Translations under genes and position numbers: made by a program
Notes under the pieces: model-generated
What the model was told of the DNA's origin: nothing
The model's database searches: none
The model's input: only the letters and a program-made list of their open reading frames with translations
Assembly: GCA_919901335.1 (NCBI GenBank)
Contig: CAKKOZ010000088.1
Location: 34,291-83,482, forward strand
Reading direction: 5' to 3'
Origin: Nitrospiria bacterium
GTDB lineage: Bacteria > Nitrospirota > Nitrospiria > JACQBZ01
DNA: 49,192 bases
In this document: positions 1 to 49,192 of the stretch, in pieces
Layout of the letters: each line of letters begins with the position of its first letter
How positions within the stretch are numbered: the first letter of the stretch is position 1

Positions 1-82
1 AAAATCCGGCGTGGTGGGGGAGAATCAAGTCCGGGGAGTTCCGGAAATATTACGAAAAAATGTACACGGGACGGGAAGCAAC

Positions 83-922
83 GTGAGGGTATTCGTGACG
101 GGGGGGGAGGGTCAACTGGGCCGGGCCATGGCCTCGACCTTTGCCGGTGATGAGCTCTATCTCGGCCGTCATTCGACGGAGGACATTACCCGCAACGAGA
201 TGATAGAAACCGTCATCCGTTTCAGACCCGATGTGATTGTCCATGCCGCGGCCATGACGGATGTGGATGCCTGTGAATTGAAACCAGACCAGGCATTCCT
301 TGTGAACGAACAGGGCACGCGCCATGTGGCTCAAGCGGCCAAGCAGACCGGTGCCTTGATGGTTTACGTCTCGACCGATTATGTATTCGACGGGACCAAA
401 GAATCACCCTATCTTGAGACGGATCCCACCAACCCCGTCAATGTTTACGGACAGTCCAAGCGGGCCGGGGAGCGGGCAACACAGGAAACGGCGGACCGCT
501 GGCTGATCGTCCGGACCTCATGGGTTTACGGTGAAGGGCGGAAAAATTTCGTGACCAACGTACTGGAATGGGCCAAAACACAGCCGGTCCTCCGATTGGT
601 AAAGGACAAAGTGGGGAGCCCGACATACGCGGTGGATCTGGCCCGGGCGATCCGTCACCTGATCAACGCTGGAGTTTCAAGCAGGACCTTCCATGCCAGC
701 GGCGAAGGGTGCTGTACCTGGGTGGAGTACGGGCAGGAGATTCTGAAGAGGGTCGGTGTTGAAAAAGAAATCGTTCCGATTCTATTCGAGGAACTCAAGC
801 GTCCGGCCCAACGGCCTTCCTATTCGGTCTTGAAGAATGCGCCACTCAATCAAACGGGTTTTACCATGCGTTTATGGAAGCCGGCATTACGGGAGTTCCT
901 TGAGAGTGGGGTCTTGAAGTGA
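83..922 (+). CDS. rfbD: dTDP-4-dehydrorhamnose reductase (RmlD/RfbD)
   Basis: The Rossmann N-terminus VFVTGGEGQLG follows directly after an in-frame GTG at 83. STDYVFDG and the YGQSKRAGE (YxxxK) motif are present. The 11..922 ORF start is probably too far upstream. The stop overlaps the next start (GTGA at 919). Confidence 0.85.
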   Translation: MRVFVTGGEGQLGRAMASTFAGDELYLGRHSTEDITRNEMIETVIRFRPDVIVHAAAMTDVDACELKPDQAFLVNEQGTRHVAQAAKQTGALMVYVSTDYVFDGTKESPYLETDPTNPVNVYGQSKRAGERATQETADRWLIVRTSWVYGEGRKNFVTNVLEWAKTQPVLRLVKDKVGSPTYAVDLARAIRHLINAGVSSRTFHASGEGCCTWVEYGQEILKRVGVEKEIVPILFEELKRPAQRPSYSVLKNAPLNQTGFTMRLWKPALREFLESGVLK

Positions 923-1695
923 TTAATCGCCTGCTCCAGATCTACCGGTACCGCGCACTGATCCAGATCCTGATCATCCGAGAGCTGAAGGCGCGGTATC
1001 GGGGGACCTTCTTGGGTTTTCTCTGGTCCTTTGTAAATCCTCTGGTCCTGATGGCGATCTATGTGCTGGTCTTTTCGATCTATCTGCGAATGGATATGGA
1101 GAATTATCCTGTTTTCCTGCTTTGCGGGATCCTTCCCTGGGCTTGGTTTTCCTCGGGGCTCAGTGAGGCGACACTTTCTATTATCGGGAATGGCAGCCTG
1201 ATCAAAAAGGTCTATCTTCCATCCGAGATCTTTCCTTTAGTCTCTATCGGCTCCAACATGGTGCATTATCTCCTGAGCATACCGATCCTGCTTATTTTCA
1301 TTGTCTCTTTTGGGATGGAACCTTCTTGGCCGCTGCTTTTGTTGCCGCTTATCTTTTTGATTCAGTTTGTTTTCACCTACAGCCTGGCGCTCATCCTGTC
1401 TTCACTGGCGGTGCAGTTTCGGGACCTGCTTCATATTGTGCCGAACTTCTTGATGATCTGGTTCTTCCTGACGCCCATTTTCTATCCCATGACCCTGGTG
1501 CCGGAAAAGTACCGCGCCCTGGTGGACTTCAACCCGATGGCTCAACTGATCATGGCGTACCAGGACATTTTCTTTTATAATCGCATCCCCTCGATACCGG
1601 GCTTGGCGGTATTAACGGGCCTGTCCTGTGTTCTATTGGTCATCGGTTTTTCTCTCTTTGAAGCCCGTAAAGATCTGTTTGCGGAAGAGGTGTAG
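919..1695 (+). CDS. wzm: ABC-2 type polysaccharide/O-antigen export permease (Wzm/TagG-like)
   Basis: 258 aa and polytopic. The N-terminal YRYRALIQILIIRELKARYRGTFLGFLWSFVNPL segment is typical of ABC-2 permeases. It lies directly upstream of the matching ATPase. Confidence 0.8.
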   Translation: MINRLLQIYRYRALIQILIIRELKARYRGTFLGFLWSFVNPLVLMAIYVLVFSIYLRMDMENYPVFLLCGILPWAWFSSGLSEATLSIIGNGSLIKKVYLPSEIFPLVSIGSNMVHYLLSIPILLIFIVSFGMEPSWPLLLLPLIFLIQFVFTYSLALILSSLAVQFRDLLHIVPNFLMIWFFLTPIFYPMTLVPEKYRALVDFNPMAQLIMAYQDIFFYNRIPSIPGLAVLTGLSCVLLVIGFSLFEARKDLFAEEV

Positions 1696-1698
1696 TCT

Positions 1699-2442
1699 GT
1701 GGCGGCGATCGAATTAAAAGGCGTATCCAAGAAGTACCGGAGGCATATCGAGCGGCCGCTGGCCACCACGCTCAAGTCCTATTTCTTGCGTGACCTGTGG
1801 CATCGTCGCGATGACAGCAAGGATGTCATCTGGGCCCTGCACAACGTAGATTTCAAGGTCGGACAAGGGACAACCGTGGGGATTATTGGTCGAAATGGTT
1901 CTGGAAAAAGCACGCTGCTGAAGCTCATCAGCCGGATCCTGAAGCCTGACGTGGGAACGGTGACTGTTCATGGAAAGGTCGCGGCTCTGCTCGAATTAGG
2001 CGCAGGCTTTCATCCCGAACTCACCGGGAGGGAGAACGTCATCATTAACGGGATTATCTTGGGGCTGACCAAAAGTGAGATCAAGTCCAAACTGGATGAG
2101 ATCATTGACTTTGCCGAGCTTCGGGAGTACATTGATGACCCGATCCGGACCTATTCCAGCGGGATGTATATGCGCCTGGGTTTTTCAGTCGCGGTGCATA
2201 TCGACCCCGAGATTCTCCTGATCGATGAGGTTCTTGCCGTGGGCGATGCCGCCTTTACGAGAAAGTGCATGGACCGTATGAACCATTTCAAGAAGGTGGG
2301 GAAAACCATGGTGCTGGTGACCCACGACCTCCGAATGGTCCGATCCTGGTGTGATGAAGGCATCTGGCTGAATAGGGGCGTTGTACAGATGCAAGGGAAT
2401 CCCGGCGACGTGGTCGAGGCCTATGCCAAAGAAACGCTTTAA
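1699..2442 (+). CDS. wzt: Polysaccharide/O-antigen export ABC ATPase (Wzt/TagH-like), short form without a C-terminal carbohydrate-binding domain
   Basis: Walker A is GRNGSGKSTLLKLI, the signature is YSSGMYMRLGF, and Walker B is LLIDEVLAVGD. At 247 aa it is only the nucleotide-binding domain. Confidence 0.85.
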   Translation: MAAIELKGVSKKYRRHIERPLATTLKSYFLRDLWHRRDDSKDVIWALHNVDFKVGQGTTVGIIGRNGSGKSTLLKLISRILKPDVGTVTVHGKVAALLELGAGFHPELTGRENVIINGIILGLTKSEIKSKLDEIIDFAELREYIDDPIRTYSSGMYMRLGFSVAVHIDPEILLIDEVLAVGDAAFTRKCMDRMNHFKKVGKTMVLVTHDLRMVRSWCDEGIWLNRGVVQMQGNPGDVVEAYAKETL

Positions 2443-2830
2443 TTCCGTCGCTGAGAAAGGTTTTACCCTTATCGAAATATTAATCGTTGTCGGCATCATA
2501 GGCCTCATCGCCTCCCTGGTCGTGCCTAATCTCCTGGGCCGATACGAGAGGGCCAAGGGGGAGATCGCGAAGGCCCAGGTGGAGATGCTCTCGTCGGCCG
2601 TTCAGGCCTTCATCCTGGATACGGGAAGATGCCCCAAGTCGCTGACGGACCTGATCCATTCGGACGATTCCAAATGGGAGGGGCCTTATCTTTCAAAAGA
2701 TAGGATCCCCCTGGACCCCTGGAACCGGGATTACCAATACAAATGTCCGGGAGAACATGGCCGCTTTGACATCTATTCCCTGGGGCCAAACAACCGGTTT
2801 GATGAAGAGAGTATAAAGAGCTGGGAATGA
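2423..2830 (+). CDS. gspG: Type II secretion major pseudopilin GspG
   Basis: Prepilin leader and processing site are MPKKRFNSVAEKG/FTLIEILIVVGIIG. The GspG hallmark WEGPYL...LDPWNRDYQYKCPGEHGRFDIYSLGPN is present. ATG at 2423 is preferred over the ORF start at 2381 and overlaps the wzt end by 20 nt. Confidence 0.88.
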   Translation: MPKKRFNSVAEKGFTLIEILIVVGIIGLIASLVVPNLLGRYERAKGEIAKAQVEMLSSAVQAFILDTGRCPKSLTDLIHSDDSKWEGPYLSKDRIPLDPWNRDYQYKCPGEHGRFDIYSLGPNNRFDEESIKSWE

Positions 2831-4512
2831 TGCTCATTGGAGATCTACTCATAAAGCTCTACGGCCTCAAGATCGAAGACATCGACCGGGCCCTGGAGAT
2901 CCAAAAACAAGTCGGGGGCGCCATCGGACAGCTCCTGATCCAGATCGGTTTAATTAATGAAACCCAATTGATTCATGCCCTCTCCGGGCAACTCAAACTC
3001 CCCGTTTACAATCATGAGAACGGCCTTCCCGATGTTGAAGGCCTACGGTCCTACCTGGAGGGAAAAATCGCCATCGACTTTGTCGTCAAGAACAAATTTG
3101 TCCCTGTGAGGATAGACCCTAAAGACCGAAAGGTCACTTTTATAACGAATGACCCGTTGAATAATTCTCTCCTGGATTACCTTGTCAAGTCCATGGACTA
3201 CGATCTGCAAATTCAATTGGCCCCTGAGGAGGTCATCAAGGATATTTCGAAAGCCTATTCTGCGGATTCCGTGGGGGAGACGGTTTCGTTATACATCAAG
3301 GAAACACCGGAGAGACTCAAAGAGATGGCCTTTGAGGCGCCGGTCATTAAATATCTCAACGGCCTCATCAGTCGGGCGGTGGAGTTAAGGGCCTCCGATA
3401 TTCATATTCAACCGTACGGAACGAAATATAAGATCCGGTTCAGAGTCGATGGCGTACTGCATGATACGGACTCGATCCCGGAGGAATTTTATCTTGCTCT
3501 GGTATCAAGGGTCAAGCTTCTTTCGAGCTTGAATATTGCGGAAAAGAGACTGCCTCAGGATGGAAAGTTAAGCACCCGGGTGAGTTCAACCATTCTGGAC
3601 ATCCGGATATCCACCCTCCCCACCGTGGGGGGCGAAGATGTCGTCATGAGGCTTTTATATCGGGAGAGACTCCACTTTGATCTGAGGTCTCTTGGGCAGA
3701 AAGAAGACCACTATCGCATGGCCGGGGATATGCTCTCCAAGCCCTACGGGATGATCCTCGTCACGGGGCCGACCGGTTCAGGAAAGACCACGACCCTTTA
3801 TTCGATGCTCACCTCCCTGAACAATAATGAAAAAAAAATCGTGACCATCGAAGACCCCGTGGAGTATCAGATTGAAGGTCTCAATCAGGTCCAGGTCAAA
3901 ACCGATATCGAATTGACCTTCGCCCATGCCCTCCGGTCCATCTTAAGACACGACCCGGACATCATCATGGTGGGGGAGATCCGCGACGTGGAAACAGCCA
4001 GGATATCCATCCGATCCGCCCTGACAGGCCATCTCGTTTTCTCCACACTCCACACCAATGATGCGCCCAGCAGCCTCTTTAGGTTTTTAGAGATGGGCAT
4101 TGATGACTATTTAATCAACGCCTCTGTGATCGGCATGATGGCCCAGCGGGTTGTTCGAACCAACTGCTCCTTCTGCATCCAGCCGGACCCCCTCCCTCCC
4201 CAGGTCCTGACCCAGTACCGGATCCCTGAGCTCTATGAAAAATTCCGCGACGTGGTGGGGAGCGATATCCAATTCAAAAGAGGGAAGGGATGTCATCGGT
4301 GCGTGGGGACAGGGTATCGAGGGCGGACCGCGATATTTGAGGTGCTGGAATATGACGAAGGCCTGAAGGAGATATTTTTAAAGCAACGATCCCTTGAAGC
4401 GATCCGGGCCTCCCTTCAGTCCCGCCCTGATTTCAGAACGCTCAGAGAGGATGGGATCCTAAAGGTCATCAACGGGTTGACCACCCTGGAAGAAGTTTTG
4501 AGGGTGACCTGA
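2827..4512 (+). CDS. gspE: Type II secretion ATPase GspE
   Basis: 561 aa with a GspE-type N-terminal domain. Walker A is GPTGSGKTTTLYS. VGEIRD and TGHLVFSTLHTN boxes are present, plus the tetracysteine motif CSFC...CHRC. ATGA overlap with gspG. Confidence 0.9.
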   Translation: MMLIGDLLIKLYGLKIEDIDRALEIQKQVGGAIGQLLIQIGLINETQLIHALSGQLKLPVYNHENGLPDVEGLRSYLEGKIAIDFVVKNKFVPVRIDPKDRKVTFITNDPLNNSLLDYLVKSMDYDLQIQLAPEEVIKDISKAYSADSVGETVSLYIKETPERLKEMAFEAPVIKYLNGLISRAVELRASDIHIQPYGTKYKIRFRVDGVLHDTDSIPEEFYLALVSRVKLLSSLNIAEKRLPQDGKLSTRVSSTILDIRISTLPTVGGEDVVMRLLYRERLHFDLRSLGQKEDHYRMAGDMLSKPYGMILVTGPTGSGKTTTLYSMLTSLNNNEKKIVTIEDPVEYQIEGLNQVQVKTDIELTFAHALRSILRHDPDIIMVGEIRDVETARISIRSALTGHLVFSTLHTNDAPSSLFRFLEMGIDDYLINASVIGMMAQRVVRTNCSFCIQPDPLPPQVLTQYRIPELYEKFRDVVGSDIQFKRGKGCHRCVGTGYRGRTAIFEVLEYDEGLKEIFLKQRSLEAIRASLQSRPDFRTLREDGILKVINGLTTLEEVLRVT

Positions 4513-5711
4513 TGGATTATAAATATCGGTGCGTTGATATTTCGGGAAAGGAAGTTCGGGGAGCATTGCCCGCCCTGGACATCGGCGATGCCAAATCCAG
4601 GTTGAAGGCGATGGGACTCATCGCGATTGAGTTGGCTGAAAGAAAGGACCTGTTTGTGAGGGAATACGGAGGTCGGAAAAGGATCACCGATACCGATTTA
4701 TACCATCTCTCGAAGGAATTGAGTGTTCTTTTAAGCGCGAGGATCACGATTGATAAGGCGATGGAGACGCTGATCGCCTCCGTCTCAAACGGAGCCGTCA
4801 AGGCCACGATGCAATATGTGTTAGGTGAAATGAAAGGGGGGAAGCGGTTATCCCAGGCCTTTGAAGAGACCCGGCGTTTCAACCCACTCGTGAATGTCAT
4901 GATCCGGGTCGGTGAGGATGTCGGGGATCTCCGATCGGCCTTCGAGAACATTGCCGAGTACATGCATTTTAAAATACAATTCAAGAACGAGATCCGAAAC
5001 GCAACCACCTATCCTCTTTTCCTGGTCGTCGCCAGCATGGTCACCCTTCTGGTGATCGTTAAATTAATCCTGCCGCGATTTTTCAGCATCTTTGGTCCCG
5101 ACAAGGCGTCGTTGCCCTTTGTGACCAAGGCGCTCTATTCCATCAGTCAATCCATCAATCTCACCAATCTACTGATCCTCCTGGTTCTGATGGGTCTCAT
5201 CGGGTTGGGGCTCCGGCGGATCAATCTCAGGGAGATGTTTCAAAAAGTCTACTCCTACCTGATCTTTATCCCCTTTTTAAAGAACATGATCATTTATCTT
5301 GAGCTGTCGAGGTTTTCCTATGCGATGTATTACATGCTCAAGGGGGGTGTTGAATTCATCCATGCCTTGCGGTTATCAACGGGCCTGATCCAAAACACCC
5401 CGATCCGGGTTGCCGTGGAAAGAACCCTCCCCCCGATTAAAGAAGGGAAAAGCATCGCCGAGGTGTTTTCTTATATCAGTTTCCTGCCCCCGATGATGCC
5501 CGGCATGCTGAGGGCGGGTGAAGCCAGCGGTAATCTGAAGGAGATCTTTTTTGAACTCTACCGTGTCTTTAATGAGCGCTTTACCAATTCCATGAAAAGG
5601 CTGGGCGTCCTTCTGGAACCCGTCATCATCACGATCACGGGGATCGTGATCGGGATCATCGTCATCTCATTGATGCTGACCGTCATGAGCGCCAGCAACA
5701 TCCGGTTATGA
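4512..5711 (+). CDS. gspF: Type II secretion inner-membrane platform protein GspF
   Basis: 399 aa with duplicated GspF/PilC-type cytoplasmic domains and three hydrophobic segments. TGATG overlap with gspE. Confidence 0.85.
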   Translation: MDYKYRCVDISGKEVRGALPALDIGDAKSRLKAMGLIAIELAERKDLFVREYGGRKRITDTDLYHLSKELSVLLSARITIDKAMETLIASVSNGAVKATMQYVLGEMKGGKRLSQAFEETRRFNPLVNVMIRVGEDVGDLRSAFENIAEYMHFKIQFKNEIRNATTYPLFLVVASMVTLLVIVKLILPRFFSIFGPDKASLPFVTKALYSISQSINLTNLLILLVLMGLIGLGLRRINLREMFQKVYSYLIFIPFLKNMIIYLELSRFSYAMYYMLKGGVEFIHALRLSTGLIQNTPIRVAVERTLPPIKEGKSIAEVFSYISFLPPMMPGMLRAGEASGNLKEIFFELYRVFNERFTNSMKRLGVLLEPVIITITGIVIGIIVISLMLTVMSASNIRL

Positions 5712-6100
5712 GAAAGGGGTTCACGCTGATTGAAATCCTGCTGGTGATGACGCTGATCGGGGTGATGTTATCCGTGGTCCTTCCGGTTTCCTATTCGATG
5801 GTCAAGCGCTACCAGGAATCGCTGGAGGCGGAGAAGGTGTTGATGCTCCTTTCGTCTCTAAGAAGGGAATCCTTTCTCTACAGCCGGGAGATGCGGATCG
5901 AAACCCAGGAGGGGGGCTTGATCATGGGGGATCATGAAGAAAAGAGATTCAAGGCCGTCTTTATCCATGCGGACCAACCCATCCTCTTTTATAAAAATGG
6001 GACGAGCTCGGGAGGGCAATTAGGGTTGAGGATGGAGAGCGGTTCCTATCTCATCCAGATCCAGGGCCCCTCGGGCGACATGAAACTCGTCCGACAATGA
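5708..6100 (+). CDS. Minor pseudopilin (GspH-like)
   Basis: N-terminus is MRKG/FTLIEILLVMTLIGVML, a prepilin cleavage/methylation motif with Glu5. 130 aa. ATGA overlap with gspF. The position after gspF and the FYKNGTSSGG segment fit GspH. Confidence 0.6.
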   Translation: MRKGFTLIEILLVMTLIGVMLSVVLPVSYSMVKRYQESLEAEKVLMLLSSLRRESFLYSREMRIETQEGGLIMGDHEEKRFKAVFIHADQPILFYKNGTSSGGQLGLRMESGSYLIQIQGPSGDMKLVRQ

Positions 6101-6107
6101 GAAGGGC

Positions 6108-6536
6108 ATGTTGAAGGGAAACAGGGGATTCCTTCTCATCGATGTCTTGATCGCCGGTCTCATCCTGTCCGCCAGCATTGCGGCAACGATGTATCTCTTC
6201 CGACTTGGCTTCGAACATCTCCAGGACAGGGCCCATGTCTCCAACGCCCTTTCCTCGAAACTACCCCAGTCCCTCAACCTGCTCCAGGTCACCGACCTGG
6301 AGCAAAAACAGGGCGTTGAGGAGATGGGAGGGGGTGTGACACTGGCCTGGGAGTCGGAGATCCTGGCGAGGACAAGGCCCGTGATGGGGACAGGGGAATC
6401 AAGCCTCCCCGGGGCCCATGAACTTTTCCTCTACCAGGTGAATTTTAAGCTCATCTATGGGAGTCATGCCAGGGAGTACGAGCTTCATGCCTTTCGGTAT
6501 AAGACGCTGGGTTCGCCTTCAGAGGGCGTATTCTAA
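6108..6536 (+). CDS. Minor pseudopilin (GspI-like), atypical Asp at position +5
   Basis: MLKGNRG/FLLIDVLIAGLILSASIAA is a prepilin-like hydrophobic N-terminus. 142 aa. Assigned by position in the pseudopilin series. Confidence 0.5.
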   Translation: MLKGNRGFLLIDVLIAGLILSASIAATMYLFRLGFEHLQDRAHVSNALSSKLPQSLNLLQVTDLEQKQGVEEMGGGVTLAWESEILARTRPVMGTGESSLPGAHELFLYQVNFKLIYGSHAREYELHAFRYKTLGSPSEGVF

Positions 6537-7197
6537 AGAAGGGTATACCCTCATCGAGGTCCTCATCGCGACGGCGGTCTTCAGCGCCATGGTCACCCTT
6601 GCCTCCCTGGCGCTCGATCAGGGCCTGAGACAGTACCGGGGGCTCATGGATCGTGGGATCACTTTTTGGGATAACGCCCGGTACCTCTGGATGAATAAAA
6701 GTTTTGCTTCGGCGGTGGATTATTATGTCCATTCCCGGGGGGACGGATGGTTTCCCTACTTCCGGGGCACCCAGGAAATCATCTCGTACGTCTCCGGTTC
6801 CCCCCTGGCGGGAGATCAGCCTGTGATCGTATGGATCCGAAACGAGCGCCAGGAGGACGGCCGTCGCTCGTGGGTCTATTACGAACAGCCGGTTTATGCC
6901 AAGGGACTCGAAGCGATCGAGCGGGACACCCTCTTCGGGGATTTTAAAAAGGGGAATTCGATCACGCTCCTTAAGGATCTCGAAGCCCTGACGGTCTCGT
7001 TCTATGGCTATGATCCCATGAATAAGCAAGCGTCCTGGACCGCCGATTTTGACGGCCGCAAGAGACGGTTCCTCCCCGAGTTGATCAAGGTGGATTATCA
7101 GGACACGGAGGAAAAAGTAAAAAAAACGATGTTATTTGGGATCAAGACCCATTCACCGATGAAGACGGTTTACAACGAGCGATACCCCCATGAATGA
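6487..7197 (+). CDS. Minor pseudopilin (GspJ-like)
   Basis: Contains ...SKEG/YTLIEVLIATAVFSAMVTLA, a prepilin motif with Glu5. The start is uncertain (ATG at 6457, 6466 or 6487). It overlaps the end of the previous gene. Confidence 0.55.
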   Translation: MPFGIRRWVRLQRAYSKEGYTLIEVLIATAVFSAMVTLASLALDQGLRQYRGLMDRGITFWDNARYLWMNKSFASAVDYYVHSRGDGWFPYFRGTQEIISYVSGSPLAGDQPVIVWIRNERQEDGRRSWVYYEQPVYAKGLEAIERDTLFGDFKKGNSITLLKDLEALTVSFYGYDPMNKQASWTADFDGRKRRFLPELIKVDYQDTEEKVKKTMLFGIKTHSPMKTVYNERYPHE

Positions 7198-8101
7198 GAA
7201 ACAGAAGGGCTCGGCGACCCTCCTGACCCTCTTCGTCTCCGCCATGCTTATTACGGTGGGCATTGGGTTCAACGGGATGGTGAAGGAACACCTGAAGGCC
7301 GCAGAGGACTTGAAGGTCAAGACCGAGGCGATGCTCCGTGCGAGGTCGGCCCTGGACACCCTGACGTATCTCCTCCTGAGCGGAAAAAAAACCTCCAGGG
7401 AATATCTCCTTCAAGCGAACGAACGACTTCTGGACCTTCCGAGGATCCCGCTCAACGGTGATCCCGTGACGGTCGAGGGGGAGGTCAAGATCAGCCTCCA
7501 GGACAGCCACGGGCTGCTCTCATTGACCTCCTTAAACGAATCCGCCGTAAAGCGGCTGATCGAACAGGTGTCGGGCGAAAATGCAGGCGGGATCATGGCG
7601 GGTTATCTGGATTGGACGGACCGCGACCGGTTGATCCGGGTGAATGGGGCGGAAGAATCCTACTACCATTCCGTCGGGTTTCCATACGAGCCGAGAAACT
7701 ATCCCATCCAGTACAAAGAGGAGATGGCCCTGATCAAGGGGATGACGAAAGAGCTGTATCAAAAAATCGAACCCTCCATCACGCTCCTTCCTTCGTTGGG
7801 TTTTAATCCCAATACCGCCTCGGAGGCTGTTTTAAGGGCCTATCTCAATATTGACACGGATGCCGCGAGAGGGCTGAAAGAGGCCATCGCTCAAAGACCC
7901 ATCCTATCCGATATCGAGTTATTTGCCCTGACGGGAAGACAAATCGCGACGGATGAAGGGGTCTATTTTTACCCCTCTCGCTGGATGGAGCTCACCCTTC
8001 AAAGCGGGGCTCCCGATCCGGTTTATACGATTCATGTGGGGATGGATACCCGTCCAACCCTCCGGGCCCCCTACACCCTCGTCTACTGGAGGGAGGAATA
8101 G
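7190..8101 (+). CDS. gspK: Minor pseudopilin GspK-like
   Basis: Hydrophobic N-terminus GSATLLTLFVSAMLITVG without Glu5, as in GspK. GspK-like segments YYHSVGFPYEPRNYPIQYKEEMALIKGM and GFNPNTASEAVLRAYL are present. Confidence 0.65.
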   Translation: MNEKQKGSATLLTLFVSAMLITVGIGFNGMVKEHLKAAEDLKVKTEAMLRARSALDTLTYLLLSGKKTSREYLLQANERLLDLPRIPLNGDPVTVEGEVKISLQDSHGLLSLTSLNESAVKRLIEQVSGENAGGIMAGYLDWTDRDRLIRVNGAEESYYHSVGFPYEPRNYPIQYKEEMALIKGMTKELYQKIEPSITLLPSLGFNPNTASEAVLRAYLNIDTDAARGLKEAIAQRPILSDIELFALTGRQIATDEGVYFYPSRWMELTLQSGAPDPVYTIHVGMDTRPTLRAPYTLVYWREE

Positions 8102-8103
8102 GC

Positions 8104-9261
8104 GTGCTCGTATCCTACTGGCATAAAGACGGCATGGAGGTCTACCGCGTGAAAGACGCCGGGATCGAGACGGTGGCCTCCGGCCGGTTGGATGCCATTC
8201 GGCCCTTCACCGGATGGGGTCGAAAGGTCATGATCGTGGGGCGGGATCGCCTTTTGTGGACGAGAAAGAGGTATCCTCCCACGACAGGAGAAAACCTCGC
8301 GAAGGCCATTCAGATGGATCTTAAAGAACTCTTCCCCCTAAAAGACCCGGCCTTCTCCTTCCGGATCTTCGAGCAGACCCCCGCCTACAGCCTTGTGGAT
8401 ATATGGACATGGGATCGCTCGGACCACCCCGCGATCCGGAAGATTTTTCCGTGGAGCCACATCGTGCCCGAGGATGCGGCGTTCGTCTCCGACGAGTCCG
8501 AGATCAGGGTCCTTGACGATCCGAATGGGCGCCATCTCATGGCACACAACAAAGATGGATTTCTCGGTCGGTTATCCCTAAGGCATCTCACCGGGAAAGA
8601 CGTGGAGCTGTTTTTAAGAAGCCTCGGGAAACACGGCCGGGAGATCAAAACGATAAGACTTCAAACGGCTCCGGGCGAATTAGAGCTCAGCGAAACGATA
8701 CCGGTCGTCCATGAACCGCCGGGGGAATACCCTCCCTGTCTGAAGGACATCCGGCGACTGAACCTCAAGCCCTTTCGATCGGCCCCGGTCATGTCGATGA
8801 TCGCCGCGGTTGATTTCGTGCCGAGGCTGGTTCTCTATCTGATGATCGTCTATGCGGCCTCCCTCTACATCACCCAGGGTCGTTACGACCGAACGATTCA
8901 GGAAACCTCCCAGAGACTCGACGGCCTGACAAAGACGCTCTCGGCCGCAAGCCTGGAGGAAAGCGACCCCTCCGCCCGTACCCTGGCAGAACTTCAAGAA
9001 AGGCGGAAATCCAGGGTGGAGCCCCTCGAGATCATGAACGCACTGGCGAGGAGCCTTCGAGCGCAAAGCGCCGTGACCCGGATGGTCTTGAATGAAAACA
9101 GCCTCGAACTTTCCATCGCCTCAAAGGAGCCTTTAGAGGTCATCCGGGGCCTTTCAACGGCGAATTGCGTTCAGTCGGTAAAGCTAAGGGGAAGCCCGTT
9201 TCAAGGCGAGGGAAACGTCTATAACTTCCTGCTTACATTGGAGCTGAAGCCGTGCAGTTAA
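8104..9261 (+). CDS. T2SS assembly protein, GspL-like (PilM/PilN-type architecture)
   Basis: 385 aa: a cytoplasmic domain of about 230 aa, one TM segment (VPRLVLYLMIVYAASLYI), then a coiled-coil plus small periplasmic domain. GTG start is preceded by GGGAGG. The call rests on architecture and position only. Confidence 0.5.
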   Translation: MLVSYWHKDGMEVYRVKDAGIETVASGRLDAIRPFTGWGRKVMIVGRDRLLWTRKRYPPTTGENLAKAIQMDLKELFPLKDPAFSFRIFEQTPAYSLVDIWTWDRSDHPAIRKIFPWSHIVPEDAAFVSDESEIRVLDDPNGRHLMAHNKDGFLGRLSLRHLTGKDVELFLRSLGKHGREIKTIRLQTAPGELELSETIPVVHEPPGEYPPCLKDIRRLNLKPFRSAPVMSMIAAVDFVPRLVLYLMIVYAASLYITQGRYDRTIQETSQRLDGLTKTLSAASLEESDPSARTLAELQERRKSRVEPLEIMNALARSLRAQSAVTRMVLNENSLELSIASKEPLEVIRGLSTANCVQSVKLRGSPFQGEGNVYNFLLTLELKPCS

Positions 9262-9797
9262 GGGGGTTCTATAGCAGGGAACGACTCAGAACGCTGGGGA
9301 TTTATCTCATTGTGATCCTCGCCCTCTTTCGATTGGTCCTGCTGCCTTTAAACAACGCTGTGAAGGACCGAAAGGTCCTGCTGACGGAATACCTCGAAAC
9401 CTACCGGACCAAGGCGATGACGCTTAAAAAACAGGCGGGGGAGGTCGAAAATCAGCTGACTCCGGGGCAAAAAAATAGGCTCCTAACCTCTCTCTATTCG
9501 AAGGGCTCTTCCGATTCGATGATCCAGTCGGACGTCCTTCGGGTGGTCATCAAGGAAGCCGAGAAGAACGGGCTGATGATGATCAATTTCGAGCTTCCGG
9601 AGACGCTGCGCGATCCGGACCTGAGCGAGATCCCCGTTCTGGTCAGGCTCAAAGGATCACCCAGGGCGATGATCAGACTGTTAGAAGGGATCTCTCAGAT
9701 GAAGGCGCTCACGGAGGTGAGGATGCTTCAAATCGAAAAATTTTCGGAGGACTGGGTCCTGATCCTGACCCTAAGCGCCTACCGGACGGAGACATGA
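9252..9797 (+). CDS. T2SS assembly protein, GspM/PilO-like
   Basis: 181 aa with an N-terminal TM segment (LGIYLIVILALFRLVLLPL) followed by a periplasmic domain. It overlaps both neighbours. The call rests on architecture and position only. Confidence 0.45.
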   Translation: MQLRGFYSRERLRTLGIYLIVILALFRLVLLPLNNAVKDRKVLLTEYLETYRTKAMTLKKQAGEVENQLTPGQKNRLLTSLYSKGSSDSMIQSDVLRVVIKEAEKNGLMMINFELPETLRDPDLSEIPVLVRLKGSPRAMIRLLEGISQMKALTEVRMLQIEKFSEDWVLILTLSAYRTET

Positions 9798-10294
9798 TCA
9801 AAAAATACGGGATAGACCTTGTTTTTCTACTAACATTTGTGGTATCTGTTCCCTGGCTTGTGATTGAGACGCCGAAGAGGGACGGCCCTGCGGCGACGGG
9901 CCCGATCGGGGCCTCTCAGGGACCGGAGGCGAAAACCGTCGCGACCCCTCGATCGGAAAAGGGCTACGGGAGGATAAAGGCCCGCAATCTCTTTTCACCG
10001 GATGGCTCTTACCCTCTTGCCCAGGGGACGGGCCCCTCAACCTCACCGAACGAGTCCCACCGCCTTGTGGGCGTGCTGGGAACCGGGCAAAAAAAGGCGG
10101 TCTTGATGAAATCCACGGGGGAGGTTGTGTTCTTAAATGAAGGGGACAAATTCGAGGATGGCTTCGTGGTCACCCGGATTGACCCTCTGACGGTGGGATT
10201 AAAAAAAGGAGCGAAGGAAAAGGAGCTCAAAATATTTCAGCTTGAACCGGGAACGACATCGGACCGTCCCACGATTGAAAGGAGATCGCCCTGA
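9794..10294 (+). CDS. Small GspC/PilP-like secretin-interacting protein
   Basis: 166 aa: a TM segment (LVFLLTFVVSVPWLVI), a linker, and a C-terminal beta-rich segment HRLVGVLGTGQKKAVLMKSTGEVVFLNEGDKFEDGFVVTRIDPLTVGL that resembles the GspC HR / PilP fold pattern. No PDZ or coiled coil. Confidence 0.45.
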   Translation: MIKKYGIDLVFLLTFVVSVPWLVIETPKRDGPAATGPIGASQGPEAKTVATPRSEKGYGRIKARNLFSPDGSYPLAQGTGPSTSPNESHRLVGVLGTGQKKAVLMKSTGEVVFLNEGDKFEDGFVVTRIDPLTVGLKKGAKEKELKIFQLEPGTTSDRPTIERRSP

Positions 10295-12318
10295 AAACGC
10301 CCCTGGATCACTATCTGTCCTGGTTGGGGATCCTGCTGCTGTCCGGCTGTGCCGGGCTCCCATCCTCCGCCGGCCCCCTGAAAGGGGAGCCCACGGCCCC
10401 GCCGGCCCAGACCGGGGCGATCGGAACCGGGGAAGAAGCGGCCCCTCCCGGGGAGCGGCCCTCCGGGAAAGTCGAGACCTTGATCCTTCCGGACTATGAG
10501 CGGCCGCAATCGGAGACGCCGGTTCTCCTTTCGCCGATTGATCCGGCGCTTCTCGGCTTGGAAGACACACCGGTCATGATCAATGCGGATGGCATGCCCA
10601 TTTCGGATTTCATCACCTACGCCATTGGAAACAGCCTCAAGGTGCCCTTCTTCATGGACGAGGCGGTCAAAACCCTCAAGACACCCGTCACCCTCCGAAT
10701 GCCCCGGGAGGTCCCGGCCCCCCTGGCATTGGAGCTTGCCGTTGGGATCCTCCTTCAAAATAATCTCACCGTGGGGCAAAGGGCGGGAAGCCTCTTTATA
10801 CTGAACCCCAAGCCCGAGGCGCCAGCCCCCTTCGATGTGCAAATCGGACGGGGTCGGTCCGAGACTCCGGGCCTGATCGTTCAACTCGTCCCCTTAAGGC
10901 ATACCCGGCCCGCGGATATCGAATCCCTGATCCGGGATCTCTACAAAACAGGCGTCACGATCAAGACCTATCCGAGGGAAAATGCGCTTCTTCTCACCGG
11001 ACCGGGAACGGCCATCAAGGATATCTTAAACTTTGTCGAGATGTTGGATGTTCCCTATCTAAATGAAAAAAGGGTCGTGATGATCCAGCTTACCTACTGG
11101 GGCCCCGATGAGTTTATCCAGCAGATCGGCATGATCCTGCAGCGCCTCGGGTTTGCGATGGCCGGATCTCCCCAGGAGCCCGGGATTTCATTTATCCCGC
11201 TTAAATTTTTAAACAGCCTTCTCATCGTTGCGCCGGATGAGACCACACTGAAAGTGGTTCTTGAATGGAAAGACCGCCTCGACACGGCCGAGTCCGCCGG
11301 GGCGGGCGAAAAGGCCTTCAGCTACAGCCCCAAGTACTCAAAAGCCTCCGATCTCGCCGATGCCATCAAGCGGCTTTATGGGCTTCTCCCGGCCAAGGAC
11401 AAGGCCCCGCTTCCGGCGCCGACCACCGCGGGGTTCAAGATGGAGGCGGATGATAGACGCAACCTACTGCTGATGATCACCACTCCCTCCATCTATAAGG
11501 TCCTCCTCTCGCTTCTCGATCAATTGGACAAGCCCCCAAGACAGGTCCTCCTCCAGACGACCATCGCCGAGCTCACCTTGACCGACCAGCTCAAGTATGG
11601 ACTGGAATGGTTTATCAACAAAACCATCGACCGGGGGGCCTATACGGTGCAGACCCTCGGCCAGCTGGGCTTAAGCACGGGCCAGGGACTCACCTTTCAG
11701 GCCATCTCGGACACCAAGCTGCTTCAGGTGGCGATCAGCGCCCTTGCCGTGGATAACAAGATCAATATCCTGTCCAATCCGAGAGTCATGGTCTTAGATA
11801 ACGAGGAGGCCACCATCCAGATCGGCACCGAGGTCCCCATTGTCACGGGAGAGGTCTCCGCCTCGGACGTGACCCAGACGCAGAGCCCCAGCATCGTGCG
11901 AAACATCCAGTACCGGAGCACCGGGGTGATCTTAAGGGTCAAGCCCACCATCAACACCGAGGGGCTGCTCACCTTGAGCATCTCTCAGGAGGTGAGCGAG
12001 GCCCAGAGCAATCCCACCTCCGGGATTGACTCCCCCATCATCCTCGTCCGGAGGATCAATACGCAGGTCGTGGCCTCCCATCGCGAGTCCATCATCTTGG
12101 GCGGCCTCATGTCCGAGAATGTGAGCACCACCGAAAACAAAATCCCTCTTTTAGGGGATATTCCTCTCTTAGGCCATCTTTTTAAAACCACCTCGCGGGG
12201 GAAGACGAAGACGGAATTGATCATACTGATCACCCCCACCATTCTCACGACCACCGAGGATGCGGTGAGGGTGACCGAGGAGATCAAGCGGGGGCTCAAG
12301 GGTCTTAAACTGCCTTAG
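10291..12318 (+). CDS. gspD: Secretin GspD, predicted lipoprotein form
   Basis: The C-terminal secretin core includes ILSNPRVMVLDNEEATIQIGTEVPIVTG, VILRVKPTINTEGLLTLSISQEV and NKIPLLGDIPLLGHLFK. The N-terminus has a lipobox LLLSGC followed by a Pro/Ala/Gly-rich linker. The track start is TTG 10324. I prefer CTG 10291, which has AAGGAG 6 nt upstream and a CTGA overlap with the upstream stop. Confidence 0.85.
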   Translation: MKTPLDHYLSWLGILLLSGCAGLPSSAGPLKGEPTAPPAQTGAIGTGEEAAPPGERPSGKVETLILPDYERPQSETPVLLSPIDPALLGLEDTPVMINADGMPISDFITYAIGNSLKVPFFMDEAVKTLKTPVTLRMPREVPAPLALELAVGILLQNNLTVGQRAGSLFILNPKPEAPAPFDVQIGRGRSETPGLIVQLVPLRHTRPADIESLIRDLYKTGVTIKTYPRENALLLTGPGTAIKDILNFVEMLDVPYLNEKRVVMIQLTYWGPDEFIQQIGMILQRLGFAMAGSPQEPGISFIPLKFLNSLLIVAPDETTLKVVLEWKDRLDTAESAGAGEKAFSYSPKYSKASDLADAIKRLYGLLPAKDKAPLPAPTTAGFKMEADDRRNLLLMITTPSIYKVLLSLLDQLDKPPRQVLLQTTIAELTLTDQLKYGLEWFINKTIDRGAYTVQTLGQLGLSTGQGLTFQAISDTKLLQVAISALAVDNKINILSNPRVMVLDNEEATIQIGTEVPIVTGEVSASDVTQTQSPSIVRNIQYRSTGVILRVKPTINTEGLLTLSISQEVSEAQSNPTSGIDSPIILVRRINTQVVASHRESIILGGLMSENVSTTENKIPLLGDIPLLGHLFKTTSRGKTKTELIILITPTILTTTEDAVRVTEEIKRGLKGLKLP

Positions 12319-12340
12319 CAGAGGGATACCGATAAAAAAC

Positions 12341-12369
12341 TTGACATCTCTTTTTGCCTCTGATATCAT
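12341..12369 (+). promoter_or_regulatory. Sigma-70-type promoter P1 upstream of the 12656 gene
   Basis: TTGACA (12341-12346), a 17-nt spacer, and TATCAT (12364-12369) with an extended -10 TG at 12361-12362. Confidence 0.6.
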
Positions 12370-12450
12370 TCGCCCTTATATTTGGTATTTGGGTGCGGGA
12401 CCCAAAAGGCGGGGCCCAAAAAACGGAATAAAAACAGAATAAAAAAAAGC

Positions 12451-12480
12451 TTGACAGGCCCTTCCGGGTCTTGGTAGTAT
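12451..12480 (+). promoter_or_regulatory. Sigma-70-type promoter P2 with an A-tract UP-like region
   Basis: TTGACA (12451-12456), an 18-nt spacer, and TAGTAT (12475-12480) with an extended -10 TG at 12472-12473. It is preceded by phased A-tracts (12404-12448), including GAATAAAAA twice. Confidence 0.65.
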
Positions 12481-12580
12481 CCACCGAACACAGAAAGAGC
12501 CCATCGAAAGGAGGGGTGATCAAAGCGGGGCCGCTCCCCAAAAGCTTTTTTAAAGAATGTGATTTTGAGTCGGCAATGGG

Positions 12581-12612
12581 TCATTCAGAGAAAACGAGTC
12601 TCATTCAGAGAA
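12581..12612 (+). repeat. Perfect 12-nt direct repeat TCATTCAGAGAA x2 in the 5' leader
   Basis: Copies lie at 12581-12592 and 12601-12612, a 20-nt period, 44-75 nt upstream of the ATG at 12656. Confidence 0.9.
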
Positions 12613-12655
12613 GACAAATAAAGGCGGGTAGTTCACACAACAAGGAGGTTTCAAG

Positions 12656-14194
12656 ATGAAGGCGAATACGGTATTCAGGAAGGGATGGATGGCAGTGGTA
12701 GGAATCGTGGCGGTCGGCCTGATGGCCGGCTCGGCGTTTGCGGGCGTGCTTTCCACAACGGCTAAAACAGTCGCTGCTGAGTTAGTAGGATCTGCCGATG
12801 TGGCAGTACCAACAACTGTAGCGCCTCTTTCGTTTCGTACAGAGGTTGATATCACTGCAGGTGCGACCTTTACCATCACACTCACGGGTGGTAAATTTAC
12901 GGGAGCCGCGGCGAGGCAATTAGCGATCTGTAGCGGGACAACTGATCTAGCAACTTCTGCGGTATTTGCCGCTGACTCAGCTACGGCACTACTCACAGTT
13001 CTTGCCGGACAATCACTGGCAGGTGCGTCCATTTATGCGATTCAATTTGGAGCGGATACCGGTGATGTTGACATTCTGGTGTGCAATGAGGTAGGCGGTG
13101 CTGCTCCTTCGGCTTCTCTGCCGGTAAAGGTAAACGGCAATGCAGTTGCCGGTGCGACCATCACTACAGCAGTCACAGCGTCCAGTGTTGCTGGAGTAAC
13201 CTCCGCTGTTGTAACCATGTATACACTTTCGAATCAGTTCTCAGCGGTACTTAGCCCGGTCATCTCCACCATTGATTTTACCTCGACCAGCTTAAGAAAT
13301 TTCAAAGCGGATCCAGCAACAGCTCCTCCTGACACGACAGCCACCCAGTCGCAGGCCGGATTGCTCATATTGAGCGTTGAGACTTTGGATAATAAAGTCA
13401 CGAGTGGAGCAGCCGATACGACTTGTGCAAGTTCTGGCTTAGCTGCAAACGACACACTAAATGTCGTAGTCAGCGGTACCTTTACGGAAGCTCTGAAGAC
13501 AACTGCTGGTCTAGTGGTTCGCGATCTGGTAAACGGTGCAGACGTTGCTGCGAGCGCAGCCATAACGACTTCGACGACTTCAGCAACGGTTCCTATGCCT
13601 GGCAATACGCTAAAAATCTGCGGTTCCAATTCTACGGCAGCTACGAGAGTCGGTAACGTAGAGTATGTCCAGATAACAGTGGATGGAACGACATCACTTG
13701 TACCGAGAACCTTCACAGCATCAGTTACATTTGTGGGTACAGGAACAAACATCAAGCAGGCGAGGACCTTAGTGGCTTCCGGTACGTTGAGCCATACATA
13801 CAAGCTCGATGCCACCCAGCTCTATGTGCCTCTCGTGAAGAGCGATGCGGCAACAGGTACGGAAACCTACATCAAGCTTCAGTCGAAGAGCACGGTTTCC
13901 GGCTCGAACGCCGTAAAGGTGGCGATCCTCGCTTCAGATGGGACGACATCGGCCAACTTTAATGCCGGGAGCATCGTCGCTGGGACACCGCTCACGATCA
14001 CGGGCACCCAGTTGGTCGCCGCAGCGACCGCCGCCGGTAAAACAGTGAGCGGGACATCCGGATTTGCGGTCATCATTACCGTGGATTCTCCGGAAGCCGA
14101 TCTGTTTGCCTTTGCGAACATTGTAGACGCAATAGGTCCAAAGCGGGTTCCGGTGAAGACTGTCAATGCCCACAACGGTGGTATCTCTGAGTAG
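12656..14194 (+). CDS. Secreted Ala/Thr/Val/Ser/Gly-rich protein, candidate S-layer or major surface protein
   Basis: SD AAGGAGG (12642-12648) lies 7 nt before the ATG. The Sec signal peptide is MKANTVFRKGWMAVVGIVAVGLMAGSAFA/GV. The mature protein has few charged residues. Codon usage is visibly different from the neighbours (many A/T-ending codons). I recognise no family motif. Confidence 0.55.
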   Translation: MKANTVFRKGWMAVVGIVAVGLMAGSAFAGVLSTTAKTVAAELVGSADVAVPTTVAPLSFRTEVDITAGATFTITLTGGKFTGAAARQLAICSGTTDLATSAVFAADSATALLTVLAGQSLAGASIYAIQFGADTGDVDILVCNEVGGAAPSASLPVKVNGNAVAGATITTAVTASSVAGVTSAVVTMYTLSNQFSAVLSPVISTIDFTSTSLRNFKADPATAPPDTTATQSQAGLLILSVETLDNKVTSGAADTTCASSGLAANDTLNVVVSGTFTEALKTTAGLVVRDLVNGADVAASAAITTSTTSATVPMPGNTLKICGSNSTAATRVGNVEYVQITVDGTTSLVPRTFTASVTFVGTGTNIKQARTLVASGTLSHTYKLDATQLYVPLVKSDAATGTETYIKLQSKSTVSGSNAVKVAILASDGTTSANFNAGSIVAGTPLTITGTQLVAAATAAGKTVSGTSGFAVIITVDSPEADLFAFANIVDAIGPKRVPVKTVNAHNGGISE

Positions 14195-14212
14195 TCTTTA
14201 ACCATTAAGAGG

Positions 14213-14250
14213 AAAAAGGGCGGGCGGAAATAATGCCCGCCCTTTTTTTT
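14213..14250 (+). terminator. Rho-independent terminator (bidirectional shape)
   Basis: Stem GGGCGGGC (14218-14225), a 9-nt loop, GCCCGCCC (14235-14242), then T8 (14243-14250). An A5 tract precedes the stem. Confidence 0.85.
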
Positions 14251-14279
14251 AGGGCCACCACTCGTTTTCGGGGAAGTCC

Positions 14280-17200
14280 ATGCCGGTGCGAATTCTCCTT
14301 TGCGGTTACTACTTTCAAGGCAATCGGGGGGATGACCTGCTGAGGGAGTCCATCCGGAAGACACTGAGCCGGCATGGAGAGGTTCGGGGCGCCTCCACCG
14401 AGACCTTTGATCCCGATCTGTTGGACTGGTGTCAGCTTCTCGTACTCGGGGCGGGGAGCCTGATTACGCCTCGAGGGATCGGGGGCTACCGCCACGCGCA
14501 GGTTGCACGGGAAAAAAACAAAAAGATCTTTTATTATGCCCAGACGATTGAAGCCGGCCATCCCCACTTTCAGGAACACCTCGCACGGGCCGATCTGATT
14601 ACGGTGAGGGACTCCGCGTCAAAAAAGGTGGTGGAAGACCACGGGTTTCGGGCGGTGCTGACCGGGGACCCCCTTTTTGAGAAAAAGAGACGAAAGATCG
14701 GTTTTTCCTTCCGGAGATGGGTCAACGAGCCGGCCCGGATCGAAGAAGCCCTGGCTGCCCTGTTGGATGAGTTGGCCTGGGACGACGAAGTGCTCTCCCT
14801 CCCCTATACGGAGCATTCGACGGATACGGAAAGCGACACGGCCTTCCATGAGGCGATCATTCACAAGATGAAAAACAAGCCGAGGCTTTCGGCCTTTGAC
14901 GATGCGATTGGGAGCCTTGACCTGTTCATCGGGATGAGGCTTCATGCCCTTCTAAGCGCCGTTCATCGGGGGAAGAACGTGCTGGCGATTGATTACGATC
15001 CAAAGATAAGGCGGATCTTTGCGGATCTGGGAATGGAGGACAGGGTCGTCTCTTATGAGGAGGTCCATACGATAGCCCGAAGGGTGAAGGACCATATTTT
15101 CAGGCTGGATGCGCTGGCCTTGAGAGAAAAAGCAAACGAGGCGCTGATCGCCCGAATCTGCGCCGATATCAAGGGGGAGCCCATGCCCCGGATATCCGTG
15201 GTGATGCCGACCTATAATAGAGCCGACTATCTCAACGAGGCGATTGATTCCATCCGGGCGCAGACCCTATCGGACTGGGAATTGGTGATCGTGGATGACG
15301 GAAGCACCGACACGACCCGGTCACGGGTGGAATCCTACAAAGACCCGCGGATCCAATACCACCGCTTCGGCCATCAGGGCATCAGCTTCTCAAGAAACAT
15401 AGGAAGTCTCCTCAGCCGGGGTCCGATCATCGCCGTGGCGGACTCCGATGATATCAACCTGCCCAACCGATTGGAAGTGACCTTGAAAGAAATGGAAGAG
15501 AGCGGGGCGGACCTCTTCTATTCATCCATGTTCCACCTCGATGACACGGGGAAAAAGGAGAAGATCCCCAGCCGGCCTTATTCGTATCAACGACTTCAAG
15601 CGGGAAACTTTATATACCACCCGACGGTCGCGTACCGGCGGGAGGTCGCCCTAACGTGCCCCTACCCTGAAAACCTTGAGATGGTCGAGGACTACCATCT
15701 GTACCTTCAAGCCGCCCGGAAAGGATACCGATTTCACCGGGTGGAAGAGCCCCTGATCCTGCACCGGCTGCACGAGGAGCAGATCTCTTCGGTGAGAAGC
15801 GGGGAGATGGCGGAAATCCACAAAAAATTAGTGGATTCAAAAGGCCGGGCCCTACAGAATGAGAGGGACGGGAATCACCCGATGGTCAGCGTTATTGTGC
15901 CCACCTATAATCGTCCCGGCCGGCTCAAAGAGGCATTGATGAGCGTTCTCTCCCAAACCTATCCGGACGTTGAGATTATTGTGGTGAATGATGCCGGTGA
16001 CGATGTCACGGAGGTCGTCGATTCCCTGAATCATGAAAACAAGATTGTCCATCTTCAGCATCATGAAAACAAAGGTCTTGCGGCGTCAAGAAATACGGGG
16101 TTGAAAGCGGCCCGGGGGACGTATGTGGCCTATCTCGATGATGATGACATCTACTATCCCAACCACCTCGAAACCCTGGTCGGGTTCCTTGAAGAAAGCC
16201 GCTCCCCGGTTGCGTATACGGACTCCCATCAGGCGTTTGAGACATGGATACCCGATCGCTATGTGATGACGGGGAAAAGAGTCGCGTATAGCTCCGACTT
16301 TGACCGCCAGAAACTACTGGTGCATAACTATATCCCGGTGCTCAATCTCATTCATCGGAGGGACCTCCTTGAAAAAACCGGGTTTTTTGATGAAGGGCTC
16401 GATACCCATGAAGATTGGGATCTGTGGATCCGGCTCGCCCAGCAGTGTGATTTCCACCATATCAAGGCAGTCACCGCAGAGTTTAGAACCCGCTTGGATG
16501 AGAACCGCATCACCTCTTCCGGCAACCGCAAGTCCTTCTTAAGGACCTTAAGAATCATCCACGCCCGATACGCGCCCCTCGTCGCGGATCCCCGCCTCTT
16601 TGAACAACAGAGACAATTTCAGGAGTCGCTTGCCGCCGAGGTGGAAATCATTCATAAGGATTCCTCCCTCATCCAGTATGAGCGATTGCACCAATACGGG
16701 TTTGCAAAAGAATTTGTAAAGGGCAAAAAGGTTCTGGATTTAGCCTGCGGGGAAGGGGAGGGGAGCTTTCTTTTGTCGGCGGCGGCCGCGTCCGTGACGG
16801 GGATGGATGCCCATGATAAAAAGATAAGAGATGCCTCATCCAGGCATGTAAAGGAAAATCTGAGATTCATCAAAGGGTCCATGGCAAGCAACCCGATCGA
16901 AGGGGAAAAAATATTTGATGTGATCGTTGCCTTTGAGGCATTCGAGCCGGGTGTCGAGCCGAATGACTTCATAAGAGAGGTAAAAAGGCTCCTAAAAGAT
17001 AAGGGGATATTCATCGTCTCCACATCGAACGAAACAGCGCACAGGGATTTTGCCTCCGGAGACCGGCCCCATCACAAGGGCTTTTATTTTCAGGAATTTA
17101 AGGAATTATTGGAGGGGTGTTTTAGGCGGGTCCGGTTTATCGGCCAGGGTATTTATTATAGTTCGAACCTGTGGCCGATCTTTTCCGATGAGAACGCGAA

Positions 17201-25643: not shown

Positions 25644-25754
25644 ATTTAGAGAGGCGATATAGTCCTAAGGAGGACGGTTGTCGAATCCTTCCTGTTTTAT
25701 GCAGATACTGGCAATTTTGATGCCTTTTCCCGCTGAGTTGAGGGTGGTTCAAAC

Positions 25755-26732
25755 GTGTTAACGGTGGAGCCATATCTCTCGGTTTCTGTGGTAATTCCCG
25801 CATGGAACTCCAGAGAAACAATTGGGTCCTGTATTAAATCCTTTATTTCACAATTATACCGTCCGTGTGAAATTATCGTAGTAAACGACGGTTCGACGGA
25901 TGATACTGCTAATGTAGCAGCATCATTTTCATCCTGTGATTTGCCAGTCAGGTTAATTTCGCTGAATGTTAACTCCGGGCCTGCCCATGCAAGGAACGTC
26001 GGAATTCGATCCGCCAAGGGAGAGGTGATCTGTTTTGCTGAAGCGGATGGAATCTACGGTATTACGTATCTAAGCAGAACAATAACGGCTCTTAAGCTTA
26101 CCGGTGAAAAGATTTATTCCGGTGGCATCTTGAAGATCTGCTGGAGAAAGGATGAACATTGGGCGGCTTTCTGGAATGCAATTTTTGAAGCTCGTTGGCA
26201 TCTTATTATGACAGGTCAAATACCACCAAGAGGGGGATGGGTGTTTTACAAAAAATCCTTGGAAGATGTCGGTTATTATGACGAATCTTTAAGGCAAGGT
26301 GAAGATACGGAACTGATACTTCGTTTGAATCGTAACGGCTATAAGCCTAGTTTGGCTTTCAGAGTCTTCTTTTATCATATGGAACCACAATCGATTCGAG
26401 ATGTCTGGAAGAGGTTTTTTAAGGCTGGGGCAGGAGGTCTATCTTATAGGATGAGTCGTGGCAGTTTACTGCAAGACAGCTTTTTGTCCTGTGTGATTGT
26501 TGTGTGCTTAATTCTGTTTCCTGTTAATCTGATAATGATACCGGTTGTGGTGATGACTAATCGAGAAAGTCGAGTTGGGTGGATAAGATTGCTTCGAAAG
26601 GTCAGAAGAGGGCAGATTACGATGGGCCAAGCCGTCCTCTTTCCATTTCGCTATTTCTATGTAAAATTGGCCGTTGCTTGCGGCTTGATTTATGGACTGT
26701 TCAAAAGAAGCTATCAAATGGATTGGACATAA
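25755..26732 (+). CDS. GT2 glycosyltransferase with two C-terminal TM helices (GtrB/ArnC-like architecture), low-GC gene
   Basis: VSVVIPAWNSRETI...IIVVNDGSTDDT. C-terminal hydrophobic segments are FLSCVIVVCLILFPVNLIMIPVVVM and VLFPFRYFYVKLAVACGLIYGLF. GTG start. Hand counts give 43-45% GC. Confidence 0.7.
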   Translation: MLTVEPYLSVSVVIPAWNSRETIGSCIKSFISQLYRPCEIIVVNDGSTDDTANVAASFSSCDLPVRLISLNVNSGPAHARNVGIRSAKGEVICFAEADGIYGITYLSRTITALKLTGEKIYSGGILKICWRKDEHWAAFWNAIFEARWHLIMTGQIPPRGGWVFYKKSLEDVGYYDESLRQGEDTELILRLNRNGYKPSLAFRVFFYHMEPQSIRDVWKRFFKAGAGGLSYRMSRGSLLQDSFLSCVIVVCLILFPVNLIMIPVVVMTNRESRVGWIRLLRKVRRGQITMGQAVLFPFRYFYVKLAVACGLIYGLFKRSYQMDWT

Positions 26733-26735
26733 ATC

Positions 26736-28232
26736 ATGCTCAGGCAGGTCATCGAGATATCATCCGGGAGCAGCCTTGGCAAGCTTTTGGGATTATTCCG
26801 TGAGATTTTGTTCGCCTCTTTTTTTGGCACAACGTCTACGGCAGACGCTTACCGCGCTGCCTTTACGACCACTCTTTCGTCAAATCTCCTCATCAGCGAA
26901 ACCCTCGCCTCAGCCTTTGTCCCCCTATTCCGGCAGGACCGGGAAACCAATGCGCGGCGGGCTTGGTCCCTGTTCAACGGACTGGGAGTTTTACTAATCC
27001 TTCTTTCGATCGCGATTGGGGCGGTTCTCTATGTCGGGGCCTGGACTTGGGTTACATGGATTTTCCCGGGTTTTTCCGGTGAACGGCTTGAATTGACGGT
27101 TTATATGCTCCAGGTGATGGCAATAGGGATGCCGTTTTATACTGCGTCGTCCATTCTGATCAATCTGATGATGGCAGCTTCTGATTTCCATCTGACGTCT
27201 ATCCGCGCCTTTGTGCAAAATATTGGGGTGATCATCGCGCTCATCATCGCGTTCCTATGGGGGCGACCGGTCTGGATTGCATGGGGGTTTACGGGCACTT
27301 ATCTTATTTTTTTTGTTTACGGAATTGGTTGGCTTCTAAAAAGTGGAATCTTGGAATCTGGTTGGTATCGGCATTGGGTGGATCTCAGGTCTGTGGCGAA
27401 ACGGTTCTGGACCGCGGTAAGGCCGCTGGCGTTTCTTTCGGTCTTGGTGCAGGGGAACATCCTTCTTGAAAAGGCAATCGCCTCGCTGATCGGCCCCGGA
27501 GCGGTTGCGACGATCGACTACGCACGATTGATTCCGGAAACGATGCAGGTCCTGGTGGTCGTGCCGATCGGCCTGGTCAGCCTGGCCGCCATGGGGAACT
27601 TTAAAGACGAGGAAGTTCGCGAGCGGACGGACCGGATATCCGCCATGATTTTGCTCGTGCTTATCCCTTTAAGCGGTTTTGTGCTGGTGGCGGCGCCGAG
27701 CCTCATCCGGCTGCTTTACGCCAGAGGGGCGTTCGATGAAGCTTCCGTGATTCAGACCTCACAGGCGCTCCGTGGAATGGCGGTCGGGATGTGGGCCTTC
27801 TGTCTCGCATACGTGCTGCAAAAGATCTACAATGCCCGGATGAGGAACCGCGAGGTGCTTCGCATCGCGGGCATCGCCGTTCTGGCCAATGCGATCTTCA
27901 ATCTCGTCTTCTACCGGCATCTCGGCCTCCTGGCGATCGGTCTGGGATTCAGTTTGGGGGGAATCGTGATGACCTGGTTTTATGTGCGGGGAATGGGCGG
28001 ACTTGATCGGACGCGGCAGATCGCCTGGATGACCCTTCTGGCAGCAGCCCCTTATGCCTTGATCGGGTTTCTGCTGAGTCAGTACGGCTCCGTTCCTCTT
28101 TTGGATCTGTCCGTACAGATCGTGTGGGCCGTTATCTTTTGGTTCACCGTGCTCGGGTCGTTTCCCTTATCCCGCCAACTGCTGCGGCAGTTCTCAAAAC
28201 GGCTGATCTCGGTAAGGACGCCGGACCCATGA
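26736..28232 (+). CDS. MurJ/MviN-family (MOP superfamily) lipid-linked glycan flippase
   Basis: 498 aa and polytopic. The N-terminal GKLLGLFREILFASFFGTTSTADAYRAAF matches the MurJ signature region. Confidence 0.7.
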   Translation: MLRQVIEISSGSSLGKLLGLFREILFASFFGTTSTADAYRAAFTTTLSSNLLISETLASAFVPLFRQDRETNARRAWSLFNGLGVLLILLSIAIGAVLYVGAWTWVTWIFPGFSGERLELTVYMLQVMAIGMPFYTASSILINLMMAASDFHLTSIRAFVQNIGVIIALIIAFLWGRPVWIAWGFTGTYLIFFVYGIGWLLKSGILESGWYRHWVDLRSVAKRFWTAVRPLAFLSVLVQGNILLEKAIASLIGPGAVATIDYARLIPETMQVLVVVPIGLVSLAAMGNFKDEEVRERTDRISAMILLVLIPLSGFVLVAAPSLIRLLYARGAFDEASVIQTSQALRGMAVGMWAFCLAYVLQKIYNARMRNREVLRIAGIAVLANAIFNLVFYRHLGLLAIGLGFSLGGIVMTWFYVRGMGGLDRTRQIAWMTLLAAAPYALIGFLLSQYGSVPLLDLSVQIVWAVIFWFTVLGSFPLSRQLLRQFSKRLISVRTPDP

Positions 28233-29416
28233 AGGATATGTCGAAAGACGTTATTCTTTTCTCCACGGCGGATTGGGACAATCCGTTCTGGACCAACAAG
28301 CAGCACATGGCGGTCGGGTTGGCCGGGCATGGGTTCCGGATCTTCTATGTGGAATCCCTTGGGCTCCGAAAACTTACCATGACCTGGAGGGATATCTTCC
28401 GGATCATGAAACGGCTCAAGAAGGGGATGGGCGGTTTCCGAGAGGTTCAAAAAAATATCTACGTGTATTCTCCCCTGGTTTTGCCGATCCATGGAATCTC
28501 TTCGATCCGGCGGATGAATGCCGGAATCCTGCGGGCCCAGATCCGGCGGCATCTGACCCGGCTTCATTTTCGTGAACCCATCTTCTGGACCTACAATCCA
28601 CTTACGGCGACTTTCGCCGGCGAATTTAACGAAGCCCTTCTTGTTTACCACTGCGTGGATGACCTGTCCGCCTCTCCAGGAATGCCGGTGGGGGTGATCA
28701 CGGCGGCAGAGGAACAGCTGGTCCGAAAAGCAGACCTGGTATTCACAACAAATCCAAACCTGCAGGAGACGCGCTCACGTTGGAATCCGGCGAACACACA
28801 CTACTTTCCGAATGTGGCGGACTTTGACCACTTCTCCAAAGCCCGGAGACCCTGGCCCATTCCCCATGACATCGAGAATATCCCGAAGCCCCGGATTGGG
28901 TTTGTGGGGGCGATCAGCGACTATAAAGTGGATTTTGAGTTGATTTCTCACATCGCAGAGGTCCGACCCGACTGGCACTGGGTTCTCATCGGACAGGTTG
29001 GGGAAGGGCAGATCGGAACCTCGATCGACTCATTGCTCCGACCCAATATCCATCTGCTGGGGCCGAAGTCTTATCAGATCTTGCCGGATTACCTTAGAGG
29101 GTTTGATGTGGCTGTTCTGCCTATACAGAAAAACAATTATACTGCCTCCATGTTTCCAATGAAATTTTTCGAGTACTTGGCATCGGGAAGAACGGTGGTG
29201 GCCACGGATCTGCCTGCGCTGCGGGAGTACGCAGATGCTTGTATCATCACCCATACCCCGGAAGGGTTCATCCAAGGAATTGAGGATGTCCTCCATGGAA
29301 AGGTCCCGGACCCGAAACGGTGTCTGGAGCTGGCCCAACAACATACCTGGGAAAAGCGTCTCGACTGGATGATGGAGTTGCTGGTCAAGACATGGGAACA
29401 AAAGCATGGATCTTAA
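28229..29416 (+). CDS. GT-B fold glycosyltransferase (group 1 / TuaH-like)
   Basis: The ATG at 28229 overlaps the murJ-like stop (ATGA). Segments include ILFSTADWDNPFWTNKQHMA and a C-terminal FPMKFFEYLASGRTVVATDLPALRE (EX7E-like region). Confidence 0.7.
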   Translation: MKDMSKDVILFSTADWDNPFWTNKQHMAVGLAGHGFRIFYVESLGLRKLTMTWRDIFRIMKRLKKGMGGFREVQKNIYVYSPLVLPIHGISSIRRMNAGILRAQIRRHLTRLHFREPIFWTYNPLTATFAGEFNEALLVYHCVDDLSASPGMPVGVITAAEEQLVRKADLVFTTNPNLQETRSRWNPANTHYFPNVADFDHFSKARRPWPIPHDIENIPKPRIGFVGAISDYKVDFELISHIAEVRPDWHWVLIGQVGEGQIGTSIDSLLRPNIHLLGPKSYQILPDYLRGFDVAVLPIQKNNYTASMFPMKFFEYLASGRTVVATDLPALREYADACIITHTPEGFIQGIEDVLHGKVPDPKRCLELAQQHTWEKRLDWMMELLVKTWEQKHGS

Positions 29417-30569
29417 GGTCGCTTTGATCCATGACTGGCTGACCGGGATGCGGGGCGGGGAGCGATGCCTGGAGGTCTTTTGCGAATTATTTCCCGATGC
29501 CGATCTCTTTACCCTGCTTCATCATCCAGGGACGGTTTCACCCATGATCGAAAAGCATTTGATCCGCACGAGCCTCATCCAGCGCCTGCCGTTCTCCCGG
29601 CGGGCCTATCGTTACTACCTTCCGATTTTTCCGCGGGCCATTGAATCATTCGATCTTTCCGGGTATGATTTGGTTCTCAGCTCAAGCCACTGTGTGGCCA
29701 AGGGGGTTCGTGTTCCATCCAACGCGTGTCATATTAGTTACCTCCATACGCCGATGCGTTATATCTGGGACCAGTACGAGCATTACTTTGGAAAAGGACG
29801 TGCCGGTCGGCCGGTTCAAAGCATGATGCGCTTTCTCCGCCCTCGGTTACAACGTTGGGATGTTAGATCAAACGGCAGTGTCTACGCCTTCATTGCCAAC
29901 TCTCGTCACGTGGCGGAGCGGATTAAAAAATACTACGGGAGGACGGCCGAGGTGATCTACCCTCCGGTGGATTTTCAGGCCTTTTCTTCATCGAACCGGG
30001 ACGATGGATTCTATCTCATGGTGACTGCCTTCGCCCCTTACAAGCGGGTGGATCTGGCGGTTGAGGCCTTCAACCGGTTAAAGCGCCCTCTCAAGATCGT
30101 CGGCGCGGGCCAGGATGAAAAGCGCCTTCGAGCGATCGCCGGCCCCACCGTTGAATTCTTAGGATGGCGACCCGATTTCGAAATTCGGGAACTGTATGCC
30201 TCCTGCCGCGCCCTGATCTTTCCGGGCGAGGAAGATTTCGGGATCGTTCCATTGGAGGCGATGGCGTGTGGAAAACCGGTGATCGCCTACGGGAAGGGCG
30301 GGGCCCTGGAAACCGTGGTTCCATTACGGACGTCACGACCCGGCGGTCCAAAGCCGGAGGAGGCGGACCCTACCGGCCTGTTTTTTTATGAACAGACTCC
30401 GGAGGCATTGATCGAGGCGGTCCGTCTTTTTGAGGCCCATCGTGACCGGTTTGACCCGGTTCGGATCCGGGAGCATGTGAAGCCGTTCGACCGCACGAAT
30501 TTCAGAGAGAAGATCTTTCGTTACGTCCGGATGAAGCATCAGGAGTTCAGCGAGAGCCGTCATGCTTAA
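29406..30569 (+). CDS. GT4 family glycosyltransferase
   Basis: Begins MDLKVALIHDWLTGMRGGERCLEV. The C-terminal EDFGIVPLEAMACGKPVIAYGKGGALETV is a GT4 EX7E motif. It overlaps the previous gene by 11 nt. Confidence 0.8.
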   Translation: MDLKVALIHDWLTGMRGGERCLEVFCELFPDADLFTLLHHPGTVSPMIEKHLIRTSLIQRLPFSRRAYRYYLPIFPRAIESFDLSGYDLVLSSSHCVAKGVRVPSNACHISYLHTPMRYIWDQYEHYFGKGRAGRPVQSMMRFLRPRLQRWDVRSNGSVYAFIANSRHVAERIKKYYGRTAEVIYPPVDFQAFSSSNRDDGFYLMVTAFAPYKRVDLAVEAFNRLKRPLKIVGAGQDEKRLRAIAGPTVEFLGWRPDFEIRELYASCRALIFPGEEDFGIVPLEAMACGKPVIAYGKGGALETVVPLRTSRPGGPKPEEADPTGLFFYEQTPEALIEAVRLFEAHRDRFDPVRIREHVKPFDRTNFREKIFRYVRMKHQEFSESRHA

Positions 30570-31965
30570 AAAACACGGCGATTTTTTTAAATCCCTCTTT
30601 TTCATCATGGATCTGCTCCTGATTTCCGCGGCCTGGTTGTCGGCTTATGCGCTGCGTTTTTATACGGATCTGATCCCCGTGACGAAGGGGGTTCCTTTTT
30701 TTTGGTCCTACCTTACTCTGCTGCCCGGGGTCCTGATCATCTGGGGAATCGTCTTTAAAGCTTTCGATCTCTATCGTCCCCGTCGCATCTCCACCCATCT
30801 CTCGGAAGTCTGGGACATGACGAAGGCCTGCAGCCTGGCGACGCTCATGGTCGTCGCTTTGAGTTTCTTTTTAAGGCAGTTTGAATATTCACGGTTGGTT
30901 TTGATTCTCTTCTGGGGTTTGAGCATCGTGTTCATGACCCTCAGTCGCTGGACGTCCCGCGAGATCCTCCGGTTTCTTCGTAAAAAGGGATACAACCAAC
31001 GGTATGCGCTGATCGTCGGCGCCGGAACGTTGGGTCAGGAGTTGGCGGCCAAGCTCCATCGCCACCGCGAGTTAGGCGTGCGAGTGATCGGCTACCTGAC
31101 CCGCAAGCGGGAAAAGGTCGGGCAGGAGCTCCGAGAGATCAAGGTGCTGGGCAGCTATGATGAACTTCCGGAGATCCTTGCAAGCCATCCGGTGGACCAG
31201 ATCTTTCTGGCGCTTCCGCATGAGGCATACACCCATGCTGAAAAGATCATCCGGTACCTTCAAGATCAGACGGTGGACGTCCGGATCGTTCCGGACCTGC
31301 TCCAGTTCATGACGATCGGAGGACAGGCTGAGCTGTTCGAAGGGCTGCCGATCGTTACGCTGCAGGCCACGCCGTTGTACGGCTGGAACCGGATCATCAA
31401 ACGCGCCGCCGATACATTCCTGTCGGTCTTTATGCTACTGCTGATCTCTCCGTTGATGCTGCTGATCGCGATCCTGATCAAATGGGTATCACCCGGGCCG
31501 GTCCTGTACCGTCAGAAGCGGATGGGTTACGACGGCTGCGTCTTCGAGATGCTGAAATTTCGCACCATGCGGGTGAACGCGGAGGAGGAGACGGGCGCCG
31601 TCTGGGCCCGGCCCGACGATCCGCGGCGCACCCTGTTGGGGAGTTTTCTACGCCGGACCAGCCTGGACGAGCTGCCGCAGTTCTGGAACGTGCTCAAAGG
31701 GGAGATGAGCATTGTGGGCCCGAGGCCGGAGCGCCCGGAGTTCGTCGCAAAATTCCGTGAGACGATCCCGAAATACATGCTTCGGCACAAGATCAAGGCC
31801 GGTATAACGGGCTGGGCTCAGGTCAAGGGGCTGCGTGGGAACACCTCACTGGAGGAACGGATCAAATACGATCTTGAGTATATCGAGAGATGGTCGCTCG
31901 GATTGGACATCAAGATCATGTGGCTGACGCTTTGGAAGGGGCTCATTAATAAAAATGCCTACTAA
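30562..31965 (+). CDS. Undecaprenyl-phosphate hexose-1-phosphate transferase (WbaP/WcaJ-type initiating enzyme)
   Basis: 467 aa. It has N-terminal TM helices, a Rossmann-like linker (LIVGAGTLGQELA), and a catalytic domain KRAADTFLSVFMLLLISPLML...LKFRTM...DELPQFWNVLKGEMSIVGPRPERPEF. Confidence 0.85.
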   Translation: MLKKHGDFFKSLFFIMDLLLISAAWLSAYALRFYTDLIPVTKGVPFFWSYLTLLPGVLIIWGIVFKAFDLYRPRRISTHLSEVWDMTKACSLATLMVVALSFFLRQFEYSRLVLILFWGLSIVFMTLSRWTSREILRFLRKKGYNQRYALIVGAGTLGQELAAKLHRHRELGVRVIGYLTRKREKVGQELREIKVLGSYDELPEILASHPVDQIFLALPHEAYTHAEKIIRYLQDQTVDVRIVPDLLQFMTIGGQAELFEGLPIVTLQATPLYGWNRIIKRAADTFLSVFMLLLISPLMLLIAILIKWVSPGPVLYRQKRMGYDGCVFEMLKFRTMRVNAEEETGAVWARPDDPRRTLLGSFLRRTSLDELPQFWNVLKGEMSIVGPRPERPEFVAKFRETIPKYMLRHKIKAGITGWAQVKGLRGNTSLEERIKYDLEYIERWSLGLDIKIMWLTLWKGLINKNAY

Positions 31966-32728
31966 AACACTGTGGGTCCTTGGGGCCGTCCTTCTCGGCT
32001 CCCCGCTGGTCGCGGCCTCCTCATCCACGTTGCCGCCGTCTTTTTTATCCGGCGAGCGCCTGGTTTATGATATCAGCTGGGCCGGCTTTAATGTCGGACG
32101 GGGCATTCTTGAATCCGAAGCCGGCGAACCATGGAACGGCCGCGACGTTATCCGCGTCAGCTCCACCGCCATGTCCAACAAGTTGCTCTCGTATATCTTT
32201 CCCGTCAAGGACCGGATCGAATCCATCATCGACGCGAACGGGCTGTATCCGTATAAGATCATCGTGGACCAAAAACACGGCCTTCGCAAACGATACAAAG
32301 AAATCCAGTTCGACCAGGACGGGCACACGGCCTTGATGCTCGTCAAAGGCAAGGAGTCCAGGTTCGACGTCCCGCCGCAGGTTCAGGACATCCTATCCAG
32401 CCTGTATTATTTCCGGACCCTCCCTGTATTGGAGAGCGGAACCTCGGTCTTCATCGATGTCCACGAGAGTAAAAAGAACTGGAAATTGGAGATCAAAATC
32501 CTCGGCCGGGAGACGCTCAAGACCGTGCTCGGGAAGATTCCGACGGTCAAGGTCAAGGCGATCGTGCTGTTTGAGGGAATCCTGTGGGATAAAGGCGATC
32601 TCACCCTGTGGCTGACGGATGACGCCCGCCGCATTCCCATCATGATGAGCGGCAAGATCATGATCGGCTCCATCACCGCAACGCTGACCCAGGTCGAGCG
32701 GCAACCGCTTATCCCGGCTCCCTCATGA
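31955..32728 (+). CDS. Secreted DUF3108-like protein
   Basis: The signal peptide is MPTKTLWVLGAVLLGSPLVAASSS. GERLVYDISWAGFNVGRGILES and an overall beta-rich pattern are typical of DUF3108. Confidence 0.55.
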   Translation: MPTKTLWVLGAVLLGSPLVAASSSTLPPSFLSGERLVYDISWAGFNVGRGILESEAGEPWNGRDVIRVSSTAMSNKLLSYIFPVKDRIESIIDANGLYPYKIIVDQKHGLRKRYKEIQFDQDGHTALMLVKGKESRFDVPPQVQDILSSLYYFRTLPVLESGTSVFIDVHESKKNWKLEIKILGRETLKTVLGKIPTVKVKAIVLFEGILWDKGDLTLWLTDDARRIPIMMSGKIMIGSITATLTQVERQPLIPAPS

Positions 32729-33157
32729 ACAGGCCCGGTCCTGATAAATATCGGCCGCTCGTTTTGAGGTCTGGGCCTGGCGGGAGAATGCCGGTATCGG
32801 GATCTGGACCAGCTCGGGCGCAGGGGCCTTCGGGTCCGTAAAAAAATAGCCGCACTGGAAATTCACATCGGCCAGATCGCGCTCATCAATCGGAAAAGCC
32901 ACGCAGGGTTTGGGCCGTCCTTCGTAGACCATGCATCGTGGATTCTCATCCGTGCCGCCAAGGAACGGGCATTTGAAGACCAGCTTACAGCATTTGCCGC
33001 ACTGGACGCATTCCCCTCCCCGGTGCTGCCGGATCATCTGTTCGACGTATTGGGGCCGGACGGCGCAGAGAAAAAAACGGCGGATCTTATTGCCCAGCCG
33101 TGTCAGGTGGGTGGCGGAGGCGCTGCGCATCAATTTTCTCAGTTGCCGGTTCGTCAT
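32723..33157 (-). CDS. YkgJ-family Cys-cluster (zinc/iron-chelating) protein
   Basis: Contains CVQCGKCCKLVFKCPFL...NPRCMVYEGRPKPCVAFP. Confidence 0.7.
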   Translation of the reverse strand: MTNRQLRKLMRSASATHLTRLGNKIRRFFLCAVRPQYVEQMIRQHRGGECVQCGKCCKLVFKCPFLGGTDENPRCMVYEGRPKPCVAFPIDERDLADVNFQCGYFFTDPKAPAPELVQIPIPAFSRQAQTSKRAADIYQDRACS

Positions 33158-33298
33158 TAGGTCCTAAAGGAATCAGCCAAGTTGTCCTCTTTCTTAGCAT
33201 AGATAACGGTCCCAGTGCAATAATTTTTTTAATAAAACACTTGAACAATTACGCGAATTCATGTAAAAGAAGTGCTATTACAAACATTTCGGGAATAA

Positions 33299-34246
33299 AT
33301 GGGAATGGATCAAGGCGAGATCTGGGCCGTGGGCGGCGGCAAGGGCGGCACGGGGAAAAGCTTCCTGGCCGCCAATCTCGGAATTACCCTTGCCAATCAG
33401 GGAAAACGCGTCCTTCTGATTGATGCCGACCTCGGCTGCGCCAATCTCCACACCTGCCTCGGCATTGACTATCCGGAAGCAACGCTGTCGGATCTCCTCA
33501 CCGGCCGGATCAAGCGGATCGAACAGGCCATTGTCCCGACCGGAATCACCCGTCTCGGCCTTATCAGCGGCGCGCAGGACATCCTGGCAATGGCCAATCC
33601 GAAACACGCGCAGAAGACGCGCCTCCTCAAGCAGATACAGGAACTGGACATGGAGTACATCATCCTGGACCTGGGCGCCGGCACGTCGTTTAACGTCCTG
33701 GACTTTTTCCTGATCGCCGATCAAGGCATCCTCGCGGTTTTGCCCGAGCCGACCTCGATCGAAAACGTCTATCGCTTTATTAAAAGCGTTTTCTACCGTC
33801 GGTTTCGGAAGATCGCACGGGAGGAGGCGGTGCGGGAGATCATCGCCCAGGCGATGGATCAGAAAAACGAGAATGGAATCAAGACGCCGTACGATCTGAT
33901 CAAACAGGTGGCCCGGATGGACGGCGCGGTCGGCGAGCTTCTGAAAAACGAGATGTACAGTTTCCGTCCGAAGCTGGTGGTGAACCAGGTCCGGTCGAAG
34001 GACGACATCACGCTCGGTTTCTCGATGCGAAGCTCCTGCACCCAATATTTCGGAATTACCGTGGAGTATATCGGATATGTGGAGTACGACGACCACGTTT
34101 GGCAGGCGACGAAGCGCCGCCGCCCGCTGGTGACCGAATATCCGATGTCCAGTTCGGCCCGCGGAATCAAGAGTGTGGCCGCCCGCCTTGTGACGCATGA
34201 ACAATTGACGATTGACTACCTGGTCGACACCGCGCCCCGGCGATGA
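33299..34246 (+). CDS. MinD/ParA-family P-loop ATPase
   Basis: The deviant Walker A is GGGKGGTGKS with the signature lysine. LLIDADLG and IILDLGAG are present. 315 aa. Confidence 0.8.
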   Translation: MGMDQGEIWAVGGGKGGTGKSFLAANLGITLANQGKRVLLIDADLGCANLHTCLGIDYPEATLSDLLTGRIKRIEQAIVPTGITRLGLISGAQDILAMANPKHAQKTRLLKQIQELDMEYIILDLGAGTSFNVLDFFLIADQGILAVLPEPTSIENVYRFIKSVFYRRFRKIAREEAVREIIAQAMDQKNENGIKTPYDLIKQVARMDGAVGELLKNEMYSFRPKLVVNQVRSKDDITLGFSMRSSCTQYFGITVEYIGYVEYDDHVWQATKRRRPLVTEYPMSSSARGIKSVAARLVTHEQLTIDYLVDTAPRR

Positions 34247-34851
34247 AGCCCCTTCGGGAACAAAACTTCTACGAACTCTTCGAGATCCCTGTGAGCGCGA
34301 CACGAGAGCAGATCGAGCAGGCCTATGCGCTGGCGAAGAAGACGTACGGGGAACAGTCGTTGGCGGCCTATTCGCTGTTTGATTCCGAGGAGCGGAAAGA
34401 GATCATCCGGAAAACTCATCTGGCGTATGAGACGCTTTCGGATGAGAACCGGAAAAAACAGTACGATCGGGACGTGCTGGGATTGGCGGTTCCGGAAAAG
34501 CCGCCGCAACCCGCCGGGCCCGTCAAGACGACACCGGCGGCCGCCGCATCCGAACCGCCCAAAGACATTGCCGCGCCGGTCGAGATCGAGTCGCTCACCG
34601 GCACCCTGCTCCGGCAGGTCCGTGAGCGGCGGGGCATTCCGCTGCAGGAGATCGCCGATAAGACTCGAATCAATATCACCTACTTTGAGTTTTTGGAGCG
34701 GAATCAGTATCGTTCCCTTCCGCCCTCCGTCTACCTTCGAAGCTATGTTCTCCAGTACGCCCGGATTTTGGGTCTCGATCCCGTCCGGGTCGCCGATCGG
34801 GTCTTGTTCCTTGTCGAACAATCCAAGGGTTCTGGGAAAAGATCCGTTTAA
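34243..34851 (+). CDS. Degenerate J-domain (no HPD) plus RodZ-type helix-turn-helix protein
   Basis: The N-terminus NFYELFEIPVSATREQIEQAYALAKKTYGE...AYETLSDENRKKQYD is a J-domain pattern with YGE in place of HPD. The C-terminus LLRQVRERRGIPLQEIADKTRINITYFEFLERNQY is an HTH as in RodZ. ATGA overlap with the ATPase gene. Confidence 0.6.
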   Translation: MKPLREQNFYELFEIPVSATREQIEQAYALAKKTYGEQSLAAYSLFDSEERKEIIRKTHLAYETLSDENRKKQYDRDVLGLAVPEKPPQPAGPVKTTPAAAASEPPKDIAAPVEIESLTGTLLRQVRERRGIPLQEIADKTRINITYFEFLERNQYRSLPPSVYLRSYVLQYARILGLDPVRVADRVLFLVEQSKGSGKRSV

Positions 34852-35036
34852 TGACGACAACCGTGAAGGGGAATGGCATGGCGGAACGTTCCGAGACTCT
34901 CTATATTAAGACAACCCACTGTGACCTGTGCGGCCGGAAACTTTGGAAGGGCTACTTCCTGATGGTGCCGGATGTCATCCAATCCATGCGGATCAAGGTC
35001 GTCTGCTGGCGGTGCAAATGGTTTGGGAAGAAATAG
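34851..35036 (+). CDS. Small zinc-ribbon-like protein (61 aa)
   Basis: CDLC...CWRC pairs. TAATG overlap with the upstream gene. No other support, and an alternative ATG exists at 34878. Confidence 0.4.
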   Translation: MTTTVKGNGMAERSETLYIKTTHCDLCGRKLWKGYFLMVPDVIQSMRIKVVCWRCKWFGKK

Positions 35037-35057
35037 GGGTGCCGCCTGCGGCGCCCC
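35036..35057 (-). terminator. GC-rich hairpin exactly filling the gap between convergent stop codons (likely the bioA terminator)
   Basis: GGGGTGCCG, a cctg loop, and CGGCGCCCC (one G-U pair). On the minus strand it is followed by TATTTCTT. Confidence 0.4.
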
Positions 35058-36454
35058 TACGTCTCCGTCACGGCCCGAATCGATTCCTCCAGGATCGAAA
35101 CCATCTTCTTTAGTTGCGGCAGGGTTACCGAGAGCGGCGGCAGGAGCGGCACGACGTTTCCGAGCGGCCGGAGGATCATCCCGCGTTTTAATGCCTCCTG
35201 GGCCGCCCGCCAGCCCCATCGTTCTTCCAGGGGATAAGGTTCTTTTGTCGTTCGATCTTTCACCAGTTCGACCGCTGCGATCAATCCGATTTGACGGACC
35301 TCGCCCACATGAGGATGGCCCTGAAGCGGTTTTAGAAATCGGGCCAGGGCTTCGATCTTCGGTCTGAGTTTTTCCAGCACGCGTTCCTTCTCGAAGATCT
35401 CAAGATTGGCCAGGGCCGCGGCGCAGCCGAGTTGATTTCCGGTATAACTGTGGCCGTGGAAGAAGGTCTTGAATTCCCGATACTCGCCCCGAAACGCATC
35501 ATAGATCTCCTGCGTTGCCAGGGTGGCGGCCAGCGGCATATATCCGCCGGTGAGGCCCTTTGCAACGGCCATCAGGTCCGGCGTGACCCTTTCATGCTCG
35601 CTTGCGAACATCGTTCCGGTGCGGCCGAAACCGGTGAAGACCTCGTCCGCGATTAAGAGAACGTGATATCGCGTGCAGAGATCGCGGATCTGTTTTAAGT
35701 AGCCCGGCGGCCAGGTCAACATCCCGGCCGCGCCCTGGATCATCGGTTCGATGACCACGGCCGCCGTCTCAGGGTGATGCTCGGACAAAATTGTTTCGAC
35801 CGCGTCGGCGCAGGCCAAGCGGCATTCCGGATAGGTCTTATTTAAAAAACAGCGATAGCAGTAGGGCGCGCCGACTTTAACCGTTGGGAACAGGAGCGGG
35901 GAGTAGAGACCGTGAAACAACTCGATCCCGCCGATGCTGACTGAGCCGATGGTATCGCCGTGATAGGCATTGACCAGCGATATGAATTTTGTCTTTCGGG
36001 GCTTACCGCGATGGCGCCAGTACTGGAACGCGATCTTGAGCGCCACCTCCATGGCGGTCGAGCCGTTGTCCGAAAAGAAGACTTTGGCCAGACCTTTCGG
36101 GGCCTTCGAAATCAGTTTCTTCGCGAGACGGATCGCCGGGACGTTGGTCAGGCCGAGAAGCGTGGAATGGGCGATCTTGTTCAGCTGGTTTTTTATCGCG
36201 CGGTCCAGCGCTGCCTTCCGGTGTCCATGCAGATTCACCCAGAGGGACGAGGCGCCGTCCAGATACCGCTTCCCGTCCATGTCGTATAGATAGACGCCCT
36301 TTCCGCGTTCAATGATCAGCGGCATTGCCTTTTCCCATTCGGCCATCTGAGTGAAGGGATGCCAGATATATCGCCGCGCATCCTCTTTGATGCTTCGGAT
36401 CCCGTCTGGATCGTTTGTTGTTTTTCGTTTCATGGGATTATCATTATACTTCAT
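35057..36454 (-). CDS. bioA: Adenosylmethionine-8-amino-7-oxononanoate aminotransferase (BioA)
   Basis: Class III aminotransferase. N-terminal IWHPFTQM, then [14 protein letters not shown] and the PLP-lysine context [15 protein letters not shown]. Confidence 0.85.
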
Positions 36455-36497
36455 GATGCCAAACCAGTAAAGGGCTCCAATCCGCCGGTGATTCGTC

Positions 36498-36527
36498 TTG
36501 ACATCCCGGGCATTATTTTGTTATTTT
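36498..36527 (+). promoter_or_regulatory. Sigma-70-type promoter for glyQS
   Basis: TTGACA (36498-36503), an 18-nt spacer, and TATTTT (36522-36527) with an extended -10 TG at 36519-36520. Confidence 0.5.
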
Positions 36528-36589
36528 TACGTGCTTCTATTCGCAATTTTCTGATCGGTCATGGCCGACACACACGAAGAGACAAACGG

Positions 36590-37480
36590 TTGACTTTCCA
36601 AGAGATTATTTCGGCGCTGCAAGACTTCTGGTCCCGTCAGGGTTGTGTGATACACCAGCCTTACGACCTTGAGGTGGGCGCCGGTACATTCCATCCGGCG
36701 ACTTTCTTGCGAGTGCTCGGTCCGGAGCCGTGGAAGGCGGCCTATGTCCAGCCGACGCGCCGCCCCACGGACGGACGATATGGTGAAAACCCCAACCGTC
36801 TTCAACATTACTACCAGTTTCAAGTCATCCTCAAGCCCTCTCCGGAGGATATCCAGGATCGCTACCTGGACAGCCTGAAAGGACTCGGCATGGACGGCCG
36901 GGTCCATGACATTCGGTTCGTCGAGGACGACTGGGAGTCGCCCACCCTTGGAGCCTGGGGTCTGGGCTGGGAGGTGCGGCTCAACGGGATGGAGATCACG
37001 CAGTTCACCTATTTCCAGGAAGTCGGGGGCATCGAGCTTTCACCCGTTTCGGTCGAACTGACCTACGGCCTGGAACGACTTGCGATGTATCTTCAGGGGG
37101 TTGACAGCGTCTTTGATCTGAAATGGAGTGACACCGTGACCTACGGCGACGTTCATCATCAGACCGAGATCCAGTTCTCAAAACACAATTTTGAACGGAC
37201 CGATCCCAAAGCCCTCCGGGAGATCTTTAATCTCTATGAAACTCAATGCCGTGAACTTATAAAAATGGACCTGCCTCTCCCGGCCTATGATGACTGCATC
37301 AAGACCTCTCATCTCTTCAACCTCCTTGACGCGCGCGGCGCCATCAGCGTCGCGGAGCGGGCCGGAATGATCCTGCGCGTCCGCCATCTGGCCAAACAGT
37401 GCGCCGAGGCCTACTGCAAAAACCGCGAGAACCTGGGCCATCCGCTCCTGCGAAGCAGGAAAGCGCGGACGAGGTCATGA
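36590..37480 (+). CDS. glyQ: Glycine--tRNA ligase alpha subunit
   Basis: [40 protein letters not shown] follows directly after an in-frame TTG at 36590. The ORF-track start at 36359 would add 77 non-homologous residues and overlap bioA. Confidence 0.88.
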
Positions 37481-39624
37481 AAAAATCCACGAGAGCGGGA
37501 GGCGAGCTGTTGCTCGAAATCGGAACGGAAGAAATTCCATCACGAATCCTTCCCCAGGCGCTGATCGATTTGAAGGAAAAGGCCGGCCGCATCTTTTCGG
37601 AGGCCCGGATTCCGGCTGAACGGATTGAGACCTTCGCCACGCCGAGGCGCCTCGTGATCTTGGCGACGGGCATTCCGCAAAAGCAGTCGGCGCTCGTGAC
37701 CGAGGTGACCGGCCCGCCGAAGTCGGCCGCTTACGACCTCGAAGGGAAGCCGACCGCGGCCGCGACCGGCTTCGCGAAGGCCCAGGGTGTTCCGGTCGAA
37801 AGCCTGACGATCAAAAAAACCGAGAAGGGAGACTACGTCTGCGCCGTCCGGAAGCAACCGAGCGTTCCGGCGGTTCGTATTCTTAAAGATTTACTTCCAG
37901 AATTAGTCTTATCAGTTGGATTTAAAAAGATGATGCGGTGGAACGGTGAGGGCATACGATTCGCCAGGCCGATCCGCTGGATCGTTGCCGTGCTGAACGG
38001 CCGGGTGGTGCCGTTCCGGTTGGCCGGGCTGTCGAGCGGCAATCGTTCTCGCGGACATCGCTTTATGGCGAGCCGGCCTTTTACGGTGAAAAGTTGGGAC
38101 GGTTATCTCAAAAGCCTCCGGCGGCATCATGTGATCCTGGACCCGGCCGAACGAGAACGGATGATTACGGATGGACTTCTCCGGTACGCGAAGGAGAAGA
38201 GAGGCAGTCTCAAAGTAGATGCCGATCTTCTCTCTCAGGCTGTTTTTCTGACCGAGGAACCGGTCGTAATGATGGGCGGTTTTGATGCAAAATATCTCGC
38301 GCTTCCGCCCGAGGTCCCGATGACCGTGATGAAGGAGCATCAGGGATACTTTCCGCTCCTGAAGCCGGCAATGGATAAATCGTTGCTGCCCCATTTTCTT
38401 TTCGTGAGCAACGTCAAAACAAGACATCCGGACCTGATCCGGTCCGGCAATGAGCGCGTCCTTCGAGCCCGGCTGGAAGACGCCCGGTTCTATTTCGAGC
38501 AGGACAGGAAACAAACATTGAAAGAACGGACGGGTCAGCTCAAGGGGCTTGTCTTTCACGAAAAACTCGGCAGCGTCTTCACGAAGATGGAGCGCGTCCA
38601 AAAACTGGCCGCGACATTGGCGCGTGAATCGGGAAGGGGCGAACAGGAAGTAGGCCGCCTTGAACAGGCGGCATTTTTGTGCAAATCGGACCTTCTTACC
38701 GGGATGGTTCGGGAGTTTCCCGGTCTTCAGGGGGTCATCGGACGTGAATATGCAAAGCTGGAGGGAGAGGATTCCGAGGTGGCCGATGCGATCTCGGAGC
38801 ATTACTTTCCGCGATCTGCGGACGATCCGCATCCGCCCAGGACGATCACCGGGAAATATTTGACCGTGGCCGACCGACTGGACACGCTCGTCGGTTTCTT
38901 TGGCGCGGATCTGGCCCCAAGCGGCTCAGTGGATCCGTACGCCTTGCGGCGGCAAGGTCTTGGCCTGGTTCAGGTTCTTTTGGACAAGGCCTTCGAAGGT
39001 CTTTCATTACGAAGGGCGATCGAGTCGGCCGTAAGACTTTATTCCGACCGGGGTGTTTCACTCAAGAAAGATCTCAGTGCAATCGATGCCTCGCTTCGTC
39101 CGTTCTTGACCCAGCGAATGGAAACATACCTGGAGCGCCGGTTTCAAGACATACACGGAGGTTATCGCGTGGACCTTGTGGATGTGGTGTTGTGCCGTTC
39201 CTTTGACAACCTGCTGGACCCCTACCTGCGATTGGTCGCATTGATGTCGTTTCAGAAACAACCGGATTTTGATCCCCTGATCGTAGTCTTCAAGCGGGCC
39301 TCGCGGATCCTGCCGCCTGATTTTAAGGGGACCGTCCGTCCGGAGGCGTTTAAAGAAACGGCGGAGAAAGAATTATATCGAAATTATATCGACGTTGAAA
39401 AACAGGTAAGCGATGATATGCAGAAGCGGAATTACAGTGAGGCGCTGTGGGCGTTGTCGCTGCTCCGTCGGCCGATCGATGCGTTTTTTAACGGTGTCAT
39501 GGTCATGGATGAGGATCGCGCGGTCCGGGAAAACCGCTTGGCTTTATTGCAGGGGATTACAAAGCTCTTTACGGCATTCGGTGATTTTACGCGGGTCGCG
39601 GTGGAAGAAAAAAATAAGCAGTAG
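37477..39624 (+). CDS. glyS: Glycine--tRNA ligase beta subunit
   Basis: The ATG at 37477 overlaps the glyQ stop (ATGA). The N-terminal [12 protein letters not shown] is typical of GlyS. 715 aa. Confidence 0.88.
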
Positions 39625-39635
39625 ACGGGGTCCCA

Positions 39636-40106
39636 ATGGACGACCTCGAACGGCAGATGGAGTTGAGAATATACGCCCGCCGGATGACGTGGGGGCTTGT
39701 GTTTATCATCGGGCTCTTGTTCATCGGCGGACTGCGGCTCGCCGGCGTGGATCTCGATGCGATGGAATCCCGGGGAAGGTATTTCAAGCCGGATCGGCAT
39801 ATTTGTCTTAAGACGGGCTGGTTGGAAACGACCGTGGGTGACAAGGACCGCGCCCCGTTCTGCATGGAATGGATTGATCCGAGCGATACAAGCGGCAACA
39901 CGCATCCATTGATCCAGACCGATCTGGTGATCGTCAAAGACAATGGTGGAAAGATTCGTGCACAGCACAGGCGAGGGGTGAACTATCCGTTGATTGGGAC
40001 GATCCTCTTTCTGGCGATTCTAATCGTGATCGGAAAGCAGGTTCAAAAACGGTTGATCGAGAAACGGCGGATTCGACTGGGCCTGACGGGAACGACAGGA
40101 GAATAA
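39636..40106 (+). CDS. Hypothetical two-TM membrane protein
   Basis: 156 aa with TM segments WGLVFIIGLLFIGGL and LIGTILFLAILIVIG flanking a loop of about 75 aa with two Cys. It is packed between glyS (11-nt gap) and ppdK (3-nt gap). Confidence 0.45.
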   Translation: MDDLERQMELRIYARRMTWGLVFIIGLLFIGGLRLAGVDLDAMESRGRYFKPDRHICLKTGWLETTVGDKDRAPFCMEWIDPSDTSGNTHPLIQTDLVIVKDNGGKIRAQHRRGVNYPLIGTILFLAILIVIGKQVQKRLIEKRRIRLGLTGTTGE

Positions 40107-40109
40107 TCT

Positions 40110-42911
40110 GTGAAACAGAAAAAATATGTCTACTCTTTCGGCGGCGGCCAGGCCGAGGGTCGGGGAAGCATGAAAGATCTTCTCGGAGGCAAAGGCGCCG
40201 GCCTGGCCGAGATGACGCGATTGGGGATTCCGGTCCCGGCCGGCTTTACGATCACCACGCAGGCCTGCCTTGAATATTTTGATAACGGAAAACGGTTCCC
40301 GAAGGGGATGTGGGAGCAAGCCCTCCGCGATCTCAAAAGAGTAGAGCAGGGGATGGGGATGGCCTTCGGTGATTCCGAGCGGCCGCTGCTGATTTCGGTA
40401 CGGTCGGGGGCCAAGGCCTCGATGCCTGGAATGATGGACACCGTGCTCAACCTGGGATTAAACGAGCCGACGATGAAGGGCATCATCCGGAAAACCGGGA
40501 ATGAACGGTTCGCCTACGATGCCTATCGCCGCTTCATCACGATGTTCGGCGGCATCGTGATGAAGATAAATCGTGAGCGGTTCGAGCATCTTCTGGACGA
40601 AGAGAAGAGACGGAAACGGGTCAAGCTGGACACCGATCTGGGCGCCGACGCGATGAAATCCCTCGTCGGTCAGTACAAAAAACTGGTGAAACAGGAGACC
40701 GGCCGCGAGTTTCCGGAAGATCCGTACGAACAGCTCCGGATGGCGATCAACGCCGTTTTTAATTCCTGGTTCGGGGCCCGCGCCGTGACCTATCGCCGGA
40801 TCCATGGGATCCCGGACGGCTGGGGCACCGCGGTGAATGTCGTGGCGATGGTTTTCGGGAACATGGGCGACACCAGCGGAACCGGTGTGGCATTCACACG
40901 GAACCCATCGAACGGAGAGCGGCGAGTCTTCGGCGAATGCCTGATGAATGCCCAGGGAGAGGACGTCGTGGCCGGGATCCGGACGCCGCTGCCGATCGAG
41001 GCGCTGGCAAAAACAGTGCCGTCGGCCTATCGGGAACTTCTGCGCGTCTTCAGAAAGCTGGAACGTCATTACCGGGACATGCTGGATCTGGAATTCACGA
41101 TTCAGGAGGGGAAGCTCTATATGCTCCAGACCCGCGTGGGAAAACGCACCGGGCTGGCGGCCGTCAGGATCGCGGTGGACATGGTCAAGGAGAAATTGAT
41201 CACGAAGCAAGAGGCGATCCTTCGCGTCTCGCCGGATCAGATTGCACAGTACCTTTATCCGATTTTTGATTCAAAAGCGGAGTCGGCGGCCCGTTCGGTT
41301 GGAAAGGGACTGCCGGCCGGTCCGGGCGCGGCGGCCGGAAAAATCGCGTTGACGCCGGACAAGGCGATGGCGATGCGCGCGAGCGGTGAGCGCGTGATCC
41401 TGGTCCGGCGCGAGACCAGCCCGGATGATATTCACGGCATGGATGCGGCCTTGGGTTTTCTAACGGCGAAAGGCGGGATGACCTCGCATGCGGCCGTCGT
41501 GGCGCGGCAGATGGGCAAGGTCTGCGTGGCGGGTTGCGAGGCGGTCGAGGTGAATGAAGGAAAGTCCACCGTGAAGATCGGGCCGGCGACGCTGAAAGAG
41601 GGCGACTATCTTTCGATCAACGGTTTTACCGGGCGGGTCTACGCGCAGGATATTCCCGTCGTCTCGTCCGAGGTGACACAGGTCATCCAGGGAAAAATGA
41701 AGCCGAATCAGTCCGAGAAGTACCGCTATTTCTCAATTCTTCTAAACTGGGCCGATCAGATCCGGCATCTCCGCATCCGGGCCAACGCCGATATCCCGGA
41801 TCAGGCCATCATCGCACGGGGGTTCGGCGCCGAAGGGATCGGGCTGTGCCGCACGGAGCATATGTTCTTTGCGGAGGACCGCATCCCGATCATGCAGAAG
41901 ATGATCCTGGCACGGACCCGCGAGGATCGGGAGCAGTATCTGGACAAGCTTCTTCCGTTGCAGAAGAGCGATTTTCTCGGTCTGTACCGCGAGATGCAGG
42001 GATATCCCGTCACGATCCGTCTGCTGGATCCGCCGCTGCACGAGTTTCTGCCCAAGCGCGAGGAGTTGATGGTCGAGATCGCCCGGCTGGAAGTCTCGAA
42101 CGGCGATCAGACATTGCTGCAGGAAAAACGAAAGCTCCTGGCCCGTGTCGAGGAGCTGCACGAATTTAATCCGATGCTGGGCCTGCGTGGATGCCGGCTG
42201 GGGATCACGATGCCCGAGATCACACAGATGCAGGTCCGCGCCATCATGGAGGCGGCCTGCGAGATCGCGCGCGAGGGGAAAAAGATCGTGCCGGAAATCA
42301 TGGTCCCGCTGGTCGGGATGCTGACCGAGATGAAGGCCCAGAAGGACCTGGTCCGGAAGACCGCGGACGAGGTGATCAAGCAGTACGGCGTCAAGCTCAA
42401 ATACCTCGTCGGCACGATGATCGAGCTGCCCCGGGCGGCCGTGACGGCCGGCGAGATCGCGAAGGAGGCCGAGTTCTTCTCGTTCGGGACGAACGACCTG
42501 ACCCAGACGACCTTCGGATTTTCGCGCGACGACGCGGCCAAGTTCATCCAGTTCTACATGACGACGGCCGACCTCTGCCCGAACTGCCACGGTTCCGATG
42601 TGGACAAGAAAACGAACACCTGTCGCACCTGCGGATTCGTCATCACGGAGCAACCGGCCAACATCATCGGATTCGATCCGTTCGCCACCCTCGATCAGGA
42701 AGGCGTGGGCGGTCTGATGCGACAGGCGGTTCGGGCCGGCCGGAAGGCACGCCGGGAGATCAAGCTCGGCATTTGCGGCGAGCACGGCGGTGATCCGGCC
42801 TCGATCGAGTTCTGCCACCGGATCGGGCTGGACTACGTCAGCTGCTCGCCCTACCGCGTCCCGATCGCGCGCCTCGCCGCCGCGCATGCGGTGTTGAAGA
42901 ACAAAAAATAA
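40110..42911 (+). CDS. ppdK: Pyruvate, phosphate dikinase
   Basis: GTG start. GGKGAGLAEMTRLGIPVPAGFTITT is present. The catalytic His region is GGMTSHAAVVARQMG. FGTNDLTQTTFGFSRDD, GICGEHGGDP and SCSPYRVPIARLAAA are also present. Confidence 0.9.
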   Translation: MKQKKYVYSFGGGQAEGRGSMKDLLGGKGAGLAEMTRLGIPVPAGFTITTQACLEYFDNGKRFPKGMWEQALRDLKRVEQGMGMAFGDSERPLLISVRSGAKASMPGMMDTVLNLGLNEPTMKGIIRKTGNERFAYDAYRRFITMFGGIVMKINRERFEHLLDEEKRRKRVKLDTDLGADAMKSLVGQYKKLVKQETGREFPEDPYEQLRMAINAVFNSWFGARAVTYRRIHGIPDGWGTAVNVVAMVFGNMGDTSGTGVAFTRNPSNGERRVFGECLMNAQGEDVVAGIRTPLPIEALAKTVPSAYRELLRVFRKLERHYRDMLDLEFTIQEGKLYMLQTRVGKRTGLAAVRIAVDMVKEKLITKQEAILRVSPDQIAQYLYPIFDSKAESAARSVGKGLPAGPGAAAGKIALTPDKAMAMRASGERVILVRRETSPDDIHGMDAALGFLTAKGGMTSHAAVVARQMGKVCVAGCEAVEVNEGKSTVKIGPATLKEGDYLSINGFTGRVYAQDIPVVSSEVTQVIQGKMKPNQSEKYRYFSILLNWADQIRHLRIRANADIPDQAIIARGFGAEGIGLCRTEHMFFAEDRIPIMQKMILARTREDREQYLDKLLPLQKSDFLGLYREMQGYPVTIRLLDPPLHEFLPKREELMVEIARLEVSNGDQTLLQEKRKLLARVEELHEFNPMLGLRGCRLGITMPEITQMQVRAIMEAACEIAREGKKIVPEIMVPLVGMLTEMKAQKDLVRKTADEVIKQYGVKLKYLVGTMIELPRAAVTAGEIAKEAEFFSFGTNDLTQTTFGFSRDDAAKFIQFYMTTADLCPNCHGSDVDKKTNTCRTCGFVITEQPANIIGFDPFATLDQEGVGGLMRQAVRAGRKARREIKLGICGEHGGDPASIEFCHRIGLDYVSCSPYRVPIARLAAAHAVLKNKK

Positions 42912-42942
42912 AAAACCGGGAAAGATGTCTAAAGAGACCTGA

Positions 42943-43674
42943 GTGAAACCGAGAGACCGCAGTTCTGAGTGGTTTGTGCCCCGATGGGGACCCCTTAAAT
43001 TCAGGATCTTTGTCGGTCTCCTTTTCCTCCCTTATACCGGGATGGTTCTTTCCTTCACCGTGATCGGCTCGATGCTGGCCGATACCATCCACTGGGATCG
43101 TGTCGTGGCCGCGTTAGTCGTCTACTTTTCAGGCTTAGGGATCGCGGCTCACGCTCTCGACGCCCTCGGAAGTAAAAAGATCAAACCCTGGGGTGAACAT
43201 TTTACTCGAACGCAGTTATGGACGATGGCCATGGGGGCTCTGGCGGTCGCCTATGCGGTTGCGATCTACTATATCCTTACCCGCGACATTCATCTCCTGT
43301 GGATCCTCGCCCTCCTCGAAGGCTTTTTTGTCTTTGCCTACAACCTCGAATGGTTTAACGGGAAATTTCACACCGATGGCTGGTTTTCTTTCTCCTGGGG
43401 AATGCTGCCGGTGCTGGCGGGCTATATCATCCAGACCAACCAGATCTCCCTCTCTGCGATGATCATGGCTGGTGCGATGGGGTTGTTGAGCTATGTGGAA
43501 ATTTCGGCCTCGCGGCCCTATAAAGAACTGAAGCGGCGGCTTCACCAGGGGGAGGGCGCGGCGGCCGATCTGCCGGTCGAGCATCTGAATCAGTACGAAA
43601 AGATCCTCAAGGCGATCAGTTTCGGCGTGATTCTCCTGGGCCTCGGTCTGTGGATCTCACGTTTCTGGCCGTAA
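42943..43674 (+). CDS. Hypothetical polytopic membrane protein
   Basis: 243 aa with about 7 hydrophobic segments. GTG start. I recognise no motif. The 3' end overlaps the convergent methyltransferase gene by 59 nt. Confidence 0.45.
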   Translation: MKPRDRSSEWFVPRWGPLKFRIFVGLLFLPYTGMVLSFTVIGSMLADTIHWDRVVAALVVYFSGLGIAAHALDALGSKKIKPWGEHFTRTQLWTMAMGALAVAYAVAIYYILTRDIHLLWILALLEGFFVFAYNLEWFNGKFHTDGWFSFSWGMLPVLAGYIIQTNQISLSAMIMAGAMGLLSYVEISASRPYKELKRRLHQGEGAAADLPVEHLNQYEKILKAISFGVILLGLGLWISRFWP

Positions 43675-44386
43675 CGATGGCGGCGGAGCCGACGATCAGG
43701 CGTTCCACGGTGATATGGGTAAAGCCTGACTCTCTCAGCAAGGCGATAAGGTCGGGGAGCCAGGTGGTGTTTCGGACCACCTCGGGAAGTTCGTGGAAGA
43801 TCGTACGCCAGTTGGGATACATTCGACTTCCAACCGTCCGGAGCAGCTTAAAGTAAAATTCCCACAGAGAAGCGACAAATCGGTTTGAGGGATAAGTGAA
43901 GTCATGCATCACCAGAACGCCATTCTCCTTGAGCAGCCTTTTCATGTTTTGGGCGAGTGTCTTGAGATCGGCATATTTGGGCAGGTAGGAGGCCGTGATG
44001 CAATCAAACGGTTCGTCAAAAAACGCCTCTTCAGCCCGCCGGTGGACGAACTCAGCATTAGCGACCTTTCCTCTTTCGGCCTTTTCCCGTGCGATGTCGA
44101 GATACTCCTCTGTTATATCCACCCCGATCACACGACCCTGGGGGAAGCGTCTGGCAATCGCGAGCGTGACGATTCCGGTTCCGCAGGCCAGGTCGAGCAC
44201 CCTCCTCGAATCCGACGGGACCCTGGCCAGGATCTTTTTCTTCCAGACCGGATCACACCCGAACGTTCCCACCTTGACCATGACGTCATAGGTGGCCCCC
44301 GTTCTCCGGAACAGACGCTGAACCAGTTCTTGTCGTGGATCCGTCATAGGTTTTCTTACGATAGATGCCTTTTGGGATGTTGTCAA
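43616..44386 (-). CDS. Class I SAM-dependent methyltransferase (UbiE/MenG-like)
   Basis: YDVMVKV....D..WKKK, then VLDLACGTGIVTL, then GVLVMHDFTYP. This follows the UbiE/COQ5 family pattern. Confidence 0.7.
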   Translation of the reverse strand: MTTSQKASIVRKPMTDPRQELVQRLFRRTGATYDVMVKVGTFGCDPVWKKKILARVPSDSRRVLDLACGTGIVTLAIARRFPQGRVIGVDITEEYLDIAREKAERGKVANAEFVHRRAEEAFFDEPFDCITASYLPKYADLKTLAQNMKRLLKENGVLVMHDFTYPSNRFVASLWEFYFKLLRTVGSRMYPNWRTIFHELPEVVRNTTWLPDLIALLRESGFTHITVERLIVGSAAIVTARNVRSTDRGPGESRRN

Positions 44387-44391
44387 GCGGC

Positions 44392-44421
44392 TTGACTCTT
44401 TTCGGTCTTTCCCTTTATAAC
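44392..44421 (+). promoter_or_regulatory. Sigma-70-type promoter for ribD
   Basis: TTGACT (44392-44397), an 18-nt spacer, and TATAAC (44416-44421). It lies in the 43-nt divergent gap, only about 9 nt before the first ATG. Confidence 0.4.
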
Positions 44422-44429
44422 AAGGGCGG

Positions 44430-45539
44430 ATGATGTCTAAAATGATGACCGATGAGATCTATATGCGCCGGGCGCTTGAGTTGGCCGGGAAGGCCCGGGG
44501 CCGGACGAGTCCCAATCCAATGGTCGGCGCGGTCGTGGTCCGGGCCGGTGGCGTGGTGGGTGAAGGTTACCATCGGCGTGCCGGCGGACCTCATGCCGAG
44601 GTCATTGCCTTGAAGAAGGCCGGCCCTAAGGCCAAAGACGCCACGCTCTATCTCAATCTTGAGCCCTGCGGCCATCTCGACAAACGCACCCCGCCCTGCG
44701 TGCCGCTCATAATGAAAAGTCAAATTAAGCGAATCGTCATCGCCATGCGGGATCCCAATCCCAAGGTAAACGGGAAGGGTATCGCGTTTCTGCGTCGTGC
44801 CGGGGTTCAGGTCACGGAAGGAATCTTGAAACGGGAAGCCCTGCGACTCAATGAAATATATGTCAAGTATATTACGACCGGCTTGCCGTTCGTGATCTCG
44901 AAGACCGCGATGAGCCTTGATGGGAAAATTGCATCGTCGAACGGTTCGACGACCTGGATCACGGGCGGGAAGGCCCGGTGGGAGGCCCACCGCCTCCGGA
45001 ATCAAGTGGACGCTGTTTGGGTCGGGATCAACACTGTTTTGACGGACGATCCCCGGCTGACCACGCGCCTTCCCGGAGGAAAAGGCCGTGACGCCCACCG
45101 TGTCGTCGTTGACAGCACACTGAAACTTCCGTTGACCGCCCGTCTGTTGACCCAACAATCAAAAGCCAAAACGATTATTGCAACCACCCGGCGCGCCCAT
45201 CCCGACAAAATACGCGCGCTTGTACAAGCAGGCGCGACGGTTTTAATCGTCAAAGATCGGGACAGGCGGGTTGATCTTTCCGAGCTGATGACCGAGCTCG
45301 GTCGGATGGGGATCACCAGCATATTGATCGAGGGCGGGGGTGCGGTGAACGCGTCGGCATTTCGCTCCGGTATCGTGGACAAGCTCATCTGGTTTATCGC
45401 GCCTAAAATTATCGGACGAAAGGACGCCGTGGCCGTTCTGGAAAGACCCGCGCGGACGGATTCGAATCAAACCATCCTGGTCCGCGACCTTTCTGTGATA
45501 CGGGTCGGAGAGGATTTCATGCTGGAGGGCTATTTGTGA
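44430..45539 (+). CDS. ribD: Bifunctional riboflavin biosynthesis deaminase/reductase RibD
   Basis: MRRALELA...NPMVGAVVV, the zinc motifs HAEVIAL and LEPCGH...PPC, and a C-terminal reductase domain containing SLDGKIA. Confidence 0.9.
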   Translation: MMSKMMTDEIYMRRALELAGKARGRTSPNPMVGAVVVRAGGVVGEGYHRRAGGPHAEVIALKKAGPKAKDATLYLNLEPCGHLDKRTPPCVPLIMKSQIKRIVIAMRDPNPKVNGKGIAFLRRAGVQVTEGILKREALRLNEIYVKYITTGLPFVISKTAMSLDGKIASSNGSTTWITGGKARWEAHRLRNQVDAVWVGINTVLTDDPRLTTRLPGGKGRDAHRVVVDSTLKLPLTARLLTQQSKAKTIIATTRRAHPDKIRALVQAGATVLIVKDRDRRVDLSELMTELGRMGITSILIEGGGAVNASAFRSGIVDKLIWFIAPKIIGRKDAVAVLERPARTDSNQTILVRDLSVIRVGEDFMLEGYL

Positions 45540-46426
45540 AAATTTTTGTGACCGGCGGCACCGGTTTTGTCGGCCGGGAGGTGGTCCGTCAACTTTGCGG
45601 GGCCGGACATAAGGTCGGTTGTCTTGTCCGCGATGTCGAGCGTGCAAAAGGGCTTCTGCCGGCGGCGGTCGTGCTGCATCCGGGGGATCTGACCGAGCCG
45701 TCCGGCCTTCGGGCCGGTTTAAAAGAATACGAGGCGGTGGTCCATCTCGTCGGGATCATTGTCGAGAAAGGCCGGTCAACGTTCGAACGGATCCATGCCC
45801 AGGGAACGGCTGATCTGGTACGGGCCGCGACGGAGGCCGGAATCCGGCGGTTCGTTCATATGAGCGCGCTGGGCAGCCGCCCGAACGCGGTCAGCCGTTA
45901 TCATCAGACTAAGTATCAGGCCGAGAAGACCGTGATCCAAAGCGGGCTGGACTGGACGATCTTCCGGCCATCCGTGATCTTCGGACCGGGTGATCAATTT
46001 GTGAATCTCCTGGCCCGGATCATCCGACTCGCGCCTGTCATTCCGATCGTTGGACAAGGAACGAGCCGGCTTCAGCCGATCAGCGTGCGGAATGTGGCGT
46101 CCTGTTTTGCGCTTGCGATCGGCAATCCCTTGAGCTATCGGAAGGCCTACGACCTCGGCGGACCTCAGGCCCTGACGTATAATCAGATCGGCCAAATCAT
46201 TGCCGACGTCCTTGAGAAAAAGAAAAAGGCCGTTCATATTCCGGTGCCCCTGGTCAAACCGGTCGCGTTGATCTCGGAATGGTTTTTGCCCAACCCGCCG
46301 ATCACGCAGGAGCAGTTGATCCTGCTTCAGGAGGATCATGTCTGCGATCCAACCGACGCGGTTCATGACTTTGATCTGGCGCTGCAGCGTTTTGAAGCAG
46401 GGATACGCGAATTTCTTAAACCATAA
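45536..46426 (+). CDS. NAD(P)-binding SDR/epimerase-family protein (NDUFA9-like)
   Basis: MKIFVTGGTGFVGREVV Rossmann motif and a YHQTK (YxxxK) motif. GTGA overlap with ribD. Confidence 0.7.
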   Translation: MKIFVTGGTGFVGREVVRQLCGAGHKVGCLVRDVERAKGLLPAAVVLHPGDLTEPSGLRAGLKEYEAVVHLVGIIVEKGRSTFERIHAQGTADLVRAATEAGIRRFVHMSALGSRPNAVSRYHQTKYQAEKTVIQSGLDWTIFRPSVIFGPGDQFVNLLARIIRLAPVIPIVGQGTSRLQPISVRNVASCFALAIGNPLSYRKAYDLGGPQALTYNQIGQIIADVLEKKKKAVHIPVPLVKPVALISEWFLPNPPITQEQLILLQEDHVCDPTDAVHDFDLALQRFEAGIREFLKP

Positions 46427-46516
46427 AAATAAGGATGATGTTCAGATAATTAAAACTATTAGGTTATTTCTTAGTTTATATTCGGACGGTTTGGTTCTGA
46501 GGAATGACATTATTCC

Positions 46517-47695
46517 ATGAAGCCGAAGACTGCTTATGAATCGTCCTTCCGACTGCTCTGTGTCATCAGCCTGCTGGCTTTTATCAGCTACGACCTGATC
46601 CGCTCGCCTCTGCTGCCCCTGTTTGCGGAGCGGCTTGGGGCACGGCCGGAAGCGATCGGCCTGATCGTGGGCATCTCGACCGTCACCGGCATCCTCTTCA
46701 AGCTCCCGGCCGGAACGGTATCGGACCTTCTCGGCCGCCGCCGGCTTCTTTTAATCGGGCTGTCCGTTTTCGCCATTGCGCCGTATTTCTATTTCGGGGT
46801 GACCCAGGTCTGGCAGCTCACCGTCCTACGCGCCTTTCACGGGCTGGCTACCGCGATCTTTGCGCCGGTCGCGATGGCGGTGGTGGTGGACCTGTTCCGC
46901 GAGGGACGGGGAGAGGCGTTGAGCTGGTATTCCTCCTTCAGCCAGGCCGGCCGTTTATCGGGCCGGACGGTCGGGGGATATCTCCTGGTCTGGTTCGGTT
47001 TTTATCAAACCTTTGCAATCAGCGCCGTGATCGGTCTAATGCTCATCGCGCTTTTTTTGACGTTAAAACTTCCGGAAGATCAACCCGCGGCGCTGGTCGT
47101 GCGGCACGAGTCCTCCGTGGCGCTTCTCCAGGGCCTCCGGGAAGTGGCGGGCGACCGGCGGGTTTTGATTACGAGCGGCATGGAGGCGATTCAGATGACG
47201 GCATCGGGGGCTCTCATGGCCTTCCTTCCGTTGTACGGGATCAAGGCCGGCCTTCATGCCGGAGAGGTCGGGCTGCTGTTCGGCGCGATGGGCATTGCTT
47301 CGATACTGGCGAAACCGGTGCTGGGCCGGATCTCGGACCGGATCGGCCGCCCTCCGCTGATCATTACGGGTCAACTCATCTGCGCGGCCGTCATGATCGC
47401 GATTCCCTGGACGGCCGGTCTTGCGGGGCTGCTTTTTCTGTCGCTGATCTTCGGTTTTGGCGAGGCTGTGATCGGATCATCCACCTCGGCGATGGTGGCG
47501 GACCGGTGCAAGGAGAAATCGTTGGGCTCGGCGATGGGCGTCTTTGGAACGATCATGGACATCGGCCATGCCGCCGGGCCGATCCTGACCGGATTCCTGA
47601 TCGGGATCTACGGATATGCCGGCGCGTTTTCCGGCATCGGGATTCTTCTGGTCTTAACGACCGTCCTGTTCATGAGAAGTTTCCGGACTGCTTAA
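46517..47695 (+). CDS. MFS transporter
   Basis: 392 aa with about 12 TM segments. MFS motif-A-like GTVSDLLGRRRLLLIG is repeated in the second half as GRISDRIGRPPLII. Confidence 0.8.
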   Translation: MKPKTAYESSFRLLCVISLLAFISYDLIRSPLLPLFAERLGARPEAIGLIVGISTVTGILFKLPAGTVSDLLGRRRLLLIGLSVFAIAPYFYFGVTQVWQLTVLRAFHGLATAIFAPVAMAVVVDLFREGRGEALSWYSSFSQAGRLSGRTVGGYLLVWFGFYQTFAISAVIGLMLIALFLTLKLPEDQPAALVVRHESSVALLQGLREVAGDRRVLITSGMEAIQMTASGALMAFLPLYGIKAGLHAGEVGLLFGAMGIASILAKPVLGRISDRIGRPPLIITGQLICAAVMIAIPWTAGLAGLLFLSLIFGFGEAVIGSSTSAMVADRCKEKSLGSAMGVFGTIMDIGHAAGPILTGFLIGIYGYAGAFSGIGILLVLTTVLFMRSFRTA

Positions 47696-47716
47696 GAGTT
47701 ATTTCCGATCCGCGTT

Positions 47717-47746
47717 TTGACACCCCGAATCGTCCTCTGGTATGAT
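47717..47746 (+). promoter_or_regulatory. Sigma-70-type promoter placing the TSS at or next to the ribE start codon
   Basis: TTGACA (47717-47722), an 18-nt spacer, and TATGAT (47741-47746) with TG at 47738-47739. The ribE ATG is at 47754. Confidence 0.5.
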
Positions 47747-47753
47747 GAAGCGC

Positions 47754-48404
47754 ATGTTTACCGGGATCATTGAAGAAATGGGCGTCGTTCAGGTCTTCGA
47801 CCGTCTGAAGAGGTCGCCCCAATTATCCGTCCTGGCCATGACGGTGATGGAGGATCTGGCCGCGGGCGACAGCATCACGGTGAACGGCGTCTGCCTGACC
47901 GCGACGGGGAGGACGGACAAGAAATTTACGGCAGATGTTTCAGCGGAGACATTGACCGTCACAAATCTGGGCTCGCTGAAGGTGGGTGACGCCGTCAATC
48001 TCGAGCGCGCCGTGCGGGTGAACAGCCGGCTGGGCGGGCATCTTGTGAGCGGGCATGTTGACGGCGTCGGCCTGATCCGGGACCGCCGCCAGGAGGAGGA
48101 CGCATGGCTCCTCACGATCGAAATCCCGAAAGAGCTGCTGCGATACTGCATCAAGAAAGGATCGATCGCCGTTGATGGGATCAGCCTTACGATCAATCAG
48201 GTCACCGATAAAGATATTCAGGTCGCGATTATTCCGCACACCGGCAAGATGACCACTCTCGGACTCAAAGGAGTCGGGACGACAGTCAATATCGAGTGCG
48301 ACCTGATCGGGAAATATCTGGAACGCCTTCTTCTTGAGCGCGGTTCGGAAGGACCTCCGCAAAAAGTCGACCGCGACTACCTCAAGCGCAAAGGCCTTCT
48401 CTAG
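47754..48404 (+). CDS. ribE: Riboflavin synthase (alpha chain)
   Basis: The universal N-terminus is MFTGIIEEMG. Duplicated barrels carry GDSITVNGVCLT and GSIAVDGISLT. The ORF-track start at 47742 lies inside the predicted -10 box. Confidence 0.9.
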   Translation: MFTGIIEEMGVVQVFDRLKRSPQLSVLAMTVMEDLAAGDSITVNGVCLTATGRTDKKFTADVSAETLTVTNLGSLKVGDAVNLERAVRVNSRLGGHLVSGHVDGVGLIRDRRQEEDAWLLTIEIPKELLRYCIKKGSIAVDGISLTINQVTDKDIQVAIIPHTGKMTTLGLKGVGTTVNIECDLIGKYLERLLLERGSEGPPQKVDRDYLKRKGLL

Positions 48405-48412
48405 ATCCGAGC

Positions 48413-48442
48413 TTGACAATCTATTCTGTGGTCTGTTATAGA
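48413..48442 (+). promoter_or_regulatory. Sigma-70-type promoter for the riboswitch-controlled transcript
   Basis: TTGACA (48413-48418), an 18-nt spacer, and TATAGA (48437-48442) with an extended -10 TG at 48434-48435. Confidence 0.55.
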
Positions 48443-48457
48443 TAGCAACACATAAAA

Positions 48458-48604
48458 CATTCAGGTGAAGGGAACCCCGTTAAAATCGGGGGCGGTCCCG
48501 CCGCTGTGAGTGGGGACGAAGCCTGCAAGATGTCACTGTTCTCAAAAGAGAACGGGAAGACGCAGGCGGAGGATGATCCACAAGCCAGAAGACCTGCCTG
48601 AATG
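48458..48604 (+). promoter_or_regulatory. Cobalamin (B12) riboswitch aptamer
   Basis: P1 pairs CATTCAGG (48458-48465) with CCTGAATG (48597-48604). The conserved core is GGTGAAGGGAACCCCGTTAAAATCGGGGGCGGTCCCGCCGCTGTGA. The GTCACTG...GGGAAG element and the B12-box-like AAGCCAGAAGACCTGCC are present. Confidence 0.85.
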
Positions 48605-48670
48605 AGCGGCTCGTTTCTCTCCGACCGAAGAGGGGAGATGAGCCCACCTTAGGGTGAAGAAGCAGGGTGC

Positions 48671-48711
48671 AATCCTCAAGGGCGTTTTCCAGGCCTTTGA
48701 GGATTTTTTTT
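48671..48711 (+). terminator. Intrinsic terminator, likely the riboswitch expression platform
   Basis: A 12-bp stem pairs AATCCTCAAGGG (48671-48682) with CCTTTGAGGATT (48694-48705), including one G-U pair. It is followed by a T8 run (48704-48711), 44 nt before the downstream ATG. Confidence 0.75.
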
Positions 48712-48754
48712 GGATTAATCAGGTCCGCAAACATCAACATAAGGAGGAATTGCA

Positions 48755-49192
48755 ATGTTAAATGTACGTTTTATCGCGCTCGTTGGAATCGTGATCCTGG
48801 CCGCGGTGATGCGCATCATTCCCCACCCGCCGAATTTCACACCTATCTCGGCCATGGCGCTCTTTGGGGGCGCCTCCTTTCCTAACACGGGAGTCGCTTT
48901 TATTGTACCGTTGGCGGCCATGTCTTTGAGCGATCTTTTCCTCGGCGGATTCCATGCCACGATGCCGTTCGTCTACGGCAGCTTTGCGGTGTCTGTCTGC
49001 CTGGGATTGTGGATACGGCAGCGGCCCTCCGTGCTTAGAATAGGCGCTGCGGCACTGATCAGCGCCGTGTTGTTCTTCGTGATCTCGAACTTCGGGGTAT
49101 GGCTCGTCGGGGGTCTTTATCCCAGATCGGCGGAAGGCCTCATCGCCTGTTACGTTGCGGCTATTCCGTTCTTCAGGCAGACCCTCTTGGGA
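48755..49192 (+). CDS. Integral membrane protein, 3'-truncated by the window end, under cobalamin riboswitch control (candidate B12-related transporter)
   Basis: Not in the ORF track because it has no stop. SD AAGGAGG (48741-48747) lies 7 nt before the ATG at 48755. My translation is MLNVRFIALVGIVILAAVMRIIPHPPNFTPISAMALFGGASFPNTGVAFIVPLAAMSLSDLF..., open for 146 codons to the window end, with at least 4 hydrophobic segments. Confidence 0.7.
   Translation, partial: MLNVRFIALVGIVILAAVMRIIPHPPNFTPISAMALFGGASFPNTGVAFIVPLAAMSLSDLFLGGFHATMPFVYGSFAVSVCLGLWIRQRPSVLRIGAAALISAVLFFVISNFGVWLVGGLYPRSAEGLIACYVAAIPFFRQTLLG

Follow-up and report, generated by a model that had tools for sequence, protein, structure and literature searches.

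Gene content of the locus

The analysed window, a stretch of 49,192 nucleotides from a Nitrospiria bacterium, carries sugar-nucleotide, polysaccharide-export, T2SS and glycan genes around a gene for a 512-aa protein. Gene content was established with Pfam and NCBIfam profile searches. The first part of the locus consists of the following genes:

1..86 (+): 3′ end of rmlB, dTDP-glucose 4,6-dehydratase (the gene upstream of rmlD in L003 matches TIGR01181, 443.9 bits)
83..922 (+): rmlD, dTDP-4-dehydrorhamnose reductase (PF04321, E 3e-89)
919..1695 (+): wzm, polysaccharide exporter ABC-2 permease (PF01061; GTGA overlap with rmlD)
1699..2442 (+): wzt, exporter ATPase (PF00005)
2423..2830 (+): gspG, major pseudopilin (PF08334; TIGR01710, 108.9 bits, over the cut-off)
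2827..4512 (+): gspE, secretion ATPase (PF00437, E 2.8e-129)
4512..5711 (+): gspF, inner-membrane platform protein (PF00482, E 2.5e-40)
5708-6100, 6108-6536, 6457-7197 (+): three minor pseudopilin genes at the H, I and J positions (N_methyl motifs)
7190..8101 (+): gspK (PF21687, E 1.4e-17)
8104-9261 (+): gspL-position gene (assigned by position; no family match)
9252-9797 (+): weakly GspM/PilO-like gene (NF040576 GspM, 29 bits; PilO, E 0.0012)
9794-10294 (+): 166-aa membrane-anchored gene (no family match)
10324..12318 (+): gspD secretin, last gene of the T2SS block (PF00263, PF03958; TIGR02517, 337.5 bits versus a cut-off of 351)

With the 3′ end of rmlB at the window edge, the cluster begins upstream of the window. 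For rmlD, the gene caller placed the start at 95, and a 275-aa product is called in L003-L005. The wzt gene encodes a short form without the C-terminal carbohydrate-binding domain; among NCBIfam models it fits Wzt/RfbE exporter ATPases for teichoic acid and galactan best. The order rmlB-rmlD-wzm-wzt-gspG-gspE is identical in three independent assemblies (L003-L005); therefore, the junction between rml/wzm/wzt and gsp is not an assembly artefact.

From rmlB to gspD, neighbouring genes overlap or lie no more than 29 nt apart. A first-pass annotation had set this limit at 12 nt, and the junctions GTGA at 919, ATGA at 2827, TGATG at 4512, ATGA at 5708 and ATGA at 9794 as well as the 20-nt overlap of wzt and gspG were all found as it had described them. 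The limit fails before gspD, where the first standard start codon, TTG at 10324, leaves a gap of 29 nt; a start at CTG 10291 would give an overlap instead.

The T2SS genes are arranged in the order G-E-F-H-I-J-K-L-M-X-D. Those at the H, I and J positions gave weak GspH/I/J matches and encode G/FTLIE-type N-termini; the gspI/gspJ boundary is uncertain. L006, L007, L010, L014 and L036 all have the L-position, M-like and 166-aa genes in this order, and the secretin bears a lipobox-like LLLSGC at its N-terminus. Eleven T2SS genes are thus present, but calling the system complete was slightly too strong, since the window holds no GspC or prepilin peptidase gene.

The T2SS block is followed by the 512-aa gene and its expression signals:

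12341-12369, 12451-12480 (+): tandem sigma-70-like promoter sites (11/12 and 10/12 matches)
12642..12648 (+): Shine-Dalgarno sequence AAGGAGG, 7 nt before the ATG, read from the sequence
12656..14194 (+): candidate S-layer subunit, distant Slr4 relative (homology, signal peptide, composition, model)
14211..14251 (+): intrinsic terminator, G+C-rich hairpin followed by T8 (dG -27.6 kcal/mol, z -3.56)

Both promoter-like sites carry TG before the second hexamer (extended -10) and are the best two such sites within positions 1-20000. No other gene in the window has a tandem pair of this kind, in agreement with the earlier annotation, which had also listed the Shine-Dalgarno sequence and the terminator. 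These signals suggest high expression.

Approximately 18 kb of glycan genes lie downstream of the 512-aa gene:

14280..17909 (+): fusion of pyruvyltransferase, two GT2, methyltransferase and coiled coil (profile matches)
17899..21822 (+): fusion of GT2, WsaF-type rhamnosyltransferase and methyltransferase (PF22772, PF21374; PDB 2x0d WsaF, E 3.6e-42)
21792-23678 (+): double GT2 (profile matches; 43% identity in L008)
23798-24799 (+): GT2 (profile matches; 41% identity in L008)
24807-25643 (+): methyltransferase (profile matches)
25755-26732 (+): GT2 (profile matches)
26736..28232 (+): MurJ-like (MOP family) lipid-linked glycan flippase (PF03023, E 6.8e-46)
28124-29416 (+): TuaH-like GT4 glycosyltransferase (profile matches)
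29406-30569 (+): GT4 glycosyltransferase (profile matches)
30562..31965 (+): polyprenyl-phosphate hexose-1-phosphate transferase, initiating enzyme (PF02397; TIGR03023)
31955..32728 (+): DUF3108 gene (PF11306, E 1.3e-40)

The gene functions in this region were as previously annotated, with two amendments. The initiating enzyme, described before as WbaP-type, scored best as a WcaJ-type glucose-1-phosphate transferase (TIGR03023, 521.5 bits; cut-off 410.75). Also, the block reaches 32728, beyond the end coordinate given earlier, with the DUF3108 gene, which overlaps the initiating-enzyme gene by 11 nt, probably being its final gene. Against TIGR01695 the flippase scored 170 bits, under the cut-off of 235. 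The G+C content falls as low as 0.44-0.49 in the glycan region, with dips at 21-27 kb. The region's second half, with the MOP flippase, the GT4s and the phosphotransferase, may serve a separate polymer.

The 512-aa protein as candidate S-layer subunit

The 512-aa protein has a Sec-type signal peptide with probable cleavage after AFA at residue 29, giving a mature product of 48 kDa and pI 4.9. Its description as a low-charge, Ala/Thr/Val/Ser/Gly-rich protein proved accurate: these five residues make up 61% of the mature subunit (Ser and Thr alone 25%), and charged residues account for 11%, whereas the window's soluble proteins have 20-29%. Elsewhere, charged residues are equally low only in the membrane protein Wzm (11.6%).

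Its N-terminal and middle regions are all-beta and variable; a conserved C-terminal domain of ~130 aa is the part of the subunit that varies least across relatives. The protein was modelled as all-beta with tandem Ig-like sandwiches (pLDDT 79). Neither of the two models resembled a solved S-layer structure; the best matches were generic Ig-like adhesin domains (TM 0.2-0.28), and the C-terminal domain gave no match at E < 0.01.

Database searches with the 512-aa protein returned no direct match, and the Pfam Slr4 model did not match it even at E up to 5. Its relatives, in turn, match Pfam Slr4 over the cut-off (41-50 bits); of 98 family members, 23 gave an Slr4 match, with a best E of 5.9e-30. 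In a full-length hhalign comparison, the subfamily of the window protein aligned to the Slr4-positive members with a probability of 100% (E 1.3e-64). Homology of the window protein to Slr4 is thus transitive. Slr4 of Pseudoalteromonas is an S-layer protein by experiment and has a T2SS operon immediately upstream (PMC7821379). Owing to this remote homology to a verified family, the proposal that the 512-aa protein is an S-layer subunit is credible.

Conservation of the gene neighbourhood

Synteny was counted in the 15 related lineages whose flanking DNA was long enough. In 10 of them a T2SS adjoins the subunit gene; five have no adjacent T2SS. Polysaccharide pyruvyltransferase genes were found just downstream of the subunit gene in seven lineages, about half having none nearby, and wzm/wzt are adjacent in four. 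Permuted versions of the combination recur in lineages carrying the labels Nitrospirota, Desulfobacterium and Proteobacteria, as well as in metagenome contigs without assignment. Among the genes next to the subunit gene, the one best conserved in sequence is the pyruvyltransferase-fusion gene, whose pyruvyltransferase-GT2 part (first ~790-880 residues) shares 55-68% identity in L001, L006 and L008, compared to 33-40% for the subunit. Because linkage of subunit, T2SS, wzm/wzt and glycan genes recurs in relatives from other phyla, the idea of a single inherited module holds as a tendency, from which the five lineages lacking an adjacent T2SS depart.

Comparison with known S-layer systems

The combined arrangement had been thought undescribed, but it is already known from Aeromonas. 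Merino et al. 2015 reported the order rml-wzm-[T2SS-vapA]-wzt-glycosyltransferases for A. hydrophila and A. salmonicida, and in A. hydrophila AH-1 (O11) and A. salmonicida A450 the S-layer T2SS and vapA lie inside the rml/wzm/wzt O-antigen cluster (PMC4413209, PMC4483657). As in the window, a dedicated T2SS block that ends with the secretin gene and lacks GspC and prepilin peptidase genes has rml and Wzm/Wzt ABC-2 exporter genes on its flanks; directly after it come the S-layer gene and then glycosyltransferases, all on a single strand. In A. hydrophila, too, a 166-aa ORF without family separates the M gene from the secretin gene.

Differences concern the position of the T2SS, which follows wzt with the 20-nt overlap in the window, whereas T2SS-vapA lies between wzm and wzt in A450; in AH-1 it comes after a truncated wzm, and complete copies of wzm and wzt follow downstream. 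Also, the T2SS order begins with G-E-F instead of E-F-G, and the pyruvyltransferase fusion, WsaF-type fusion, MOP flippase and WcaJ-type initiator distinguish the glycan enzymes from those of Aeromonas. The hosts belong to Nitrospirota and Gammaproteobacteria, respectively, and the likeness of the subunit to VapA is one of gene layout. The locus thus extends a known layout to a new phylum (an uncultured Nitrospirota bacterium) and is not a new kind of system.

Slr4 of Pseudoalteromonas tunicata (Ali et al. 2020, PMC7821379; PF19526), of which the window subunit is a remote homologue not reached directly by the Pfam model, likewise has a Sec signal peptide and a size of about 50-59 kDa. A T2SS operon, given as G, E, F, K, D and others, lies immediately upstream of it; the placement of the T2SS directly upstream, with the secretin last, agrees with Slr4 and VapA. 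Slr4 was reported in one phylum, mostly Gammaproteobacteria, and in marine metagenomes only, whereas the window branch occurs in Nitrospirota, Desulfobacterium and others; the available text of that paper does not mention linked glycan genes or contain 'glycosyl' (PMC7821379). The NpdA S-layer gene of Paracidovorax citrulli lies beside a 12-gene T2SS cluster kept across classes, again a likeness of layout, and the accessible text reports no glycan cluster beside it (PMC10765051). SLH-domain proteins with a CsaB-pyruvylated secondary cell-wall polymer also link a surface-layer gene to a pyruvyltransferase (PMC6030368); this is a resemblance only, as the window combines a subunit without SLH domain, a Wzm/Wzt-exported polymer and an outer-membrane host.

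Proposed function and alternative explanations

Gene identities, expression signals, remote homology and conserved synteny together indicate that the locus is probably an S-layer biogenesis island of an outer-membrane bacterium, comprising a candidate subunit, its own T2SS and polysaccharide genes. The 512-aa protein would be a divergent member of the Slr4 superfamily, produced abundantly from its own strong promoters. It would pass the inner membrane via Sec with removal of the signal peptide and the outer membrane via the dedicated T2SS encoded directly upstream, and then form a lattice. The flanking genes may provide a polysaccharide assembled on undecaprenyl phosphate that contains rhamnose, is methylated and is probably pyruvylated. 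It would be built by the rmlB/D products, the WcaJ-type initiator and two fusions (pyruvyltransferase-GT2-methyltransferase-coiled-coil and WsaF-type), and exported by Wzm/Wzt. Most likely, this polymer would be an O-antigen-like surface chain holding the protein lattice non-covalently, with the conserved C-terminal domain as best glycan-binding candidate. LPS O-antigen has this role for VapA in Aeromonas and for RsaA in Caulobacter. The window contains no WaaL ligase, so that linkage of the glycan to lipid A-core is an assumption.

We consider such tethering more likely than covalent glycosylation. The latter, which appears rather unlikely, would follow the slg type: Wzm/Wzt would export a glycan built on a lipid carrier, and Ser, Thr or Tyr residues of the subunit would receive it in the periplasm, ahead of secretion by the T2SS. 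The slg cluster of Geobacillus stearothermophilus NRS 2004/3a shares rml, wzm/wzt, a WsaF-type rhamnosyltransferase, a methyltransferase-glycosyltransferase fusion and a WbaP-family initiating phosphotransferase adjoining the S-layer gene (PMC2943079, PMC3898925), parts on which the earlier slg analogy drew. The Ser/Thr content of the subunit and L007, in which a Maf-type glycosyltransferase and nonulosonic-acid genes lie 29 nt upstream of the homologous subunit gene, would also fit. However, the Wzy_C-type (WsaB) oligosaccharyltransferase that makes slg a protein-glycosylation system (PMC2943079) is absent: in line with the earlier caveat, the window encodes nothing of the Wzy_C, PglL or PglB type, nor a ligase. 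ORFs with at least four predicted membrane spans are limited to Wzm, the flippase, the phosphotransferase, an MFS transporter and a 243-aa protein without known family far outside the locus, and none could stand in for this enzyme. Unlike slg, the window also has T2SS genes and an outer-membrane host, added pyruvyltransferase and coiled-coil domains, and an initiator of the Glc-1-P (WcaJ) type by score instead of the Gal-1-P type. In the Aeromonas precedent of the same layout the glycan is LPS O-antigen, which the protein is not reported to bear; vapA mutants retain the O-antigen, and the layer is described as LPS-tethered (PMC4413209, PMC4483657).

It is unlikely that the 512-aa protein is instead an adhesin, a biofilm-matrix protein or some other abundant cargo of the T2SS that forms no lattice, next to genes for an ordinary O-antigen or exopolysaccharide. 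Its best structural matches are Ig-like domains of the Gram-positive adhesins PrgB, SspB C123 and SdrD, it lacks a direct Slr4 match, and Slr4 doubles as a major component of the biofilm matrix (PMC7821379). Against this stand the full-length profile-profile homology with Slr4-positive proteins, a size, a composition and expression signals such as S-layer proteins typically show, and a conserved association with a T2SS of its own, which VapA, Slr4 and NpdA also have.

A chance neighbourhood of functionally independent T2SS, 512-aa and polysaccharide genes is highly improbable: although surface-polysaccharide loci are mosaic, the G+C dips and five relatives lack the adjoining T2SS, wzt and gspG share 20 nt, the combination recurs in permuted form across phyla, and finding a T2SS beside the gene in 10 of 15 lineages greatly exceeds chance, given that a T2SS cluster occupies well under 1% of a genome.

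Gene organization and expression signals

The gene map of the first-pass annotation was confirmed by the ORF list and by family scans against Pfam and NCBIfam. It comprises the following co-oriented features.

Features of the locus (+ strand)
83 or 95-922, rmlD (family scan)
919-1695, wzm (family scan)
1699-2442, wzt (family scan)
2423-12318, type II secretion system (T2SS) block in the order gspG, gspE, gspF, three prepilin-type genes, gspK, a gene in the L position, a weakly GspM/PilO-like gene, a 166-aa gene without family, and the secretin gene
12656-14194, gene of the 512-aa protein, the candidate S-layer subunit
up to 32728, 11 co-oriented glycan-related genes following the 512-aa gene

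In three further sequencing runs, short contigs from this organism place rmlB directly 5′ of rmlD with the wzt/gspG junction unchanged, so that the cluster begins outside the window. An assembly artefact as the origin of the wzt/gspG fusion was rejected, since the fusion is common to three independent assemblies. At the other end, the locus had been taken to stop at 31965; the co-oriented block was found as described, but it extends to a DUF3108 gene (31955-32728, +), which shares 11 nt with the initiating phosphotransferase gene and is therefore probably co-expressed with the glycan genes. All gene-junction strings quoted as evidence of tight packing between rmlD and the secretin stop were found in the sequence, and the only departures from overlaps or very short gaps are at gspD, whose first standard start codon follows a gap of 29 nt, and at the gspI/gspJ boundary, which is uncertain.

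The expression signals ascribed to the 512-aa gene could likewise be reproduced. Its tandem promoter-like sites (11/12 and 10/12 matches, each with TG) are the top two in 1-20000, and such a pair occurs at no other gene of the window. The motif AAGGAGG lies 7 nt 5′ of the ATG, and folding of the terminator gave a dG of −27.6 kcal/mol (z −3.56). For the leader, the RNA fold was not significant (z 0.49) and no Rfam match was obtained. Short, tandem direct repeats are present in the promoter/leader region (12581-12615, 12395-12422), namely two copies of TCATTCAGAGAARAC 20 nt apart and two copies of GCGGGRCCCAAAAR back to back; a regulator might bind there. A 47-codon open frame (12516-12659, +; read by eye) starts with GTG at 12516, 1 nt after an AAGGAGG, and its TGA shares an ATGA with the start codon of the 512-aa gene. 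It probably arose by chance, as the ribosome-binding motif lies too close to the GTG.

The 512-aa protein and the Slr4 superfamily

The mature 512-aa product consists to 61% of Ala, Thr, Val, Ser and Gly, contains 11% charged residues and has a pI of 4.9, in agreement with the earlier description as a low-charge protein. A database record with 100% identity is named "hypothetical protein" (Nitrospirota MAG), and direct searches of Pfam, NCBIfam and PDB sequences gave no match. Against the HMM of Slr4 (PF19526), the S-layer protein of Pseudoalteromonas tunicata, the gathering score was not reached, and no Pfam family matched at E values up to 0.001 or even up to 5. Relatives were collected from a set of 5.8 billion proteins (16 sequences) and by profile search of 1.84 billion representatives (163 clusters); a profile search of the 5.8-billion-protein set had only unnamed metagenomic proteins, and no named Slr4 or VapA sequence, among the matches listed, and names were likewise lacking in the cluster look-ups.

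The link to Slr4 is provided by the relatives. Three of them (P0013, P0014 and P0015) match PF19526 at 41-50 bits (cut-off 25), and 23 of the 98 full-length superfamily members match it as well (best E 5.9e-30). A profile of the window subfamily aligned end to end with one of the Slr4-positive members (hhalign probability 100%, E 1.3e-64, 462 columns). On re-scanning, none of three scanned members of the window subfamily reached PF19526, while its member P0010 bears a precomputed PF19526 tag. From the PF19526 matches of the relatives and the profile-profile alignment, the 512-aa protein is a distant member of the Slr4 superfamily, the evidence being transitive and not direct.

The N-terminus, MKANTVFRKGWMAVVGIVAVGLMAGSAFA/G, was read by eye as a Sec signal peptide. 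As for the Slr4 family, a Sec-type N-terminus is thus combined with T2SS genes directly upstream (2423-12318). The AlphaFold model is all-beta with chained Ig-like sandwiches (pLDDT 79, pTM 0.73), and Foldseek with the full model returned only generic Ig domains of adhesins. By far the most conserved part of the family are the final ~110 residues, with a mean column identity of 0.63-0.76 (401-512) versus 0.33-0.54 for the rest of the mature protein. We considered a recognisable carbohydrate-binding module at this position, for which structural support is absent: with the C-terminal domain modelled alone (pLDDT 85), Foldseek gave no neighbour at E below 0.01.

Two further features of the sequence were observed. 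The signal-peptide core GLMAGSAFA (gene 12656-12745, residues 1-30) is nearly invariant in relatives with an overall identity of 35-40%, and residues 1-40, comprising the signal peptide and the first ~10 mature residues, are better conserved than most of the mature sequence before the C-terminal domain, which is unusual for a signal peptide. Two of the four cysteines, C257 and C322, are nearly invariant within the subfamily.

Type II secretion genes

The secretion system had been called complete. This holds for the core, i.e. secretin GspD, ATPase GspE, platform protein GspF and major pseudopilin GspG (Pfam Secretin and Secretin_N, T2SSE, T2SSF, T2SSG), and for GspK, which is clear (PF21687), but family scans of the window ORFs revealed neither GspC nor the prepilin peptidase GspO, and L and M are assigned by position and weak scores. 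The gspG product exceeds the cut-off of TIGR01710, and the secretin falls just short of the equivalog cut-off of TIGR02517 (337.5 vs 351). The H, I and J genes have prepilin motifs and weak matches only, the gene in the M position matches weakly (29 bits; PilO E 0.0012), and the gene in the L position has no family match in the Pfam and NCBIfam scans. The genes for GspC and the prepilin peptidase may be located elsewhere in the genome.

The secretin N-terminus (10324-10370) reads LGILLLSGCAG. Because of this lipobox-like start, the secretin may be a lipoprotein and thus independent of a pilotin. Its true start may also lie upstream at a non-standard codon, e.g. the CTG at 10291 proposed by the first-pass annotation. 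In the T2SS blocks of three related loci (L006, L049 and L051), a lytic transglycosylase (SLT) gene precedes the secretin gene, and in L049 and L051 a DsbC-like thioredoxin gene is located between the secretin and Slr4-like genes (SLT/DsbC-like coordinates: L006, 6639-7265; L049, 3911-4663 and 7257-8063; L051, 3178-3768 and 5909-6709). Neither an SLT gene nor a DsbC-like thioredoxin gene of this type is present in the window.

Glycan genes

Two large fusion proteins are encoded directly downstream of the 512-aa gene. In the first (1209 aa; 14280-17909), a pyruvyltransferase is joined to two chondroitin-synthase-like GT2 domains, a methyltransferase and a coiled coil. In the second (1307 aa; 17899-21822), a GT2 domain is fused to a WsaF-type rhamnosyltransferase (PDB 2x0d, E 3.6e-42) and to a methyltransferase. 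Chain-length control in ABC-transporter-dependent O-antigen pathways typically involves an enzyme that adds a terminating modification and carries a coiled coil, as for WbdD of E. coli O9a and WbbB of Klebsiella; by analogy, we infer that the coiled-coil methyltransferase fusion (14280-17909) may act in chain-length control. The wzt product is devoid of a C-terminal carbohydrate-binding domain, and NCBIfam assigns the initiating enzyme to the WcaJ type. A flippase is MurJ-like; housekeeping MurJ was rejected as its identity because the score is below the MurJ equivalog cut-off. At 21-27 kb (double GT2, GT2, methyltransferase and GT2 genes) the G+C content drops from ~0.55 to 0.44-0.49. Because of this dip, the distal glycan genes may be a separate or recently exchanged cassette, and for the genes at 21000-27000 it suggests lateral exchange inside the glycan region.

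Gene order in related genomes

The search for this gene order in related genomes, which had been proposed as a check, was based on contexts from a gene-position index, on scans of genomes and metagenomes, and on tblastn searches of every locus with all proteins of the window. The genome-collection scan yielded 3 loci only (titled Desulfobacterium sp. N47, "Proteobacteria" MAG and "Clostridia" MAG) and the metagenome scan 38, most of them too short for synteny. Linkage of the subunit gene with a T2SS, with wzm/wzt or with a pyruvyltransferase gene was found to recur in other lineages. Ten lineages have a T2SS of like composition beside the homologous gene (the window, L006, L007 in convergent orientation, L009, the L010/L047/L048 group, L014, L036, L049, L050 and L051), and none is adjacent in five lineages with enough flanking DNA (L001, L016, L019, L027 and L037). 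A polysaccharide pyruvyltransferase gene, alone or fused to GT2, follows within ~6 kb downstream in seven lineages (the window, L001, L006, L008, the L010 group, L030 and L043), and wzm/wzt is adjacent in four (the window, L006, L008 and L009). Between loci, the pyruvyltransferase-GT2 fusion shares 55-68% identity, the subunits of the same loci only 33-40%. The relatives have wzm, wzt and this fusion side by side; in the window the T2SS-subunit block separates wzt from the fusion, an arrangement reminiscent of the insertion in Aeromonas.

The locus L010 (CAZWBN010000019.1), labelled "uncultured Clostridia bacterium", has the same T2SS with secretin and a protein that shares with the family nothing but the conserved C-terminal domain; the contig was either misbinned or comes from a Firmicute that has an outer membrane. 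At L007 (1-11380), the Slr4-like gene begins 29 nt after a gene for a Maf-type (Maf_flag10_N / MptE-like) glycosyltransferase, upstream of which genes for nonulosonic-acid synthesis (NeuB, DegT, CMP-sugar synthetase) are located, and no flagellin gene occurs within the 21 kb read. This combination hints at sialic-acid-like sugars on some family members or on their glycan partner.

Comparison with known S-layer systems and proposed function

The combined arrangement had been thought undescribed, which is wrong. In Aeromonas hydrophila AH-1, the S-layer T2SS genes (spsE-M, a 166-aa orf2 and spsD) and vapA lie amid the rml/wzm/wzt cluster for O11-antigen, and wzm and wzt of A. salmonicida A450 enclose the equivalent block (from spsE on, with hypothetical genes) together with vapA (PMC4413209, PMC4483657). 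In both species vapA mutants retain the O-antigen and wzt or glycosyltransferase mutants lose it, and LPS is described as the tether of the A-layer (PMC4413209, PMC4483657). The window likewise has rml and wzm/wzt co-oriented with a T2SS and a candidate S-layer gene, and the sps block also contains neither GspC nor prepilin peptidase. Slr4 forms the square S-layer lattice of P. tunicata according to proteomics, gene deletion and EM (PMC7821379). The genes of Slr4 and of NpdA (Paracidovorax citrulli), like the 512-aa gene, adjoin T2SS operons thought to be dedicated to them.

We consider it quite probable that the 512-aa protein crosses the inner membrane via Sec and is then secreted by the T2SS as an abundant lattice protein of the Slr4 type. 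That the co-encoded polymer, predicted to contain rhamnose and to be probably pyruvylated and methyl-capped, would tether the protein layer has about even chances. Export and tethering stated together appear reasonably likely.

Covalent glycosylation of the 512-aa protein, as in the slg system of Geobacillus, is unlikely. The proposed analogy holds for the enzyme set (rml, wzm/wzt, a WsaF-type enzyme, a methyltransferase-glycosyltransferase and a WbaP-family initiator), but the enzyme that defines the slg system, the Wzy_C oligosaccharyl:protein transferase WsaB/WsfB (PMC2943079), was not found in the window. No Wzy_C domain was matched in 46 ORFs scanned against Pfam (all but two on the + strand), and a six-frame membrane-span scan of the window gave no candidate ORF for a WaaL, Wzy, PglL or WsaB-type protein, which bears out the reservation made at the outset that an oligosaccharyltransferase or ligase is missing from it. 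Secretion of the 512-aa protein by the T2SS as a cargo that forms no lattice is quite unlikely. Co-location of T2SS, 512-aa gene and glycan genes by mere chance is very improbable, since the Aeromonas layout, an S-layer cassette within an ABC-transporter polysaccharide cluster, recurs across phyla, which argues for a real functional coupling of the lattice protein to a specific surface glycan.

For export as a lattice protein with a polymer tether, the locus offers a concrete candidate subunit, an export route and a likely glycan partner, which could be taken into metaproteomic or heterologous studies. The machinery itself is not of a new kind; new are the phylum, the extension of the Slr4 superfamily, which now reaches well past the marine Gammaproteobacteria where it was defined, the direct wzt/gspG overlap, and the recurrent pyruvyltransferase neighbour. 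A narrow literature search found no paper on an S-layer with type II secretion in Nitrospirota. The recurrent pyruvyltransferase link gives a clue, open to testing, to how an outer membrane retains S-layers that have no SLH domains. As a tentative and rather doubtful extension, the relatives might form an undescribed branch within the Slr4 superfamily, widespread among outer-membrane bacteria that are anaerobic or uncultured (Nitrospirota, Desulfobacterota and others) and anchored by the conserved C-terminal domain of ~130 aa to a pyruvylated polysaccharide. Wzm/Wzt would export this ligand after its synthesis by the co-conserved pyruvyltransferase-GT2 fusion, and such pyruvate-dependent anchoring, if true, would be an SLH-independent outer-membrane counterpart of the anchoring to pyruvylated polymers known from Gram-positive S-layers.

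Unrelated to the S-layer, T2SS and glycan genes, a full-length cobalamin riboswitch (Rfam RF00174, 106.9 bits, E 6.9e-26) was detected near the window end at 48446-48615 (+), 3′ of the ORF 47742-48404.

Follow-up and report, generated by a model that had tools for sequence, protein, structure and literature searches.

What does the open reading frame at positions 12656-14194 (+) of a Nitrospirota MAG encode, and how would its product reach the cell surface and be held there? The gene lies in a stretch of 49,192 nucleotides, referred to here as the window, between a type II secretion system (T2SS) and a set of very large glycosyltransferase genes. It probably encodes the S-layer protein precursor of this bacterium, a member of a divergent branch of the Slr4 family that is exported by the T2SS encoded upstream. 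By analogy with characterized systems, the protein would form a lattice and be tethered by polysaccharide.

The reading frame is real, begins with ATG, and specifies 512 amino acids. In a sequence-only reading, made without database searches, it was described as having a classical Sec signal peptide ending in AFA/GV, which is borne out by the sequence rule and by conservation in the family. The signal peptide (12656..12742 (+), residues 1-29; MKANTVFRKGWMAVVGIVAVGLMAGSAFA, followed by GV) comprises an n-region made basic by K2, R8, and K9, then a hydrophobic core, and it ends in A-x-A at -3/-1, with cleavage between AFA and GV predicted from the -3/-1 Ala rule. Its GLMAGSAFA motif is kept across the family, and residues 6-23 form a helix in the AlphaFold2 model. 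The mature protein (12743..14194 (+)) comprises 483 aa, with a mass of 47.8 kDa and a pI of about 4.9. The dominance of Ala, Thr, Val, Ser, and Gly, with few charged residues and few Cys, had also been recognized correctly: A+T+V+S+G make up 60.7% of the protein, D+E+K+R 11.3%, and Ser+Thr 24%, and the number of Cys residues (four) is conserved in homologs. Antisense open reading frames at 12601-13032, 13234-13815, and 13879-14364 were taken to arise from the sense gene's composition.

The protein had been called an orphan, and for direct sequence searches this description still holds. It matched no Pfam family at E ≤ 10, PF19526 (Slr4) and SLH included, while NCBIfam and PDB sequence searches, as well as a PDB search with a 16-sequence profile, returned nothing useful. 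With profiles, the description fails. An exhaustive profile search recovered 180 relatives at E ≤ 1e-3 (16 of them close), and when 100 relatives were scanned, 22 matched PF19526, the S-layer protein Slr4, at E ≤ 1e-3; no other family recurred. Four full-length homologs score above the curated cut-off of this model (25 bits; length, 370 positions): P0014 (41.8 bits), P0015 (50.0 bits), P0026 (37.9 bits), and P0071 (38.3 bits). The first three match over model positions 9-370, and P0014 is itself similar to the window protein over 95% of its length (E = 1.8e-26). A profile of second-iteration relatives (A3) scored 39.9 bits against Slr4 (EAR28894; a sequence machine-read from the paper supplement, which may contain a few errors), compared with -17.6 bits for the best of 1000 composition-matched shuffles. 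The alignment spans profile positions 50-482 and Slr4 residues 111-568. A profile of the C-terminal domain gave 23.3 bits against Slr4 (best shuffle, -3.5).

This link depends on intermediates, because direct BLASTP between the window protein and Slr4 was not significant (E = 2.7) and the small A1 profile (16 sequences) reached an hhalign probability of only 32% over 66 columns. In addition, the window protein has no Pfam match of its own, which places it in a divergent subfamily. Taken from profile similarity, it is most likely a remote, divergent branch of the Slr4 S-layer family. A scan of species genomes found only three loci, and a third large-database search with a broad profile added almost nothing. 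For ten distant relatives, the names of cluster members were either "hypothetical" or missing.

Structure prediction, a check suggested in the sequence-only reading, agrees with a surface protein. The AlphaFold2 model (pLDDT 81, pTM 0.71) is all-beta, with roughly four stacked beta-sandwich domains and no barrel. When the whole model was compared with the PDB using Foldseek, it matched only generic multi-Ig-like surface proteins, with a TM-score of about 0.25, and no solved S-layer protein, RsaA included, was among the matches. The best of these were the adhesins and matrix proteins PrgB, antigen I/II, Bap, and RbmA, all with low TM-scores. These matches, together with the description of Slr4 itself as a major biofilm matrix component (PMC7821379), are what would be expected if the protein were a T2SS-secreted Ig-like adhesin or biofilm-matrix protein that coats or bridges cells without a regular two-dimensional lattice. 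However, the matches are generic, and TEM of Slr4, the closest relative studied by experiment, has revealed a square lattice (PMC7821379). In its size, its acidic pI, and its paucity of Cys and charged residues, the window protein fits S-layer subunits, and a dedicated T2SS inside an O-polysaccharide cluster corresponds to the Aeromonas A-layer locus. An adhesin of this kind is thus unlikely.

The best conserved part of the protein by far is its C-terminal beta-sandwich domain (13772..14170 (+), residues about 373-505), which contains 24 of the 25 invariant columns of alignment A1 and the motifs TYIKLQSK ... FAxxxxV ... YAN ... KRxPV. Modeled alone, this domain has a pLDDT of 86. No fold relative was found for it among PDB structures and, as the best match reached only E = 0.028, the model yields no functional clue. 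The folded protein probably contains two disulfide bonds, to judge from its Cys residues; a DsbC gene is present in one homologous locus.

How such a protein would cross the outer membrane is suggested by its neighbors. A complete T2SS (G-E-F-H-I-J-K-L-M-x-D), encoded on the same strand (+), ends 337 nt before the gene. The major pseudopilin GspG (2381..2830 (+); true start probably the internal Met near 2423) carries the prepilin motif KGFTLIEILIV and is 72% identical to a T2SSG-annotated gene of the homologous locus L007. It is followed by the ATPase GspE (2827-4512 (+); Pfam T2SSE, 2.8e-129), the platform protein GspF (4512-5711 (+); Pfam T2SSF, 2.5e-40), the H-like, I-like, and J-like minor pseudopilins (5708-6100, 6108-6536, and 6457-7197 (+); N-terminal methylation motifs, Pfam N_methyl), and the minor pseudopilin GspK (7190-8101 (+); Pfam T2SSK_1st, 1.4e-17). 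Orthologs of the minor pseudopilins are arranged likewise in L003, L006, and L007. The L-like and M-like assembly-platform proteins (8104-9261 and 9252-9797 (+)) and a 166-aa protein, "x" (9794-10294 (+)), had no Pfam match and were assigned by position and by orthologs, which are found in L003, L006, L007, and L009; the M-like counterpart in L007 carries PilO. The last gene encodes the secretin GspD (10324..12318 (+); Pfam Secretin, 6.9e-46, and Secretin_N, 1.9e-25), with the N-terminal lipobox LLSGC.

Orthologs of this secretin (36-50% identity) adjoin homologs of the window protein in six of the eight other loci (L003, L005, L006, L007, L008, and L009), which belong to different lineages; in one of them the orientation is opposite. 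From this synteny, we infer that the protein is the cargo of the adjacent T2SS, and the earlier suggestion of a structural surface protein secreted by this route is now supported by both the Slr4 family link and the conserved gene order. It could be argued that the adjacency is coincidental and that the protein stays in the periplasm or outer membrane without any connection to the T2SS, since a Sec signal peptide alone takes a protein only to the periplasm and the L001 homolog has no T2SS within 10 kb upstream. This is very improbable given the recurrence of an orthologous secretin in independent loci, one of them inverted, and a model built of stacked beta-sandwiches rather than a barrel. Moreover, a match to a periplasmic or enzymatic family, which the sequence-only reading had regarded as incompatible with its proposal, was not obtained in Pfam or NCBIfam.

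The preferred reading, an S-layer protein secreted by its own T2SS, has precedents in several systems. Like Slr4 of Pseudoalteromonas tunicata, whose gene immediately follows a T2SS cluster (G, E, F, K, D) (PMC7821379), the window gene is located directly 3' of such a cluster and encodes an Ala/Thr/Val/Ser/Gly-rich protein with a Sec signal peptide and a similar size (512 vs. 579 aa), and the homology between the two proteins, although remote, is significant and collinear and includes the C-terminal domain. The window protein differs in being under the Pfam detection threshold, in the lack of significant pairwise similarity, in a shorter N-terminal part, and in its host, a Nitrospirota MAG; in a 2020 survey, Slr4 was confined to a single phylum and to marine metagenomes. 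In addition, the window unit sits within a Wzm/Wzt glycan cluster that includes a conserved pyruvyl-transferase/glycosyltransferase enzyme, an arrangement for which no report was found for Slr4.

In Aeromonas salmonicida, the surface-array protein VapA and its dedicated Sps T2SS are encoded inside the rml/wzm/wzt wb(salmo) O-antigen cluster, with LPS as the tether of the A-layer (PMC4483657). The likeness between this locus and the window is one of layout, with rhamnose genes and wzm/wzt, a dedicated T2SS, the surface-array gene (for a protein of about 50 kDa in Aeromonas) in last position, and very large glycosyltransferases. However, the T2SS insertion lies between wzm and wzt in Aeromonas, whereas both genes precede the T2SS in the window, and the phyla are different. 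A third precedent comes from Paracidovorax citrulli and Delftia, whose S-layer protein NpdA (about 52 kDa) resembles the window protein in having a Sec signal peptide, no recognized domains, and an adjacent gsp (T2SS) cluster (PMC10765051). A resemblance between the N-terminus of NpdA and the C-terminal domain of the family was considered and rejected: the A1, A3, and C-terminal profiles scored P. citrulli NpdA and its Azoarcus ortholog below composition-matched shuffles. The protein shows the hallmarks of neither of two other S-layer classes. No SLH domain was detected in Pfam at E ≤ 10, and an N-terminal signal peptide, no RTX/HemolysinCabind match, and T2SS neighbors set it apart from the type I-secreted, RsaA-type RTX class, whose members lack such a peptide, carry C-terminal RTX repeats, and are encoded beside an ABC/MFP/OMP exporter, in line with the earlier remark that SLH and RTX motifs were lacking.

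The genes around this unit are devoted to polysaccharide and follow the order RmlD-Wzm-Wzt, T2SS, S-layer candidate, and giant glycosyltransferases. Upstream are found RmlD for rhamnose synthesis (11-922 (+); Pfam RmlD_sub_bind, 3e-89), the ABC-2 permease Wzm (919-1695 (+); Pfam ABC2_membrane, 5.7e-18), and the ATPase Wzt (1699-2442 (+); Pfam ABC_tran, 2.4e-21); Wzm and Wzt together make up a polysaccharide export pair, which also adjoins homologs in L003, L004, and L005. Downstream, a first giant enzyme (14280-17909 (+)) combines, according to Pfam, a pyruvyl transferase, two GT2 domains, a methyltransferase, and a coiled coil, and its orthologs (55-66% identity) adjoin homologs in L001, L003, and L004. 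The second (17899-21822 (+)) contains GT2, a WsaF-type rhamnosyltransferase (N- and C-terminal domains, 3.3e-21 and 3.5e-42 in Pfam), and a methyltransferase. The rest of the cluster (21792..31965 (+)) encodes, by Pfam, GT2 proteins, a methyltransferase, a MurJ-type flippase, two GT1/GT4 proteins, and an initiating sugar-phosphate transferase (Bac_transf). By analogy with Aeromonas, the flanking glycan genes may make a polysaccharide that tethers the layer.

Alternatively, the capped rhamnan made by these genes could be attached covalently to Ser/Thr of an S-layer glycoprotein, rather than serve as an LPS tether; the sequence-only reading had already named the many Thr and Ser residues as candidate O-glycosylation sites. 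In Geobacillus stearothermophilus, the glycan of SgsE is covalently attached to Ser/Thr. The S-layer glycosylation (slg) cluster of this species includes SgsE, WsaE, WsaF, and Wzm/Wzt. The WsaF domains, methyltransferase-glycosyltransferase fusions, RmlD, and Wzm/Wzt are likewise present beside the candidate S-layer gene, whose product is rich in Ser and Thr, and 30 nt separate the L007 homolog from the end of genes for a Maf-type glycosyltransferase and a nonulosonic-acid pathway. However, the host is considered Gram-negative because of the T2SS and secretin, the protein has no SLH domain, and a scan of 31 window ORFs found no oligosaccharyltransferase or ligase (WsaB/PglL, Wzy_C-type), though one could be encoded outside the window. 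High Ser/Thr content is also common in unglycosylated S-layer proteins. Furthermore, the product of such a cluster in Aeromonas, the closest genomic precedent, is the LPS O-antigen, which tethers the layer. Covalent glycosylation is the less likely reading, and a tether of O-polysaccharide, by analogy with Aeromonas, is preferred.

A broader and rather speculative proposal is that the T2SS, surface protein, Wzm/Wzt, and pyruvyl-transferase/glycosyltransferase enzyme form a co-inherited S-layer island that has moved between phyla (Nitrospirota, Desulfobacterota, Proteobacteria, and a Clostridia-labelled MAG), in which the strongly conserved C-terminal beta-sandwich would be a new non-SLH module that docks the layer on a pyruvylated or methyl-capped O-polysaccharide made by this enzyme. 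If so, it would represent pyruvate-dependent, SLH-independent S-layer anchoring in Gram-negative cells. More generally, the conserved pairing with the pyruvyl-transferase/glycosyltransferase suggests a hypothesis for how the layer is tethered, and the gene supplies an uncultured Nitrospirota lineage with a specific candidate for its surface coat; none of the papers retrieved by a full-text search on S-layers and Nitrospirota carried either term in its title or abstract. The Slr4 superfamily and its dedicated T2SS reach far past the marine Gammaproteobacteria from which they were described, into sequences that the current Pfam model misses, and the alignment could seed a broader family model for annotating such "hypothetical proteins."

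Several signals around the gene point to strong and independent expression, the promoter and terminator calls being consensus matches only. Two sigma-70-type promoter candidates with TG-extended -10 elements, TTGACA-17-TATCAT (12341-12369 (+); 11/12) and TTGACA-18-TAGTAT (12451-12480 (+); 10/12), imply a leader of about 175-285 nt; five promoter-type sites were found in the region vs. 1.2 expected, and similar TTGACA sites precede the L003 and L008 homologs by 250-480 nt. A Shine-Dalgarno sequence, AAGGAGG (12642..12648 (+)), is positioned 7 nt before the ATG. Downstream, an intrinsic terminator (14210..14250 (+)) consists of a GGGCGGGC / GCCCGCCC stem and T8 (dG -27.1 kcal/mol, z = -5.35; matched by 0 of 200 shuffles), and it is bidirectional in shape because of an A-tract upstream of the stem. 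A structured 5' leader, as in some S-layer mRNAs, was not supported (z = 0.62). Together, we infer that the gene forms its own transcription unit and is highly expressed.

The following sequence of events can be proposed. Strong promoters would drive transcription of the gene as a separate unit, and its mRNA would be translated efficiently. The precursor would then enter the periplasm by the Sec pathway, and its signal peptide would be cut after Ala29. There, the 47.8-kDa acidic protein would adopt its fold of about four beta-sandwich domains and probably acquire two disulfide bonds, before being pushed through the outer membrane by the dedicated T2SS directly upstream (GspG-E-F-H-I-J-K-L-M-x-D). 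On the surface, it would self-assemble and, by analogy with the Aeromonas A-layer, be held by the O-polysaccharide of the surrounding ABC-transporter cluster.

Codon usage bears on the same question of expression. The GC3 of the gene is 0.502, while 29 of the 31 other ORFs measured fall between 0.63 and 0.79. For Ala, Thr, Val, Gly, and Pro, the choice among synonymous codons departs from that of the pooled neighbors (p 1e-4 to 7e-13), with a shift towards GCA/GCT, ACA/ACT, GTA, GGT, and CCT. The deviation noted in the sequence-only reading is therefore real, but it does not separate the gene from all its neighbors, as had been claimed: two glycosyltransferase genes (21792-23678 and 25755-26732) deviate more (GC3 0.41-0.42). 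Two explanations had been offered, high expression or foreign origin, and the evidence favors the former because a similar skew (GGT/GCT/GCA/GTA/GTT/ACT/ACA) is seen again in homologs whose genomes differ widely in GC (GC3 of neighboring genes, 0.28 to 0.66). A recent import of the gene, with its codon usage as the mark of foreign origin, would account for a GC3 of 0.50 vs. about 0.68 in the neighbors, for the presence of two clearly low-GC glycosyltransferase genes in the same cluster, and for the patchy, cross-phylum distribution of the family, in which horizontal transfer was reported in the Slr4 paper. However, the overall GC of the gene (0.531) is close to the window mean (0.546) and the shift is restricted to synonymous sites; GGT is raised, GGG lowered, and GTA/GTT raised in the homologs as well, and the gene carries strong expression signals, although the comparison, with neighboring genes as its codon reference, is not conclusive. 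A foreign origin thus appears quite unlikely, and high expression is preferred. When GC3 alone was compared across genomes the results were mixed, and the codon-level comparison was more informative. Locally, the hand count of 50% GC at 12781-12840 was exact, whereas the flanks, put at about 60%, are not uniform (58.5% upstream and 54.0% downstream).

The open reading frame at window positions 12656-14194 (+ strand) has an ATG start and 512 codons, precisely as placed by the sequence-only reading. Its product begins with a Sec signal peptide, MKANTVFRKGWMAVVGIVAVGLMAGSAFA followed by GV, in which the three Sec regions are present and Ala occupies positions -3 and -1; nearly all relatives keep the motif GLMAGSAFA. 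The protein is rich in A, T, V, S and G (together 60.7%), poor in charged residues (11.3%) and has only four Cys, and Pfam finds in it neither an SLH domain nor an RTX signature, all as the sequence-only reading had it. The predicted mature form has 483 aa, 47.8 kDa and a pI of ~4.9.

The same reading had called the protein an orphan, which it is not. The protein itself has no match in Pfam, NCBIfam or PDB sequence searches. A word-indexed search returned 16 homologs: one is an NCBI entry of identical sequence, labelled 'hypothetical protein' and belonging to a Nitrospirota MAG, and the others have 33-56% identity. With the family profile as query, exhaustive HMMER searching across 1.84 billion cluster representatives retrieved 180 relatives at E <= 1e-3, 76 of them at E <= 1e-30. 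These are mostly 450-530 aa long and align end to end, and 24 of the 25 invariant alignment columns fall in the C-terminal ~135 residues.

The Pfam family PF19526 ('S-layer protein Slr4') is matched by 4 of the 16 close relatives and by 22 of 100 broader ones, and no other Pfam family recurs among the relatives scanned. Three of them (P0014, P0015 and P0026) exceed the Pfam 25-bit cut-off across nearly the whole 370-position model; P0014 in turn aligns with the window protein (E = 1.8e-26), with 95% of its length covered. The Slr4 sequence of Pseudoalteromonas tunicata (EAR28894), machine-read from the supplement of PMC7821379 with a few errors possible, scored 219 bits on PF19526. Direct BLASTP of the window protein against Slr4 was not significant (E = 2.7), and hhalign with the small, 16-sequence profile gave a probability of only 32%. 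The broad profile, built from 100 relatives, reached 39.9 bits in a collinear match (profile 50-482, Slr4 residues 111-568), against -17.6 for the best of 1000 composition-matched shuffles, and the C-terminal domain profile alone scored 23.3 bits, against -3.5 in its control. Since both scores lie far above those of the shuffles, the homology to Slr4 is, at the level of sequence profiles, real but remote, and the protein is best described as a divergent subfamily overlooked by the current Pfam model.

AlphaFold2 with the family alignment gave a confident model (pLDDT 81, pTM 0.71) with an N-terminal helix corresponding to the signal peptide and then about four beta-sandwich domains. In the PDB, Foldseek matched this model only to Ig-like domain chains of surface adhesins or matrix proteins (PrgB, antigen I/II, Bap, RbmA; TM ~0.25). 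The C-terminal domain, modelled separately, was also confident (pLDDT 86), and structure comparison with the PDB revealed no significant solved relative of it. The predicted fold excludes both an enzyme and a beta-barrel; it fits a surface structural protein and does not by itself identify the function.

The genes of a complete type II secretion system (T2SS) lie upstream, the last of them ending 337 nt away. They encode GspG, E and F, then three minor pseudopilins, K, the L-like and M-like proteins and a 166-aa protein, with a lipobox secretin at the end. The secretin start, MGILLLSGCAG (10324-10360, +), suggests a lipoprotein secretin that may need no separate pilotin. In the loci L003, L005, L006, L007 (convergent orientation), L008 and L009 of other genomes, the homologous gene stands next to orthologs of this secretin or T2SS; none was found within 10 kb of the homolog in L001, and the upstream sequence of L004 is too short to judge. 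In L006 (6606-14360), from a MAG labelled 'uncultured Clostridia bacterium', secretin, homolog and pyruvyl-transferase/glycosyltransferase follow a window-like layout. There, tblastn picks up the surface protein in its C-terminal part alone, and the matched region is not covered by any intact ORF of at least 100 aa; the N-terminus may be very divergent, the gene disrupted or the contig mis-binned.

Glycan genes enclose this arrangement. RmlD, Wzm and Wzt precede the T2SS, and Wzm/Wzt accompany homologs in several loci. Downstream of the surface gene are two giant enzymes of ~1200-1300 aa each: the first (14280-17909, +) combines a pyruvyl transferase, two GT2 domains, a methyltransferase and a ~130-residue coiled coil, recalling chain-length 'ruler' enzymes, and the second, directly after it, combines GT2, WsaF and methyltransferase. 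Further glycosyltransferases, a flippase and an initiating transferase follow. Orthologs of the first giant enzyme stand beside homologs in L001 (12477-16913), L003 (17405-19378) and L004 (6214-8886) with 55-66% identity, a conservation far above that of the surface protein (33-40%, full-length matches).

Comparable loci have been described. The Slr4 gene directly follows a T2SS cluster (G, E, F, K, D), and Slr4 was shown to form an S-layer by TEM and knockout (PMC7821379). The rml/wzm/wzt O-antigen cluster of Aeromonas salmonicida carries an insertion of vapA with its dedicated Sps T2SS, adjoining the 1122-aa WbbB, and the A-layer is held on the cell by LPS (PMC4483657); the window (RmlD-Wzm-Wzt, T2SS, surface gene, giant enzymes) closely mirrors this logic. 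NpdA, another T2SS-linked S-layer protein, has no sequence relation to the window protein and was rejected as a relative. The earlier proposal of a structural surface protein carried by the adjacent T2SS holds, through the Slr4-family link and the recurrent adjoining T2SS, although T2SS export itself is inferred. The protein joins a known kind of system as a new and divergent member, extending Slr4-type S-layers with a dedicated T2SS beyond marine Gammaproteobacteria to Nitrospirota and other lineages; nothing is overturned.

The most likely route begins with export by Sec and cleavage after Ala29, followed by folding in the periplasm; the folded protein would then leave through the dedicated T2SS, self-assemble on the surface and be tethered to polysaccharide from the surrounding glycan cluster. 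The four Cys are conserved in number among relatives. In L009, a DsbC-type disulfide isomerase gene (5909-6709) lies between secretin and homolog, compatible with periplasmic oxidative folding of a four-Cys subunit. The glycan may serve as a tether or be attached to the protein: the WsaF-type enzyme of the window and a Maf-type transferase beside the L007 homolog speak for glycosylation, whereas tethering is favoured by the Aeromonas precedent and by the lack of an oligosaccharyltransferase among the window ORFs scanned. The locus suggests a testable hypothesis for S-layer anchoring. In the low-GC L007 (764-9971), a nonulosonic-acid pathway (NeuB, CMP-sugar synthetase) and the Maf-type glycosyltransferase (Maf_flag10_N/MptE) stop 30 nt ahead of the homolog, a hint that a Sec/T2SS substrate is O-glycosylated in the manner of flagellin.

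The 337-nt intergenic region holds two near-consensus promoter candidates, both with a TG-extended -10 (12341-12369, +, 11 of 12 consensus positions; 12451-12480, +, 10 of 12), among five promoter-like sites where 1.2 are expected. AAGGAGG, read from the sequence, lies 7 nt ahead of the ATG (+), and a hairpin with a GC stem and eight T (dG -27.1 kcal/mol, z = -5.35) follows the stop codon. TTGACA-type sites also occur 250-480 nt upstream of the homologs in L003 and L008, and the L003 homolog has a 17-bp terminator. Folding of the leader revealed no unusual structure. It contains an exact 12-nt direct repeat, TCATTCAGAGAA (12581-12592 and 12601-12612, +, 20 nt apart), ~45-75 nt ahead of the start codon. 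At least two matches arose in 4 of 100 shuffles in a post hoc test, and the repeat may be a regulator binding site.

GC3 of the gene is 0.502, against 0.63-0.79 in 29 of the 31 other ORFs measured, and the synonymous codons used for Ala, Thr, Val, Gly and Pro depart from those of the pooled neighbours (p 1e-4 to 7e-13), shifting towards GCA/GCT, ACA/ACT, GTA, GGT and CCT. The 50% GC counted by hand at 12781-12840 was exact; the flanks, put at about 60%, are at 58.5% and 54.0% (window mean 54.6%). The codon deviation was likewise real, but not from all neighbours as claimed, since two downstream GT2 glycosyltransferase genes deviate even more (21792-23678, +, GC 0.416; 25755-26732, +, GC 0.430; GC3 ~0.41-0.42). 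Their GC is far below that of the other ORFs measured, and they look like acquired cassettes within the glycan cluster. The skew is seen again in homologs, with GGT enriched in 5 of 6 loci, GGG depleted or flat in all 6, and GTT/GTA in place of GTC/GTG. Because it recurs while GC3 of the neighbouring genes spans 0.28 to 0.66, gene-linked selection, most simply for high expression, seems favoured over a single foreign acquisition, as judged against neighbours rather than a ribosomal-protein reference set. Near the end of the window, just past ORF 47742-48404, lies a full-length cobalamin riboswitch (48446-48615, +; Rfam RF00174, 106.9 bits, E = 6.9e-26), whose regulated gene runs beyond the window end.
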